This document shows positions 1 to 44,021 of a stretch of DNA of 44,021 nucleotides, piece after piece. The notes below the pieces were generated by a model. The model was not told the DNA's origin, made no database searches, and saw only the letters and a list, made by a program, of their open reading frames with translations. This DNA is from Stramenopiles sp. TOSAG23-6. Its lineage: Eukaryota. The translations under genes and the position numbers were made by a program. Numbering within the stretch: position 1 is the stretch's first letter; each line of letters opens with the position of its first letter. The stretch is taken from assembly GCA_900128565.1 (NCBI GenBank), contig LT635930.1:1-44021 (forward strand), written 5' to 3'.

Positions 1-25
1 CTACAAAAAATGCTATTTATCATAC

Positions 26-1834
26 ATGGGTACAATGGGATTCGTACCAACGACATTATCACCAATAGCTGGTTCACCATCACATAATGCCGGGGATAAT
101 GGAAATTTCTTTGGAGTAGCTATGCAAATGCAGATGCAACAGGCTGCATTACAACAGGCAGCCATTAAACACGCCGCGATGCAACAGGCAGCGATGCAAC
201 AGGCAGCAATACAGCAACAGATTATGCAAAATAGTATGGTGATGCAACAAATGCCTCACATGCAACAAATGCCTCACATGCAACAAATGCCTCATATGCA
301 CAATTATCACCAGCTCCAACAACAGCAGTTTCAACACCAGTTAATGGAAAATAATCCTGGAGGTCTAGAAATGCCACAAAATATGTATCATAGTAGTCAA
401 TACAACTCTATCCCTAGTGGCAGGAGTTATAGTTCATATCAGCATCCCAACGGAAGTAGTACCAATAGAAGTGCAGGCTATGATAATGGTTTTGATTCAT
501 CGGCGTCTGGGCGGAGTAATAGTAATAGAGGCAGTGTATTTCAACCGTATAACGCACCACCTAGTTTTAGATCAAGTAATGGTAGTTATACCAATTCATA
601 TAATACAAATATTCGGGATACAGAAAGTGTAGGTGGCACAACTAGAGATAGAAGGCATAGTGGTAGAAGAAGTAACAATAGATCGAGAGCATCTCGTGGT
701 TCATTTTCATCAACTGGATCTATGCCTAATAGAAGATCTGGAGGTGTAGGTAGCGATCGTCATCAGTCTGGAAGTGCTCGCTTATTACCCAAGCATATTC
801 AAGTTAGATTCTGTGAATCTTTGCGATCTTTTTACATTAGATATGACCCAGAGGTATTGCAAGAGCCGGGTAGATTACCAAGTATTCTACGTAGTTATAG
901 AGGGCGAGAAATGTATTTAGTTGCTGATATTGAACGACAGTTTGGATCTAGTCCAGAATCAAGAGCAATAGCGGCTGCTTTACAGACAAATAGAGGACCT
1001 CGATCAGTAAGTAGGGGTGTTGGATGGATAGGTAATAGTTCAAGTAATTCCTCAAGTGCTGCTGCAACAGCAGCGAGTGCGTCCGCAAGGCGTCTAAAAT
1101 CGCCAAGAGCCCAAGGATTGTTTGACAACTTAAAAAATGGCCCATCAGGAGCAAAAACAAGTCGACCTAATACTCGTGTATCAAAGCGAGAGGATGATCA
1201 AGGTTCGATGTCAGAAAGATCAAAATCGAAAGATAGATATCCAGTATTACTTAGTCCATTGCCAAAGACCAAAACAAATGCACCTTTAAGTAGAACATTG
1301 AGTGAATCTTCGATTAGTTCATCGGAATTATCTTCTAGCACAAAGCCAATAAGTTTTGCACTTCAAGAAGCTGCAGCGAATATCAATGATGACTTTCCTG
1401 AACTTGTTAACATAAATTCTAGTGAAGTTACAAGTGATGGATCTCCTACTAATCAACGACCAAGATTAAATCCACTTTCAGCAGGCGAAGCATCAACAAT
1501 CTCTAATCCAGATAGAATACACGACGTTGATGTTGGAAAATTTTATAAGAAGAAAAAAAAGAAAAAGAAAAAATCACCAAAAGGGCATAAAAAAAACAAA
1601 CTGAATACCCCCAAAAAGCAAAGACTTGAACGAGAAGCTGCTCTGAGATTACTAAAAAAAAATACAATAAATGTGAGACCAAAAGTTGCAGCTCCAAGAC
1701 GAGCCCCCCCTTCGGGACCCCCACCAAAACCTTCAGGGCCTCCAGTGATAAGGTCGGCAATACATTCATCTAGGTCAAGATCTTCAAGGAGTGACTTAAG
1801 TGGGCGGAGAAATGCAGTAGATAATGAATATTAA
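26..1834 (+). CDS. Q/S/R-rich largely disordered protein, probably the last exon of a gene starting before the window
   Basis: 602-codon ORF. Q/M-rich N-terminus with MQQMPH x3. Small helical motif LRSFYIRYDP...ILRSYRGRE..L..DIERQFG and a poly-K tract. Bases 1-27 resemble an intron-family 3' end (TTTATCATACAT|G). Confidence 0.7.
   Translation: MGTMGFVPTTLSPIAGSPSHNAGDNGNFFGVAMQMQMQQAALQQAAIKHAAMQQAAMQQAAIQQQIMQNSMVMQQMPHMQQMPHMQQMPHMHNYHQLQQQQFQHQLMENNPGGLEMPQNMYHSSQYNSIPSGRSYSSYQHPNGSSTNRSAGYDNGFDSSASGRSNSNRGSVFQPYNAPPSFRSSNGSYTNSYNTNIRDTESVGGTTRDRRHSGRRSNNRSRASRGSFSSTGSMPNRRSGGVGSDRHQSGSARLLPKHIQVRFCESLRSFYIRYDPEVLQEPGRLPSILRSYRGREMYLVADIERQFGSSPESRAIAAALQTNRGPRSVSRGVGWIGNSSSNSSSAAATAASASARRLKSPRAQGLFDNLKNGPSGAKTSRPNTRVSKREDDQGSMSERSKSKDRYPVLLSPLPKTKTNAPLSRTLSESSISSSELSSSTKPISFALQEAAANINDDFPELVNINSSEVTSDGSPTNQRPRLNPLSAGEASTISNPDRIHDVDVGKFYKKKKKKKKKSPKGHKKNKLNTPKKQRLEREAALRLLKKNTINVRPKVAAPRRAPPSGPPPKPSGPPVIRSAIHSSRSRSSRSDLSGRRNAVDNEY
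242..301 (+). repeat. 18-bp coding tandem repeat (ATGCAACAAATGCCTCAY) x3
   Basis: Seen directly; encodes MQQMPH x3. Confidence 0.9.
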
Positions 1835-2224
1835 AAAATATTTAACAAATAAAATTTAATTTTGGTGAAAATTTTATGAATTAATATATTTTTAGGGGTA
1901 TGGGCAATGAATACGAAGATATAGATAAAATTTCATTTCTAGATTTATTTTCATTGTGTATTGGATCAAACAAACACCAAAAGAAGAATCACTAGTAAAT
2001 ATTCGAATTATTTGTGATGTCTACGTATTCCGGTCTACAGCCGTTTTTTTGACCGTTAAAAGTTATCAGATACTAGGTGTAGTATCCTATACACGATACC
2101 CAAGCATATAATACATAGCTGTGCCTAAATATGAACTAGGAAATATTCTTACTATGATTATCCTTCAAAGAGTATATATGTTTTCATGTAGATATACTAA
2201 ATAGAAAAATGCTATAACACCGCA

Positions 2225-4363
2225 ATGCTACGAGATAAAACAGATGTAGCGCACTGGCGCCATCGGCGATTTGCTCTAGGAAGTGAGTGGCGTGATGGAA
2301 GTCTAGTGAGAAAAGTTGATTCTGTGTATATTACCAACAAATTTGGTTTAATGGTATCCCAGAGGAATTCAGTTAAATCACGTGAAAAAACAGGTCGTAA
2401 AAGGCAATATAGTGTACAAAGCCATTTACTCAAAGATTGTTCAAGAAGTCAAACAGAACAAAATCGTTCAACCAAACTACAGACCACACAGGAATCAAAC
2501 ACAAAGAAAGGTGCAGAATCCCTTCAAAAGAAGAACAAGAAAATCGCATGTATTTTCCCTTTGAATAAAAAGTTCAGTACACCGCCATCAATTCCAGAAA
2601 CACTTGGCATTGCACTTCCTGGACAGTGGGGTTCGGTACACGTCAAGCCTTCATCAACCACTTCTATACTAGATAGTCCAGTAGAACTCAAAAAAATAAA
2701 GGAATTGTCACCGAGGCATTGCAAATCTTCTAGAAAAGAAGTGAATAGCTTTGGAGTTGTTGCGAATTGTGATGAAAATGAGGGTGTGGAATTCCAAAAT
2801 AGAATAAAAGAATTAAAAATAAAAAAATATCAAATACTAGATGAACGGGTACATTTCGAACAAAGTCTAAATAAGGTTAATATTACACTTGCTGATTTTC
2901 AAAAGCGGATAGACGATTGTAAAAACAAAATAGAAAAGGAAAAGCTACAGCTGATAAATATGAAACACAATATAAAGGAAACAGAAAAAGGTATTTGCGC
3001 CACCAAGGAAGAAAATATCACTTATAAAGAAGATATAGAGACTTTATCTAAAGATGAACAAGCTATTGTTATTGACCGAGGTGTGGCATCCGCTACCTTG
3101 TACCTTGAAGATTTAAAGCAATCGGTTGTTGACATGGAAGAAAAGATAAAAATACATCAACGTACGATCAAAGATTTACACAACGCACATCATGAAGAAC
3201 ATAAAGCAAAGAAAAAGATGGATAAAAAAATTAGACGTTCAAAATCTGCAGAAAATAAAATAATCAAAAAGTTACAGGAATTAAATGATTTAGCAGAAAC
3301 CCATGCTATTGCAGTGGCGTCTGCTTTAGAGTCACGTCGACTCAAAGAAAGAAAAAAAGAAAAGGAAGCAAAACAAACTGAAGTGGAGGCTAGAAGAATT
3401 GAAGAGCAGAACAAAGAAAGGAAAAGAAGAGAAAATTTAGGATTGAAGTACACACCATCGAAATCATCTTTAGGTCTAAAAGTAATCCTAAATAAGCAAA
3501 ATAGTACAAAACAAAATACAAAGACATTGCATGGGGTACAGTGTATACCTTGTGGGAAGAAATTTATTCTTCAACGTGATTATGAAGCACATTGCAAAAG
3601 TGGTAAGCACCTTCGCATAATGCATCGACACAATAAAAAACAGATGCAACGGATGCAAGATGATTTTGGCATTGATGTTGGAGCATTACTAAATTATCAA
3701 GCCATGGAAAATAAAGTAAACCATCCTGTGGAAAAGAAGCGAACTCTCCCACCACTAACTAGAGAGAGACTTTTAGAACAATGGCTTGGACGAGGTTGCC
3801 ATCGTAATACAATTAATAGAAAAACACGACAACAGGGTCAAAATATTGGAATAGATAATTCACATCTCCAACAAAACTTGAAAGGGTTTCGCACACTATA
3901 TGAGAAGTACGAAAATATAACACAGTGTAAAGCAAGGAAAAAGGAAAAACAGAATCAAATACGCCGAATTAAAAAACACCGACAATCTGGAGGTCGTCGT
4001 ACATTAGACAAGAAAAAACCATACCTTCCAAAACTTTGCTTGTATACAGCCAAATTATATAGCAGCGCAGATGCAAGCCATTTCGATGTGAAGCAAAAAA
4101 GAGACATTTTGCCTCCTTTTCAGAGAAATATTCGCGATCTACCAATAAATCATAAGCGAAAGTTGGAACTTCTTTTACCAACACGAAATCTTCATATTAA
4201 AGAGCGTGCATTACTTTGTCACTTGGCAGAAACAGAAGCTATACCAGATGTACCAAAGTGGAAAGCAAATGACAATGAAGTTCTGCGAGGTATTACAGAT
4301 GCATCAGCTGTAATGCATGATCTCTATAAAACAGCTTGTGTTAGAGCAATTGAAAATAACTAA
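2225..4363 (+). CDS. Coiled-coil protein with a single C2H2 (U1/matrin-like) zinc finger
   Basis: 712-aa ORF with a long K/E heptad-rich region and CIPCGKKFILQRDYEAHCKSGKH. Confidence 0.75.
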   Translation: MLRDKTDVAHWRHRRFALGSEWRDGSLVRKVDSVYITNKFGLMVSQRNSVKSREKTGRKRQYSVQSHLLKDCSRSQTEQNRSTKLQTTQESNTKKGAESLQKKNKKIACIFPLNKKFSTPPSIPETLGIALPGQWGSVHVKPSSTTSILDSPVELKKIKELSPRHCKSSRKEVNSFGVVANCDENEGVEFQNRIKELKIKKYQILDERVHFEQSLNKVNITLADFQKRIDDCKNKIEKEKLQLINMKHNIKETEKGICATKEENITYKEDIETLSKDEQAIVIDRGVASATLYLEDLKQSVVDMEEKIKIHQRTIKDLHNAHHEEHKAKKKMDKKIRRSKSAENKIIKKLQELNDLAETHAIAVASALESRRLKERKKEKEAKQTEVEARRIEEQNKERKRRENLGLKYTPSKSSLGLKVILNKQNSTKQNTKTLHGVQCIPCGKKFILQRDYEAHCKSGKHLRIMHRHNKKQMQRMQDDFGIDVGALLNYQAMENKVNHPVEKKRTLPPLTRERLLEQWLGRGCHRNTINRKTRQQGQNIGIDNSHLQQNLKGFRTLYEKYENITQCKARKKEKQNQIRRIKKHRQSGGRRTLDKKKPYLPKLCLYTAKLYSSADASHFDVKQKRDILPPFQRNIRDLPINHKRKLELLLPTRNLHIKERALLCHLAETEAIPDVPKWKANDNEVLRGITDASAVMHDLYKTACVRAIENN

Positions 4364-4617
4364 TAATATGTTAATATTTTCAACTGAAAAACAACACGTG
4401 GAATATAGAGTTGAAAATGATAAAAAGTATCACTTTTATTTTTTTAAGATTATGGGACTATTTTTTGAGTAAAACATAGCTTCTGTGATATTGTATACAA
4501 TGTCTTCAATTATAGAAGAAATTGGTCAAAATATTTTTCAAGAAAGGCTACAGTTTTTTTGGACTTGCTGTGAAATTTAATGAATCTTTACCAAAGGACG
4601 ACGATAAAAATTGTGAG

Positions 4618-5280
4618 TTAGGAACAACACTTTTGCGATATACCCAATCGGTTTTGTGCAAAGTTAATTTTACTGGTAGATGAAGTGTTCCGTGCATTGC
4701 CAACAGAAGTATCTTTTTGGGCTTGATCGTAGGTCTTCATAATGAGTTTCTTGAAGGCTTTATCAATATTTTCTCCAGTCATGGCAGAAGTTCGCATACT
4801 CATCAGACCCTCTTTGCGACAAAAATCTTCGTGCTCTTCACGAGACACACAACTCGACGAATCATTTGCATTCTGTAATAAATCAATCTTATTACCTACA
4901 AGCATTATGCAATTTTGTACACCACTTTCTTCATCTGCAGAATCGCGAAGCTCTTTCAACCACGTAACTTTTGCATCCTCAAAGGATTTTACACTAGTGA
5001 CATCATACACAACTAAGGCACCAGCGGCACGCCTATAATGCGCACTAGTAATTGCACGGTATCGCTCTTGGCCAGCAGTATCCCAAATTTGTGCTTTAAT
5101 ACTCTGTCCACTCGGTGTCTCAACCACCTTGGTCCCAAATTCCACACCAATTGTAGGCTTGGACGCACTAGGTTCATATGGACCAGTTGAAGGGCGCGTA
5201 TAATATCCCAACATTTGAGTTTTACCTACACCTGCATTACCTATCAGTACAACTTTGTACACATCAGCATTAGAAGCCAT
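4618..5280 (-). CDS. Rab family small GTPase (Rab11-like)
   Basis: GNAGVGKT P-loop, TIGVEF, WDTAGQERYRAITSAHYR, NKID, TSA and C-terminal CCS prenylation motif. Intronless. Confidence 0.93.
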   Translation of the reverse strand: MASNADVYKVVLIGNAGVGKTQMLGYYTRPSTGPYEPSASKPTIGVEFGTKVVETPSGQSIKAQIWDTAGQERYRAITSAHYRRAAGALVVYDVTSVKSFEDAKVTWLKELRDSADEESGVQNCIMLVGNKIDLLQNANDSSSCVSREEHEDFCRKEGLMSMRTSAMTGENIDKAFKKLIMKTYDQAQKDTSVGNARNTSSTSKINFAQNRLGISQKCCS

Positions 5281-5407
5281 TTGCAGATGAAATCTATCCT
5301 ATTGTTGTATAAAACCGGAAAGACAATTTGAAATTCAAAAGGAGTTTGTTTTCGAGAGAGGGAGATGCTCTCGAGATAGATGCTCCTAAAAAAAACGAAG
5401 ATTGCGG

Positions 5408-5422
5408 AAACCCTAACCCTAA
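5408..5422 (+). promoter_or_regulatory. Telo-box-like AAACCCTAACCCTAA in a divergent promoter region
   Basis: Telomere-type repeat between the divergent Rab and Rieske genes. Regulatory role is inferred. Confidence 0.4.
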
Positions 5423-5751
5423 TCGTAACGGATTTTTTATGATATTTCTTCTTTGTGTCAAAGGACGTTTAACTTTTATAAAACAATTCTGTCTATCTGT
5501 TGTCGGTATATCCTTGGCATGCCACAGACTGGTACATTGCGTGGTTGAATCAGTTGTAGAAATAAACAAAAGGCTCATAAATAGAATGATACGCTTATGG
5601 GGGAAACCGTGGCAGTTTCTCGCTAGAATTCCATTATCTACACAAGGTGTTTGATCTCCTTGTAGCATATTTCAAAGACTACTACGGAGGTGAACACTTT
5701 ATATAGTAAGTATTGGAAATACTACAAAGGAACGAGATTTGCTGTAAAAAC

Positions 5752-6622
5752 ATGCTTCTGATGTTGTATACAATACTAGTCGTGGTAGTTTGTATTTTGT
5801 TTTTACTTTTACCTTCTTGGAGTATTTTACAATTTGTTCTTTTCCTAAGTTTTGTTTTGGGTGTTTTGTATGTTACACCAACGACATCCTTGTTTACGCA
5901 GCTGCGTTCCTCTCAAAACCGTGCCATATGTAAAAAGAATAGTGTAGAGCTCAATTTGAATAATAGCAATATTATCTCTTTTAACGGAAAACAATGGGTC
6001 AAAATTGGACACACTGATATTTTTGACAAGAAAACTTCCATATTAATATCGAAACAAAATAATTTTCTGTGGTCTTCCCTTCAACTTCCACCAGTAGCTT
6101 TATTTCGGTTTGGTAGGGATTCTCCTATATATGCAATACAAGATGAATGCCCCCACGTTGCAATTGGTTCGTTGGCAGAAGGAGAAGCTGCCTCTCTCGA
6201 AGATATTGAAGACTTTTCTGATGCGACGTGTAATGCAGCTGTTTCGTGCCCGATACATAGCTTTACTTTTGATCTTTCCACGGGTCAGTGCATTTCTAGA
6301 GATTCGTGTACTTTTTTTTTTTTTATCATTTTCAAATTCATTTTTTTTTAGTAAATAATCTTATCATTATAACATAGCTAACGATTTTCAAATTAGATGT
6401 ATTTTCTTACTTATATGTGATGATGCTACTATTTATGAAACAATAATAAGTGAAGAGTTGTTTCCTTCTACTTGTGTGAAAAATAATGAAACGGGTTATA
6501 TATGGCTATGCACGAAACCTAAAAAAAGACGTGATGATGAAAAGTTTCTTATTTCGAATGTTGAAGGCGACAAAGTTCAGATGCACTTGGTGAAATTAGC
6601 TCTACAGAGAAAATATGGTTAG
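5752..6622 (+). CDS. Membrane-anchored Rieske [2Fe-2S] domain protein; exons 5752-6307 and 6417-6622 (~253 aa)
   Basis: Hydrophobic N-terminus, CPH...CPIH ligands and FDLSTGQC. After a T-rich interruption the frame continues as CDDATIYET...RKYG*. Confidence 0.75.
6308..6416 (+). other. Probable non-canonical GT-AT intron (divergent member, 109 nt)
   Basis: T|GTACTTTT...GCTAAC-34nt-TTATAT|GT restores the frame, with the same branch-to-end spacing as the family. An in-frame GT-AG alternative (6306-6396) also exists. Confidence 0.55.
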
Positions 6623-6774
6623 GAAGTACAAAGGTTGAAGGAGATCAATTTTGTTAGATACGAAATTATATACGAAAAAAGAATCTTCCATTGGTGAACA
6701 AAACGAATTAAATTACATAGGACAAACAATAATCAATTAATATTTANTATAATATAATANAATATAATAGTAAA

Positions 6775-7983
6775 CTAAGCCCAAAGCTGTTTTTCATCTG
6801 GTCGAATATTTCTTGTTTTTTCTATTATGGCATATAAGTTATCACAAGCATCAGTGTCGTTAATATTTGATGTATTTGTATTTGTTCCATCAGTGTCGTT
6901 CATTTTTGTATTTGTTTCTTGACTTTTCTGATTAGGGTGATGGTCGCTATTCTTTGATATGCTATTCTTTTGTCTCATACTGCACAAATCATCCACATTT
7001 TGTTTTTGTATTTCATCAGTACGTTTCCCCCCTCTTCTTAATAAGACATTTTCAGTCGCTTTTTTTTCCGCACGCATTTGAGAATTTCTTAATATTTCAA
7101 AAAATTTAACTTCCTGTTGAGTCAAATCTGGATGCCATATATCAAATATCAAATTGATACGACTCTCTGATGTATCATTCCATGCTTCATGTTCAAATGA
7201 ATCATCAAAAACTATAACTTTACCTTCAATAAAGTTTCTACTTTCTGAACCTACACGAATTCTGCACTTTCCCGCATTTTTAGGAATCACTAACGGAAAG
7301 TGAATCCGTAGTTTCTTGTTTGTAGGTCCATTATGTTTTACAATATGAGTGTGTGGTGCCATAGCCGAGAAGAAAGCATGTCCATATGATCGACCAAAAC
7401 TTTTAAGTAATTCTACAGTTTGTGGGCACCTCGAACGATTTGCCTCAAAATCAACGTTATGAAGGCAGAGATAAAAAACGTTCCACTCGCCAGCATCATG
7501 CGCAGGTGCCCCAACACAAGGATCCTCTTGTATTTTGGAATCTACTTGACTTGACCAAGTGGGGGAACGATATGGTTGAAAACCACTGGTCGTATGAGCA
7601 CAAGTTGCTTTTAAAGCTAATAGTTCGCTTTTGATTATTGAAAAATTGGCTTCCAGTTGAGAAATCCAGGGAAGAGCAGCAAACAATGTATCACCTTCCC
7701 AAAAAGCGTGCGATCTTAACTTTGGTATTCGCTGAGGACACCCCATTTGCCATTGACTAAATCCTTGTGTGTGCGCTTTTGCACCAAGACCGGAAACCTG
7801 CTGCAAAACATATCCAAGAGCGCGAACATTATTTTTATCCCCAGCCATTTTGCGGATACGAAATAATGCTGCCTTTTTAGCAAAAGGAGATAGATGAAAT
7901 TCATCCAGAAAAACTCCTATTTTATTCATTATTTCATTTTCCCTATCGCACGAAGAGGTGGAATTATCGGATGAAGAATTCAT
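6775..7983 (-). CDS. Aspartyl/asparaginyl beta-hydroxylase domain protein (2OG-Fe(II) oxygenase)
   Basis: FSAMAPHTHIVKHNGPTNKKLRIHFPL, FDDSFEHEAWN and RINLIFDIWHPDL. First ATG is at 7983. Confidence 0.9.
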   Translation of the reverse strand: MNSSSDNSTSSCDRENEIMNKIGVFLDEFHLSPFAKKAALFRIRKMAGDKNNVRALGYVLQQVSGLGAKAHTQGFSQWQMGCPQRIPKLRSHAFWEGDTLFAALPWISQLEANFSIIKSELLALKATCAHTTSGFQPYRSPTWSSQVDSKIQEDPCVGAPAHDAGEWNVFYLCLHNVDFEANRSRCPQTVELLKSFGRSYGHAFFSAMAPHTHIVKHNGPTNKKLRIHFPLVIPKNAGKCRIRVGSESRNFIEGKVIVFDDSFEHEAWNDTSESRINLIFDIWHPDLTQQEVKFFEILRNSQMRAEKKATENVLLRRGGKRTDEIQKQNVDDLCSMRQKNSISKNSDHHPNQKSQETNTKMNDTDGTNTNTSNINDTDACDNLYAIIEKTRNIRPDEKQLWA

Positions 7984-8082
7984 CTTCTTTTTCCTCAAGA
8001 TGAAATTTGGATTTTGATCTTAATTCTATCTCGAATCTCGAATTTAGATACATTTAGATATTTGAATTGAAGGCGTACTAGC

Positions 8083-8136
8083 TAGGGTTGGGGGTTAGGG
8101 TTGGGGGTTAGGGTTGGGGGTTAGGGTTGGGGGTTA
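8083..8136 (+). repeat. Telomere-like 13-bp tandem repeat (TTAGGGTTGGGGG) x4, G-quadruplex-capable
   Basis: Seen directly, in the ~240-bp divergent spacer upstream of the DEAD-box gene. Confidence 0.9.
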
Positions 8137-8222
8137 TGTTGTGTACAAAACGACTTCGAGGAACTGGACTGGATCTTCGAGATCTCTTTTGCTGCTAGTC
8201 TGTCTACCACACGACAGCAACT

Positions 8223-10276
8223 ATGGATTCTGAGCATATATTCAATGGCATTGCTCAACAAGGGGCTCGAAAAGAGGGTGGAAGAGGCCGTGGAAGAGGT
8301 CATGGAAGTGGTCGTGGAAGAGGTCGTGGAAGAGGTCGCCGTGGAAGAGGTCGCGGTCGCCGTCACCATGCACAAAATGAAGTAAAACGTCACAATAGTG
8401 GTCACAAAAGAATTCGTGAGAGAAGTTACAGTTCATCCAGTCGTCAGGGTAGTCGTGATGCTCCGCGTACTGTAAAAGATCTGGAACAGCAGCTTTTTTC
8501 GCAAAATGTGCCGCAAGCACGCAAAAAGAATAATAAAAAACGGAGGAAAAAAAAGAAAAATTCGTTGAATATTAATGTAAATTCTGCGAATAGTTCACAA
8601 AACAATGGCGTTCGGCGTTCACCTAGAGTAATTGCAAAAACTTTTCAGAACGATACTGAGATGCCGGATTTCACACCAACTATAAGTTCCGGAAAGAAAA
8701 AAGATTTTATGACTTCTTCTACTTTTGCTTCTTTGGACATTGACACGCGTCTAAAAAGAGGTCTGGCTGAAGTAATGAAATATGTCACAATGACACGTGT
8801 CCAAGAACAAACACTTCCAACTGCTCTAAGTGGAGTTGATTTACTTGCACAAGCTAAAACAGGGACGGGGAAGACTTTGGGATTTCTCATCCCTTCGATA
8901 GACAACGTCTTACGCTGTCGACAGCGTTTGAGTGGTGTTTCCATCATTGCAATTTCACCGACCAGAGAATTAGCTAACCAAATATGTACAGAAGCATCAA
9001 AGTTATTATATTTTCATCCTAATTTTAAGACGTGTTCAATGGTGGGTGGAACAAATAAAAAAACTGATATCAAACGTATCAAAAGTGGCATCGATCTTCT
9101 CGTAGCAACTCCTGGCAGGTTGATAGATCACTTGCAGTCAACTCCAGGATTTCGTGAGCAGTGTGCTAGTGTAAAAGTTTTGATTCTCGATGAAGCCGAT
9201 CAAATGCTAGAGATGGGTTTCAGACCTGATCTTACACGAATTATTAGTTATTTACCAAAGGATAGGCAAAGTTTATTATTTTCTGCAACAATGCCTAAAA
9301 GTTTGATGGATGTGTGTAAAATTGCAGTTAAACATGATTATAAATATATCAATACAATACCAAAAGATCAGCAGCAGACTCACAAAAAAGTTCCACAAGC
9401 TGTTGTCGTTGCACCAGTGGATCAAATTACAAATATGGTTATGAAAGAAATCTCTATAGAGATGCAAAGGCATCCAAATAATTTTAAAGTCATGATATTT
9501 TTTGTGACTGCTCGTTTGACCGGATTTATGGCAACTTTATGTCGAAAAGCTCGTATACCTACTATAGAAATGCATTCAAGAAAAAGTCAATCATACCGCA
9601 CAAAAGCAGCCAAACAATTCCGTGATGGAACAAAACTGGTATTGTTTACGTCTGATGTATCCGCGAGAGGTGTTGATTACCCTGATGTGACGCTTGTCAT
9701 GCAAGTTGGTATGACTGAACGAGAGCCTTACATGTATGTTTTATTTTTTTTCAAATTCGATTTTTTTTTCATACGAAATTTTGTACCTAACGAATTTTTT
9801 TTTGAAATATTTTTCTAAAATACATTCATCGTCTTGGTCGAACTGCTCGTGCAGCAAGTGGAGTAGAAGGTCGAGGAAAGCTAGTATTAGCCCCATTTGA
9901 GTCAAAATTTTGTCTTTCATTACTTACTGAGTTACCTATACAATTTGAGACGTATGTGCCTTGCAAAGATACTCATCCAGAAGTTTTTACTCATGTGACT
10001 CGGATGCTGAATGATATAAAAAAAGATCCGGAAATGAGAAAAGCAGCTGCACAAGCGTATCAAGCATGGATTGGATTCTATAATGGTTACTTGCGAAAAT
10101 TACGTTGGAACAAACCTGAACTCGTTCGCATGGGGACGGAATTTGCAAGGTCTATCAATGCATTGGACGTACAAGGAAACCCTCCAGCTCTTCTTCGACG
10201 AACTGTTGGGAAAATGGGACTGAAAGGAATTCGTGGTCTTACGATTGTGAACTCACCAAATGATTTAGTCTACTAA
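8223..10276 (+). CDS. DEAD-box RNA helicase (Mss116/Has1-related); exons 8223-9733 and 9826-10276 (~653 aa)
   Basis: N-terminal GR repeats; Q motif, AKTGTGKT, PTRELA, TPGRL, DEAD, SAT and ARGVD. Motif VI YIHRLGRTAR appears after intron removal. Confidence 0.93.
9734..9825 (+). other. GT-AT intron, family member (92 nt)
   Basis: TACAT|GTATGT...CATACGAAATTTTGTACCTAAC...AAAATACAT|T. No AG in the insertion. Removal gives REPYIHRLGRTAR. Confidence 0.88.
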
Positions 10277-10502
10277 ATTTCTAAATTATTTAGAAAATGA
10301 AAAATATGTCGAATTTGAAAAAAACAAAAGTCAAAAAAAAGATCAAAAAAATGCTTGTGAGATACCTTACTTACTATATAGTTCAATCAAAATTAATGAA
10401 AGTTTTATATATAATATATTATTCTTATAAATACACATATATCATTTTGTTTTTCAAGTCATTCTCGATATACCCATATCATAATCGATCCAGCAATTTT
10501 GT

Positions 10503-12158
10503 TCATCTCATTGTGTCTACCACACACAAATTCGCTTTATAATCACAACTTTTACAATCGTCCAAATCCATACCAATGCCCTGCTGATCGGGACCAGCCG
10601 TCACCCCCTCTGAAAAATCACAACCACCAAGGACGTAACAATCATCCAGATTACAGCTTTGACATTCCTCTGCGCCATCTGTAGTGCAGCCTGATAGAGT
10701 GGCGGTTTGATTTGCCTGTGTATGTGCGTTGAACCATGTGACTGTTGTATCAGACGTTGACCTTGGTGTACCGTTTGAACATGTGCATACATTTGCGGAG
10801 CAAGAAGACCCGTTCAAGTGATAATAGTTGTCGCATGAGCTGCAGATTTCCAAGCCAGAGTCACCGCAACTATCACCTGTTGCAGCTGTACCATTTGAGC
10901 AAGTGCAATCTCCTCCTGGAGTAGGTGCTGGTGTAGGTGCAGAAGTAGGAATATTTTCTGTCTCGGTCACTGTTCCACGCATTGCCGTACACCCGTACAT
11001 AGATTCTGATGTAATAGGGTTGACAGTTGTGCCGTACATCTGACGACAAGTTTTACAAAGGTCCAGATCCGAACCGATGTACTGAGCGTCAGGACCATAA
11101 CCTCCGGCTCCATTTGAGTAGTCACAACCACCAAGGACATAACAATTAGTGGTGTCACAGCTTTGACATTCCTCTTCGCCATGCGTAGTGCAGCCTGATA
11201 GAGTGGCAGTGGCTGTTCCGCCCGTTGGGATTATATCATACGTGATTGTCATAGTATAGACTGATCTTGGTGTACCGTTTGAACATGTGCATACATTTGC
11301 GGCGCAAGAGGATCCATCCAAGTGATAATAGTTGTCGCATGAGCTGCAGCTTTCTGCGCCATCACTTGTGCAGCTGCTACCTGATGCTGCTGTACCATTT
11401 GAACAAGTACACGCATATGCATTTGCAGCACAAGACAATGATCCGTTTAAGGTATAGCCGCTGTTACANGAGCTGCANATTTCGGTGCCATCAGTTGTGC
11501 AGGCACTACCTGANGCAGCTGTACCATTTGAGCAAGTACATGATGCTGTAGTAGTGACAATGTCGCAGTCTAAATAGGTAGCGTCGTTCATCGTAGTAGT
11601 GTCGTCCTCACCATCAAAGCAAGTACCATCAAATGCGGTTTGCGAGACATCTGTCAGTCCACCAGCAAAGACCATATTCTCAAGCCCAGTGTTTTTGAAT
11701 GCATTGTTCTTGATCTTCTTAAGATTTGGGCATCCTGAAAGGTCAAGACTTACAAGATTTGAGCAACCTTTGAAAGCCTTTGCTTTAATTTTTTTGAGGG
11801 TAGTAGAGACAATTGTCAAAGTCTTGATATTATCACAATTTTTGACTGCATTCGCCTCAATCGAAGTCACTGAACTTAAGTTAAAGGTAAGATGAGTGTC
11901 AGCGGATGATGGACATGGATCGAGTACTAAATCCCAATCATTTTTAGTGTCATAATTATCACCATCTCCTGAAGTGAATTCGACGACACTTTGGAGATGA
12001 CGGCGAGACGAAGTTTCGACGGACTGCGAATTCAACTGAAAAGTTACTGCGATAAGCCCAAAGATTGCAAGAACGATACTTGCACGGAAAATGCCACTGG
12101 ATCGAGACTTCTTCTCGTTCATCATAGACATATCCATGTCAACTTTGATAATCTCCAT
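10503..12158 (-). CDS. Type II membrane/surface protein with BspA-like leucine-rich repeats and Cys-rich repeats
   Basis: N-terminal TM helix, SIEANAVKNC / KIKAKAFKGCSNL / KIKNNAFKNT repeats, and five CTCSNGT...CxxC modules. Confidence 0.8.
   Translation of the reverse strand: MEIIKVDMDMSMMNEKKSRSSGIFRASIVLAIFGLIAVTFQLNSQSVETSSRRHLQSVVEFTSGDGDNYDTKNDWDLVLDPCPSSADTHLTFNLSSVTSIEANAVKNCDNIKTLTIVSTTLKKIKAKAFKGCSNLVSLDLSGCPNLKKIKNNAFKNTGLENMVFAGGLTDVSQTAFDGTCFDGEDDTTTMNDATYLDCDIVTTTASCTCSNGTAXSGSACTTDGTEXCSXCNSGYTLNGSLSCAANAYACTCSNGTAASGSSCTSDGAESCSSCDNYYHLDGSSCAANVCTCSNGTPRSVYTMTITYDIIPTGGTATATLSGCTTHGEEECQSCDTTNCYVLGGCDYSNGAGGYGPDAQYIGSDLDLCKTCRQMYGTTVNPITSESMYGCTAMRGTVTETENIPTSAPTPAPTPGGDCTCSNGTAATGDSCGDSGLEICSSCDNYYHLNGSSCSANVCTCSNGTPRSTSDTTVTWFNAHTQANQTATLSGCTTDGAEECQSCNLDDCYVLGGCDFSEGVTAGPDQQGIGMDLDDCKSCDYKANLCVVDTMR
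10622..11349. repeat. Intragenic duplication of Cys-rich modules (~10622-10845 vs ~11123-11349)
   Basis: Long near-identical DNA blocks, e.g. CTTGGTGTACCGTTTGAACATGTGCATACATTTGCGG and GTAGTGCAGCCTGATAGAGTGGC each occur twice. Confidence 0.85.
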
Positions 12159-12396
12159 TGTCTTTTTCTCAGCAAGATTTTTAAAGTTATCCGCGGGGAT
12201 ACAAGGAAGGATACAGTCCCTTGGATACAGAGAGCGAGTTTAAATCGTTTGGAGGGGCTTTTAATAGCATGTTTGTTCCATCAACCGTATAAGTCAAAAG
12301 TGTAGATCAAAAGGTACCATGAACAATGTATTAAAATGATTTAAATTTTATTTTGGATGAAATCAATACACTTTATTTTCATCCTGAAAATCAAAT

Positions 12397-14184
12397 TTAT
12401 GTAACTAACATTTTTTTAGCAAATGTGCTCATACAACAACCAAATGCCTGTATAGGTGAAAATGGGTATTTAAAATCTAGAGAATATACATTCCTTCTCA
12501 CTTTCCCAAAACGAAGCTGTTCTGTATCAATCCCAAATTCACTTTCTAGATGACATGTGTTGTAAAAAAATATTTTAAAAATTTGAAATTCGTTAGGTAT
12601 GGTATTTGGTACGAAAAGAATAAATTTGAAATTCATGATAAAAACGTACATGAACTTTCCACCTCAAGTAGAAAATTTTTTTTTGACGCTTTCTTTACAC
12701 GACCATCAAAATTGAGAGTCCACGCATTCAAATCTTTATTCCATTTATTGTAAAAAAATATAAAAAAAAAATCGTTAGGTACAAAAGTTTCTATGAAAAA
12801 AAAAAAAAAAAAAGTCGATATTATTTTGAAAACGTACACGATGGCTGTTTTGTACGAAATTGTAATAATTGAGACTGTTCTTGAACGCCCAAAGATGCAT
12901 ATTCATTTCTAATAACCTCCTTCTCACCTCCGGTAGGTTTCTCCTTTGTAATTCGATTTTTTTGTTCCATATCAAATCGGTCACAAAGACTCATAAAATT
13001 AGCTTTCAATGCATCTTCATCATCATGACGTGGTAGTATCACTTTCATGTATTTTGGAAAAATATTTGAAAAAAAAATTGTTCGGTACAAAATTTCGTAT
13101 GAAAAAATAAATTCGAAATAAAAAAAAAATAAAACATACATCGAGTTTGGCACTCGGGCTAAGATATTAGTCTCAAAACGAATATGGATTAAATCGTGAG
13201 CAGCATATATTTTCAAAAATACTTTACATTTTGATGTTTCTTTGTTAGGTACAAAATTTGGTATGAAAAAGATATTTATTCAATTTTGAAAAAAACGTAC
13301 ATGACTACTTTTCACCTTTAATTGAGGATTTCGTGCTCTATAATCAAAAAGAGAAAACTGCTTTCCAGTCATATTACTTATCATACACCCTAAATATACT
13401 GGACTTGACTCAGATGTTGGTATACTATCTATAGTTGTTAGCCTAAAAGTGTTATTAATTGTACTAAATATACAGAGACCCTTGTGCGTACTATTCATAC
13501 TAGCAGCCATGTNTTCGTGAAAAAATATTTTTTTTTTGTCAAAAAGCTTGTTAGGTACAAAATTGTGTATGAAAAAAAATATATATTCATGATGAAAACA
13601 TACATCATAAATTCGCCCGATTGTTTGTGAAAATGCCAAGCAGTAACAAACGCACCGACGTATCGACGAATATATCCTAAACACCATATATCAGACACGG
13701 AATCAGTTACAGGAGATAAAAATGTTGCCTTTTGTCCGTGCATTAGTTGGTGCAGACGCTGACCTTCTGGAACCTCAGCAAAGTCCGTTGTTGGTTTCTC
13801 TTTAAATATTCCTCGGAGCTTATTTGGATTATCTTTTATTGGTTCGCTTATTAAAGCATTACCCGTAGAGAGATCAAAGAGTTCATCTCCACTAGCAGAA
13901 TACTCTTCGTAGGACTCTTCGTCGTCAGAAACATTATTTGAGCCTTCTTGAGAACTGTTATCCGAGTCTTTCTTAGAATCCTCAACATCTACAGTCACAA
14001 GTTCTGCCTGTATGTTGCTTTCTTTTACAGTGGGCGTACTTAATTTATTCACGTCTGTGCTGATTGGCTCACTTAGAATACCCTTCTCTACATTTGATTC
14101 AGTCTCTAAGGGAGCTGCGTTTAAATTAGTTTCGGCTACATCACCGAAAATATCCCAAACGTCATCGAACTTTTGATCTCCCAT
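12397..14184 (-). CDS. Tubby-like protein; six exons 14184-13604, 13508-13301, 13204-13140, 13046-12838, 12742-12650, 12554-12397 (~437 aa)
   Basis: The spliced product has Tub-domain motifs YLGCMISNMTGKQFSLFD, FETNILARVPNSMKVILP, KQPSWNKDLNAWTLNFDGRVKKASKKNFLL and LRFGKV...YSLDFKYPFSPIQAFG. Exon lengths sum to 1314 nt, in frame. Confidence 0.88.
12555..12649 (-). other. GT-AT intron, family member (95 nt)
   Basis: TCAT|GTACGT...ATACCTAAC...ACAACACAT|GT; restores the frame. Confidence 0.82.
12743..12837 (-). other. GT-AT intron, family member (95 nt)
   Basis: TCGT|GTACGT...GTACCTAAC...ACAATAAAT|GG; rebuilds the Trp of the Tub P-x-W-N motif. Confidence 0.85.
13047..13139 (-). other. GT-AT intron, family member (93 nt, in frame, no stop)
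   Basis: TCGAT|GTATGT...CATACGAAATTTTGTACCGAAC...AAAATACAT|G; gives PNSMKVILP. Confidence 0.85.
13205..13300 (-). other. GT-AT intron, family member (96 nt)
   Basis: CAT|GTACGT...GTACCTAAC...AAAATATAT|GCT. The two AGs after the branch motif are out of frame. Confidence 0.82.
13509..13603 (-). other. GT-AT intron, family member (95 nt)
   Basis: ATGAT|GTATGT...GTACCTAAC...CGAANACAT|G; gives EFMMAAS. Confidence 0.82.
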
Positions 14185-14612
14185 ATTCAGTGTAGTTCCA
14201 ATTCTTTTGTAGGCTTAAATAATGATCGTAATTTCAACTCTAATATTTTGCAAAACTTGAGCTCAGGTTTCAGATTAATCGTAAATCTCCTCAAAATAAT
14301 CAAGTTTCTACAAGGAACGAGATACGTAGCCTTCCTTTGAAGTTTGAACTGCCTGAAAGGAGGAGGAGGCTCTCTCGAGGATAATTTAACCAATTTAACC
14401 GTCGCAAAATTCACTAAAAAAAAATTAAAACTTATCAAAATAAACCGTTATTTCGATTTCGCGCTAGACGAAGATAGTACGTTCAACAGTATCGTTCAAG
14501 ATACTCTCAAGATACGCTCAAAATATCGTAAGGCGCACACACCTAGCAAGGCCTACGTAATTGTACACTTCATTTTTAAAGCCCTTTCCTCCCTTTATAT
14601 TCTAAACGCATT

Positions 14613-15470
14613 ATGAAATCAGACGTTCCAGTGTCACACGCACAACCAGTATACGTAGCGGCACCGACGCAGCCAGTATACGTCATGGCGTCACCCACGC
14701 ACCAAACACCACTTTTGAAGCAGAATCAAAAAACACAAAAAGTTCACAACAAATTCGCATACATAACAATGGTTGTACTTTTCATTGCATTTGGACTTCA
14801 AATTGGTGCACTGGGTTGGGATACGTACGGTGAAATTAAAGGTGGAATTAAAATAAAAAATTTCACAGTGAAAGGTAAGTTTGATTTGGGTTGGAAAAAA
14901 TGCAAAAGAAGTGTTTCCGTGTCGAGTCTGAAAGATACTGTTTCCGCGTCATACAAGAGTATGAAAGAGGATGGCGTCGATTACGTTGACGATATAATCT
15001 TTGCAGGAAAATTCATCTTCGGAGGCTTAATTACCTCTTTACTGCTGAATGTTATCGCCACGGCTCTAATTTTGTTGCACCAAAAGAATCTAGCTGTAAT
15101 TGTTGTCAGTCTTGCTATTGTTTCCGGAGTAACTGCTATTTGCGTATGGAAGTTTGAGGGTGAAAAGTCCGTGAAAAATTTCATAAAAGAGTGGCGTACG
15201 AGTGAACCGGCTTGGCTAAAGAAGGGGGTAAGCACCCTTCATGGGCGTCAAAAGTTTGACTATCCAAGCTTTGACTGGGACAATGAAGGGACCAATGAAG
15301 GGACCAATGAAGGGAGCTTTGACTGGCCTGACTGGACCTTTGACCATCCCGTTCACCATCCCGTGAAAATGGAATCTTCTTTTAATATGTTTGTGAAATC
15401 TACAATTTTGGGCGCGGTAGCTAATATCTTAATGTTTTGTACTTCAATTACTTATGCATGTGCAGCCTAA
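14613..15470 (+). CDS. Four-TM membrane protein (claudin-like topology), hypothetical
   Basis: 285-aa ORF with four hydrophobic segments and short internal repeats (NEGT, SFDW, HPV). Confidence 0.7.
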   Translation: MKSDVPVSHAQPVYVAAPTQPVYVMASPTHQTPLLKQNQKTQKVHNKFAYITMVVLFIAFGLQIGALGWDTYGEIKGGIKIKNFTVKGKFDLGWKKCKRSVSVSSLKDTVSASYKSMKEDGVDYVDDIIFAGKFIFGGLITSLLLNVIATALILLHQKNLAVIVVSLAIVSGVTAICVWKFEGEKSVKNFIKEWRTSEPAWLKKGVSTLHGRQKFDYPSFDWDNEGTNEGTNEGSFDWPDWTFDHPVHHPVKMESSFNMFVKSTILGAVANILMFCTSITYACAA

Positions 15471-15569
15471 GGGGAAAATACGAAACACTTAAATGCGCAA
15501 TGAATTTTATTTGTTTAATTTTCAAGTCAGCACAATAAAAAGAAGACAGTGTTACTCAAAATATTATAA

Positions 15570-17057
15570 TCACGCTGTTGTAGGTATTGTTGAACTAGTA
15601 TTACTGATAGTGAAAGATTTCACAGAAGAGCCACCAGTTTGCTTCATATTTGCAGTATTTGCAGCTTCATTTTCATTTTCCATTTCTTCATCGATAAACC
15701 TTCGCGATGCGTCAAACCAAGCATTCGGATGATTTCCAACATCATTTGCATCAGCACCTTTATGTGTTACTTCAAAATGCTTTCTACATGCAATTTGAAA
15801 ATGGCCATTCTTTGCAGCATCAATAATATTATTGATATCACTACCACTGACTTTGAGCTTAGATAATCGTGCTCGAAGATGAGTGTCATCCCAATGACGA
15901 AACGGGCAACCGTGACTTTGCCCTGCAGCTGGCGCAGGTCCCATTATAATTTTCATGCACCCATGTGGTGTATAGTTAGCGCGTTTACCTTCCTTACCAT
16001 AACTATGGCGTATATTGTAGGCATATTTTTTGTCAAAGTCATCGGAAGACATCTTCTTTGTAAATGTATTTTTCCAAAAGGTCATGGCGTCTTCAAGTGA
16101 AAGCCCAATCCCTTTTAAGAAAAGTCCATACTGTTGTCGACCTTCATATTTCAAATGATGTTGCTGGCGCATAGCTGTGTGTAGATTATTCATACACATA
16201 GGCATTGAGGAACGAGAGAGAGAATCAATCATTGCAGGAGTAACCTTATCAAGAATCTTCACGTCGGCACTATAATCTTTACCCAAATATTGTCTGCTAA
16301 TATTTTTCAAAAGTGGTGTCAAACGGTTGTCAGATAAAACGCGCACCATAGACTTTGCAGCCAATGCTAGAGATTTGGATAAATGTTCACGAAAACGACG
16401 CTGTAGAAGATTGATTAGATGCTCTCGTGGTACAAACGCAAAACCATCATTGACAAAAACTTGACGTCTTTGAACTAGCTCAAGAGCTTGTTCGAATGGA
16501 ACACGAAAATAGTTAATTTCTAGTTGTTCAGTTTTATTGCCATATGCATTTGCCGCGTGCACCTGTCGCAATTGTCGGGAGAAAAGTTCTCGGTCACTCG
16601 CAGATATTTGCTCATAGTTGAGTTTGTATATCCTCATAAACGCATCGACATCCTTCGGACTCTCCTCTTTAAAACGATGACGAAATAATGCGCACTCATT
16701 CGATAAAAACCAGCGACGCAGTTCCTCTGTTTGACAATACGCCAAACGAAGAATATAATGCGATATGGTATCTTTTCTTTCGTCGCCTTTAAAACGTAAA
16801 CGAAGTACTCGGTCGTGTATTTTCTTCACAGCTGCACTAAACTCCTCCCCCTTCAGACCCTGATCCTGAGCTGTTGCAATTGCTTGCAAAACCTGTAAAC
16901 GATCATATGCAAATGACTCAAACTCATCAAGAGAAACATCTTGTGATGGTGGTATTGTATACAGTGATAACCGCGTCTCCAAAGGACGGCGCCCATCACG
17001 TCCTTGTCTGCCTGTTCCAGGGGTAGTAGTTCGTTTAGATGTCGACAAGATTTCCAT
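15570..17057 (-). CDS. PRIM2: DNA primase large subunit
   Basis: KDTISHYILRLAYC, PMCM, HLKYEGRQQYGLFLKGIG, YAYNIRHSYGKEG, HGCPF, ACRKHF and HPNAWF (Fe-S cysteines). Intronless. Confidence 0.96.
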   Translation of the reverse strand: MEILSTSKRTTTPGTGRQGRDGRRPLETRLSLYTIPPSQDVSLDEFESFAYDRLQVLQAIATAQDQGLKGEEFSAAVKKIHDRVLRLRFKGDERKDTISHYILRLAYCQTEELRRWFLSNECALFRHRFKEESPKDVDAFMRIYKLNYEQISASDRELFSRQLRQVHAANAYGNKTEQLEINYFRVPFEQALELVQRRQVFVNDGFAFVPREHLINLLQRRFREHLSKSLALAAKSMVRVLSDNRLTPLLKNISRQYLGKDYSADVKILDKVTPAMIDSLSRSSMPMCMNNLHTAMRQQHHLKYEGRQQYGLFLKGIGLSLEDAMTFWKNTFTKKMSSDDFDKKYAYNIRHSYGKEGKRANYTPHGCMKIIMGPAPAAGQSHGCPFRHWDDTHLRARLSKLKVSGSDINNIIDAAKNGHFQIACRKHFEVTHKGADANDVGNHPNAWFDASRRFIDEEMENENEAANTANMKQTGGSSVKSFTISNTSSTIPTTA

Positions 17058-17468
17058 ACTGAAACTCTAGTTTGTGCTTAAAGGCTTATCTTAGACACCT
17101 AAAGATAGACAAAGACTGAATAATCTACTGGTATGGCAGAGATACCAATACACGTATCGCCTTATGTACAATCAAATTGAAATTAGGCGGCTCGTTTAGT
17201 CTATATTGTCCTGGAAAACCTCTCTCTTTTATCCAAGTGTCCGTCAAATTTAGTGAAACATCCCGAAACATCAACGTTGAAAAAATTTATTTTGCGCGCG
17301 CGGTCAACTTTTTGGAAGTCTTCTACTAAAGCACCACGACTCCAAGTATATATAGAGAATATTAATAGATTCCACGCTCTTTGAGTATTGTAATTATATA
17401 TCAAACTCCACGATCCTAGCTACGTATTCGACAAACGTTATAAGTCATCTTCTAGATAATCCTGCAAA

Positions 17469-19697
17469 ATGCCAAAGCGCTGGAAGCGGCGACTCCGAAC
17501 TCAAATGCGGTTGGCTCACGAAGCCAATGCATTACGTGTTCCGAATTCTTCATTGAATAACTCAAAAGTGGTTGAATCAAAGCAGCCCCAGGAATATTTC
17601 CCACTTGACGAAAAAGGTGCTGCTCGTTTTCTTAATGTAGAAGCGATGTCGAAGTCAGATTCCCCTACTGATCTGACGTATCATAGTGCTGGATTACCCA
17701 TATTATATGGTAGTTTAATTGATCTTCCTATTCCTATTCAGGAAGGAAGTGCTGATCTCAAAATAAAGTTAGTCGCCACTGGGGGAGAAATACAGTATTC
17801 TGTATCTTGGGAGTCTCTCTGCCCAGTAAAGCATTTAGGTGTATCCCCTTCGAAAGTTCAGAAATACATTGAAAGTGAGACATCGCTTAAAAATTCTAAT
17901 GAAAATTCTACAATACCTCCGAGTATTTTTGAAAAAGAAGAGTCACTAGAATTATTGCCCTTAACTAATCTGAAAGGTTCGGACAACATTTCCCTGTTTA
18001 TTCCTAAAGCTGGTGTTGTTACATTACATGTGCAAAATAGTAGTACTACCTGGCCCGTAAAGGATGTACATTTTCAAAATTGAATTTCGAATTTTTTTTT
18101 TTCATAGAAAATTTTGTACCTAACGATTTCTTTTTTTATCTACACTTTTTTTCACAATACATGATGATGTAGTATTACACTACGTTGTCTCTTTAGAACA
18201 CATTTGTCCTTTGGTAACGAAACGAAATATCATGTATTCACTTAAAAAGCAGTGTAACGATTTAAATTCGATATATCGTGATAGTCTTAGAGTTGTTGAA
18301 GAAAGTAGTCAAAATTTAGAAACACTTAGAAAGAAATTATGTATGTTTTATTTTTTTTTTTACAAAAAAATCGAATTTATTTTTTTTGAAAAATTTTGTA
18401 CCTAACAAATTTAAGGTTTTTTTTTTNAAANATTTTTNCNAAANACATAACAATAAACACTCCTGCTCCGGTGCTTGCAGGATCACAGACTGTAGTTATC
18501 CAACGTGATCCAAGTATACCATGGTATGAAAGAATGTACAATGATGCACACAAGGCAGGAAATATTCGTCTAATATCAGGTCGCGAATTATTATTTGGGA
18601 ATCCAGAAAATGATGTGCAAAAAGAACATAAAAGCAATAAGAATATTAATAATACTAATCATGATAATAAAGAAGATGGCGAAGTGGAGAGTAAACGTAT
18701 CATTCATCAGAATCCTGTAGATATTGAGCTCTCTGCGGCAGCAATCCAACGTAATAGAGCTAGAGCTTTGAAGAAAGAGCAAGAAGATAAGGAGCTTGAT
18801 CATTTCGCTGAAGCAAGGTATGAGTACTCTCAGTGGTTGGCAAATGAAGAGGAGAAACTCACTGGAAATCATGTTGAGTCTCCTATTAAAGAAAAACGTT
18901 GGAAGCCTTTTATTGGTATTCAACGATTGAAAGAATATAGAGAAGTAGAAGCGTCAAATTCACCAACAAATCGTAATTTAATTGTTGAATCTAAGGCCTA
19001 TGTCAAATCAAATGGTCCAAAAGATGCATTTGGTGATTTACGAAGAGCACAGCAAATAGAAAGGCGACAACGATTAACCAAAAAGCGCACAGGCAATATT
19101 GTACGAAAGAAGCAAAATGTTAAATCAGGTAAAAGGGTAATTAGAATGAATGAACACCATTGGGAGCATTCAGCAAAGGCTCGTGAACGAAATCTATTCA
19201 GGATGAAAAATCCAAGTACATTGCTCCAGCCCCATGGTTTTAAATCCAAGATCAATGGTAATTCGAACCAACAACAAAATCTTAGTAAACTTGAAAAGTT
19301 TGCAAAAAATAGTAAAAGTAATAAATATCAACATAGTACACTTGACACGCAACAAAATGATACAGTACAGAATATACGATTAACATCTTATGATAGGCCT
19401 ATCCTTAGTGCAGAGGAATTAGCAAAACGTCGGGCTGATATTAGAAAACAGTTTTCGCGTAAATTCTCATGCAAAAGTTCGAATAGGCGAAGAAATAATA
19501 TATCATCAAGGAGATCAAAAACATCTAGATCAAAAAGATCTGCTTCTTCAAAGGGTGAACAAAATAATAGGGAAGATAAAAGTGTGTATACATCCAAATT
19601 TCGACATCTTGACAATGTGAATACACTTTATGCACTTCGTGGAAATTCGATAATGTTTGGGTGCCCCTCCTCAATTGATTCTTCGTTTACTATATAA
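17469..19697 (+). CDS. Hypothetical protein with possible N-terminal GOLD-like domain and coiled coil; exons 17469-18065, 18163-18340, ~18448-19697 (second junction unresolved)
   Basis: Three open segments separated by two family introns. GVVTLHVQNS..W.VKD|DDVVLHYVV resembles a GOLD C-terminus. May be two genes. Confidence 0.55.
18066..18162 (+). other. GT-AT intron, family member (97 nt)
   Basis: GGAT|GTACAT...GTACCTAAC...CACAATACAT|GAT; joins two ORFs in frame. Confidence 0.82.
18341..18448 (+). other. Family element (108 nt); GT-AT removal creates TAA
   Basis: TTAT|GTATGT...GTACCTAAC...AAANACAT|AA. Several Ns; 3' boundary uncertain. Confidence 0.7.
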
Positions 19698-19759
19698 ATA
19701 TATATATAAAATTAAATATTTCTAGAGAAATTTCCTTTAATGCATACAAATAATTATAA

Positions 19760-22741
19760 TTACTTATCCCAGGAGGAATCAGAATCATCCTCGGAAGCGT
19801 TTCCGCTCGCTTTTCTAGCTTCGGCTTCTTTCTTTGCCTTCATAGCAGACATTTTAGCCTGAGTTTTCATATTTAGTCTTTTTTGTCGCGCTTTTCTATT
19901 TCGTCTTTCTGCTTGTTTTGATTCTCTCATTGCCTTTGCCTCAAGCCGGCGGCGTCGTTTTTCATATACTTTCTTATCAAGTGCATCATCTGTTGTAAAG
20001 GAAAATTCTTTAACCTTTTGTGTTTTTGATTCAATTCTTGATTTTGCTTTTTTCTTTGCTTTTGCTAAACTTTTATCCCAAGAACTGTGTAACTCATCAA
20101 AATCTGGAACTTCTTTTACCTTTGGTCGCTTATATTTTGACTTGTGAGATCTACTTGGTCTATTATTTTTCTGTTTGGATTCAAAAAGCTGCATTCGATG
20201 AGGCAGCCGACTTCTACGAAGCAATTCTTGTGAACGTCTTTCCACTCGTAATTTCCTTGCACTTTTATCCTTAGCTTCTTTCTCAAGCCATGAAATTTTG
20301 TGTTTAGGAGGTTTACTCTTTACTAGGTGAAGTGATGCTCTGTTTCGTGCTTCTTCCTGTATTCTTTTCTTCTCTTCATGTTGCTGTCGTCGAAGTAAAG
20401 CGGTGGCCTCTCGTTCTTCGATTCCTTTGAACGGATTAGAAGAATTTTGCATGTTTTCGCGTCTTTCCAATGATAATCGTATTCTACGATCTTCTTGTTC
20501 TTTTATCATCATTTCATACCGAGGTTCAAGTGTGGACTGGGGTACATCCTTTGCTTTAAAATGAAAATTGCGCATTTCTCGGATTCTATCTCGTTTTTGT
20601 TTTTTATACTCTTCGATATTTCGTTGTGCACAAGTCATTTTTGACAACTTTAGTACACCACGTCTTGAGGCTGCACGTTCTGCAGCAGCACGTTTTGCAT
20701 TTGTTTCATAATCCTCATCAAGTTTCATGTTTTTGGGAAGAGTATTTTGATATTGACGTTTTTCTTCTCGACGACGTGCACCTCTCCAATCAAACATTCC
20801 TTGGTCATCAACTTGCATATGAATTCCATATTGTTTAAATTTTTCATTCATACTCTGTTTCACTGTTGTTTCTTCCTGGTTATCTGAGGGAGTAGGGATA
20901 TTTTCTTGTTTTTCTTTTGTATTTATTACACTATGCTGGGGTATTTCGTCACTTGCTGGACCTTGTGTTGTTTCCTCAGGATCGTTTTTTTTATTATCTT
21001 CAGTTAAACTTGTATCACCCTCCTTCACATTTTGTTCATCTAAATCTTCCTTGTTGAAGTTTAGTTCTTGAGCAACTTGCGTAGGTGTAACTTCATTCGC
21101 CGCCACTGCCTGCAAAAGATTAGATTGGACTTCATTTTTATTCTGTAAAGTCTCGATTAATTCAAGATTTCGCAAGTGTTCCTCTCTCAACTCTAGAAAC
21201 TTTGATAATAAAACAGGATCAATTTTTGGATTTCTACTATCATCTGATTCTGAGTACGAATCATAAGAATCCTGTATGCTACCTGATTGTGGATCTGATT
21301 GAATATCAGATTGTCCATCCTCAACCGAGGAATCATAATTTTCAAGTAAATCATTGGAAGCTCGTTCTTCACGCTCAAGAACAGCCACTTCATTTTGTGC
21401 AGCAGAAAGAATTTCAGCTCGAAATTCCCGCTCTTCTTGTGAAATGTCTTTTTGCTCTGCGGATTGGCGCAATGATTCCAATAATTGTTTTGAATGATGT
21501 AAAACATCGACACGCTCTTTTTCGGAATCTTTTTTCTTTTCAGTGCGAAGTACAATAAGACGACGGTTAGTCATTCCCAATTCCTTTTGCAACGAATAAA
21601 AGTCGGTAGTTGCATCACCAATGACAGACAAGATTTTTTCTGTCTGAATCGTAGTTACTGGATTTTTAGAGCTATCTTCCTCTTGATTACTCCGACCTAA
21701 TTTCACCCGAGAACTGTTTGCTCGATTTTGCTGAACACGAGTATCAGCATACATTCGTGCCATATGATCAGCTAATTGCTCACCACTTTCAGTAATTGAG
21801 TTGTCGTTTTCACGTGGATGGCGGCGATGGGACCAAGGATCATTACTACTCAGATTATATGAATGCTCTTTAGGTCCTTCTTCAAGGCAATCCATCCCAT
21901 GTTTTTGTACCACCAAATCTCTCTCGTTTATATTTGCCGTATCTATTTCATTACTTTGTGTAATTTCCTCGGCATAGTCATGAGGAATTCCAAGTGTTGT
22001 TGCCAAAACCCGTACATTATGACCCTCGGCGAGATTTTTTGCCATTTGTTTTGCATTCGATACTATATTATCAACTGTATCTCGTGATGGCCGACGATAC
22101 TTGGCAAAATCTACTGATGTGGTTATATCTCCCGTTGCAAATGGAATCGATTGATTTGACATTTTATCACTTCTACTACCGTAGGAAGTTACAGGACGTC
22201 TGCTTGTCGATGGTCGTATCCGCCCAGAAGCTGTATTGACAGGTCTTCGGGCGGATTTTGGACGCCTTGAAGAAATTGGACGTTTCGTTCTGCTTGAGCT
22301 CAAAGATCTATTCCATGACTCTGGTAAGGGTTTCCGTTTACCCCAACTTTCTCTCATTAGTTTCTGTTCCATTTGAATAGGTGTCAAATACTCAGGCTCA
22401 GCATTATGTGACTGTGTAGGGATTCCATTGTTGAAATCAAACGTTTTTAGCGCACTAGGAAAAGTGTTTCGTTGACTTTTAGGTCTTAACTTTCCTCGCA
22501 TTGGCTGTACTCGAAATATGTTGTTCCTTTGTTGTGGTTTTGGTGCCGTCATTGGTCGAGTCTTTTGAGAAATACTTACATTTATGGGTGAGTTTGGTCT
22601 GTCGTTACGCCTGGAGTCTTGGGATTCTTTCAGCCTTGAATTCGTCGCAGCTCTTCCGCCAGAGTATTGACTCTTTTTTATTTTAGTCTTTCTTTTTAAC
22701 CCTTTAGTTCTCCGCCTTTGAGCAGATGATGGTCTTGGCAT
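19760..22741 (-). CDS. FAM161/UPF0564-like centriolar/ciliary coiled-coil protein
   Basis: 993-aa ORF. FKAKDVP...PRYEMMIKEQEDRR and VPDFDELH resemble FAM161 family motifs. RPxSA/RPxT repeats. Confidence 0.7.
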   Translation of the reverse strand: MPRPSSAQRRRTKGLKRKTKIKKSQYSGGRAATNSRLKESQDSRRNDRPNSPINVSISQKTRPMTAPKPQQRNNIFRVQPMRGKLRPKSQRNTFPSALKTFDFNNGIPTQSHNAEPEYLTPIQMEQKLMRESWGKRKPLPESWNRSLSSSRTKRPISSRRPKSARRPVNTASGRIRPSTSRRPVTSYGSRSDKMSNQSIPFATGDITTSVDFAKYRRPSRDTVDNIVSNAKQMAKNLAEGHNVRVLATTLGIPHDYAEEITQSNEIDTANINERDLVVQKHGMDCLEEGPKEHSYNLSSNDPWSHRRHPRENDNSITESGEQLADHMARMYADTRVQQNRANSSRVKLGRSNQEEDSSKNPVTTIQTEKILSVIGDATTDFYSLQKELGMTNRRLIVLRTEKKKDSEKERVDVLHHSKQLLESLRQSAEQKDISQEEREFRAEILSAAQNEVAVLEREERASNDLLENYDSSVEDGQSDIQSDPQSGSIQDSYDSYSESDDSRNPKIDPVLLSKFLELREEHLRNLELIETLQNKNEVQSNLLQAVAANEVTPTQVAQELNFNKEDLDEQNVKEGDTSLTEDNKKNDPEETTQGPASDEIPQHSVINTKEKQENIPTPSDNQEETTVKQSMNEKFKQYGIHMQVDDQGMFDWRGARRREEKRQYQNTLPKNMKLDEDYETNAKRAAAERAASRRGVLKLSKMTCAQRNIEEYKKQKRDRIREMRNFHFKAKDVPQSTLEPRYEMMIKEQEDRRIRLSLERRENMQNSSNPFKGIEEREATALLRRQQHEEKKRIQEEARNRASLHLVKSKPPKHKISWLEKEAKDKSARKLRVERRSQELLRRSRLPHRMQLFESKQKNNRPSRSHKSKYKRPKVKEVPDFDELHSSWDKSLAKAKKKAKSRIESKTQKVKEFSFTTDDALDKKVYEKRRRRLEAKAMRESKQAERRNRKARQKRLNMKTQAKMSAMKAKKEAEARKASGNASEDDSDSSWDK

Positions 22742-22878
22742 TTCTTTATTTGAAGTTGAATTTGAAGTAGCAAGACTTGCACGGACTTCGGATCTCAGAT
22801 CTAAAGATCTTTATGTGTGACGAAACGTTACTTTTCCCCAAGATACGTTATTTTCTCAAGAAAAAATCAAATATTTAT

Positions 22879-22930
22879 CTAGCTAGGGTTAGGGTTTCTG
22901 AATCTTGCAAGAAATAACTAGGGTTGGGGT
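22879..22930. promoter_or_regulatory. Telo-box-like elements CTAGCTAGGGTTAGGGTTT and CTAGGGTTGGGGT upstream of the FAM161-like gene
   Basis: Shares the 12-mer CTAGCTAGGGTT with 8078-8089. Confidence 0.4.
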
Positions 22931-23032
22931 AAAATTTATTTTTTAAAATTTATTTTACAAAAAATTTAAAATTTAATTATTTCAATTGGGGTTTGAAACA
23001 TTTTTTCACAATACATTTCATTTCATAATATT

Positions 23033-26000
23033 CTATTGAACTTTCTTTTTTTTCTTCCGTTTTTTTCTAGTTTTTTTCTTACTATTACTATTACTTTTAT
23101 TATTCAAATTTTCTTTTTTTTTTCGTTTCGTCATCTCTTGAGCATGTGCAGTCCAATACGTTTCACCTGTTTTAGACGACGCAGCTTTCCCTAAGATAGT
23201 TCGAGTGAAATCTTCGCGATTGGGCAACTCGGCATTATTTTTGTTCGCAACATTTATTTTTGGCACATTCTGAATGTTATTAGAAAATGTATTGTTGTTA
23301 GGTAATGGATTGGGTACGATATTTTCTTGCATACGTTGTATGGAGTTTCCATGTGGAGCAATAATATTTGGATACGAAACGTTTTGTCGTTGCATTTGCC
23401 ACATTCTTTGAAATTCGATTTGTTCTTTTTGGTTGTACAAACTCAACTCGGGTAATTTTGCACCACACACTCGTTCAGCCTCAAGCCTTGCATTTTTATT
23501 TTCTTCTGCGATATTCCACTGAACAAACTTCATCATTGCATCGTTTAATTTATTAAGATCAGCGATACAGTATTTCTGTCTCTCATTCCAGACAAAATTA
23601 GCATCGTAACGCTTTTTAGCCTCGGTACATTCCGACCAAAACTTTTGAATTGTTTGGGCATAATAATTCAAACCTACTAAAAATGGTCCAGTTTGTAATG
23701 ATGTTCGTCGATGAAGAATAAATCTTACATATGCAGCAGCAGTATGTATAGTCACTGCAGGTTGCAACACATTCGGATTTTTATTAAAGTACCAACTAAT
23801 ATAATCATTGAAACTTTTTTTTTTTGCAATATGTTCCAAAGATGCATTATGAGTTGCCTTGTCAGTGTTTTCGATTATTCCACACCAAGGACATTTAAAA
23901 TTATTTTGAACATTATTTGAAAGACTGGGCCATGCTTCATCGTGTGTATTAAAGTCTTCAGCAGCTGACTCTATGCTAAAATATACTTGTCTATCCTGTT
24001 CCATAGTACGCGGCCATTGATTGTTATAAAAATTAAAAATTTGACGCATATTTGCCTGATACACATCATATTGATGCCGTAGATTAAGATCAAGACACAT
24101 ATAATTGTAATGTTTTCTATTCTTTTCTTGAATTTCCAATCTTTGTTCAACATAAACATCTTTGGTTTCATCGATCGATTTATAATTTTGCCATTTCAGA
24201 AACGCCTCGGCAACTTTAACCTTTTCAAATATTTTTGAAATTCGGTCAAGTTTTTTTACACGATTTTCGTTCGCAATACGTTGAAGCTTTTTCTTTTTCC
24301 ATTCTCGCCAATATTGTTGAATTGTCCGAGCTGCCAATTGAAGGCTTCCGATATCAGTTAAGTCATCAGTAGTATCAGCATTTCGAGACGAAGATACATT
24401 TAGAGTTTGCTGTAAATCAATGTCTTTCTTCATATTTCTCGGTTTCAGTTTTGTTTTATCAGTATCCATCTCCCAATCCCAACTAGGCGGAATTCTTTCA
24501 TATTCAACAACATTAAGAAATAATTTAGACTTTGTTTTTTCCTTCTTCTCTCCTGGATTTTCAACGTCAAACTTGCCAACTTGTGTCCATTCTACTTCCG
24601 TTTCGGTATATACACCTTTGTCCTCTTTTTCAAGCTTCAGTTCTACAATTTTGTCATTTTGATCAACTTCTTTCAAAATATCCGTTACAGCTTGACGAAA
24701 TCCAATCCAATGTATCGGTGAAGTTGGATTATCTTTACTTTGTAAAGCTTTCAATGTTTTCTTTGTAGATGGAAATACCTCTTTAAGGAAACCGAAATGA
24801 TTTGACATACGAAGAAGTTGAAATAATATGACGTGTCCTTCATCTGTTGAACCAATATTCATTACAATCACAAGTAATGCAATAAATGCTCGTCTCCATT
24901 GTTCGCCTTCTTTACGATCGCGAAGTCCACCAAAGAAACCAAGCCCAAAAGCAACTGCGGCAAAACCATCCATTATTCTTGTTGCAAACTTACTCGTCTC
25001 ATCAGGTTTCTTGACATTGCATAAACTTTGACGTAATTTTGATCCACGCTTAAAATAACGATTCATCCAAGATTGAGGTACACGTAACGTTTTACTATCC
25101 GATGCAGAATACGAAGCCATAGGCAAAGTCATTGCGACGAGCTGTTCAAATAACGCAGCGCGTACTCTCATCGGTGCTTCAAGTTCCTTATAACGAATTC
25201 GACCAATACGGGAATCATTGCGTTTTTCTTTTTGGAACCATCGCACGAAATCTGAAAACTTTTCTAAAGCCAAATAAAAATGACTAGAATCGAGACTTTC
25301 TTCAGAATCAATGAAAATACGCCAGAAGAAAAGTGTTTTCTTCATATTTGGATAATAAAATACAAACGGAGGATCATTAGGGCGCCATGACAAATGCCAT
25401 TTTCGTTTTTTAACTTGATTATAATGATACAATTTCTTAAATTCGGATTCGGTGTACGCTGTTGCATCAACTGGATCAAATCGTATTTCCTTATCATTAT
25501 CATTTTTTTTCATCTTTTTTAACTTGAGATTTGCACTGCTAATTTTTGTTTTGAAAGAAACGTCTTTTTCAATTGCATCCATCAATGAATTGACTGCTTT
25601 TTTGTACGCTCCATCGTTTGGTTTACATATTTTCATGTTAATTAACAAATCAAAAATTGATTGAGATGATAGGGATGACGCAGATAATTTATCTTTTTCT
25701 TCAGATGATATTAAAAACTGCCACATCAAATCTAAATTCAATGAACGAAGTATTTCGCTTTTTTCATTTTTTAACTTTACAATATATTTTCTAATCTCAT
25801 CATACTTAGATGGAAGCACAGAAGTATCAAGGATAAAATATCCTAGATTATTTTTACACTTCAATTTCAATGATTCACAGTGACCAGAAAGAATCTTTCC
25901 GAAAGATGTAGATGAAAGTGAAGGATTTTTGTTTTTCACGATACCGGGTAAGAGTGACTGATGATTACGACTATTCTGTTTATCCAAATAATTCGCGGAA

Positions 26001-29000
26001 TTCCAGAATAGAAGGTGTTTAAAACCAACAGAGGACTCATCGGAGTTTTCCAAATCTTCATGATATCGCTTAGAACCAATAGGAAAGTCCAGAGATTCCT
26101 GTGTAGTTTTTACAATATGTCCCGTTAGATATCTTTGAAGCGACGATTGTATTGTATTGAACCATAAACCAATTAGAATATGCATTTCCGATATCAATAT
26201 TCTGGGTTCCTCAAGTTTGGTCTTACTCTTATTTCCATCGCTATCACAATAATCAAGCATACGAAAGAAATGTAAATTTGCTTGAATGTCATTCTGAATG
26301 TCATACGAATTAAAATGTAATTCCGAAGGCTCCAATTCAAAGAACACTTCAATGTCACGGGCAAGAGAACGAGTAGACTCTTTATCAGGATGCAAAGACA
26401 TTTCAAACGCCATTTTTTGTCCTTTTACAAGATTTCTCAATAATTTTATAATGATGTGATATACGTAATCTAATGACCGAATCTCAGTTGAACTAAACGA
26501 TTTTTCTTGTACACCTTGATTTCGTTTTTCCCACTGAGATTTTATATGTGCTAATAATTTTTTCTTATTTACTCTTTTTCCCTTAAACTTTGCAGGTATT
26601 TCGAAAGACTCTTCGGCTGCATATTTTAGAATTTTTTTGGTGGAATCTGAAGTCGTGGGTAGAGGTTTTATTTCGATCTTTTTAGCATCAACTGACTTGG
26701 ATGGTTGTAAATTCTTGACTTCATTGAAAATCTTTACAAGTATATCTTCTCTTTCCACAAAAGCATATGCTGCATATGCGATACGAATAATATTTTTTGA
26801 CTTTAATGCAGTTATTAAACTAGACCAAGATGATTTATGATCATTCAACGATACAGATTTCCACCAGGAAACTTCTTCTACTCTAGATTTCAGATTGATT
26901 TCTCTGAATAAAGTTTCTGCTTTATCAAAATATCCGACTTTTTCGGAATCTTTTGCACGAAATCCTAAATGAAAATTAGACCGAGCCATGAGACTTTTCA
27001 CTTCTGTATTTTTGGTCTCAGATTCAGGTAATTCATCAAAAGTCTTTATTGCATCTTGAAATCTTCCAGCGCGCACATATTCTCGTATTACGTCAACCAA
27101 ACGATTATTTTCACGCAAAATTTGTATACATTGATCTACACATCCATTAGTACGAAGAAATTTCAATGCTTCTTCAACATCTAAATTGCGTAAAGTTGTC
27201 ATCATTTCTGAAATATTATTACGTTTTAAATATGATTTAGCAGATAATTTTTGAAGAACAAGTAAATCATAATTTGGACCCGCATCTTTAAAAATCTTCT
27301 CATGTTCTTTCACGACTTTTAAGGCATCATTATAAAATTCTTTTTTTAAATAAAAGTCTACGACAAATTTATAATCACCTCTCTTCAAATGACACTCTGC
27401 TGCTTTACCAAATTCAGATAAAGACTCATATAAACGAGCTGCGTCATTATACAATCCAACACGAGAACTAATGTGAGCTTCAAGGTGTATTGTTTCGTTC
27501 TTCGATATAGTATTAGAGTCTTCTCTCGATGCAGTATCAAGACAAGCAATTCCAAGACGAATAAAAGTTTCCATTTCTTTTCTTTGAGCTTTAGTCAAAC
27601 TATTATTACCTACATCACCACCAGCATTCTGAGCACCCCTGAGAAACATCTCTGCTGCTTCAAAGAGTTTCTCAGAGCGCTGCAAAAATGTACCTTTAAA
27701 GAAAAAGTACAACTTACTACGATCATTCGCTTTATCTAAACATTGAATAGCTCTCTCAAGCATAGACAATTGAGTTTCTACACTATTATCACCATCTTCT
27801 GAAAGTTTATAAAAATTCGTTGCACGTTCGATCCATTCTGCAGGTGTACTTTTTTCATTACCCGCAAAAAGATTATTACTATTTGAGTCGTCGTGAACTT
27901 TCACAAGGTTCATTTTTCTCCAAAGTTCAAACATAGGTAATCTGGCTTCCTTATCTTCATCAAAAATCCAAACATTTACTCGCGCTCGTGTTATTGCGAC
28001 ATACAAAGATTTCAGTTCAGATTCTAAAATTCGGTGTTTTGATTCGCTAAAAGGTAACTTACGAACATTACCCCAAGTTGAACGAGAACCTACGGTATTA
28101 TCTTCTGTCTTTGCATCTATTTCTTCAGCATCATCCCACATAGATGTTGACTTTATACATCTCCAAGCTTTGTGACTTTTACTATCTCTAAAGAAATTGA
28201 ATAATAAAACATCATCAAATTCTAAACCCTTTGCTTCATTCACAGTAAAAACACAAGGATGTGAGTTCAAGAAATCAATTTTTTTCAGTTCAGCTTTAGC
28301 TTTTGTATCTCTTACAATAACAGCTTGATGAGCTCCGAGTTCAATTTCACTGGTACCCGAGTCTTGACTTCCTACCATTGTACATCCTAACTGATTTCTA
28401 TCACTCACTGCCATTACTAATGGTGCTGGACCTTCAAAAATACCTTCGTCATCAGGCAATTTATCAAGAGAATCTTTGAATAGAATATTTAAAAGATTTA
28501 CAACTGAGGAAGCAAGTTTCAAAATTCCAGAATGAGATCGATAATTATGAGAGAGTTTTTGTAACGCTGGTGTTCTAATTTCTTGTTTTTTGTATATTTC
28601 GTTAAATTGGTGAAATAAAACTTTGACATCCTCAAAACGAAAATGAACACCCGGTGCGATAGATTGTGCCGTATCACCCACAAGTACTAAGTCGTTGGGA
28701 CATTGAGAACAAATTAACATCAACCATAATTCCGCTTGGGTTGCATCCTGTACTTCATCGACATATATTTGATGAATGGGTAGCATATTTTTTTCACCAC
28801 GTTTCATTTGTGCTTCACGCCTCCGTACTAAATTATAAACAAGCATTCCTTTATCGTACTCACAATTCTTCACGCGAAGTTTTTCATATAATTCAAAAAA
28901 TGCATACACTTTCTCTTTCTGTGCATGAGAAAAATTCGATCTTTTGGCACCAAGTTTCTGATACTGGCGTAATGATAGACATCCAGGCCTCAATCGGATA

Positions 29001-32000
29001 TTGCTCTTTTTCGTGTCTTTTTCGTCTGTATCGTCGTCTTCTGTATAATGACTTGTCACCGATGCAATACTACCTTTAATAAATGATACGATTTCGCCCC
29101 ATACGACACTTGGTGAGAATGCTTCAATATCAACACCTTTTGCCACGGCAGACTTTTCCATTTTTGGCCAATATTTGTCAGTAAAAGACGAAAAAGTGAC
29201 TTGCCCACGCCAAACACCACCATTATTATCATCATTTTTTACATCAGCAACTTCATTATCAACAATATCATTATTCATCTTCAATTGATTCACACGATTT
29301 CGACCTAGTCTCATAACGTCGTCTTCTTCCTCACTATCACTAGCATCGGCCCAAGCACCAGCAGCAACAGGTATTTCAGTTAAACATCCAATATCTTCTG
29401 AAAATGTCACTCCTTGCACAAAATCCTCATTTTGACGATGTTGTACAAAAAACGGTTCAATAATATTATCGTCTTCTTCAGCAGTGCCAAGAGAATTATC
29501 TAATATATTGAGAAATTCTGATGTACGTAAAAACATAGGCCATTGTTCTTCACTGATATAACCAGTAAAAGACTTTGGTAACTTGCTCGGTAAAAATTTA
29601 TCACGTGGTAAATCTAAAGTTCCAGTGACAGAAGCACGCATACCTCGGAAATTACGCCACACTTCTTTACGCAGTACGGCATTTCGGGTCATAAAAACCT
29701 GATGCAAATGTTCTTTTTCAAACTTTTTATAATTGATTGGATCGTCTTGTACATTATTGTCGTCATTATTAGCCTCTTCAAGATCTATTCCATTTTCTAT
29801 TTGAAGAGCTCGCTCAGCAGAAGCACGCATTTTTGCACGAGCAACAGGAACGTTAAAGGTACCACCAAATTCAACACCTTCACCCATTATTTTCATTTTT
29901 TCCCAATGCCTTTGAAAACAATTCCACATCTTAAATATACAGCATGTAGTCTTTCCTGTCCCTGAGCGTCCTAATAATAGTAGTGAAGTGGGGGGGTTTG
30001 GTTGATAATAAATAATTTTCCATTCTTTCTCAGTTACACGAAACGGAATTTCTACTTGTATATCACTTTTACTCGTACCTTGATTCAAAATTGCAGTACA
30101 AAACTTTGAATTAAAGTCATAAAACTTCAAAATATTAAAAGCACCAGGTCTGTGTTCACCAGGAGGGTATACCTTCAATGGACTCATAGTAGTTACACCA
30201 GCACTTGAATACGTTTTTGGAAGATGTTGTTCAATGCCAGTACTAGTTCTTTCAATACCACCACCAACACCAGAATCTTCTAATTCTTTGGTAATACGAG
30301 CCTCTCCACCACGTTTCAGGCATAAACGAATATCTTCAATCTTTCTACTTAATTTATCGTGATTTAAAACTACACACCAAATTGTAATCATGTATTTTCG
30401 AAAAATATGACACAAAAAAANTNTTNGGNTACAAANTTNGNTATGAAAAATATATATCAATCTGAAATTGATAATTACAACGTACATATCGACATAAATG
30501 AAAACATCATTTTTTGCATCATTTCGATTTTGCGACAAACCAATATCTTGTTGCCATATGATTCTTGCACCACTGGTTAATTTTGTTTCGTACACTTTAT
30601 ATTTGGAAATAAGACTCTTTGCTTGTTTATAAGAACCCCAAAAACCTTTAGATATCGTAATAATTTCCTCAAATACTTGAATGATTAACCTCATATCTCG
30701 TTTTCGTTTTTTCTTTATCCAACGATACATTTCAGGTGACATTTTTACTTTCCACGGATTCTCTTTTAGTTCTTCATACTTACTTTCTAATTCTTCTTCT
30801 AATGTTTTAACTTTTTTCGGAACGTTTCGAATATTTCGAATGGCGTTGTAGCTTCTGATTGCTGCTTCATCTTCTTCTTCCATCAAATCATCATCATCGT
30901 CTGATTCGCCGGATTCTTCATCATCACTACTGCTTCCATTATCTTCACTATCTCCGTCACTAAGACTATTGCCTTCATCACTATCTTTCTCTGGGAAAAG
31001 AAGAAATAATCCAGGAATTTGATCCAAAAGTTGAGAAATTCTGACACGTATTGCTTTACACTCCGCTTCACGTTGTGCCAACTTTTGTTTTTTCGTAAGA
31101 GTTTTCACTTCTTTCTTAGTGAGAGATGTTTCAATTTTAGTTGTAGAATCTTTGATATCTATCTTTGATCGATCATTCGACTGTTCAGATTTTGCATTTA
31201 CATCATCATCTTCTGATTCGTCATCAAATTCACCATTTTGTCGCTGCTCCCATGCAATCTTTGCATTTTCAAATTCCTTTTCAAATTCTACTATCAACCC
31301 ATATCTCACCTTTTTTTTATTGTTTCTAGGCATATACTCTATTGCCGTTTTACCTTTAGCATTAACCAAAAGAGGATTTATTTTACCTTTATGCTTTTTG
31401 AGAAGATGGATAATAATGGCGCATTTTCGAGAATGTTTTGATTTAGTATGAAGTAATTTGAAAGCTGCATGAAGAGGAGTGTCTTTGTCATCAGATTCTT
31501 CATTATTCCAATTTGGATTTGCTTTCACTTTTAAAAGTTCTGCAACTAATGTGACTGATCGAGTTTCCACAACAGCATTGTATAGAAACAAATTGAATAT
31601 ACCATCAAGAGAATTTAACAATATTGAAGCTTTCGTTGATTTACTTTCGACTAACTGTCCTGAAGATATTTGTTTACGTAAATTCATCATCAGATGTTTC
31701 TGAATTTTTCGATACTTTGGAATAAAACATTCATATATTTGCTTATCTGACAACTTCGAATTTTTCAACAATGTCGAACCCTTCTCTTTCACACCTGATA
31801 AAAACAATTCTACTGGACACAAACCATCACGATTACCTAATAATAAGTCATAATCTTTGTTGCCAAAAAAGAAATCAAGCTTCACTTGATAAAACTGGCT
31901 AAACATAAAATTTGTGATATCCGCTTCTTCAACGTCTTCGGGCAATGAATTTTTAAAAAATTCTCTGCGAATTGATACATCTCTATTATCGGCATCAGAT

Positions 32001-35000
32001 TCATAATGTGTCAAATCGCGAATTGCTACATGTAAAATGGAACCAGTGCGATCTTTAGGATCATTCCAATAAACGTCGGCTCCAGCTTTAATTAGAGCGT
32101 CGTATATATCTACATCTAAAACCGGAAACAAATTTAACTTAAAAAATTTGAACAATAATCGATTTAACCAATTTTGTAACTCTTTTTTCTTTTCCAAACG
32201 CCAATCTCTCTTTTTATTCGCTTTATTCGGTTTTGGATTTTGAGATTTTTCTTTAGGAGTTATTTTTGATTTTTTAACATTTTCGTCATCACTATCACTA
32301 TCACTGTCACTGTCACTGCTGCTCGAATCAGCAATTCGATCTAAAGTTGGCATTTCGGAACTATCAGAATTACAATCAAAATCAGAATCGCTATTCACTG
32401 CGACTAAATCAGGTATTGAATCTGAATCACTATCACTTTCTTTATCAATTGTTTTACTTTTCTTTGCCTTTTTTGAAGAAGGTTTTTCAACATTTCTTTC
32501 TTCATCTTCATCTTCATCTTCGGGTATTTCAGGATCAATGTAATCAAAAGGATAAAACTTCATAAAAACATGGACAAATTCAAGAACATCAAACGCTTTC
32601 GACAATATTTCCTCTACTACCAAGCCTTTAAAACGACCAGTAGAAAAACGAACTGATTTTGGAGAACCTTGAGATTCAGAATAACATTGAAAAAATTTTA
32701 AAATTTCTGAAAAAGTATCATCTAAGATACATTGAAAATTTGCCCTGCCATCATTATTTTCAATTCCGAACTGCCAAACAAATTTATCTATAGTAGAAAT
32801 ATATTGATCTTCACCAAGAAGGAGTATACAAGCGTAATTAAAGAAGAACGTTTTCGCGCCTACTAAATATGTTTCCAACCAATACTGAAAAACGACAGTC
32901 GACAATTCCGATGATTGAAATATTCCTCTAACAAAATCACCTATTTTCGGAAACTCGGGAGCGATTGCAGTAGTATATATTTTTAAATCTTCTTCTTGTT
33001 TTTTGCCATCTTTAGGCCACATTGAACACGAGTCGTTGTATGCTCTTTTAATTTCGAAATCAGATTCCAGAGACTGATGGTCAAGGGAGAAATGATTAAA
33101 AGGCTGTAAAGATCTCTCTCGTATCTCAAAAAGGTGTTGATATACTGCATGAGATTCTTGGTTTATTGTTTTGTTTTCATGACTCGAAGCTGATTCATAA
33201 ACAAAACAGATGACATTAGTAATACTTGAAATTGATTTAGCAACATATTCACCTTTTACTTTATGTGCACGATTGATAAGTACATCTACGGACGGAAACT
33301 TTGGAAACGATTCATTTAAGATAGCGTTACTGATTATTCCTTTCAACTCTTCACCTGTTGCTAAAAATTGAGCCCAAACCCAATTTTTATCGATAACATT
33401 TGAAAATGCCATGTTGTCAACTGCGACTAAATATGTTTCGTACAATGTAGTATCTTTCACGATGTCTAAAGCGGTTGGTTTTTCTTTTGGTTGTACTTTA
33501 GGTTGTGACTTTTTCGTTTTCTTTTTCTTCGTATTACTTTTTAAATGAGCAAATTCGTCATCATCTGAACTTTCAGATGCACTTGCTATAGGGATAAGAC
33601 ATGGTATACTATCATCACTATCACTATCACTATCCGAATGTATAGGTTGTAGCTTTGGCATATCATCACTATCACTATCACTATCACTATCTGAATTCAT
33701 AGGTTGTAACTTTGGCATATCATCACTATCACTATCTGAATGTAAATGTTGTAGCTTTGGCATATCATCACTATCATTACCAGTGTCTTGTTTAATTTCA
33801 TCTTGTATTTGCATATCGTCAAAATCATCAGGTAATTTATGAAATGTCATTCGTGCTAACATTTCATTCAAAAGTGTATAATGCTTAGTGTAATGGTCAT
33901 GAATTTGCTTCTCTTCTATTTTTTTAACTTTTTCACTTTTATCAAACCAGGAATTGATTACAGATTTATTGTTTTCTATTTCGACAGTGAGTAAGATACA
34001 ATCCAGTGATCGATTACAATCTTCTGCCGACCATTTCATTCTCAATAAATCAGAAGCATTCAGTTCTGTTGTCCAAAGAATACGCCTAGGGTTGCAGCAC
34101 TCGCAAGAATTCTCAAAGTAATCCAAAATAACATCCTTATAAATTTCTACATGACCATCTGACGAGACTTCGCTTGAACAGATTCCAAACATTCTCATCG
34201 AAACGGTCGAATTTACTAATGTCTTACGATCATAATCATGTATTGTGAAAAATAATTGTAGAATTATTTTTGTTAGGTACGGAATTTCATAAGAAAAAAT
34301 ATTAGATAAAACATTCAATTGTAAAAACATACATGGCTTTCCAATGATATAGAGATTTTACGATTTAGGTCTCCACCGAAAAAAGAAGAAATTTCAAAAT
34401 ACTCATCATCCTCAGGTTCGTCTTCATTTGAGTATGAATAGCTAATTTTCAAACTCCAAGTTGAACAATCTGAAGCAATTATGTTACTAAAGGTTAATTT
34501 GAACTCGTAATCTAAAACATCTCCATCTTCTTCAACTGTCTTTGAGTCTGCTAATTTTTTTATACTAAAATATTGTTTTAGAATTATTCGTTCACTAAAG
34601 ACATCCTTAGGTGATGCATATCGTCGAAAGTCCTTTTCTTTTAATCTTTCTAGAGCATTGCCTAGCGAAAGTTTTAATTCTGGATAAAAACAAGAGGTAT
34701 TATCGTGTACACTATCTTTTAGTTTTGGTACAATCATATCGTTGAAAAGTTGCAATACATCAATATCACCTTGATCGGCAGCTTCTACTAAAATGTTCCA
34801 AAATAATCCACCCAACGTACTAAAATCTGTTTTTTTACAATTCTTTCTAAAATATTCTATAACACGTTTTATACCATATTTGCTACCCGCTGGATGCGGA
34901 CCTAATTTTAAATACGGTACAAAAGAAGTAGTTTGTAACGAATACTCAAGACAATGCATTAGCCATTTTACATCTATACAATCCCAAAATGCTTTTGCAA

Positions 35001-38000
35001 ATGCAATATCACAGCGAGAATAAGTTTCAAAATACAGAGTCTTTACAATATTTGATTTCAGAACATGATCTTCACTAATTTTGATTTTTTTCGTCTTCGT
35101 CTTTGGTGACACCGGAATTGTAGATGGATTGCAATATGAATCAGGTAACACTACTTTTGACTCATTTCGCCAACGAATCCATTCACGTTTAAATCTTTCT
35201 AACTTTTGTACAGCTAATAATTGATCTGGAGAATAATAGCCATATTCGACATATTCCGTGGCAAAACGCCTCATTAATTGATGCATATTGGGGGCATAAT
35301 CTAATGTAATTGTCATTAAATCTGAACGAACGCGTTCAAAATTTTTGATAATTTTGTAAATTTGAAATTTATCTCGTACTTTGGTAATGGGAGAAATGTC
35401 TTTTATCTTAAAAGGACCATTACCATTCTTATAAGGACCAGAAGTATTACCACGAAATATAGGATGATAAGTTGTCACAGTTCCAGGATATTCATTTGAT
35501 CTATTTGATACTAAGGCATCTATAAGATTACGGGTCTTCTGTGACTTGATGAGACGCCACTCGACTTCTTTATCTACTATATTTCGACATTCCGCTTCAG
35601 CGACAACGCGCATTTTCCAGTGAGATGTACTTGTTTTTATATCGTTTTTATTTATACGAGTTCGCATCACAGCATCAATCATAAATTCAGGCATATTTTT
35701 GGGCGCAATTTCTGTCGTCACTATGCAGAGTTGCCATACAATATCGCCATTATTTTTTACAATTGGTCGAATCACAGGACAATCATAATGTGTAATCAAA
35801 TCTTCATCTCCCACAAGAGTAGTCGTATCCTCACCAATATAAGTAGGTAGTCTCAGATCAGTCAGTTTAATGTTTGATCTTATATAGGCACCACTAACAG
35901 AAACATTATCATCATACCAATTAACTACAAACGAATCACTTTGATTTTCGAAATCAAGTTTATCCGAGGTTTTTCTACGAGCAGATAACCACAAAAAATT
36001 CTCACAATCAGGATTGTATCCCTGTCCATGCAATAATAAAAGAGTACCCATATGTTTTGGCGTTTCCACTACAAATTTCGACATAATCGACAGAACACTT
36101 TCAAATCGATTCAAGCACAATGTTTCACTACAACCATATTTTTTACCACATTCATAGACACACCCTTCGATATTCGTTTTTTTCCCAATATTTTTCACAG
36201 TAGAAACAAGACCAGAAATACTTTTCATCGCCGTAGAAAAAATACCAGAATCTTTCTTTGAGTTTTTATTAATCAACACACATGTCTTTTCATGATTTTT
36301 CACATTTTCATACAGACCAAAATAGCCACATTTTGCAGTACAACAAAAACGTTTGGAAAATTTTGCCTCTGATATAACGATTGTTTTACTAGGGTTCGGA
36401 CCACCAACTTTTTTATTCTTTTTTATTTCACCACTTTTGAGTAATTCAACTTTATATTTGTTCTTCTCGGTGTTAAATGAAAGAATTTTACCAGCAGTTC
36501 CATGTATGATGAAAAGATATTTCAAAAAAAAAACTAAAATTTGTTAGGTACAAAATTTCATACAAAAAAACATGTAGACAAAAAATTGAAATGAAAACGT
36601 ACATTGTACTTTAACGCTTTTGGATTTTTCAAACCATTAATCAAAATTATATCACCAACGTAAATTGTTTCATCGACTGGTTCACATTTAATTTTTTCTA
36701 TTTCAGCAACTTTTATATTCGATGATTTATTCGATGATCCATTTAGAGACGTTTCAATAGTATCTGGAGAAGTTGAACGAGAGCTCGATTTAGGGTTAGG
36801 GTTAGTGTTTTGTTCTTTTGAATCTTTTGAATCTTTTGATGTATTGATTTGTGATGAAGATTTGGCGTCATCTTTATTTTTCTTCTTTTTCTTCTTTTTC
36901 TTCTTCTTCGACTTTTTCGCAACATTTGTAGACGTCTGCGCATTAGTCTTAGGGTTCGAACGAGAATTTGCTTTTTCAACTTTCTCCGATGTAGACTTAC
37001 TCTCATTTCTTGCTTGTTTTAGGCGAGCTATTTTCGCAGCATGTTCTTCAATAATTGCAGCTTCCTTCAATTGTTGCTCTCGTACAACTCTTTCCTCATC
37101 TGCAGCGATTTTAGCGACTCTTTTTTGCTCTTCCAAGATTTGTTTTTCTTTCTGAATTCTTCGTAATTCTTTTTCTTTTGCAATTTCAGCAGCCTTGAGA
37201 CGTTTTTCTTCGGCAAGCTTCTCCTGTTCAATACGTCTTTGTTCCTCATTCTTTTCCCTTAAACGCTTTTCTTCAGCAAGTTTCTCCTGGTCTCTTTTTC
37301 GTTGCAACTCTTTATTTTCCTTCATACGCTTCTTTGCAGCAAACTTTTCCTCTGCCTTACGACGCGCTAATTCTTTCTGTTTTCTCTTATCTCACTTAGC
37401 TATTTTGGTTTTGAACGTAAAGTGGAAGCTAGCATTGTATTGTTCTTGTGTTGTTTGATTTTACACGTTTCTCTTCAGCAAGCTTAGTCGCAATTTCCCT
37501 TTCACGCTTAAGTAAGGCTTCCACTTTTCGTCGTTCTTCATCAAGTTTCTCTTCCTGTACATTGCGATTGGCGATATTAGAGTGTGACATAGTCTCAAGC
37601 TGAGATGGCTGAGGTTCGAGCATGCCTAGTGCCTGTGTGAGCGTCAACACACCCTGCTGCACCAAATCGCGCAGGTCATTGGTCAAGGCACTCATCCCTT
37701 TCGAAGCAACTGTGCGATAAAACTGCTGGTCTACTTCTGGTTGAATAGCACTATCTGAACGTTCGAATGGGTCATTAATCACGGTCTCCGTTCCACTGGA
37801 AGCGACTCTGCTGTACGACTGCTGGTTCAAGGAAACCCTTGGCTGGTTTACTTCAGGTTGAATAGTACTATCTGAACGTTCGCGCGTGTCATCAGTCAAG
37901 GCACCTATTCCATTGGAAGGAACAGCGCGATGAAACCGTTGCTTTACTTGTCGAACGACAATGTCTGGACGTGGATTTCTGCATACTCTGCAAATTATAC

Positions 38001-38058
38001 ACTTATCAGCCCCGTCTGAAACATTTTTGATATAGCATACACGACAAGTCCAAGTCAT
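23033..38058 (-). CDS. Giant TRANK1-like UvrD/SF1 helicase with ankyrin and TPR-like repeats; exons 38058-37465, 37388-36603, 36501-34333, 34237-30486, 30389-23033 (~4,885 aa)
   Basis: GRSGTGKT, YVDEVQD, GDTAQSI, NYRSHSGI, EAKGLEFDDV and LYVAITRAR. Ankyrin-like TPLHAA and GSILHVA, IQ-like AARTIQQYWR, N-terminal RanBP2-like WTCRVC...CIIC. Four ORFs join in frame (14,658 nt). Inclusion of the first exon is least certain. Confidence 0.82.
30390..30485 (-). other. GT-AT intron, family member (96 nt, in frame)
   Basis: GATAT|GTACGT...CGAAAATACAT|G. Core partly masked by Ns. Read through in the ORF track as YVVIINF...RKYM. Confidence 0.8.
33597..33776 (-). repeat. Coding tandem repeat (SD)nDMPKLQ x3-4
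   Basis: Near-identical units containing CTTTGGCATATCATCACTATCA and ATCACT hexamer runs. Confidence 0.85.
34238..34332 (-). other. GT-AT intron, family member (95 nt)
   Basis: CCAT|GTATGT...GTACCTAAC...CACAATACAT|GAT; joins the 736-aa and 3765-aa ORFs. Confidence 0.85.
36502..36602 (-). other. GT-AT intron, family member (101 nt)
   Basis: CAAT|GTACGT...GTACCTAAC...CATCATACAT|GGA; gives GLKNPKALKYN|GTAGKILSF. Confidence 0.85.
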
Positions 38059-38214
38059 GACTAAACTTTGACCATGTGGCGACGCAAAAGTTAGTAGTTT
38101 TAGTCAACTGCTACAATATAAATTCCCACTTTACGTGTAAAATCAAACAACACAAGAACAATACAATGCTAGCTTCCACTTTACGTTCAAAACCAAAATA
38201 GCTAAGTGAGATAA
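37387..38214. repeat. Perfect 82-bp inverted repeat: 37387-37468 and 38133-38214
   Basis: Checked block by block; 82/82 identical in reverse complement. Confidence 0.95.
37389..37464 (-). other. Probable non-family intron (GT...AT, 76 nt; or GT...AG to 37386, 79 nt)
   Basis: CGT|GTAAAA...GTGAGAT|AAG. Contains stops in both flanking frames; both candidate ends are in frame. Confidence 0.5.
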
Positions 38215-38425
38215 AGGTCAGACAAACCAATCCTACAAGTTTGGTAGCTGCGAAGAAACGATGATGATAGTGTTTCTGGCCATGCGCGGTCACTTGAGTC
38301 AGGCAGATCGCATCATAAATCAAATGTTACCGGGTAATCTAATGGCCAATCAAAAATCTTTCATTTCTTGACTCATTCATGATATAAATAATATCTTGTG
38401 CGAAAAGATGGTCATTTTAGTCTAA

Positions 38426-40268
38426 ATGGCTTCGTCACCAGTGACCAGCGATATGAAGCTGAGGCCATCTCATGCAGAAAAAGCTTTGACATTTTATGAA
38501 GCTGTGGCCAAAGTTGTTGCTTTACGTCTTGAGGATAAAAATGCTGAAGAAAAAGAAGAAACTTGTTCTTTAGGTGTTTTCATCCCTGATCTGGCAAATT
38601 GTATTTTTACAGGTCACACAAATACAGACATGGATTCCATAGCGTCAGCAATTGCAGCTGCACATCTATATCCTGGGGGTATTGCTGCCCGAAGTAGTGA
38701 CATCAACTCTGAAACTGAGTTTTGTCTGAAACGTTGGGTAAGTCAAAACATACTAACACTCTCTTGTTTACTTCACTAATTGTTTTTTTTTTCTGTTGTA
38801 CACCATATTATTAAAACCAACTCATTTAAACTCTGCAAACATTTACATTACAGGATATACCAATGCCTATTCCGTTTATTGAAGCTTTGGATGCTCAAAG
38901 GAAGCAGAATGCAATTATCAACATGGAAAATTCACCTGAACATACAAGCCGTGTCTGCTTAGTTGACCACAACCAAATTACGCAAAGTCCTGCTCAATTA
39001 GAAGAGAGTTTTGTTGTAGGAATAATAGATCATCATGCTATGCAAAAAAAAACTATATGTACAGATAAACCTGTGTTTGTTGATATTCGCCCTTGGGGCT
39101 CCGCATGTAGTATGTATGTTTAATTTTTTTTTAATTTCAATTTTTTTTTCGTACGAAATTTTGTACCTAACAAAAATTAATTTTTTTTTTGAAATATTTC
39201 TCCAAAATAAATTATTACAAGTCAGTATTTAAATCAGAGTAAGCAAATCCCAAAAAAGTATACTATATTTATTTCAAGCAATACCGCAATATATAGGCCC
39301 TACTACAATTTTACACCCTTTTATACTAACCTATTTTTCATTGAACACACATTTGACATATATTACAAATAATAAAATTGCAGGTATGCTATTATCTGGA
39401 ATTCTCTCGGATACATTAAACCTTCAGTCTCCAACAACAACAAATCATGATCGTCTTGCAGTTGCAACTTTAGCTTCTATTGCTGGTGTTGATGACATCA
39501 ATACACTTGCAATTGAGCAGTTTCGTGCGAAAAGTACGAGTTTAGCTTCGCTCTCTGCATATCAAATTGTATGCGGTGATCGAAAGATATTTGATTGTGG
39601 TGGTGAAATTATGGCATTTGGAACTTGTGAATTTTACGGTGGTATGAATTCTCTTTTAGGACGCATTTCAGAATTTATGTATTTTTTATTTTTTTTCAAA
39701 TTTGATTTTTTTTTCGTACGAAATTTTGTACCTAACAATTTTTTTTTTTAATATTTTTCCAAAATACATACATGAACTGCGAGCATTGACAAAGGAAGAA
39801 AAACTGCGGTATAATTTCTTGACACTAGTTGATATAGAAAATATGCATTCCATTTTAGTTATGCCAACTATGGCCGAAGTTTTACTTGCCAGATGTGCCT
39901 TCAAAACAACTAATAAAGATAATAAAAACATAGAACCTTTACACTATAGTGGAGTTTTCGAATCCTTACAAGAGATCAAGAAAATCGAAAATGAAGTTCA
40001 AAATGCAGGTGTCCTTGATCTAGGAAATCGTGTTTCAAGAAAACATGATTTTATTCCACCATTAGCTGCGGCTATTAATGATGGTTTCGTACTACCCGAT
40101 GATGTTAAAAAGAGTATTAGTGATGAAGAAGAAACTGCTGAATATGGACCTGTTGTTTTAGCTTGTGGCGAACATGTATGTGGTCTTCAAAGAATAAGTA
40201 TGAAAGGACTAGGCCTTGGAGTATTGGCGTGTATTCGACTATCAGAATGTGTAGGTCATTGTCATTAA
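38426..40268 (+). CDS. Family II (DHH/DHHA2) Mn-dependent inorganic pyrophosphatase, PpaC-like; exons 38426-38737, 38854-39113, 39213-39257, 39376-39678, 39770-40268 (~472 aa)
   Basis: GHTNTDMDS, LVDHN, IIDHH, RPWGSACSII, IAGMLLSGILSDTL...SPTTT and VSRK..FIPPL. Confidence 0.88.
38738..38853 (+). other. Canonical GT-AG intron (116 nt)
   Basis: TGG|GTAAGT...TTACAG|GAT, in frame. Confidence 0.88.
39114..39212 (+). other. GT-AT intron, family member (99 nt)
   Basis: AGTAT|GTATGT...GTACGAAATTTTGTACCTAAC...AAAATAAAT|T; gives GSACSIITSQY. Confidence 0.87.
39258..39375 (+). other. Non-family non-canonical intron, probably GT-AA (118 nt); GT-AT alternative ending 39363
   Basis: AAAA|GTATAC...TACTAAC...AATAATAA|A ATT GCA gives QIPKKIAG. 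The nearby CAG (39381-39383) is out of frame. Confidence 0.65.
39679..39769 (+). other. GT-AT intron, family member (91 nt)
   Basis: TTTAT|GTATTT...GTACGAAATTTTGTACCTAAC...AAAATACAT|A. No AG inside. Gives SEFIHELRAL. Confidence 0.87.
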
Positions 40269-40301
40269 TTGTTTATAAATTTAAATTTAAATGTTTTATT
40301 T

Positions 40302-43300
40302 TTATTGCGTTTTAACAAGCATTTGTAAGACATTCTCTTCATGAACGCCATGAAAATGTAAGGATTGGCGGTCTTCCATTTGTCGTCCACCAAAAATTAA
40401 AAGTACGCGATTTGCCTCAACACCTTCAAGCCGTGCAATCTTTTCCTTTACTTGTTGGACTAAGTCACTCGTCAAACATAATACAGAAATGAAAGTACCA
40501 TCTATTCGTTTGATTTGTAAGCGAATTTGTCCCAGTATATCAGATTGAGAAAGTGACATATTTCCCATACTACTATTTATAGAAAATTGAGACTCTCCAA
40601 TACCTAACATTTGATTATTGATATTTTCGTTTACTGATAACTTTTGTATTCCAGGTAACAGTATTCGTCTATGTACAGGTCTAATTTTCATTTCTTCCAT
40701 ATCTTCAGTGGTAATTAAAGAACAAGCAGAAAGTGTATCAAAACCTTCATGCTCAAAAGCTTTCGTGACATAACAAACAATGCGATCATGAAGGCCAAGG
40801 CTTGAAATCCAACGTACGACACGATTCTCTCTATCCAAATTTGCAATATCAAGACTTAATGTAGTGTTATCTTTTGTACTATTACTAGGAGATGCGTTTA
40901 ACTGTGGGGGTGGGGGTACATCATATATTTCACAAGAATCTCCTTTTTCATATAGTGAAACGGCACCAACATAAGACTCACCTCTAGGCAAATCTGCCCA
41001 GGCAACACCTTGATCTACACCATTCAAATAAAAGCGAAGTGTTCCCATTGTTGCATCTAATTCAACATCGACCACACTTTCAGATTCTACGAAACGATCA
41101 CCATACAAATCTGAAGCTGGTCCTCCATGACCTTTCTTACCATTTGATTGATAATATCCCCAACCTTTATCAGTCTTATTAACATAACTATCAATCTCAA
41201 CATCACGTAGACATACACCAACAGTTGCTTTTGTCCCTTTTTTAAGTATGAAACTCCATTGAGCTTTGCCAGCATTTACAACAGGTCCAATTAAGACAAT
41301 TCCATTGTCCCAACTAGTTGCTGATTTTTTAATTTTAATTTGATTGTCTTTTCCTCGTTCTACTTTAGTAGAAGCTCCCCTATCAACTACCGTTGGAGCC
41401 CACACCTTTGTATGCGCCGTTGTTGCTCGTACTATTAGCTCTTTTTCCCTCGCTGCAGCTTCTAAACCTTGGTTCAAATCGCATTCCTTATCTAATTGAC
41501 GTTTTGTAGCTGCTGGTGACTTCAGACCTTCAAGAATACCAGGAAAAGGACGACCACTAGCGACTGTAACACATTTCAGAATACTCACGCCATCACCATG
41601 GCCATACAGAGAAAATGCACCAGTAAATCCATTGTTTTTACCCACGGGAAGTTTCAAATCTGACCACGCTACACCTTGATCTACACCATTCAAATAAAAG
41701 CGAAGTGTTCCCATTGTTGCATCTAATTCAACGTCTATAATACTACCAGCTTCCTTAAATTTTTGACCATATGGTGTACTTGCTGGACCAGCATGTCCTT
41801 TCTTACCATTTGATTGATAATATCCCCATCCTTTATTAGTTTTATTCACATAACTTTTCATATCAACATCACGAAGACACACACCAACAGTAGCTTTCGT
41901 GCCGGAGTCTACTCGAAAACTCCAACGAGCCTTGCCAGTAACTACTACAGGCCCCACAAGTACAAGACCATTTTGCCATCCACTCCCGACTTTTATAACT
42001 GAATGCAAAGCCGGGGAAAACTCGGTTGCAAAAGGTGCCATGCCACTTCGAACGGAAGAAGACATTGCAAGTACAGGACTTTTGCCAAATAATCCAGAAG
42101 TATCTGGGATAACTAAACCATCTGCATGAGATGAAAGACCATGAGCAGCTAATACAGTCACAGCGTCGCCTGCATCAAATAGCGAGACAGCCCCAACAAA
42201 TTGTGCACCTTTAGGCAAATCTGTCCACGCTACACCTTGATCTACACCATTCAAATAAAAGCGAAGTGTTCCCATTGTTGCATCTAATTCAACATCTACA
42301 ACACTTCTACATTCCCGATAACGTTCGCCATACGGTGTGCTTGCCGGGCCTCCGTGGCCTTTCTTACCATTTGATTGATAATATCCCCAACCTTTTTCAG
42401 TCTGATTTACATAACTATCCATATCAACATCACGGAGACATACACCAACAGTTGCCTTCGTTCCCTTCTCAAGACGAAAACTCCACATTGCTTTCCCAGA
42501 AGATACTGGAGCGCCGACAAGTATCATTCCGTTTTCCCAACTACGCGTTGATTTGGAAAGAACGTTTCCAGAAACTTTCGTCGCAGCACCTTTAGCAAAT
42601 ACCAATGAAGCAGCAGCAGATGAGGCTTTTTTATGCTTCTGAACGCTAGAACTTCGACGACGAGCTTTGTTATTGATAACATCTTCGTGCTTTTCATCGT
42701 GAATATTTTGGTGAGGTGATATCAAAGGAGCTACATCTTTTTTTTTTACATCTATAATAGTTACCATATCACCAACATCAAATAATGAAACAGCTCCGAC
42801 AAATTGTGCACCTCTAGGTAAATCTTTCCAAGCTATACCTTGATCTATACCATTCAAATAAAAGCGAAGTGTTCCCATTGTTGCATCTAATTCAACATCT
42901 ATCACACTACCAGGTTCCTTGAATTTTTGACCATATGGTGTACTTGCCGGACCACCATGTCCTTTCTTACCGTTAGATTGATAATATCCCCAGCCTTTAT
43001 TAGTTTTATTAACATAACTATCCATATCAACATCACGAAGACATACACCAACAGTAGCTTTTGTCCCCTTATCAATACGAACTCTCCATTTGGCTTTCCC
43101 CGAAGATACAACTGGTCCAAAAATTACTAAACCATTTTCCCAGCTTCTAGATATTTTTATGAATCCGCTTGCAGGTAAGGCTTCAATTGCTGAACCATGT
43201 GATATAACTAACGCCGCCTCATTTAGATTTTTCATTACGGGTAAAGCAATTGGAACAATTGGAGGGCCATTAGCGTCCCCTATTACAATGTGTTTAGGAG

Positions 43301-44021
43301 ATTGAGGATCATCAACATTATAATGACGATGAACATGAATATGATACTCATTTTTTGTATCTATAACAGTTACCATATCACCAACATCAAATAATGAAAC
43401 AGCTCCGACAAATTGTGCACCTCTAGGTAAATCTTTCCAAGCTATACCTTGATCTATACCATTCAAATAAAAGCGAAGTGTTCCCATTGTTGCATCTAAT
43501 TCAACATCTATCACACTACCAGGTTCCTTGAATTTTTGACCATATGGTGTACTTGCCGGACCACCATGTCCTTTCTTACCGTTAGATTGATAATATCCCC
43601 AGCCTTTATTAGTTTTATTAACATAACTATCCATATCAACATCACGAAGACATACACCAACAGTAGCTTTTGTCCCCTTATCAATACGAAATCCCCATTT
43701 GGCTTTCCCCGAAGATACAACTGGTCCAATAATTACTAAACCTTTTCCCCAACTTTTAGAAATCTTTTTGAATTGATTTCCATTCTGTTGAATTTGTGTA
43801 CCTTTAGCTAAAATTTCAGGAGATACTAAAACACGAGGATCTGGAACGTTTGGAGGAACTATACGAGGATCACGTGGTACAGGCACAATTGCAGGGGGCG
43901 GCGATACATTGTGGTTTCTTCTTTGTTCGTATCTGCATCCCATTAAAGTGACTTGATCACCTAAAGCAAATAATGAAACAGCTCCGACAAATTGTGCACC
44001 TCTAGGTAAATCTTTCCAAGC
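40302..44021 (-). CDS. Multi-SPRY (>=6) + SAM + C-terminal ubiquitin-like domain protein, 5'-truncated by the window edge
   Basis: Five full repeats GKAKW.F...ATVGV...GWGYYQSNG...LDATMGTLRFYLNG. The frame stays open upstream of 43943 (AWKDLPRGAQFVGAVSLF). SAM-like EMKIRPVHRRIL and Ubl VKEKIARLEGV...LIFGGRQMED. Confidence 0.88.
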   Translation of the reverse strand, partial: AWKDLPRGAQFVGAVSLFALGDQVTLMGCRYEQRRNHNVSPPPAIVPVPRDPRIVPPNVPDPRVLVSPEILAKGTQIQQNGNQFKKISKSWGKGLVIIGPVVSSGKAKWGFRIDKGTKATVGVCLRDVDMDSYVNKTNKGWGYYQSNGKKGHGGPASTPYGQKFKEPGSVIDVELDATMGTLRFYLNGIDQGIAWKDLPRGAQFVGAVSLFDVGDMVTVIDTKNEYHIHVHRHYNVDDPQSPKHIVIGDANGPPIVPIALPVMKNLNEAALVISHGSAIEALPASGFIKISRSWENGLVIFGPVVSSGKAKWRVRIDKGTKATVGVCLRDVDMDSYVNKTNKGWGYYQSNGKKGHGGPASTPYGQKFKEPGSVIDVELDATMGTLRFYLNGIDQGIAWKDLPRGAQFVGAVSLFDVGDMVTIIDVKKKDVAPLISPHQNIHDEKHEDVINNKARRRSSSVQKHKKASSAAASLVFAKGAATKVSGNVLSKSTRSWENGMILVGAPVSSGKAMWSFRLEKGTKATVGVCLRDVDMDSYVNQTEKGWGYYQSNGKKGHGGPASTPYGERYRECRSVVDVELDATMGTLRFYLNGVDQGVAWTDLPKGAQFVGAVSLFDAGDAVTVLAAHGLSSHADGLVIPDTSGLFGKSPVLAMSSSVRSGMAPFATEFSPALHSVIKVGSGWQNGLVLVGPVVVTGKARWSFRVDSGTKATVGVCLRDVDMKSYVNKTNKGWGYYQSNGKKGHAGPASTPYGQKFKEAGSIIDVELDATMGTLRFYLNGVDQGVAWSDLKLPVGKNNGFTGAFSLYGHGDGVSILKCVTVASGRPFPGILEGLKSPAATKRQLDKECDLNQGLEAAAREKELIVRATTAHTKVWAPTVVDRGASTKVERGKDNQIKIKKSATSWDNGIVLIGPVVNAGKAQWSFILKKGTKATVGVCLRDVEIDSYVNKTDKGWGYYQSNGKKGHGGPASDLYGDRFVESESVVDVELDATMGTLRFYLNGVDQGVAWADLPRGESYVGAVSLYEKGDSCEIYDVPPPPQLNASPSNSTKDNTTLSLDIANLDRENRVVRWISSLGLHDRIVCYVTKAFEHEGFDTLSACSLITTEDMEEMKIRPVHRRILLPGIQKLSVNENINNQMLGIGESQFSINSSMGNMSLSQSDILGQIRLQIKRIDGTFISVLCLTSDLVQQVKEKIARLEGVEANRVLLIFGGRQMEDRQSLHFHGVHEENVLQMLVKTQ
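42750..43744. repeat. Near-identical ~385-bp SPRY-coding direct repeats (~42750-43135 and ~43359-43744, offset 609)
   Basis: Only a handful of mismatches visible. A further identical stretch begins at ~43969. Confidence 0.9.

What the first reader, a model, noticed from the sequence alone, without database searches (positions are those of the whole stretch)
9734..39769. A repetitive family of GT-AT introns dominates this window: non-canonical 3' splice site
Seen: 13 related 91-108 nt insertions at 9734-9825, 12555-12649, 12743-12837, 13047-13139, 13205-13300, 13509-13603, 18066-18162, 18341-18448, 30390-30485, 34238-34332, 36502-36602, 39114-39212 and 39679-39769, in five unrelated genes and all sense to the host. 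They share GTAYGTTTT, a T-tract, (C)RTAYGAAATTTTGTACCTAAC, then 31-42 nt, then AAYAHAT. In 12 of 13, removal from GT to AT restores the frame. All 13 are preceded by T (12 by AT) and 9 are followed by G, giving AT|GT...AT|G, the usual AG|GT...AG|G pattern with T in place of G. Established: GTAYGT and CTAAC are U2-type 5' splice and branch signals, and the 3' AG is close to invariant in spliceosomal introns. Inference: this organism's major spliceosome routinely uses AU acceptors, and the introns spread recently as introner-like elements. I do not recall a described genome with a dominant GT-AT class, but that needs a literature check.
Basis: partly seen in the sequence, partly recalled or inferred. 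Interest (0 to 1): 0.96.

Follow-up and report, generated by a model that had tools for sequence, protein, structure and literature searches.

The report
Repeated mini-introns that end in AT
A compact marine protist genome carries many copies of a ~95-base mobile intron that is cut exactly out of messenger RNA but ends in AT instead of the near-universal AG, which bears on how the splicing machinery picks the end of an intron.

Summary
A profile search finds exactly the 13 listed copies (E 4e-21 to 3e-12), all sense to five unrelated genes. All 13 start with GT and end with AT. Twelve are preceded by AT and nine are followed by G.

- **Frames:** removal joins the host frames in 12 of 13; copy 18341 fails.
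- **RNA and DNA:** two polyA metatranscriptome contigs skip copies 13047-13139 and 12555-12649 exactly. An independent DNA metagenome keeps the copies.
- **Boundaries:** because the flanking AT repeats the terminal AT, GT..AT and AT..AC give the same mRNA in 12 copies. Only GT..AT is invariant (13/13 at both ends). AT..AC is impossible for copy 12743 and for a 14th, degenerate intron at 6308-6416.
- **AG is bypassed:** AG dinucleotides downstream of the branch site are passed over in four introns.
- **Other introns:** a canonical GT-AG intron (38738-38853) lies in the same gene as a non-family intron (39258-39375) whose acceptor cannot be AG and is probably AA.

Best reading: introner-type elements that bring their own donor and branch site, with a non-AG 3' cut that coincides with a 2-bp target duplication. 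The closest precedents are the non-canonical introners of Fritillaria and Amoebophrya. The spliceosome's role, the exact cut bonds and genome-wide dominance are inferred, not shown.

The parts
9734..9825 (+). Element copy 1, in the DEAD-box helicase gene (phase 2).
   Evidence: nhmmer E 8.8e-21. Removal rebuilds helicase motif VI across the junction. Pfam Helicase_C runs to the last residues of exon 1.
12555..12649 (-). Element copy 2, in the Tubby-domain gene.
   Evidence: nhmmer E 1.9e-16. PolyA RNA contig X8 record 25 skips 12553-12647, which is 95 bases and the same removal within a 2-base ambiguity.
12743..12837 (-). Element copy 3, in the Tubby gene. It is the only copy preceded by GT rather than AT.
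   Evidence: nhmmer E 1.8e-16. The junction rebuilds a TGG (Trp) codon directly ahead of the exon that matches Pfam Tub positions 185-211. Where X8 record 25 and X6 record 18 end fits an mRNA that keeps the upstream GT (indirect).
13047..13139 (-). Element copy 4, in the Tubby gene. Its branch motif is CGAAC.
   Evidence: nhmmer E 4.3e-21. PolyA RNA contig X6 record 19 skips 13046-13138, 93 bases.
13205..13300 (-). Element copy 5, in the Tubby gene. It holds AG 5 and 23 nt after the branch A; neither is used.
   Evidence: Kept in DNA contig X2 record 4 and in the non-polyA RNA-library contig X5 record 10. The first 8 letters of X6 record 19 do not continue into it (indirect sign of splicing).
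13509..13603 (-). Element copy 6, in the Tubby gene.
   Evidence: nhmmer E 4.4e-16. In frame after removal. Kept in DNA contig X2 record 4.
18066..18162 (+). Element copy 7, in the unnamed gene 17460-19697.
   Evidence: nhmmer E 4.7e-20. In frame after removal. X8 record 30 starts at 18161 with 5 unplaced letters (indirect).
18341..18448 (+). Element copy 8, in the same gene. It is the one copy whose GT..AT removal does not join the frames. It holds 5 N.
   Evidence: A cut 2 nt further on (ending AA), or a donor 4 nt further in, would be in frame. Unresolved.
30390..30485 (-). Element copy 9, in the giant gene. It is 96 nt and stays open in frame if retained. It holds 7 N.
   Evidence: nhmmer E 2.5e-15.
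34238..34332 (-). Element copy 10, in the giant gene.
   Evidence: nhmmer E 5e-18. Removal of the three copies in this gene gives a 4688-aa ORF.
36502..36602 (-). Element copy 11, in the giant gene. An AG 10 nt after the branch A is not used.
39114..39212 (+). Element copy 12, in the DHH phosphoesterase gene.
   Evidence: nhmmer E 5e-18. The junction is collinear with homologues.
39679..39769 (+). Element copy 13, in the DHH gene.
   Evidence: nhmmer E 5e-19. The junction is collinear with homologue P0009 without a gap. The deposited gene model P0008 instead reads 13 element-coded residues.
6308..6416 (+). A 14th intron of the same style, possibly a degenerate copy, in a Rieske-domain gene. 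It runs GTAC..GCTAAC..35 nt..ATAT, is preceded by GT, and bypasses an AG 15 nt after the branch A.
   Evidence: Weak family match, E 0.64. The GT..AT isoform aligns gap-free to P0049, while the GT..AG isoform needs a 6-residue gap; it scores better against 3 of 3 homologues (157/151, 132/130 and 94.7/89.7 bits).
39258..39375 (+). Non-family intron in the DHH gene (GTATAC donor, TACTAAC branch site). Its acceptor cannot be AG; the favoured cut ends in AA.
   Evidence: There is no AG between the branch site and the conserved Ala-Gly codons. Scores against a profile of 32 homologues: 443.4 bits (ends AA), 434.7 (ends AT, 39258-39378), 412.0 (canonical 39239-39383).
38738..38853 (+). Canonical GT-AG intron in the same DHH gene, used for comparison.
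   Evidence: The junction is collinear with homologues and with gene model P0008.
37389..37466 (-). 76-nt intron of the giant gene. It fits GT..AG (37466-37391) or GT..AT (37464-37389) equally well.
   Evidence: Both cuts are in frame. It coincides with one arm of an 82-nt perfect inverted repeat.
6647..6685 (-). Partial copy of the element's central block, between two convergent genes.
   Evidence: nhmmer E 5.2e-5, profile positions 40-75.

Best explanation
These are copies of a ~92-108 nt introner-type element: a small non-autonomous mobile sequence that becomes an intron where it lands. The copies sit sense-oriented inside coding exons of a compact, AT-rich marine eukaryote.

Each copy stays in the genomic DNA and is removed exactly from mRNA. 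It brings its own 5' splice site (GTAYGT, the first bases of the element) and its own branch site (TACCTAAC inside a conserved central block). These are the strong U2-type signals typical of intron-poor eukaryotes.

The 3' cut does not follow an AG. It falls 32-43 nt downstream of the branch A, directly after a conserved A-rich end (AAAATAC plus AT), and AG dinucleotides on the way are passed over.

The two last removed bases (AT) repeat the two last exon bases, and the element ends form a short inverted repeat (GTAT..ATAC). That is the pattern expected from a small inverted-repeat transposon with a 2-bp target duplication. On this view the element supplies the donor and branch site, and the duplicated target supplies the acceptor position.

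The host machinery, most likely its U2-type spliceosome, therefore accepts a non-G last intron base. It accepts U in this family and probably A in a neighbouring intron, while still using AG in a canonical intron of the same gene.

Shown: the family, its orientation, frame restoration, exact RNA removal for two copies, retention in DNA, bypassed AGs.

Inferred: that the spliceosome does it, the exact bonds cut, the target duplication, and thousands of copies genome-wide.
For: 1. Family and position: 13 of 13 full-length profile hits lie inside ORFs and sense to them.
2. Frames: 12 of 13 removals join the longest open frames, against 1 in 3 expected by chance for each. The spliced ORFs are 661, 447 and 4688 aa.
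3. RNA: polyA metatranscriptome contigs X6 record 19 (68 + 209 letters on either side) and X8 record 25 (96 + 89 letters) skip 93 and 95 bases at copies 13047 and 12555. Four further contig ends stop where a spliced mRNA would (X6 records 18 and 19, X8 records 25 and 30).
4. DNA: contig X2 record 4 of an independent metagenome runs unbroken through copies 13205 and 13509. Records 2, 3 and 8 run from exons into copies.
5. Ends: only the GT..AT register is invariant (GT 13/13, AT 13/13). The AT..AC register gives AT 12/13 and AC 10/13. Copy 12743 and intron 6308-6416 are preceded by GT, so AT..AC is impossible for them.
6. AG is bypassed after the branch site in 13205, 18341, 36502 and 6308.
7. 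Conservation is concentrated in the donor, the branch block and the 3' end, while the T-rich linkers vary.
8. Non-AG use is not limited to the family: intron 39258 scores 22.7-31.4 bits better with a non-AG cut than with the canonical one.
9. [quoted passage not shown]
Against: - Direct RNA evidence covers 2 of 13 copies. It comes from assembled contigs of two samples of one study, not raw reads, and the tool warns that DNA can be present in RNA libraries.
- One non-polyA RNA-library contig (X5 record 10) retains copy 13205.
- The cut register cannot be fixed by sequence. Every copy also allows TG..(C/A/T)A, and 12 of 13 allow AT..AC.
- Copy 18341 does not restore the frame.
- No snRNA or splicing-factor gene could be examined: no genome is held and Rfam found nothing in the window.
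- The target duplication rests on flanks alone; no empty site was seen.
- There are many AT and AA dinucleotides between the branch site and the used site (3-6 AT per copy). AT by itself therefore cannot be the signal, and what selects the site is unknown.
- The terminal stem is weak. In 6 of the 13 copies folded, z-scores ran from -2.0 to +1.6, and the ends paired in the best fold of 3 of those 6.
Confidence: 0.66

Rival explanations
1. The same introns are cut two bases upstream at both ends. That would make them AT..AC introns, a pair of ends both spliceosomes are known to handle through the A-first/C-last interaction. The GTAYGT would then start at intron position +3.
For: Twelve of 13 copies are preceded by AT and 10 of 13 have AC before the terminal AT, so AT..AC gives the identical mRNA in those copies. 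That AT-AC is the established non-GT-AG class is recalled knowledge; U2-dependent AT-AC introns are named in the abstract listing of PMC1557818.
Against: - In this register the ends are not invariant. Copy 12743 would be GT..AA, copy 13205 AT..AT and copy 39114 AT..AA. Intron 6308-6416 would be GT..AT.
- ATGTAY does not match the U12 donor RTATCCTT quoted in 10.1101/2020.10.12.336362, nor, from recall, the U2-type AT-AC donor.
- Where X8 record 25 and X6 record 18 end at copy 12743 fits an mRNA that keeps the upstream GT, not the downstream AT (indirect).
Confidence: 0.08
2. Removal is guided by the element's own terminal pairing and direct repeat rather than by splice-site dinucleotides. This is what has been proposed for the non-conventional introns of euglenids and hemistasiid diplonemids and for the introner elements of Amoebophrya. 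The GTAYGT and CTAAC motifs would be incidental or auxiliary.
For: - The ends are inverted repeats ((C)ATGTAT..ATACAT(G)), and the last two exon bases repeat the last two removed bases in 12 of 13 copies.
- The ends pair in the best fold of 3 of the 6 copies folded.
- In intron 39258 the favoured cut again repeats the exon's last two bases (AA/AA).
- Amoebophrya introners have 8-20 nt inverted repeats plus 3-5 nt direct repeats across the boundaries (PMC7789003, passages read). Hemistasiid introns pair at their ends (PMC12621601, abstract and section 5 read).
Against: - Folding energies are no better than shuffles (z -2.0 to +1.6 in the 6 of 13 copies folded). Copy 12743 shows no terminal stem.
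- The best conserved blocks are exactly a donor and a branch site at spliceosomal spacing.
- All ends share one dinucleotide pair, unlike the diffuse ends reported for those lineages.
- Strict sense orientation is expected if one-stranded signals matter.
Confidence: 0.15
3. The family is a transformed class of minor (U12-type) introns. The minor spliceosome tolerates varied 3' terminal bases.
For: GT-AT is a known rare U12-type boundary: 17% of 1,014 non-canonical U12-type introns in Physarum (10.1101/2020.10.12.336362, passages read). GTATGTTTT differs from Physarum's GTATCTTT variant at one position, and CCTAAC resembles the CCTTRAC branch motif.
Against: - Donor positions +5/+6 are GT, not CC or CT.
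- The branch A lies 32-43 nt from the 3' end, against about 9-12 nt in U12-type introns.
- The non-family non-AG intron 39258 has a textbook U2-type TACTAAC.
- No minor snRNA could be looked for.
Confidence: 0.05
4. The copies are excised or absent at the DNA level (somatic elimination, or insertion polymorphism), or they are assembly artefacts. The RNA contigs would then simply reflect DNA that lacks them.
For: The window appears to come from an amplified or low-quality assembly: 13 of its 18 N lie inside copies. RNA libraries can carry DNA (tool warning).
Against: - An independent DNA metagenome (X2) carries the copies in place, in 4 contigs covering 5 copies wholly or partly.
- X6 record 19 fits an RNA lacking two adjacent copies and ending at a third.
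- All 13 copies are sense-oriented and carry splice signals.
Confidence: 0.02

Closest known systems
Non-canonical introners of the larvacean Fritillaria borealis (10.1101/2025.08.15.670264, abstract and Introduction read)
   Same: Both are short non-autonomous inverted-repeat elements that became introns. The non-GT/AG ends coincide with the transposon termini. Removal is ascribed to the U2-type spliceosome, and canonical and non-canonical introns coexist.
   Different: In Fritillaria fewer than 10% of introns follow GT/AG (95% escape the rule by its abstract), and the introns are called abundant and diverse. Here the donor stays a perfect GTAYGT and only the last base departs (AT), uniformly across the family. 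The host here is a unicellular marine eukaryote. The spliceosome's involvement and any U2AF changes are untested.
Introner elements of Amoebophrya (PMC7789003, abstract and passages read)
   Same: Both are repeated introns with an inverted repeat at the ends and a short direct repeat across the exon/intron boundary. That repeat makes the cut register ambiguous. Both hosts are marine protists, and standard annotation fails on them.
   Different: Amoebophrya shows no dominant dinucleotide pair, its repeats are longer (IR 8-20 nt, DR 3-5 nt), and U1 was not detected. Here there is one pair of ends, a 2-nt repeat, weak pairing, and strong donor and branch motifs.
Canonical introners / introner-like elements of Micromonas, Aureococcus and dinoflagellates (10.1101/2020.10.14.339549, passages read; PMC9860276 and PMC12130899, passages read)
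   Same: The element carries one splice site and the other comes from, or abuts, the target duplication. Both have high copy number, sit in unrelated genes, and show a bias to one orientation.
   Different: Those families splice at G(T/C/A)..AG. Here the position supplied by the duplication is AT, and AGs are ignored. The published surveys start from annotated introns. This assembly's deposited gene model P0008 does not model the two copies in that gene as introns, so such a survey would likely miss the family.
Rare GT-AT boundaries among U12-type introns (10.1101/2020.10.12.336362)
   Same: The same terminal dinucleotides.
   Different: Those are a small minority with U12 donor and branch motifs close to the 3' end. 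This family has U2-like motifs and a distant branch site.

Membership tests
U2-type spliceosomal intron | 5' splice site GT with an extended match (GTRAGT / GTAYGT) | tested here: met
   GTAY in 13 of 13 copies and GTAYGT in 11 of 13. The consensus itself is recalled knowledge.
U2-type spliceosomal intron | Branch site YTRAY / (TA)CTAAC upstream of the 3' end, followed by a pyrimidine-rich stretch | tested here: met
   CTAAC is exact in 11 of 13 copies (one has CGAAC, one has N). The branch A is 32-43 nt from the end, and the tail is T-rich.
U2-type spliceosomal intron | 3' terminal AG, normally the first AG after the branch site | tested here: not met
   All 13 copies end in AT. AGs after the branch site are bypassed in 3 copies and in intron 6308-6416.
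U2-type spliceosomal intron | Exact removal from mature mRNA | tested here: met
   Two junction-spanning polyA RNA contigs cover 2 of the 13 copies. Seven copies (six whole, one in part) lay in the stretch examined.
U2-type spliceosomal intron | Lariat formation at the branch A; dependence on U1/U2/U5/U6 | not testable with these tools
   No raw reads, no genome and no snRNA in the window.
U12-type (minor) intron | Donor RTATCCTT | tested here: not met
   The family has GTA(T/C)GTTTT. The consensus is quoted.
U12-type (minor) intron | Branch motif TCCTTRAY about 10-20 nt from the 3' end | tested here: not met
   The motif is TACCTAAC at 32-43 nt.
Introner / introner-like element | Many similar introns at unrelated positions in unrelated genes | tested here: met
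   13 copies in 5 genes within 44 kb. Element-matching contigs number 5,048 in DNA run X2, but the tool warns that depth is not copy number.
Introner / introner-like element | Transposon hallmarks: terminal inverted repeats and a target site duplication | tested here: inconclusive
   There is a short imperfect inverted repeat (about 6-10 nt), and a 2-nt direct repeat AT in 12 of 13 copies. No empty site or autonomous partner was seen.
Introner / introner-like element | Splicing at canonical boundaries (as in all families accepted by the published surveys) | tested here: not met
   The ends are GT..AT. Curation rules of the survey are quoted.
Structure-defined non-conventional introns (euglenid / hemistasiid / Amoebophrya type) | Stable pairing that brings the intron ends together; no conserved end dinucleotides | tested here: not met
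   Six of the 13 copies were folded: z -2.0 to +1.6, and the ends paired in 3 of the 6. The ends are uniform GT..AT.
DNA-eliminated sequence (ciliate-type IES) | Absent from the bulk (somatic) DNA | tested here: not met
   The copies are present in the window and in contigs of an independent DNA metagenome. The standard genetic code gives long ORFs.

The most novel reading that the evidence does not exclude
In this lineage the major spliceosome no longer requires G as the last intron base. It uses A-U routinely, probably A-A as well, and A-G in older introns. It picks the 3' site by an A-rich end motif or by distance from the branch site, and passes over AGs. A family of thousands of mobile mini-introns exploits this by letting a 2-bp AT target duplication serve as the acceptor.

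That would be the first genome with a near-uniform GT-AT intron class, and a natural experiment on the first-base/last-base pairing of the second catalytic step.
Probability: 0.5. Interest if true: 0.88.

Novelty: new variant of a known kind. Interest (0 to 1): 0.77.

Why it matters
The terminal AG is one of the most constant signals in eukaryotic gene expression. In solved spliceosome structures (recalled knowledge) its G pairs with the first intron base during exon ligation. A lineage that routinely ligates after A-U, on introns whose donor and branch site are otherwise textbook, isolates that single contact for study. In this it differs from Fritillaria or Amoebophrya, where many signals changed at once.

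It also shows a new way for a transposon to become an intron: the element supplies the donor and branch site, and a 2-bp AT duplication marks the acceptor.

There is a practical consequence. Gene models built under the GT-AG rule are wrong at these sites. The deposited model of the DHH gene (P0008) reads element-coded residues and scores 398.4 bits against its homologues, compared with 443.4 for the model proposed here. Proteomes derived from such assemblies, and introner surveys that start from annotations, would be affected in the same way.

Tried and rejected
- **Whole genome:** not held, so there is no genome-wide count and no snRNA or splicing-factor check.
- **More copies elsewhere:** a scan of metagenome contigs for the 17-base core gave 64 loci. 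The family profile found no real copy in any of them (best E 0.001, a 28-position fragment), so all are taken as chance matches.
- **Rfam on the window:** 0 matches.
- **Read laying:** The only call therefore covered 11515-18426, which holds 6 whole copies and part of a seventh. Copies 9734, 30390, 34238, 36502, 39114 and 39679 and the non-family introns have no RNA test. Its joint table (table 5) was filled with cross-mapping between copies (160 rows not shown), so the RNA joints were read from table 8. Parts without RNA cover say nothing.
- **Protein database:** for the DHH exons it held relatives at 43-69% identity and the assembly's own gene model, but no transcript-derived protein of the same species. 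For the Rieske gene the 99% hit P0047 is an unspliced read-through.
- **PDB searches for the Rieske junction:** uninformative.
- **RNA folding:** no stable structure.
- **Copy 18341:** no cut with GT..AT ends joins the frames. Alternatives exist (ending AA 2 nt later, or a donor 4 nt later) but nothing decides between them.
- **Intron 37389-37466:** GT..AG and GT..AT are both in frame and differ by one residue; undecidable.
- **Literature:** searches found no paper describing a dominant GT-AT class or a GT-AT introner. Supplements were closed, so tables of boundary counts in the Amoebophrya, dinoflagellate and introner-survey papers could not be checked for such a class.

Full report
**What the window is.** The window is 44,021 bases, 36% G+C, with long ORFs under the standard code on both strands and little spacer. 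Nothing in it looks prokaryotic. No tRNA and no Rfam family was found. It is a compact eukaryotic stretch. Its sequence recurs at near identity in seawater DNA metagenomes, and in part in seawater metatranscriptomes. A source label attached to the 100%-identical gene model P0008 hints at a marine stramenopile; I did not pursue the origin. No whole genome is held.

**The observation.**
- The 13 stretches align into one family.
- A profile built from them recovers exactly these 13 as full-length matches (E 4.3e-21 to 2.6e-12). The only other hits are a partial core at 6647-6685(-) (E 5e-5) and weak matches.
- All 13 lie inside ORFs and are sense to them. The five hosts are:
  - a DEAD-box helicase (Pfam DEAD 4.8e-48, Helicase_C 1.6e-13);
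  - a Tubby-domain gene (Tub 2.5e-11 and 1.1e-7 on two exons);
  - an unnamed gene;
  - a giant gene;
  - a DHH phosphoesterase.
- The consensus is (AT)|GTAYGTTTT, a T-rich linker, a conserved block TTTCATACGAAATTTTGTACCTAAC, a second T-rich linker, and ATATTTTT..AAAATACAT|(G).
- Conservation is concentrated in these three blocks. Mean pairwise identity is 72% (57-92%, 78 pairs).
- T precedes 13 of 13 copies, AT precedes 12 of 13, and G follows 9 of 13. Chance values are 6e-12 and 7e-5.

**Frames.**
- Removing each copy from GT to AT joins the longest open frames on either side in 12 of 13 cases; each has a 1 in 3 chance of doing so at random.
- The spliced genes read as single ORFs of 661 aa (helicase, one copy), 447 aa (Tubby, five copies) and 4688 aa (giant gene, three copies).
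- In the helicase the junction rebuilds motif VI. I recognise that motif from memory of the family.
- In the Tubby gene one junction rebuilds a Trp codon directly ahead of the exon that matches Pfam Tub positions 185-211.
- Two copies (13047, 30390) would stay open in frame if retained, so the frame test is silent for them.
- Copy 18341 is the exception. It carries five N, and no GT..AT cut joins its frames.

**RNA and DNA evidence.** The single read-laying run had to avoid short pieces between N. It covered 11515-18426, which holds six whole copies and most of a seventh.
- **Direct RNA evidence.** Two contigs bridge a copy. They come from polyA-selected metatranscriptomes of two samples of one study.
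  - X6 record 19 lies on 13139-13206 and then on 12837-13045, skipping 93 bases.
  - X8 record 25 lies on 12648-12743 and then on 12464-12552, skipping 95 bases.
- **Indirect RNA evidence.** The ends of these and two other contigs stop where a spliced mRNA would depart from the DNA.
  - X6 record 19: first 8 letters unplaced, next to copy 13205.
  - X8 record 25: first 2 letters unplaced, next to copy 12743.
  - X6 record 18: first 30 letters unplaced, next to copy 12743.
  - X8 record 30: first 5 letters unplaced, next to copy 18066.
- **DNA.** In an independent metagenome (X2), record 4 runs unbroken through copies 13205 and 13509. Records 2, 3 and 8 run from exons into copies.
- **Against the reading.** A contig of a non-polyA RNA library (X5 record 10) retains copy 13205. 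That could be unspliced precursor or carried-over DNA.
- **Copy number.** Element-covered bins reach summed depths of 1,263-38,204 in X2, against 5-16 in copy-free covered bins, and 5,048 contigs were laid. The tool warns this is not a copy number, but it fits a very abundant family.

These are contigs, not reads. Seven of the 13 copies have no RNA evidence of any kind.

**Which bonds are cut.** The two bases before a copy (AT) repeat its last two bases. In 12 copies the same mRNA therefore results from cutting GT..AT, TG..CA or AT..AC, and where G follows, also TA..TG. Sequence alone cannot fix the register, but three things favour GT..AT.
1. It is the only register in which both ends are invariant (GT 13/13, AT 13/13). 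In the AT..AC register the ends would be AT 12/13, and AC 10/13 with AA twice and AT once.
2. Copy 12743 and the additional intron 6308-6416 are preceded by GT, so AT..AC is impossible for them. At 12743, where two RNA contigs end fits an mRNA that keeps the upstream GT (indirect).
3. GTAYGT is a full donor consensus, whereas ATGTAY matches neither AT-AC donor type.

The TG..NA register can never be excluded here, because T precedes every copy.

**AG is not used.** AG occurs after the branch A at these distances:

| Intron | AG position after branch A |
|---|---|
| copy 13205 | 5 and 23 nt |
| copy 18341 | 10 nt |
| copy 36502 | 10 nt |
| intron 6308-6416 | 15 nt |

. Using the second AG of copy 13205 would run into a stop codon.

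For intron 6308-6416, in a Rieske-domain gene, both a GT..AG cut and a GT..AT cut are in frame. The GT..AT product aligns without a gap to the closest relative P0049, while the GT..AG product needs a 6-residue gap. It also scores better against 3 of 3 homologues: 157/151, 132/130 and 94.7/89.7 bits. This intron has the family's layout (GTAC, T-rich linker, GCTAAC, then 35 nt to ..ATAT|G) but only a weak profile match (E 0.64). It may be an old copy.

**Other introns in the window.** The DHH gene is the most informative, because 32 homologues of 333-581 aa (lengths as listed) could be fetched.
- Its first intron, 38738-38853, is a plain GTAAGT..AG intron, and the junction is collinear with the homologues.
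- Its third intron has a GTATAC donor and a perfect TACTAAC, but no AG between the branch site and the conserved Ala-Gly codons; the only AG lies inside those codons.
- Scores against a profile of the 32 homologues:

| Gene model | Bits |
|---|---|
| 39258-39375, ends AA | 443.4 |
| 39258-39378, ends AT | 434.7 |
| canonical alternative 39239-39383 | 412.0 |
| deposited model P0008 | 398.4 |

- P0008 handles the two family copies in other ways. It reads 13 element-coded residues at copy 39679 and reads through an out-of-frame stretch after copy 39114.
- So non-AG acceptors are not confined to the family, AG is still used elsewhere, and the last base is probably not always U.
- The favoured cut at 39258 again repeats the last two exon bases (AA/AA).
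- The 76-nt intron of the giant gene fits GT..AG and GT..AT equally.

**How it most likely works.** The element supplies a donor as its first bases and a branch site in its conserved core. Both are U2-type in sequence and spacing. The 3' cut lies two bases beyond a conserved A-rich terminus that is the inverted complement of the 5' end (GTAT..ATAC). Those two bases duplicate the exon's last two.

This is what a small inverted-repeat transposon with a 2-bp duplication of an AT target would leave. It parallels known introners, in which one splice site comes from the element and the other from the duplication (10.1101/2020.10.14.339549). The difference is that here the duplicated bases are AT, not AG.

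What tells the machinery where to cut is open. There are 3-6 AT per copy between the branch site and the end, so the dinucleotide alone cannot be the signal. Candidates are the A-rich end motif, the distance from the branch site, and the weak terminal pairing. That pairing appears in the best fold of 3 of the 6 copies folded, with energies no better than shuffles. Insertion by reverse splicing at AT|G sites, rather than by a transposase, would leave the same picture and cannot be excluded.

**Comparison with what is known.**
- **Fritillaria borealis** is the closest described case. [quoted passage not shown]
- **Amoebophrya** comes next. Its introners have inverted and direct repeats across the boundaries and no dominant end pair (PMC7789003).
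- **Hemistasiid diplonemids** have diffuse ends and pairing (PMC12621601).
- **GT-AT** itself is known only as a rare U12-type boundary. This family fails the U12 donor and branch-distance criteria.
- **Literature gap.** Five literature searches and term searches inside two introner surveys turned up no dominant GT-AT class and no GT-AT introner. Supplements could not be opened. The surveys start from annotated introns, which in this assembly are mis-modelled at the two copies in the one gene model I saw.

**Verdict.** It overreaches in naming the major spliceosome, in treating AU as the recognised signal, and in claiming dominance and recency. I file it as a new variant of a known kind (non-canonical introners), of high interest because only one splice signal has changed.

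Noticed in passing
window 37387-37468 and 38133-38214: An 82-nt, 100% complementary inverted repeat with 664 nt between the arms brackets the first coding exon of the giant minus-strand gene. One arm coincides with that gene's 76-nt intron. It could be a real structure or a chimera from genome amplification.
   Followed up: partly
window 39258-39375: A non-family intron with a GTATAC donor and TACTAAC branch site whose acceptor cannot be AG. Homologues favour a cut ending in AA, after an exon that also ends in AA.
   Followed up: yes
window 13513; 18427-18444; 30421-30441: Thirteen of the window's 18 N lie inside three copies of the element. Base calling or consensus apparently failed where many near-identical copies compete.
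   Followed up: no
P0008 versus window 38426-40268: The deposited gene model of the DHH gene reads 13 element-coded residues and an out-of-frame stretch. It scores 45 bits lower against homologues than the model with GT..AT and non-AG introns. Other models of this assembly are probably affected in the same way.
   Followed up: partly
window 6647-6685 (-): A partial copy of the element's central block (E 5e-5) lies between two convergent genes. It is the only hint of a copy outside a coding exon.
   Followed up: no
window 40302-44021 (-): A long ORF, open at the window end, has at least five near-identical repeats of about 190 residues. No family search was run on it.
   Followed up: no
window 12743, 6308 and 37464 introns: Three introns share the same upstream context, CGT|GTA. 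In two of them (12743 and 6308) an A-to-G change at exon position -2 would be synonymous (TCA to TCG).
   Followed up: no

Follow-up and report, generated by a model that had tools for sequence, protein, structure and literature searches.

The 92-nt insertion that splits a DEAD-box helicase gene of an uncultured marine stramenopile is probably a spliceosomal intron with GT..AT ends, belonging to a young, multi-copy, transposon-like ('introner-like') family of the nuclear genome; we give this reading a probability of about 0.6. The gene lies in a window of 44,021 nt, the whole stretch of DNA analyzed here (contig LT635930.1 of Stramenopiles sp. TOSAG23-6, assembly GCA_900128565.1), and the case for the reading comes from the host gene, from the related copies in the same window and from a joined form in a public sequence run.

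Results

A 92-nt insertion without AG interrupts the helicase gene

The host gene (8223-10276, forward strand) is split by 92 nt at 9734-9825 (Table 1). It encodes a DEAD-box RNA helicase, with DEAD and Helicase_C domains and with motif VI (HRxGRxxR) opening exon 2. Exon 1, which ends in ..GAGCCTTACAT at 9733, matched the Pfam profiles DEAD (E 4.6e-48) and Helicase_C (E 1.5e-13, profile positions 11-93 of 110); since the latter match stops at position 93 of 110, the motif VI end is absent from exon 1. Motif VI is essential in DEAD-box helicases.

The initial annotation had described the insertion as frameshifting, stop-bearing and free of AG, with the first downstream AG behind HRLGRTAR and the rest of the gene intact, and the results agreed with it on each point. 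The frame of exon 1 (ORF 8199..9818) meets a stop at 9816-9818, and the downstream ORF (9806..10276) lies in a different frame (92 mod 3 = 2). The forward strand is free of AG between 9724 and 9853, and the next AG (9853) lies past the motif VI codons. Taking out the 92 nt left an otherwise intact ORF of 653 codons, and the joined motif VI region aligned without gaps to 8/8 homologues through YIHR[LI]GRT[AG]RA, exactly at the insertion site. With zero AG acceptors upstream of motif VI, the claim that this motif can be retained only through a non-AG 3' end is also supported. Two public gene models of the helicase impose GT-AG, run into the intron and drop motif VI.

A direct repeat, TACAT, stands at 9729-9733 and at 9821-9825. 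Because TACAT is present at both borders, the cut position slides by 5, and several registers are equivalent for the helicase copy, as had been stated. The missing AG is in itself unremarkable as chance: with 7 G and 26 A in the insert, about 2 AG are expected by arithmetic, and the AG-free stretch of 129 nt ranks only about 14th in length on the forward strand. What exceeds chance is the family, in which all 13 copies are sense and all read GTA..AT.

Table 1. Features of the helicase gene, further copies of the intron family and comparator introns (positions in the window)
Feature	Positions	Strand	Remarks
Helicase exon 1	8223..9733	+	ATG to ..EPY + AT; DEAD domain, most of Helicase_C
Upstream TACAT of the 5-nt direct repeat	9729..9733	+	exonic; codes Tyr and start of Ile
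Putative family intron, 92 nt, GT..AT register	9734..9825	+	GTATGT...TTTGTACCTAAC...AAAATACAT; nhmmer E 6e-20
5' splice-site-like box GTATGTTTT	9734..9742	+	
Branch-site-like box TTTGTACCTAAC	9780..9791	+	second A of CCTAAC 35 nt from 3' end
Insertion 3' end TAAAATACAT	9816..9825	+	final 5 nt are the downstream TACAT; terminal AT
Helicase exon 2	9826..10276	+	T + HRLGRTAR ... stop TAA; begins TCATCGT
Motif VI codons HRLGRTAR	9827..9850	+	kept in 8/8 homologues
Family copy, 95 nt	12555..12649	-	Tubby-like gene; last exon matches Tub 222-255 of 256
Family copy, 95 nt, ends AAAT	12743..12837	-	Tubby-like gene; sole copy with GT, not AT, before it
Family copy, 93 nt, box CCGAAC	13047..13139	-	Tubby-like gene; open on read-through
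Family copy, 96 nt, ends ATAT	13205..13300	-	Tubby-like gene
Family copy, 95 nt	13509..13603	-	Tubby-like gene
Family copy, 97 nt	18066..18162	+	unnamed gene 17460-19697; GT..AT removal restores frame
Family copy, 108 nt as assembled, 5 Ns	18341..18448	+	off-frame by one; 107-nt removal, not 108, restores frame
Family copy, 96 nt, 7 Ns	30390..30485	-	giant ORF; nhmmer E 4.9e-9; open on read-through
Family copy, 95 nt	34238..34332	-	giant ORF
Family copy, 101 nt	36502..36602	-	giant ORF
Comparator GT-AG intron, 116 nt	38738..38853	+	DHH gene; GTAAGT .. TACTAAC .. CAG; DHH profile split over both exons
Family copy, 99 nt, ends AAAT	39114..39212	+	DHH-family gene
Comparator GT-AG intron, 145 nt	39239..39383	+	DHH gene; GTAAGC .. 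TACTAAC .. GCAG
Family copy, 91 nt	39679..39769	+	DHH-family gene

The insertion belongs to a family with uniform ends and splice-site-like boxes

The nhmmer search (E <= 4.9e-9) found 13 related copies in the window, the helicase insertion included, with a mean pairwise identity of 0.72 and spread over five unrelated genes. All are sense to the host gene, which by arithmetic has a chance of 2^-13 if orientation is free. GTA at the start and AT at the end are shared by 13/13, the terminal A.AT is invariant, and none ends in AG. The U2-type 5' consensus is present (GTATGT in 7 copies, GTACGT in 4), with TTT next in nearly all. Every copy has a branch-like box 32-43 nt before its 3' end, with T-runs behind it. 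The box reads CCTAAC in 11 copies and CCGAAC in one, with an N-masked equivalent in the remaining one, and TACC.AA is invariant except at N positions. Neither U12-type signal was matched: in place of the 5' site [G/A]TATC[C/T]TTT the copies have GTAYGTTTT, with GT and not CC at +5/+6, and the box falls outside the U12-type branch spacing of about 9-15 nt. AG is absent altogether from 6/13 copies, and in a single copy an AG follows the box at a distance of over 10 nt; its use would break the frame, since 79 is not divisible by 3. Ordinary GT-AG introns with similar signals (GTAAGT/GTAAGC, TACTAAC, YAG) share the DHH gene with family copies. The Rfam search of the window gave zero matches.

Removal in the GT..AT register restored the helicase, the Tubby-like gene (5 introns), the DHH-family gene and the giant ORF; five ORFs were restored overall, though the copy at 18341 is one base off as assembled. 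The draft sequence of the window contains 18 Ns, some of them within family copies, and this discrepancy is probably a sequence error in N-rich T-runs. Read-through meets a stop in 11/13 copies; the copies at 30485 and 13139 stay open, so frame is uninformative for them. The junction of the 12837 copy rebuilds the Trp codon of ..PSWN.., and exon 5 just downstream corresponds to Pfam Tub 185-211. AT precedes 12/13 copies, forming a 2-nt direct repeat at the borders, and the repeat at the two ends of the 12 copies other than the helicase insertion is only 1-3 nt. The ends of the copies are complementary, with 85.7% of cells pairing vs 23-58% when the partner is slid.

Proposed course of splicing

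From the orientation and the signals of the copies we infer splicing as the initial annotation had meant it, at the RNA level and by the spliceosome. The major type of that spliceosome, the position of the branch point and the choice of GT..AT as register are inferred as well. The spliceosome would cut the pre-mRNA between AT and GTATGT, with the conserved CCTAAC box as the branch site and a T-rich tract behind it. Joining between ..ATACAT and T would then define an intron GT..AT, not GT..AG, and the junction would rebuild ATT (Ile) and an unbroken motif VI, ..EPY-I-HRLGRTAR... We know of no routine substrate of the major spliceosome with U as the last intron base. Intron position -2 has a structural role in contacting the branch adenosine, and the invariant A at -2 may have been retained for this usual contact. 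As a guess, a 3' splice-site factor peculiar to the lineage might recognize the conserved 3' box (..AAAATACAT).

The joined form in public sequence runs

The contig comparison covered the N-free interval 8200-11468, hence the helicase junction alone among the 13. One contig of run X2 (METATRANSCRIPTOMIC / cDNA; record 12, 304 nt, depth 10.5) lies on 9497-9728 plus 9821-9892, an exact 92-nt skip whose cut is movable by 5. The joined form that had been predicted was therefore found, in one contig of a run labelled as cDNA whose RNA nature is uncertain: X2 carries the automatic flag 'RNA? (probably DNA)' despite the description of its library as metatranscriptomic cDNA. The contig has 3 letters unlike the window and so comes from another strain, whose DNA might simply be without the insertion. 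Runs X1, X3 and X5 had zero contigs spanning 9700-9860, and uncovered parts were not counted as evidence.

The element itself was found in independent runs with the same 3' end, for example in X1 (record 6, up to 9825). Its summed depth reached 23584 in X1 and 1239 in the poly-A run X3, with exons at 2-8; such huge depth in contigs from RNA libraries suggests that many copies there are unspliced or DNA. The element depth of 9.6 in X2 vs 23584 in X1 might hint that X2 is spliced RNA, but contig depth is a poor gauge and was given no weight. Protein searches for junction-bridging fragments found none that was near-identical for helicase exon 2 (4 matches, best 45% identity) and 0 matches for the DHH exon. 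A metagenome scan with a 14-nt core pattern gave at least 119 loci; among the matches listed, 0 were family members (nhmmer E <= 0.001), so all those listed are chance matches.

Alternative explanations

The same exact RNA excision can be read in an AT..AC register (ATGTATG...ATAC; three copies would instead read AT..AA, AT..AT and GT..AA), which would place the introns in the AT-AC class, possibly of minor type (U12-like) or served by an altered spliceosome. The AT before 12/13 copies makes the mRNA identical in those, a cut two bases upstream at the 12837 copy alters only a synonymous Ser codon, and A first with C last is the compatible combination known besides GT-AG. The sections consulted of PMC1557818 and 10.1101/2020.10.12.336362 give AT-AA and AT-AT as the commonest non-canonical U12-type variants, and Blastocystis, a related stramenopile, is described as having hundreds of minor introns, mostly AT-AC. 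We nevertheless consider this register unlikely. Its termini would be mixed (10 AC, 1 AA, 1 AT, one GT..AA) against the uniform GT..AT of 13/13, its ATGTAYGT start would fit the U12-type 5' site poorly, whereas register 0 offers GTAYGT, a textbook 5' site of the major type, and the conserved box is far from the 9-12 nt at which U12-type branch sites stand. The preference of the initial annotation for GT..AT from a comparison of copies holds in that this is the sole terminal pair common to all; it is an argument of parsimony, and at the protein level an AT..AC-type cut fits every copy. At the RNA level the two registers would differ at the 12837 copy: GT..AT (or TG..AA) would give ..CCATCGT joined to GGAATAAAG.., and the AT..AC-type cut would give ..CCATC joined to ATGGAAT...

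Explanations without ordinary splicing fared less well. At the DNA level, a recent MITE insertion, polymorphic or excised from DNA, would leave the helicase broken in this cell, and the joined contig would derive from the DNA of an element-free strain or nucleus. Complementary ends with a 2-nt AT repeat are indeed MITE-like, X2 is flagged as probably DNA and its joined contig belongs to a strain that differs slightly; yet strand is irrelevant to DNA excision or neutral insertion, and every copy is sense and within the coding sequence of an otherwise intact conserved gene, five of them in the Tubby-like gene. The best conserved parts are the splice-site-like and branch-site-like boxes, it is implausible that 44 kb of intact ORFs would hold 13 inactivating insertions, and the library of X2 is given as cDNA from a metatranscriptome, all of which makes this explanation improbable. 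No better are the prospects of an RNA excision in which the complementary ends fold and define the cut, bypassing normal splice-site reading. For euglenid nonconventional introns, complementary ends have been proposed to define the cut. Most copies here could form a terminal helix of 9 pairs, and the helicase copy in its MFE fold pairs AUGUAU with AUACAU. The Amoebophrya proposal is of this kind, and introners there are reported with inverted repeats of 8-20 nt, direct repeats of 3-5 nt and non-canonical ends (PMC7789003, in the part seen). In the family here, however, compensatory changes were found at 0/9 pairs, with changes breaking pairs instead, RNAalifold predicted 0 pairs, the fold energy of the helicase copy is ordinary (-9.1 kcal/mol, z -0.46, 55/200 shuffles equally good), and the uniform ends and conserved GTAYGT and CTAAC boxes are unlike Amoebophrya. 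The zero covariation led us to reject a conserved RNA structure or a terminal helix as what determines the cut, and a bulge-helix-bulge (tRNA-endonuclease) intron was set aside on the RNAalifold result and the MFE z-score. An artefact, a pseudogene or a TAC-to-TAC bypass of the insert by ribosomes is highly improbable: the Ns of the draft could point to the first, and the TACAT repeat could supply take-off and landing sites for the last, but the element recurs with its 3' end in independent public runs, the gene is otherwise intact and the 92-nt skip is present in nucleic acid. With a repeat of only 1-3 nt in the other 12 copies, bypass is not general and was rejected.

Relation to known systems

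Like the introner elements of Micromonas and Aureococcus, the family consists of many similar short copies serving as introns in unrelated genes, with ends resembling terminal inverted repeats, a short direct repeat at the borders and genic copies in sense orientation only, as far as these features are described in the consulted parts of PMC7789003 and PMC12130899. The repetition in the window (13 similar copies as introns in 5 genes, identity 0.72) is that of introners, and the complementary ends together with the AT repeat at 12/13 may point to a transposon, although the AT could also reflect a splicing or target preference and the ends allowed no superfamily to be assigned. Canonical splice motifs are reported for the Aureococcus introners (PMC7789003), in contrast to the AT 3' end of 13/13 copies here. 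The introner survey of PMC12130899, built on annotated introns, gives AG and AC as the only 3' sites in the text available. Closer in several respects are the introners of Amoebophrya, also a marine protist, with repeated introns, inverted repeats at the ends, direct repeats at the borders, non-GT-AG termini and the same failure of standard gene predictors; they are described as having no dominant terminal dinucleotides, and the authors argue for a distinct splicing route (PMC7789003, in part). The family here, unlike that of Amoebophrya, has uniform GT..AT ends with yeast-like GTAYGT and CTAAC boxes.

In the tunicate Fritillaria borealis the spliceosome routinely takes non-AG 3' ends, and diverged U2AF subunits have been suggested as the 3'-end reader; in this animal 95% of introns depart from GT/AG at both ends, according to the excerpt seen of bioRxiv 10.1101/2025.08.15.670264. 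By comparison, the 5' end here is canonical and GT-AG introns coexist in the same gene. GT-AT termini are documented chiefly for rare introns of the U12 type (PMC1557818; 10.1101/2020.10.12.336362, Physarum; both in the parts seen). Such U12-type introns share their terminal dinucleotides with the family and differ in being isolated, not repeated (same sources), and in having a 5' [G/A]TATC[C/T]TTT and, 9-12 nt before the 3' end, their branch motif (10.1101/2020.10.12.336362). The copies here instead combine GTAYGTTTT with a box at 32-43 nt and then a T-tract. Ciliate IES resemble the family in being short, AT-rich, located in coding sequence, flanked by short direct repeats and precisely removed, and differ in being TA-bounded and cut from DNA regardless of gene strand. 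Ciliate-type DNA elimination was discarded as a candidate, TA..TA being possible in 1/13 copies and all 13 being sense.

Discussion

Few signals of eukaryotic genes are as constant as the AG with which introns end. We found no report of a GT..AT introner-like family in the searchable literature, and 'splice' and 'non-canonical' had 0 occurrences in the main text of PMC5778133 as far as it was accessible. On balance we favor the GT..AT intron reading. To the wider claim, that most introns here (13/15 in the window) belong to a mobile family, handled by the major spliceosome with an obligatory non-AG (AU) 3' site beside GT-AG introns in the same genes, we would give even odds.

The stramenopile lineage is marine, abundant and uncultured. 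Predictors that admit only GT-AG mis-model these genes, and 13/15 introns of the window would be missed; because such predictors miss AT-ending introns, the proteomes of these uncultured grazers, and the functional inferences drawn from them, are likely to be systematically damaged. A natural intron family that has AT in every copy, yet a 5' site and a branch box of textbook kind, would offer a ready means of studying site choice in the second splicing step, and would also show how a transposon can make introns without supplying AG. If the wider claim is true, this lineage would have a second, lineage-specific reading of the 3' splice site, and a transposon would have spread by bringing that signal along.

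Removal of a 92-nt insert restores the DEAD-box helicase

The helicase gene was read as two forward-strand ORFs in different frames, divided by a 92-nt insert just before motif VI. In exon 1, Pfam recognises a DEAD domain (E = 4.6e-48) and Helicase_C; the latter match reaches position 93 of the 110 in the profile and stops five residues short of the exon end. Exon 2 opens with HRLGRTAR after one base. The insert has the layout GTATGTTTT .. TTTGTACCTAAC .. T-runs .. AAAATACAT. As the initial annotation had stated, it contains no AG, is not a multiple of three and carries a stop on read-through, and the first downstream AG comes only after motif VI. Since the insert contains only 7 G, simple arithmetic predicts about two AG, and the missing AG, taken alone, is weak evidence. 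The flanking TACAT repeat allows six cut registers with an identical product.

Joining the exons gave an ORF of 653 codons, which aligned without gaps to eight homologues (marine relatives 64–65% identical, oomycetes, a green alga and an ochrophyte), with YIHR[LI]GRT[AG]RA at the junction point in all eight. These results bear out the claims that the rest of the gene is intact and that motif VI is regained by the removal. The initial observation was confirmed in every detail, and its interpretation as non-AG splicing is supported; the 92 nt are very likely removed precisely, yielding an intact helicase.

Features of the helicase region and other elements of the window
Feature	Position	Strand	Description
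First helicase ORF	8223-9818	+	ATG at 8223
Second helicase ORF	9806-10276	+	other frame
Exon 1	8223-9733	+
Insert	9734-9825	+	92 nt
Stop on read-through	9816-9818	+
AG-free stretch	9724-9853	+
Direct repeat TACAT	9729-9733; 9821-9825		either side of insert
Internal CATAC/CGTAC box	9765-9775		and equivalents in other copies
Canonical intron, DHH gene	38738-38853	+	GTAAGT .. TACTAAC .. CAG
Canonical intron, DHH gene	39239-39383	+	GTAAGC .. TACTAAC .. GCAG
Degenerate family fragment	6645-6685	-	nhmmer E 2.1e-5; box TATCTAAC
Gene upstream of fragment	6775-8019	-
Giant gene	23033-37391	-	three family introns
Ns in family copies	18427-18444; 30421-30441; 13513		13 of the 18 Ns in the window
Telomere-like repeats	8083-8135	+	four tandem copies of 13-nt unit TTAGGGTTGGGGG
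Element upstream of Rab-like gene	5411-5422		CCCTAACCCTAA
Coding repeats, right-end gene	41216; 42443; 43046; 43655	-	~600 nt, dispersed

A public contig carries the predicted junction

Parts of the helicase gene were present in nineteen public metatranscriptome runs, four of which were aligned to 8200-11468. One 304-nt contig of run X2 (depth 10.5) aligned to 9497-9728 (232 nt) and 9821-9892 (72 nt) and skipped the 92 nt, with a cut movable by 5. Its junction matches the prediction exactly, and three letter differences from the window mark it as coming from a slightly different strain. The run that contains it is flagged 'RNA? (probably DNA)' (source METATRANSCRIPTOMIC, selection cDNA, strategy WGS). 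No contig crossed the insert site in the other three aligned runs, and two protein searches revealed no further joined fragments. An X2 contig also carries a 21-nt tandem duplication, absent from the window, right after the helicase stop (10274), a 3'-UTR difference between strains.

Over 9726-9834, the summed depth of the element reached 23584 in run X1 (766 contigs) and 1239 in run X3 (poly-A), compared with 2-8 on exons. This depth means very many family copies in the genome or in relatives' genomes; in these RNA libraries many would be unspliced copies, excised RNA or contaminating DNA, which the contigs do not separate.

The insert belongs to a family of probable AT-ending introns

A core-motif search followed by a profile search (nhmmer) across the 44 kb identified 13 family copies (E 1.4e-20 to 4.9e-9) of 91-108 nt, with a mean identity of 72% (range 57-92%). 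All lie inside coding sequence in sense orientation to the host gene. Five occur in a Tubby-like gene and three in a giant ORF, a DHH-family phosphoesterase gene and an unnamed gene have two each, and the helicase has one. Every copy starts with GTA, ends with AT and contains a CCTAAC-type box 32-43 nt from the 3' end, followed by T-runs; AT lies directly upstream in 12 of 13 and G directly downstream in 9 of 13. Six copies contain no AG whatsoever; in a single copy an AG follows the box by more than 10 nt, and cutting at this AG would break the frame.

Removal from GT to AT regained complete ORFs in the helicase, Tubby-like and DHH genes and, over the tested part, the giant ORF; in the Tubby-like gene, the two final exons match positions 185-211 and 222-255 of the 256-position Pfam Tub profile. 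For the copy at 18341, where the sequence has five Ns, the frame calls for removal of 107 nt instead of 108, a mismatch probably due to these Ns. Two copies, at 30485 and 13139, have lengths divisible by three and are open on read-through, so the frame is uninformative for both. Most Ns of the window fall inside family copies, making the assembly least reliable exactly in these repeats.

The giant gene exceeds 4,700 codons after removal of the introns at 36602 and 34332, and it also contains the 30485 copy. The degenerate fragment, likewise sense-oriented, lies just 3' of the stop of its neighbouring gene. Just 5' of the branch box, an internal CATAC/CGTAC box shows complementarity with the 5' GTATG/GTACG as well as similarity to the 3' ATACAT; no consistent covariation of this box was found among the 13 copies.

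Mechanism and register of removal

Both canonical introns are required for the DHH ORF and indicate that the organism's spliceosome is normal and uses yeast-like signals. The GTAYGT and CTAAC boxes of the family, which accounts for 13 of the 15 introns in the window, resemble these signals. Together with the strand bias (13/13), the T-tract, the presence of canonical introns alongside the family and the cDNA-labelled joined contig, these boxes point to removal from RNA by the spliceosome, as judged from sequence features. The two ends of the family copies can pair with each other (85.7% of cells, versus 23-58% in slid controls), as structure-guided excision would have it; the data do not support this mechanism, since the copies showed no compensatory change in any of the 9 end pairs and no structure predicted by RNAalifold, and the fold energy was ordinary (z -0.46). 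Complementary ends and an AT direct repeat are more reminiscent of a small DNA transposon with its inverted termini and target duplication, a resemblance that fits an introner-type origin.

GT-AT is documented, in the parts of the literature available to us, as a rare splicing-competent U12-type pair, and a U12-type intron fits the terminal dinucleotides only, since by the same sources neither the 5' box nor the box-to-3'-end distance of the family matches. A cut in an AT..AC-type register would give an identical mRNA in 12 copies and an identical protein in the 13th. GT..AT is tentatively favoured, in line with the initial preference: no other terminal pair is shared by all 13 copies, and this register puts GTAYGT at the position expected by U1 and U6. 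Our favoured reading, with a probability of roughly 0.6, is that the spliceosome removes the insert from RNA in the GT..AT register.

Other elements of the window

The telomere-like repeats lie about 90 nt 5' of the helicase ATG, between two divergently oriented genes, and CCCTAACCCTAA is located 5' of a reverse-strand Rab-like gene; both may act as telo-box-type promoter elements. The gene running off the right end contains four repeats encoding ..VGVCLRDVD.DSYVN.T.KGWGYYQSNGKKGHGG.., which Tandem Repeats Finder did not report because the period exceeds its limit.

Relation to known introns and public gene models

In the portions of the published accounts available, transposon-derived intron families (introners) are described with canonical ends, and Fritillaria accepts non-AG 3' ends through a diverged U2AF. 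The repeated non-canonical introns of Amoebophrya carry inverted and direct repeats but, as far as these portions describe, neither uniform ends nor conserved boxes, whereas the window family has both. Searches of the openly available literature found no description of a family combining canonical 5' and branch signals with a uniform AT 3' end, which as far as they reach is apparently undescribed.

Two public models of the same helicase gene (8223-10276), eukprot:GSMAST32.ASY1.ANO1.2577.1 and.1373.1 (P0004 and P0012), run into the insert (..EPYMYVLFFF..) and then skip to ..LVLAPFE.., losing motif VI, a forced outcome for a predictor limited to GT-AG. Several further stretches of exon 1, which has no interruption, are likewise missing from both. 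Judging by the eukprot label and the closest relatives, the source appears to be an uncultured marine stramenopile, whose public proteome has probably suffered badly from the family introns.

What the first reader, a model, noticed from the sequence alone, without database searches (positions are those of the whole stretch)
38738..39769. Possible rule N|GT...AN: the last intron base copies the last base of the upstream exon
Seen in the pyrophosphatase gene: G|GT...AG (38738-38853), T|GT...AT (39114-39212, 39679-39769) and probably A|GT...AA (39258-39375). The AA reading gives the compact IP-x-x-IAG spacing expected for PpaC, and the adjacent CAG is out of frame. Every intron in the window fits this pattern, including non-family ones. 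Inference: either the acceptor is selected by identity with the exon -1 base, or the real cuts are one base upstream (NGT...A), or the pattern is a legacy of target-site duplication. Only one G case and one A case support the generalisation.
Basis: partly seen in the sequence, partly recalled or inferred. Interest (0 to 1): 0.85.

Follow-up and report, generated by a model that had tools for sequence, protein, structure and literature searches.

The report
Mobile introns spliced GT...AT, not GT...AG

Summary
Transcript contigs from two studies skip exactly 39114-39212 or a 1-2 base shift of it. Canonical GT..AG alternatives score 15-36 bits lower, or do not exist for intron 4.

The two GT..AT introns belong to a ~95-nt family with 14 copies in 44 kb, all in the sense of their gene and with 9-nt terminal inverted repeats. 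Of 13 full copies, 12 join long reading frames when cut as AT|GT...AT|. In a DEAD-box gene the junction rebuilds helicase motif VI.

The general rule N|GT..AN is not established. The 13 T cases are one family trait, G|GT..AG is the ordinary consensus, and only one A case remains. The repeat is two bases long (AT..AT, AA..AA). That fits an insertion footprint (target-site duplication), as in known introners and Fritillaria introns.

This is a new variant of a known kind: introners with a non-AG 3' splice site in a stramenopile. Two existing gene models of a near-identical relative mis-read these introns (P0121, P0171).

The parts
38426..40268 (+). Family II (PpaC-like, DHH + DHHA2) pyrophosphatase gene. 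Exons are 38426-38737, 38854-39113, 39213-39257, 39376-39678 and 39770-40268.
   Evidence: PDB matches to Mn-dependent pyrophosphatases. Homologues carry PF01368 + PF02833. The spliced translation is open. Profile score is 468 bits.
38738..38853 (+). Intron 1, unique sequence, canonical G|GT..AG, 116 nt.
   Evidence: In the tied top score among 1021 in-frame candidates. An RNA-run contig of X2 covers it unspliced (record 13).
39114..39212 (+). Intron 2, family copy, AT|GT..AT|, 99 nt.
   Evidence: RNA contig joint 39111->39211 in X4 and X5. Top of 438 candidates; the best GT..AG (39114-39221) is 15 bits lower.
39258..39375 (+). Intron 3, unique sequence, AA|GT..AA|, 118 nt. The same mRNA results from AG..TA or AA..AT cuts.
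   Evidence: Top of 1915 candidates; canonical 39239-39383 is 36 bits lower. The 20-residue spacing is kept. No RNA joint was seen. X4 contig 21 runs unspliced to 39314.
39679..39769 (+). Intron 4, family copy, AT|GT..AT|, 91 nt.
   Evidence: In-frame join of 148 and 165 codons. Scores 468.0 against a top of 469.0. There are 0 GT..AG candidates among 1116.
9734..9825 (+). Family copy in a DEAD-box helicase gene, AT|GT..AT|. The junction codon AT|T gives the I of YIHRLGRTARA.
   Evidence: Scores 659.0 against a top of 663.1 among 1608 entries (1607 junctions plus one gene model); the best GT..AG is 617.6.
12555..13603 (-). Five family copies in one Tubby-like gene: 13509-13603, 13205-13300, 13047-13139, 12743-12837 (the only GT|GT copy) and 12555-12649.
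   Evidence: All five give in-frame joins. The spliced protein is open to a stop. Exons match the Pfam Tub profile in order.
18066..18162 (+). Family copy, AT|GT..AT|, in a gene of unknown family.
   Evidence: In-frame join of 202 and 80 codons.
18341..18448 (+). Family copy with 5 N. It is out of frame with the usual ends and in frame from the second GT (18345).
   Evidence: The 18345 reading was found after the fact.
30390..30485 (-). Family copy in the giant gene, AT|GT..AT|. It is 96 nt and has 7 N.
   Evidence: In-frame join of 1290 and 2451 codons.
34238..34332 (-). Family copy in the giant gene, AT|GT..AT|.
   Evidence: In-frame join of 737 and 3734 codons.
36502..36602 (-). Family copy in the giant gene, AT|GT..AT|. 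An internal AG 32 nt before the end would have to be skipped.
6648..6704 (-). Degenerate family copy after the stop of the Asp/Asn hydroxylase gene. The element ends ..TCTCTGTAG.
   Evidence: nhmmer E = 5e-05; sequence read. Splicing cannot be judged.
37387..37468 (-). 82-nt insert that breaks the giant reading frame and must be spliced. It is not of the family, and its boundaries are unresolved.
   Evidence: 100% identical inverted copy at 38133-38214. Several in-frame GT.. readings exist, canonical ones included.

Best explanation
The window comes from a marine protist. Its closest named proteins carry the EukProt label GSMAST32, which I read as a MAST-3 stramenopile. Most introns in the window are copies of one miniature mobile element, an 'introner' of about 91-101 nt.

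The element brings its own 5' splice site (GTAYGT) and branch site (TACCTAAC), and it has 9-nt terminal inverted repeats (ATGTAT..ATACAT). It sits at an AT dinucleotide that ends up on both sides: either a 2-bp target-site duplication, or an insertion into A^T.

Splicing removes the element plus one AT. The cut falls after the second AT, so the 3' splice site is AT, not AG, and the original reading frame is restored exactly.

'The last intron base copies the last exon base' is therefore an insertion footprint. G|GT..AG is the ordinary consensus.

The unique A|GT..AA intron shows that this spliceosome also accepts a non-AG end outside the family.

Shown: the junctions, the family, the inverted repeats and the retained AT. 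Inferred: mobility, the duplication, and a spliceosome with relaxed reading of the last intron base.
For: - Family: 14 hits at E < 1e-4 among 27 rows listed at E <= 10. All 14 are in the sense of their gene.
- 12 of 13 full copies join long reading frames as GT..AT. Chance of 12 or more of 13 at 1/3 each is about 2e-5 by my arithmetic.
- Exon -2/-1 is AT in 12 of 13, and the last two intron bases are AT in 13 of 13.
- Terminal inverted repeats of 9-13 nt, 89-92% complementary, in 3 of the 4 copies examined. The fourth listing (39108-39216) showed only its 5 longest of 15 pairs, none terminal.
- RNA contigs of two studies skip 99 nt at 39114-39212, give or take a 2-base shift.
- In run X2 the three family introns of the laid stretch draw depths of 703-4494, against 18 or less in 26 of the other 27 bins. 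The exception, 927.5 at 33305-33713, lies on a simple repeat. 940 records were laid and 405 fit two places. So the family is abundant beyond this window.
- Homology: PpaC junction scans, spacing in 29 of 29 homologues, DEAD-box motif VI rebuilt, Tubby exons in profile order.
- The first AG downstream is out of frame in 6 of 13 copies, and 4 of 13 have an AG between the branch site and the end that would have to be skipped.
- A target duplication supplying the 3' splice site is described for Micromonas, Chrysochromulina and Fritillaria (PMC11282704 and PMC9860276, passages read).
Against: - The AT is constant and is its own reverse complement. A duplication therefore cannot be told from an extended inverted repeat, or from an AT target without duplication. 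No empty site was seen.
- Intron 3 has no inverted repeats and no relative in the window. Its AA..AA may be chance inside a run of eight A.
- Only one junction has RNA support. The same X4 contig leaves intron 3 unspliced.
- One family copy (18341) is out of frame with the usual ends.
- No transposase and no presence/absence polymorphism was seen, so mobility is inferred from copy number and repeats alone.
- How the spliceosome picks this AT among many nearby A-N pairs is unexplained. The branch-to-end distance varies from 32 to 43 nt, and no consensus RNA fold was found.
Confidence: 0.6

Rival explanations
1. A true splicing rule: the spliceosome of this organism chooses an acceptor A-N whose N equals the last base of the upstream exon.
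For: All 14 resolved introns in the window fit: 12 family T..T, one G..G and one A..A. Copy 12743-12837 keeps T..T although its exon -2 is G.
Against: There are only three independent cases. The T at exon -1 is also fixed by the coding sequence. The rule does not pick the site..AAAAT| 4 nt upstream also fits it, but is out of frame in each of the 6 copies where one search listed that end. The intron near 37389-37466 has canonical readings with C or T before GT. From my own knowledge of solved spliceosome structures, no contact is known between exon -1 and the last intron base.
Confidence: 0.08
2. The chemical cuts are shifted by one or two bases. The introns are then TG..CA (the whole element, inserted into A^T with no duplication) or AT..AC (like the rare AT-AC introns handled by the major spliceosome).
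For: The mRNA is identical for all three registers; the joint has 2 bases of slack. TG..CA would be exactly the inverted-repeat element. AT..AC fits the 10 of 13 copies that end ACAT.
Against: GTAYGT directly after the AT is a textbook major-type donor, conserved as GTA in 13 of 13 (one search shows 12 of them aligned). AT..AC fails in 3 of 13 copies (ends AAAT twice, ATAT once) and for copy 12743, where exon -2 is G. Intron 3 would become AG..TA or AA..AT.
Confidence: 0.12
3. The family is removed by a minor (U12-type) or otherwise specialised spliceosome, which is known to tolerate non-AG ends.
For: [quoted passage not shown] The branch box ACCTAAC resembles TCCTTAAC.
Against: The donor is GTATGT/GTACGT in 11 of 13, and 0 of 13 have the C at +5 and +6 of [GA]TATCCTT. 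The branch site lies 32-43 nt from the end, further than the 10-20 nt I recall as usual for U12 introns. The CTAAC core fits the major-type branch consensus. The window holds no snRNA gene to check.
Confidence: 0.08
4. Artefact: assembly errors or dead genes. The 'introns' are not spliced, or the terminal bases are mis-called.
For: The window has 18 N, some inside family copies. Two RNA contigs carry an extra A in the A9 run at 39044-39052, which would break the frame. Intron 3 was seen unspliced.
Against: An exact 99-nt skip is seen in two studies. There are 12 independent in-frame joins. Conserved motifs are rebuilt at the junctions in two genes, and a third gene's exons match its family profile in order. 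A gene model 98% identical in protein has the intron at the same place, with a slightly different intron sequence (P0171).
Confidence: 0.02

Closest known systems
Introners (MITE-like, intron-generating DNA transposons) of Micromonas pusilla, Aureococcus, Chrysochromulina and others
   Same: A short, non-autonomous, high-copy element with terminal inverted repeats. It lies in the sense of its genes, carries one splice site, and uses the duplicated target for the other, so that the mRNA length is unchanged (PMC11282704 and PMC9860276, passages read).
   Different: Those families are described with GY..AG ends and duplications of 3-9 bp. Here the repeat is 2 bp and the 3' end is AT. No empty site or transposase was seen here.
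Non-canonical MITE-derived introns of the tunicate Fritillaria borealis (AG-AC, AG-AT)
   Same: The end of the intron repeats the end of the upstream exon: an exonic TAC is duplicated and forms the 3' splice site. The introns are cut out by an adapted major spliceosome (PMC11282704 passages; PMC13326754 abstract).
   Different: There the 5' end is also non-canonical (AG), and the 3' ends are handled by duplicated, divergent U2AF subunits. Here the 5' site and branch site are textbook, and only the last base departs. The organism is a protist, not an animal.
Non-canonical introner elements of Amoebophrya (parasitic dinoflagellate)
   Same: Repeated introns with inverted repeats and 3-5 nt direct repeats over the exon/intron borders, so that the exact cut is ambiguous (PMC7789003, passages read).
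   Different: Amoebophrya shows no fixed terminal dinucleotides, hairpins of 8-20 nt, and no detectable U1. Here the ends are uniform (GT..AT), and no consensus fold was found.
U12-type introns with non-AG ends (for example GT-AT in Physarum)
   Same: The terminal pair GT-AT occurs, and the last base is read loosely.
   Different: The donor and the branch-site spacing do not match the U12 type.

Membership tests
Introner (intron-generating MITE-like transposon) | Many similar copies that form introns in unrelated genes | tested here: met
   14 copies at E < 1e-4. 13 of them interrupt five genes: DEAD-box, Tubby-like, an unknown gene, the giant gene and PpaC. The 14th lies after a stop codon.
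Introner (intron-generating MITE-like transposon) | Removed from the mRNA so that the reading frame is restored | tested here: met
   12 of 13 give in-frame joins. RNA joint for 39114-39212. Conserved motifs are rebuilt.
Introner (intron-generating MITE-like transposon) | Terminal inverted repeats | tested here: met
   Terminal arms of 9-13 nt, 89-92% complementary, in 3 of the 4 copies examined. ATGTAT..ATACAT is visible in the alignment.
Introner (intron-generating MITE-like transposon) | Target-site duplication that differs from site to site | tested here: inconclusive
   The flank is AT..AT in 12 of 13 copies. It is constant and palindromic, so it cannot be told from the inverted repeat or from a target preference. 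Longer matches (3, 3 and 5 nt in three copies) are as expected by chance (my reading).
Introner (intron-generating MITE-like transposon) | Recent mobility (empty sites, polymorphism, a partner transposase) | not testable with these tools
   No genome is held. No further copies were found in metagenome contigs or viral contigs.
Canonical U2-type intron | GY..AG terminal dinucleotides | tested here: not met
   13 of 13 family copies end in AT and intron 3 ends in AA. Only intron 1 is GT..AG.
Canonical U2-type intron | GTRNGT-like donor and CTRAY branch site | tested here: met
   GTA at +1 to +3 in 13 of 13. CTAAC in 11 of the 12 aligned copies, with one CCGAAC.
U12-type intron | [GA]TATCCTT donor | tested here: not met
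   0 of 13 have CC at +5 and +6.
U12-type intron | TCCTTRAC branch site close to the 3' end | tested here: not met
   ACCTAAC lies 32-43 nt from the end.
Structure-defined non-conventional introns (euglenid or Amoebophrya type) | A stable stem that brings the intron ends together | tested here: not met
   RNAalifold on 12 copies gave 0 predicted pairs. Only a 6-9 bp A/U-rich terminal pairing is possible.
Family II inorganic pyrophosphatase (host gene) | DHH and DHHA2 domains with DHH-type motifs | tested here: met
   PDB matches at E down to 1e-10. Homologues carry PF01368 + PF02833. VDHN and IIDHH are present in exon 2.

The most novel reading that the evidence does not exclude
In this protist lineage the last base of an intron is not fixed as G. 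It is set by, or must match, the last base of the upstream exon. That would be a base-identity check between the 5' exon and the 3' splice site which no described spliceosome has. It would let any element that duplicates its target become an exactly excised intron on arrival.
Probability: 0.07. Interest if true: 0.92.

Novelty: new variant of a known kind. Interest (0 to 1): 0.62.

Why it matters
If this holds genome-wide, most introns of this widespread, uncultured marine grazer lineage are young mobile elements spliced at a non-AG end. That would be a further independent case, after a tunicate and a parasitic dinoflagellate, of a spliceosome that loosened its rules while transposons flooded the genes. 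Here only one base of the signal has changed, which makes the case unusually clean to study.

It also has a practical side. Gene finders that allow only GT..AG mis-build these genes. Model P0121 of a near-identical relative (100% identical over exon 4) reads intron 3 as protein and skips exon 3. Model P0171 (98% identical) loses helicase motif VI. Gene counts, completeness scores and surveys for introners based on such annotation would undercount this lineage.

Tried and rejected
- Own genome: none is held, so no genome-wide table of exon -1 against the last intron base could be made.
- More copies elsewhere: an exact 19-mer in metagenome contigs gave 2 loci, both chance matches in unrelated sequence. 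A 17-mer in viral contigs gave 6 loci. None matched the family profile; there was one weak partial hit in L001, a metagenome locus.
- RNA: only small-share metatranscriptome contigs were available. No contig bridges introns 1, 3 or 4, and parts without cover say nothing.
- Dropped rows, table 5. Three joints in X2 between or within family copies (39187->39135, 39208->39705, 39747->39138; sides 26-36) were read as cross-matches of the repeat. Two joints at 32311/32437->33611/33665 (side 21) lie in a simple repeat.
- Short transcript-derived proteins of exon 4 (55-175 aa): none found.
- Consensus RNA fold of the family: none.
- Rfam on the window: no match.
- A search for further GTA.G[TA]...TACTAAC/CCTAAC/ACTAAC intron-like stretches outside the known ones found none.
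- Intron 3 and intron 1 have no relatives in the window.
- My first canonical alternative for intron 3 was mis-indexed (39239-39382) and was corrected to 39239-39383.
- Earlier notes of this scan held nothing on this genome or on look-alikes.
- Literature searches found no paper on introners or non-AG introns in MAST lineages. 'introner' + 'MAST' gave 0 papers. 'GT-AT' with introns, non-canonical and transposon gave 2 unrelated papers. 'Incisomonas' + intron gave 11 papers, 10 listed, none relevant by title. The MAST-3 search is.
- Supplementary tables, for example the introner family lists that include TARA genomes, could not be seen and may list this family under canonical mis-annotation.
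Full report
**What the window is**

It is eukaryotic: 33-42% G+C in 2-kb windows, compact genes and few introns. No whole genome is held for it. PolyA seawater metatranscriptomes hold small parts of it. The closest named proteins carry the EukProt label GSMAST32. They are 96% identical for the DNA primase large subunit and 100% identical over PpaC exon 4. I read that label as a MAST-3 marine stramenopile. This reading is my inference, and I do not infer which assembly the window is from.

**The observation**

- TGG|GTAAGT..TTACAG|G at 38738-38853
- GTAT|GTATGT..AATAAAT|T at 39114-39212
- AAAA|GTATAC..AATAA|A at 39258-39375
- TTAT|GTATTT..ATACAT|A at 39679-39769

**Are these the real junctions?**

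Three lines of evidence agree.

RNA. Contigs of runs X4 and X5, from two studies, have sides of 104 and 34 nt and no other differences except one extra A. They join 39111 to 39211, skipping 99 nt, and the joint may lie up to 2 places further on. This is the mRNA predicted for 39114-39212. It is not the mRNA for the AG 9 nt downstream at 39221.

Homologues. Full-length relatives include transcript-derived ones such as P0127. P0127 reads GSCCSIITSHYLSQKVKIPRKIAGMLLSGILSDTLNLQSPTTTNHDR and IDEFQYEMRAFKKEKCLSFMFLSLVDIENL. 29 of 29 homologues in which my pattern finds both motifs have 20 residues between PxG and [ILVM]AG, as the model has. 19 of the 48 lacked one motif, many of them being C-terminal fragments. 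The same spacing holds against the solved S. gordonii enzyme 1k20.

Exhaustive scoring. I built a profile from 32 homologues of at least 400 aa, out of the 48 retrieved, with P0121 left out. I then scored every in-frame, stop-free junction in a window around each intron.

|---|---|---|---|
| 2 | 438 | GT..AT 39114-39212, top at 468.0 bits (tied with its two shifted equivalents) | 452.9, rank 57 |
| 3 | 1915 | GT..AA 39258-39375, top at 468.0 | 39239-39383, 432.3, rank about 1661 |
| 4 | 1116 | GT..AT, 468.0 against a top of 469.0 | none exists |
| 1 | 1021 | GT..AG, in the tied top score (468.0) | itself |

For intron 3, the next GT-starting option (ending at 39372) scores 462.6 and the end at 39363 scores 460.3.

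One caveat applies to intron 3. It has no RNA support, and the X4 contig that splices intron 2 runs on unspliced to 39314.

**The family**

The two GT..AT introns share a core that occurs 7 times in the window at up to 3 mismatches, against 0 expected. A profile search finds 14 copies at E < 1e-4, all on the coding strand of the gene they lie in or follow. The other 13 rows of that search have E of 0.43 or more.

With the donor at the GT of GTAYGT and the end after A[ACT]AT, 12 of 13 full copies join two long reading frames. At 1/3 chance each, that is about 2e-5. Further features:
- Exon -1 is T in 13 of 13, exon -2 is A in 12 of 13, and exon +1 is G in 9 of 13.
- The ends form inverted repeats, for example ATGTATGTT/AAAATACAT. 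Terminal arms of 9-13 nt, 89-92% complementary, were found in 3 of the 4 copies examined.
- Removing GT..AT leaves one AT in the mRNA. Removing the whole ATGT..ACAT would shift the frame.
- The first AG downstream is out of frame in 6 of 13 copies. In 4 of 13 an AG lies between the branch site and the end and would have to be skipped.

In the DEAD-box gene the junction codon AT|T gives EPY-I-HRLGRTARA, which is motif VI with the spacing of relative P0170. In the junction scan GT..AT scores 659.0 against a top of 663.1, and the best GT..AG scores 617.6, rank 1061 of 1608. That profile used 31 relatives that I picked from the 150 listed.

Five copies interrupt one Tubby-like gene. Its exons match the Pfam Tub profile in order, and its spliced frame is open to a stop. 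At 12743-12837 the junction T|GG gives the W of PSWN. I recall this W as conserved in Tubby proteins; that is recalled, not tested.

In run X2 the three family introns of the laid stretch draw depths of 703 to 4494, against 18 or less in 26 of the other 27 bins. The exception is 927.5 at 33305-33713, on a simple repeat. 405 of the 940 laid records fit two places. The family is therefore abundant beyond this window.

**Exceptions and open cases**

- Copy 18341-18448 has 5 N and is out of frame with the usual ends. It is in frame from the second GT at 18345, again AT|GT..AT, but I found that after the fact.
- The giant - strand gene is broken near 37389-37466 by an 82-nt insert. A 100% identical inverted copy lies at 38133-38214. 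The in-frame readings include T|GT..AT and also canonical C|GT..AG and T|GT..AG.
- The degenerate copy at 6648-6704 lies after a stop codon.
- A search for further intron-like stretches found none.

**What the pattern means**

The 13 T..T cases are one trait of one family. G|GT..AG is the usual consensus. That leaves a single A..A case, so the general rule has three independent data points.

The identity covers two bases (AT..AT and AA..AA). This is what a 2-bp target duplication, or an insertion into A^T, would leave. The same logic is described in two places:
- For introners that take their 3' site from the duplicated target (PMC9860276 and PMC11282704, passages read).
- For Fritillaria, where an exonic TAC is repeated as the intron's end (PMC11282704, passages read).

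Because AT is constant and palindromic, a duplication cannot be proven here. Cuts shifted by 1 or 2 bases (TG..CA or AT..AC) give the same mRNA.

A U12-type reading fails on the donor (0 of 13 with CC at +5 and +6) and on branch distance (32-43 nt). GT-AT ends are, however, known in U12-type introns of Physarum (bioRxiv 10.1101/2020.10.12.336362, passages read). No consensus fold supports a structure-guided cut.

How this AT is chosen among nearby A-N pairs remains unexplained.

**Novelty**

Non-canonical transposon-derived introns are known from Fritillaria, Amoebophrya and some dinoflagellates (PMC11282704 and PMC7789003 passages; PMC13326754 abstract). I found nothing on MAST lineages or on GT..AT introners. 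The paper on MAST single-cell genomes mentions introns only in its methods (PMC5778133, passages read). Supplements could not be seen.

Two existing gene models of a near-identical relative are mis-built. P0121 reads 26 codons of intron 3 and part of intron 4 as protein and skips exon 3. P0171 reads into the intron and loses motif VI.

**Verdict**

The rule is unproven and is most likely an insertion footprint. The underlying finding is a dominant introner family with a non-AG 3' splice site, plus a unique GT..AA intron. That is a new variant of a known kind.

Noticed in passing
window 37387-37468 (-) and 38133-38214 (+): An 82-nt stretch occurs twice at 100% identity in opposite orientation, 665 nt apart. 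One copy interrupts the giant reading frame and is flanked there by a GAGAA direct repeat. The other lies between the giant gene's start and the PpaC start. It could be a second small mobile element, a templated repair insert that became an intron, or an amplification or assembly chimera.
   Followed up: partly
window 39044-39052: The run of nine A inside PpaC exon 2 has one extra A in the RNA contigs of X4 and X5, but not in that of X1. The extra A would break the reading frame. It may be slippage in transcription, reverse transcription or assembly, or a population variant.
   Followed up: no
proteins P0121 and P0171 (gene models of a near-identical relative): Both models appear forced into GT..AG introns. 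They translate intron sequence, for example ..MYFLFFFKFDFFF.. and ..MYVLFFFKFDFFFIRNF... Their intron text differs slightly from the window's, so the introns sit at the same positions in a close relative.
   Followed up: partly
window 23033-38058 (-): One giant gene of more than 4,900 codons, with three family introns plus the 82-nt insert. It starts with MTWTCRVCYIKN, which looks like a RanBP2-type zinc finger; that is recalled, not tested. The pieces scanned against Pfam gave no match.
   Followed up: no
window 40302-44021 (-): A gene with five or more tandem repeats of about 200 aa. Two DNA repeats are 99% identical over 300 nt. The gene ends in a ubiquitin-like tail and runs off the window.
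   Followed up: no
window 9729-9733 and 9821-9825: At the DEAD-box copy the direct repeat is 5 nt long (TACAT..TACAT). As a result seven cut registers give the same mRNA. The other copies share 1-3 nt, so this looks like chance.
   Followed up: yes
window 6747, 6760, 11469-11514, 13513, 18427-18444, 30421-30441: There are 18 single N. Several lie inside family copies and others in a repetitive coding stretch. They look like ambiguous consensus calls, not gaps.
   Followed up: partly
window about 5405-5420 (-): Two telomere-like units (TTAGGGTTAGGG) lie just upstream of a small Rab-like GTPase gene.
   Followed up: no
window 38738-38853: In the one canonical intron, the only TACTAAC box lies 97 nt from the acceptor. 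This is much further than in the family (32-43 nt), so a different branch site may be used.
   Followed up: no

What the first reader, a model, noticed from the sequence alone, without database searches (positions are those of the whole stretch)
39677..39769. Transposon-like ends: terminal inverted repeat plus AT duplication
Seen: ATGTATTTT (39677-39685) and AAAATACAT (39761-39769) are a perfect 9-nt inverted pair, and most copies show ATGTAY...ATACAT. The element can be parsed as GTA...TAC with an AT target-site duplication, or as TGTA...TACA inserted before a T with no duplication. Established: introners in some algae are non-autonomous DNA transposons that co-opt the TIR or TSD as splice sites. 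Inference: the AT acceptor is made from the TSD, and end pairing could also juxtapose the splice sites in RNA.
Basis: partly seen in the sequence, partly recalled or inferred. Interest (0 to 1): 0.75.

Follow-up and report, generated by a model that had tools for sequence, protein, structure and literature searches.

The report
Mobile intron family ending in AT
This 91-base stretch is one copy of a short repeated intron that has spread through the genes of a marine protist and seems to be cut from the RNA at GT...AT borders instead of the near-universal GT...AG.

Summary
39677-39685 and 39761-39769 are a perfect inverted pair. The stretch is one of 13 full copies of a ~95-nt family in the 44-kb window, all inside coding sequence and all in sense orientation. 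The window is eukaryotic; a tool label suggests a MAST-3 stramenopile.

- **Borders:** only GT...AT fits every copy. Removing it restores a long open frame in 12 of 13; the 13th needs a border 4 nt upstream.
- **This copy:** removing 39679-39769 gives a pyrophosphatase that aligns without a gap to 5 of 5 homologs. No RNA contig bridges it.
- **Sister copy 39114-39212:** it is skipped exactly in RNA-library contigs of two studies. A DNA empty-site allele is not excluded.
- **Signals:** each copy carries a U2-type donor (GTAYGT) and a CTAAC branch box 32-42 nt from its 3' end.
- **Mobility:** copies in unrelated genes are up to 92% identical.

The transposon reading is only partly supported. The AT/AT repeat is constant rather than locus-specific, so duplication and target preference cannot be told apart. 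The inverted repeat is short, with no compensatory changes. No transposase lies in the window, and no assembly was available. I read it as an introner with a non-AG acceptor: a new variant of a known kind.

The parts
39677..39678 (+). Exonic AT just before the element. It is the left copy of the AT...AT direct repeat and stays in the mRNA.
   Evidence: Exon -2 is A in 12/13 copies and -1 is T in 13/13, while -3 and further are mixed.
39679..39769 (+). The element itself, a 91-nt intron with GT...AT borders (phase 2) in the pyrophosphatase gene.
   Evidence: Its removal keeps the frame open for 60 and 59 codons either side. The resulting protein (...RISEF/IHELRAL...) aligns without a gap to 5 of 5 homologs. 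A TA...TA removal of 85 nt would add 2 residues that no homolog has.
39679..39687 (+). 5' splice-site region GTATTTTTT. The family consensus is GTAYGTTTT; this copy has T instead of G at +5.
   Evidence: Across copies +1 to +3 are GTA in 13/13, +5 is G in 11/13, +6 and +7 are T in 13/13.
39712..39723 (+). Internal 12-nt palindrome TTTCGTACGAAA in the most conserved central block. Its function is unknown.
   Evidence: It hits itself on the opposite strand in BLAST. The block is conserved across copies.
39728..39736 (+). Branch-site-like box GTACCTAAC. The presumed branch A is 39735, 34 nt from the 3' end.
   Evidence: The box is nearly invariant in 13 copies. The distance from branch A to the 3' end is 32-42 nt in all copies.
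39761..39769 (+). 3' arm AAAATACAT, ending in the AT that serves as the 3' border.
   Evidence: Across copies -4 is A, -2 is A and -1 is T in 13/13; -3 is C in 10/13.
39114..39212 (+). Sister copy in the same gene, 99 nt, GT...AT.
   Evidence: RNA-library contigs of two studies skip exactly 99 nt here (joint 39111->39211, 2 nt ambiguous; X4 record 19, X5 record 22). The spliced protein aligns without a gap to 5 of 5 homologs.
9734..9825 (+). Copy in a DEAD-box helicase gene, 92% identical to the finding's copy.
   Evidence: The junction rebuilds ...EPY/IHRLGRTAR, which aligns with DEAD-box chains of the PDB.
12555..12649 (-). Copy in a Tubby-like gene (1 of 5 in that gene).
   Evidence: nhmmer E 5e-12. 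The frame is restored with 59 and 52 open codons.
12743..12837 (-). Copy in the Tubby-like gene. It is the only copy preceded by GT instead of AT.
   Evidence: The junction rebuilds the W of WNKDLNAWTLNFDGRV, which aligns with Tubby-related protein 1 from that W onward.
13047..13139 (-). Copy in the Tubby-like gene; member of the young subfamily.
13205..13300 (-). Copy in the Tubby-like gene, ending ...ATATAT.
13509..13603 (-). Copy in the Tubby-like gene.
18066..18162 (+). Copy in an unnamed gene (17460-19694).
18341..18448 (+). Copy in the same unnamed gene. The frame needs the 3' border 4 nt upstream, at 18444 (dinucleotide AN, where N is ambiguous in the assembly).
30390..30485 (-). Copy in the giant ORF 23036-34357. 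At 96 nt it is read through by the raw ORF.
34238..34332 (-). Copy between two large exons of the same giant gene.
36502..36602 (-). Copy between large exons on the minus strand.
38426..40268 (+). Host gene, a family II (DHH/DHHA2) inorganic pyrophosphatase. Exons are 38426-38737, 38854-39113, 39213-39257, 39376 (or 39379)-39678 and 39770-40268.
   Evidence: Homologs carry PF01368 and PF02833.
38738..38853 (+). Intron 1 of the host gene, an ordinary GT-AG intron that does not belong to the family.
39258..39378 (+). Intron 3 of the host gene, not a family member, probably also non-AG. Ending at 39375 (GT..AA) gives a gapless fit; ending at 39378 (GT..AT) gives a 1-residue gap.
   Evidence: The only GT-AG option (39239-39383) deletes 9 residues, including IAG that 5 of 5 homologs conserve. 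There is no RNA support: X4 record 19 runs unspliced into it.
6625..6706 (-). Partial, degenerate relative of the central block, lying just after a stop codon and so outside coding sequence.
   Evidence: nhmmer E 1.4e-5, covering model positions 37-78 only; sequence.

Best explanation
39679-39769 is one copy of an introner. An introner is a short, non-autonomous repeat that lands inside coding DNA and survives because it carries the signals that make the spliceosome remove it.

**Shown here**
- The family has at least 13 full copies in 44 kb, all in coding sequence and all in sense orientation.
- Copies in unrelated genes are up to 92% identical.
- Each copy carries a U2-type donor (GTAYGT) and a CTAAC branch box 32-42 nt from its 3' end.
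- Removing element plus one AT (GT...AT) restores the open frame, and where homologs exist it gives a collinear protein.
- One sister copy is missing exactly from RNA-library contigs.

**Inferred**
- The major spliceosome does the cutting, using the AT after ...ATAC as its 3' border where almost all eukaryotic introns have AG.
- The register GT...AT is preferred over the shifted AT...AC because only GT...AT fits all 13 copies.
- The family spreads as DNA, inserting at AT (often AT^G) and either duplicating that AT or simply preferring it. Within the overall reading I put the DNA route at about 0.45, an RNA route (reverse splicing) at about 0.25, and the rest undecided.
- The short inverted ends (ATGTA/TACAT plus TTTT/AAAA) are inherited family sequence, possibly a remnant of transposon ends. 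They are not an RNA stem under selection.
For: **Family and mobility**
- BLAST and nhmmer find 13 full copies.
- Pairwise identity runs 57-92%. A young group (9734, 13047, 18341, 39114, 39679) is 82-92% alike and sits in four different genes.
- A second protein model with the same source label (P0121) holds two more read-through copies.

**Borders**
- GT at +1/+2 and AT at -2/-1 occur in 13/13 copies.
- GT...AT removal leaves at least 36 open codons on both sides in 12/13; the 13th works 4 nt upstream.
- Within +/-14 nt, an in-frame AG acceptor exists for only 2 of the 11 copies for which that scan (12 copies) gave frame-keeping options. For one of the two, the RNA contigs show it is not used.

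**Protein collinearity**
- Pyrophosphatase: no gap at either element junction against 5 of 5 homologs.
- DEAD-box helicase: YIHRLGRTAR is rebuilt.
- Tubby-like gene: the W of WNKD is rebuilt.

**RNA**
- The joint 39111->39211 skips 99 nt in contigs from two studies, one of them a polyA library. There are 0 mismatches over 260 and 198 nt apart from a 1-nt gap, with 104 and 34 nt on the shorter side of the joint.

**Other**
- The source's own gene model (P0001) translates into both elements and forces other borders, so the introns were not recognised there.
- No Rfam family matches.
Against: - No RNA contig bridges the finding's own copy. Its removal rests on frame and homology only.
- The contig that skips 39112-39210 runs on 57 nt into the next intron, and both skipping contigs carry an extra A in an A9 run. 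They could be partly spliced RNA or contaminating DNA of an allele that lacks the element.
- The mRNA cannot tell GT...AT from the shifted registers. AT...AC fits 9 to 10 of 13 copies.
- A 3' AT is a poor substrate for known spliceosomes (recalled knowledge). In print I saw it only as rare single cases (PMC1557818, passages).
- For the DNA-transposon route there is no locus-specific duplication and only a 5+4 bp interrupted inverted repeat. There is no copy in antisense or clearly intergenic position except one degenerate fragment. The window holds no transposase.
- A scan of metagenome contigs with the 15-nt core returned 119 loci, none a family member. Everything therefore rests on one 44-kb window plus one extra protein.
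Confidence: 0.7

Rival explanations
1. Same intron family and same removal, but it spreads through RNA. The excised intron reverse-splices into another transcript at a site that looks like its own ligated exons (AT^G), is copied to DNA and recombines into the gene. No transposase and no duplication are involved.
For: 13/13 copies are genic and in sense orientation. There is no locus-specific duplication. The unit removed equals the unit inserted. The conserved flank AT^G behaves like a proto-splice site. The window holds no transposase. Fungal introners without inverted ends or duplications have been read this way (PMC9860276, passages).
Against: By my rough sum of the large ORFs, coding sequence fills most of the window. 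Selection alone could then leave only sense copies. The terminal inverted repeat and the AT/AT repeat are what a DNA element would leave. The survey argues that most non-fungal introners move as DNA.
Confidence: 0.25
2. The true borders are shifted 2 nt to the left (AT...AC, with AT...AA or AT...AT in some copies). These would be A-C type termini, as in the known AT-AC introns, rather than GT...AT.
For: The mRNA is identical in both registers wherever the exon ends in AT. The 5' AT occurs in 12/13 and the 3' AC in 10/13 (column -3). AT-AN termini are known to be spliceable by the minor spliceosome (PMC1557818, passages). The tool itself printed the RNA joint as AT..AA.
Against: The register fits fewer copies than GT...AT, which fits 13/13. 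Copy 12743 would become GT..AA. The conserved GTAYGT sits in register with a U2-type donor, not with the minor-type donor (motif recalled). The branch box lies 32-42 nt from the 3' end, too far for minor-type introns (the usual 10-20 nt is recalled).
Confidence: 0.15
3. The element is not removed from RNA. The 'spliced' contigs are DNA of alleles that never received the insertion, and the interrupted genes are broken or are rescued in some other way (for example by DNA elimination).
For: Contig X4 record 19 lacks the element yet keeps the next intron. X2 record 11 keeps intron 1. So DNA or unspliced RNA is present in these libraries.
Against: 13 of 13 insertions can be removed in frame, including in a DEAD-box helicase and a pyrophosphatase with intact conserved motifs. 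Decaying genes would not show that. Every copy keeps a donor and a branch box. TA-bounded excision of the ciliate kind puts a stop codon into copy 39114 (read from the sequence) and adds 2 residues at 39679.
Confidence: 0.05
4. These are ordinary old introns that look alike only because they share splice signals and AT-rich filler. Nothing is mobile.
For: Introns here are AT-rich, and non-family introns also have A-rich 3' tails.
Against: Five copies are 82-92% identical over their whole ~95 nt, including stretches with no known splicing role, and they lie in unrelated genes. Thirteen full-length nhmmer hits have E <= 5e-12, and intron 1 and intron 3 of the host gene are not hit.
Confidence: 0.03

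Closest known systems
Introners (introner elements) of Micromonas, Aureococcus, dinoflagellates and other protists
   Same: Short non-autonomous repeats present as near-identical introns in unrelated genes. Removal restores the mRNA. Splice sites are partly carried by the element and partly supplied by a repeat or target at the insertion site. Many are marine protists. (PMC9860276, passages seen.)
   Different: The described families use GT/GC...AG borders. One curation pipeline lists only AG and AC as acceptable 3' ends (PMC12130899, passage seen). This family ends in AT in 13/13 copies. Its flanking repeat is only 2 nt and constant. Its inverted repeat is 5+4 bp with a 2-nt bulge.
Non-canonical introner elements of Amoebophrya (parasitic dinoflagellates)
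   Same: Repeated introns with non-GT-AG borders, inverted repeats at the two ends and short direct repeats across the exon/intron borders, and no transposase inside (PMC7789003, passages seen).
   Different: There the border dinucleotides vary widely, the inverted repeats are 8-20 nt and form hairpins, and the authors propose a different splicing mode. Here the borders are constant (GT...AT), a normal donor and branch box are kept, and the fold is weak.
Rare GT-AT introns of animals
   Same: The same terminal dinucleotides, and experimentally spliceable (PMC1557818, passages seen).
   Different: Those are isolated cases: 7 minor-type introns and one conserved U2-type intron in five genomes. 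Here GT...AT marks a whole multiplying family and most introns of the window. The donor and the branch distance are of major (U2) type.
MITEs (miniature inverted-repeat DNA transposons)
   Same: Small size, no coding capacity, inverted termini, a short flanking direct repeat, many copies.
   Different: No locus-specific duplication, very short termini, no intergenic or antisense full copy in the window, and no autonomous partner seen.

Membership tests
Introner (mobile spliceosomal intron family) | Many sequence-similar copies that are introns of unrelated genes | tested here: met
   There are 13 full copies in five genes: DEAD-box helicase, Tubby-like, an unnamed gene, a giant gene and the pyrophosphatase. 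Identity reaches 92%.
Introner (mobile spliceosomal intron family) | Exact removal from the transcript, leaving the coding sequence intact | tested here: met
   The frame is restored in 13/13 copies. Proteins are collinear at 4 junctions. RNA-library contigs skip one copy exactly. The finding's own copy has no RNA evidence, and a DNA origin of the skipping contigs is not excluded.
Introner (mobile spliceosomal intron family) | Recent gain: absent from orthologous positions in relatives, or polymorphic | not testable with these tools
   No related genome or raw reads were available. The element-less contigs could be an empty site but cannot be told from spliced RNA.
Introner (mobile spliceosomal intron family) | Standard splice-site dinucleotides (GT or GC ... 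AG), as in the described families | tested here: not met
   The 3' end is AT in 13/13 copies. An in-frame AG exists within +/-14 nt for only 2 of the 11 copies with frame-keeping options in that scan.
MITE / TIR DNA transposon | Target-site duplication that matches within a locus but differs between loci | tested here: inconclusive
   Only a constant AT (plus G in 9/13). The next position matches in 3/13, about what chance gives. This pattern is called ambiguous in PMC9860276.
MITE / TIR DNA transposon | Clear terminal inverted repeats (about 10 bp or more) | tested here: inconclusive
   The consensus is ATGTA/TACAT plus TTTT/AAAA across a 2-nt bulge. Cells are 89.5% paired and there are no compensatory changes. 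A perfect 9-10 nt repeat occurs only in the finding's copy.
MITE / TIR DNA transposon | An autonomous partner with the same ends that encodes a transposase | not testable with these tools
   None among 17 large ORFs of the window. No assembly is held. The metagenome scan gave no family member.
MITE / TIR DNA transposon | Copies in both orientations and in non-coding DNA | tested here: not met
   13/13 full copies are sense and coding. One degenerate fragment lies after a stop codon. The window is largely coding, so this is a weak test.
U2-type (major) spliceosomal intron | Donor GTRNGT-like and a CTRAY branch box upstream of the 3' end | tested here: met
   GTA in 13/13, +5 G in 11/13, +6 T in 13/13. 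CTAAC is nearly invariant and lies 32-42 nt from the 3' end. The consensus motifs are recalled.
U2-type (major) spliceosomal intron | 3' terminal AG | tested here: not met
   AT in 13/13.
U12-type (minor) intron | Donor RTATCCTT, and a branch box TCCTTAAC 10-20 nt from the 3' end (motifs recalled) | tested here: not met
   The donor is GTAYGTTTT and the branch distance is 32-42 nt.
Ciliate-type internal eliminated sequence (TA-bounded) | Excision between two TA dinucleotides restores the gene | tested here: not met
   The TA...TA register adds 2 residues absent from 5/5 homologs at 39679. It creates a stop codon at copy 39114 (read from the sequence).

The most novel reading that the evidence does not exclude
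In this lineage of uncultured marine stramenopiles, non-AG introns (GT...AT, perhaps GT...AN) are the main intron class rather than an oddity. In this window 13 family copies, plus probably one unrelated intron, end without AG, against one clear GT-AG intron and one or two possible ones. That would mean the major spliceosome here has relaxed or changed its reading of the last intron base, and that a mobile element exploited this to colonise genes genome-wide. Standard gene finders would then mis-model much of its proteome.
Probability: 0.35. Interest if true: 0.85.

Novelty: new variant of a known kind. Interest (0 to 1): 0.7.

Why it matters
- **Splicing.** The terminal AG of introns is among the most constant signals in eukaryotic genes. 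A multiplying intron family that ends in AT, with an ordinary donor and branch box, would be a natural experiment on how the second splicing step picks its site.
- **Intron gain.** It would extend introners to heterotrophic marine stramenopiles. It would also show a case that surveys built on annotated canonical introns cannot see. One pipeline lists only AG and AC as acceptable 3' ends (PMC12130899, passage seen).
- **Annotation.** The reference protein models for this organism read into the elements (P0001 and P0121). Proteomes used to label marine metatranscriptomes therefore carry errors that a GT...AT-aware re-annotation could repair.

Tried and rejected
- **Whole genome:** none is held for this window. 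An assembly-wide census and a search for a transposase-bearing partner were therefore impossible.
A longer pattern would have been wiser.
- **First pattern search** ATGTAY-gap-ATACAT with a 20-50 nt gap: 0 matches, because the gap was set too short.
- **Read laying.**
  - No contig bridged 39677-39769.
  - Parts of the stretch without cover say nothing.
  - The very high summed depth on element-internal bins in run X2 cannot be read as copy number, as the tool itself warns.
  - The small word shares are not evidence of habitat.
- **Protein search with the element read in its open frame**: 1 hit among 4 candidates, at E 6.3. It proved real on inspection, but it shows the database holds almost nothing of this family.
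- **PDB search with Tubby exon 12839-13045**: no relevant hit.
- **RNA structure:** folds of 13 copies gave z from -1.7 to +1.7, and the two ends paired in the best fold in 4 of 13 (one copy was given with borders 3-5 nt off). The terminal stem shows no covariation.
- **Rfam:** nothing at gathering score over the whole window, and nothing at E <= 1 around the elements.
- **Earlier findings of the scan:** three look-ups, all empty.
- **Ideas dropped.**
  - Helitron-like insertion between A and T: the element ends do not resemble Helitron ends (recalled).
  - Mariner-like TA duplication: it would require an empty site that the spliced mRNA does not have.
  - Pairing between the donor and the central CATAC block: the copies show no consistent pairing (read).
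- **Literature:** no paper joins 'introner' with 'MAST'. None describes a GU-AU intron family. Passages of two MAST genome papers say nothing on unusual splice sites or introners; 'splice' and 'non-canonical' do not occur in either (PMC5778133; PMC12614181). Their supplements were not opened.
Full report
**1. What the window is**

The window is eukaryotic: about 36% G+C, with long open frames packed closely and few interruptions. Pfam names ordinary cellular genes. They include a Ras-type GTPase, an Asp/Asn hydroxylase, a DEAD-box helicase, a DNA primase large subunit, a FAM161-like protein and a SPRY-repeat protein. There is no transposase among 17 large ORFs.

One exon of the host gene is 100% identical to a database protein that its source labels eukprot:GSMAST32... 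(P0001). From that label I take the organism to be a MAST-3 marine stramenopile. The only public runs holding words of the locus are seawater or marine metatranscriptomes, at small shares.

**2. The observation**

With one more base on each side the pair reaches 10 nt.

Alone this means little. The window holds 28 perfect 9-nt inverted pairs at 60-130 nt spacing, and shuffled versions hold 27.7 +/- 8.3.

The stretch is, however, a member of a repeat family.
- BLAST with the 93 nt finds a dozen relatives.
- A profile built from them finds 13 full-length copies (E from 5e-20 to 5e-12) and one degenerate fragment.
- Copies are 91-108 nt long.
- Their consensus reads: exon AT, then GTAYGTTTT, a variable AT-rich stretch, a conserved block (TTTTCATACGAAATTTTGTACCTAAC), a T-run, and ...AAAATACAT, followed by G in 9 of 13.
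- Conservation begins sharply at exon position -2 (A in 12/13, then T in 13/13). Position -3 and further are mixed.

**3. It is an intron, and its borders are not GT-AG**

All 13 copies lie inside coding frames, on the strand of the gene.
- If GT...AT is removed at the consensus ends, 12 of 13 give one frame open for at least 36 codons on each side (most 59-60).
- The 13th (18341) does so if the 3' border lies 4 nt upstream. The dinucleotide there is A plus an ambiguous base.
- The frame fixes intron length only modulo 3, so 12 consensus-end hits where one in three is expected by chance is strong.
- An in-frame AG within +/-14 nt exists for only 2 of the 11 copies for which that scan (12 copies) gave frame-keeping options.
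- Four copies contain an AG between branch box and 3' end, none in frame (with the frame arithmetic).

For the finding's own copy, removing 39679-39769 gives ...LLGRISEF/IHELRALTKEEK.... This aligns without a gap to five homologs of 50-57% identity. A TA-to-TA removal would add two residues that none of them has.

Other junctions agree:
- The sister copy 39114-39212 gives ...PWGSACS/IITSQYL..., also gapless against 5 of 5 homologs.
- In the helicase gene the junction rebuilds Y-IHRLGRTAR. The downstream part aligns with DEAD-box chains of the PDB.
- In the Tubby-like gene, which carries five copies within about 1.1 kb, one junction rebuilds the W that starts a block aligning with Tubby-related protein 1.

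**4. RNA evidence**

Contigs of four RNA libraries were laid on 34200-40350. A joint from 39111 to 39211 skips 99 nt, with a 2-nt ambiguity. The skipped piece can therefore be read as AT..AA, TG..AA or GT..AT. The joint appears in one contig each of two runs from two studies:
- X4 (polyA library), record 19: 260 nt, no mismatch.
- X5, record 22: 198 nt.

This is the removal predicted for the sister copy.

Caveats:
- Record 19 runs on 57 nt into the next intron.
- Both skipping contigs carry one extra A in a run of nine.
- Another run holds intron 1 unspliced.
- So unspliced RNA or DNA is present in these libraries, and an element-less DNA allele cannot be excluded.
- No contig bridges 39677-39769.
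- Hundreds of contigs in run X2 match the inside of the element with many different flanks. That fits a large family, but the tool warns that summed depth is not copy number.

**5. Which register**

Because the exon ends in AT and the intron ends in AT, the mRNA is the same for GT...AT, TG...CA and AT...AC.
- GT...AT fits 13/13 copies.
- AT...AC fits 9-10 of 13; the others would be AT..AA, AT..AT or GT..AA.
- The conserved GTAYGT is in register with a major-type donor.
- The CTAAC box lies 32-42 nt from the end. As I recall the usual distances, that suits the major spliceosome and not the minor one.

I therefore prefer GT...AT and keep the shifted register as a rival.

**6. Is it mobile, and how**

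Five copies in four genes are 82-92% identical over their full length. The others are 57-77%. This means several waves of copying, not shared ancestry of old introns. A second protein model with the same source label, similar to GMP reductase, contains two more copies translated through.

- **Duplication.** The AT/AT repeat is real but constant. The next position matches within a locus in 3 of 13, about chance. A published introner survey states that such across-intron repeats cannot separate a duplication from a preferred site (PMC9860276, passages). The one copy whose exon flank is GT rather than AT differs from AT at a synonymous third codon position. That fits an exonic repeat copy free to drift, but it is a single case.
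- **Inverted ends.** They are 5 bp plus 4 bp across a 2-nt bulge. Of 114 cells, 89.5% pair, with no compensatory change, and all 500 shuffles reach the observed value. The complementarity is therefore inherited consensus. The few variants break the pairing rather than compensate for it.
- **RNA fold.** Stability is ordinary.
- **Partner.** None could be searched for.
- **Orientation.** 13/13 sense is unlikely by chance. Both selection in a mostly coding window and an RNA route would produce it.

**7. A hint that the acceptor tolerance is general**

The host gene's intron 1 is a plain GT-AG intron. For intron 3, which no family model hits, three options were compared:
- The only GT-AG option deletes nine residues, including IAG that 5 of 5 homologs conserve.
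- Ending the intron at AA (39375) gives a gapless fit.
- Ending it at AT (39378) gives a one-residue gap.

There is no RNA support for intron 3. If it holds, the AT acceptor is not merely a by-product of a duplication. It would reflect what this organism's spliceosome accepts.

**8. Comparison with what is known**

The family works like an introner and meets that kind's core criteria, except for the 3' dinucleotide.
- The nearest non-canonical case is Amoebophrya. There the borders vary, the inverted repeats are longer and hairpins are prominent (PMC7789003, passages).
- GT-AT introns are on record only as rare single introns (PMC1557818, passages).
- My searches found no paper joining introners with MAST lineages and none describing a GU-AU intron family.
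- Passages of two MAST genome papers do not mention unusual splicing; I did not open their supplements.
- Work I only recall and did not read: Huff and colleagues on Micromonas and Aureococcus introners, and Henriet and colleagues on non-canonical introns in Fritillaria.

**9. Verdict**

- Best reading (0.7): an introner family with GT...AT borders, removed by the major spliceosome. The DNA route of spread is favoured but unproven.
- It is a new variant of a known kind. It bears on how the 3' splice site is read and on the quality of reference proteomes for this lineage.

Noticed in passing
window 37387-37468 and 38133-38214: Two 82-nt arms are 100% complementary and flank 664 nt that hold an ORF on the minus strand. 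Each arm contains a unit that starts GT(G)TAAAATC and ends ...CCAAAATAG(CTAAGTGAG) and looks like a GT-AG intron. This could be a recent inverted duplication, a second mobile intron, or an inversion artefact of amplification or assembly.
   Followed up: partly
window 39258-39378: Intron 3 of the pyrophosphatase gene is not a family member, yet it fits homologs only with a non-AG 3' end. AA at 39375 gives a gapless fit and AT at 39378 a 1-residue gap. The GT-AG option deletes 9 conserved residues.
   Followed up: yes
P0001 and P0121 (database proteins with the same source label): Both public gene models translate into family copies. P0001 has MYFLFFFKFDFFF in place of IHELRALTK. P0121 has two such inserts, one ending ...IFPKYM. 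The reference proteome therefore carries element-derived peptides and lost exon parts.
   Followed up: partly
window 39044-39052: The contigs of runs X4 and X5 that skip the element both carry one extra A in this A9 run, which would shift the frame. The contig of X1 does not. This could be slippage, a variant, or a sign of a separate copy.
   Followed up: no
window 12400-14214 (minus strand): The Tubby-like gene carries five family copies within about 1.1 kb, separated by exons of 208, 65, 209 and 88 nt. This is far denser than elsewhere in the window.
   Followed up: partly
all 13 copies, first exon base after the intron: The base after the intron is G in 8 of 8 older copies but in only 1 of 5 copies of the young, 82-92% identical subfamily. 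By my own post hoc arithmetic, Fisher p is about 0.007. This could be survivorship of better-spliced copies or a change of target.
   Followed up: no
window 13513, 18427-18444, 30421-30441: 13 of the 18 single-base Ns of the window lie inside three family copies. This suggests the assembler saw mixed bases there, from collapsed repeat copies or variants.
   Followed up: no
window 6625-6706 (minus strand): A degenerate relative of the family's central block lies just after the stop codon of the hydroxylase gene. It sits in a stretch that begins ATGTAA and ends ...CTCTGTAG, so it may be an old copy with an AG end outside coding sequence.
   Followed up: partly
window 22883-22897 (minus strand): A telomere-like motif AAACCCTAACCCTAG lies in the intergenic stretch between two minus-strand genes.
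   Followed up: no
window 40305-44021 (minus strand): An open frame of 1239 residues running off the window holds five SPRY repeats on a ~600-nt DNA period, plus SAM and ubiquitin domains. The two newest repeats are 99% identical.
   Followed up: no
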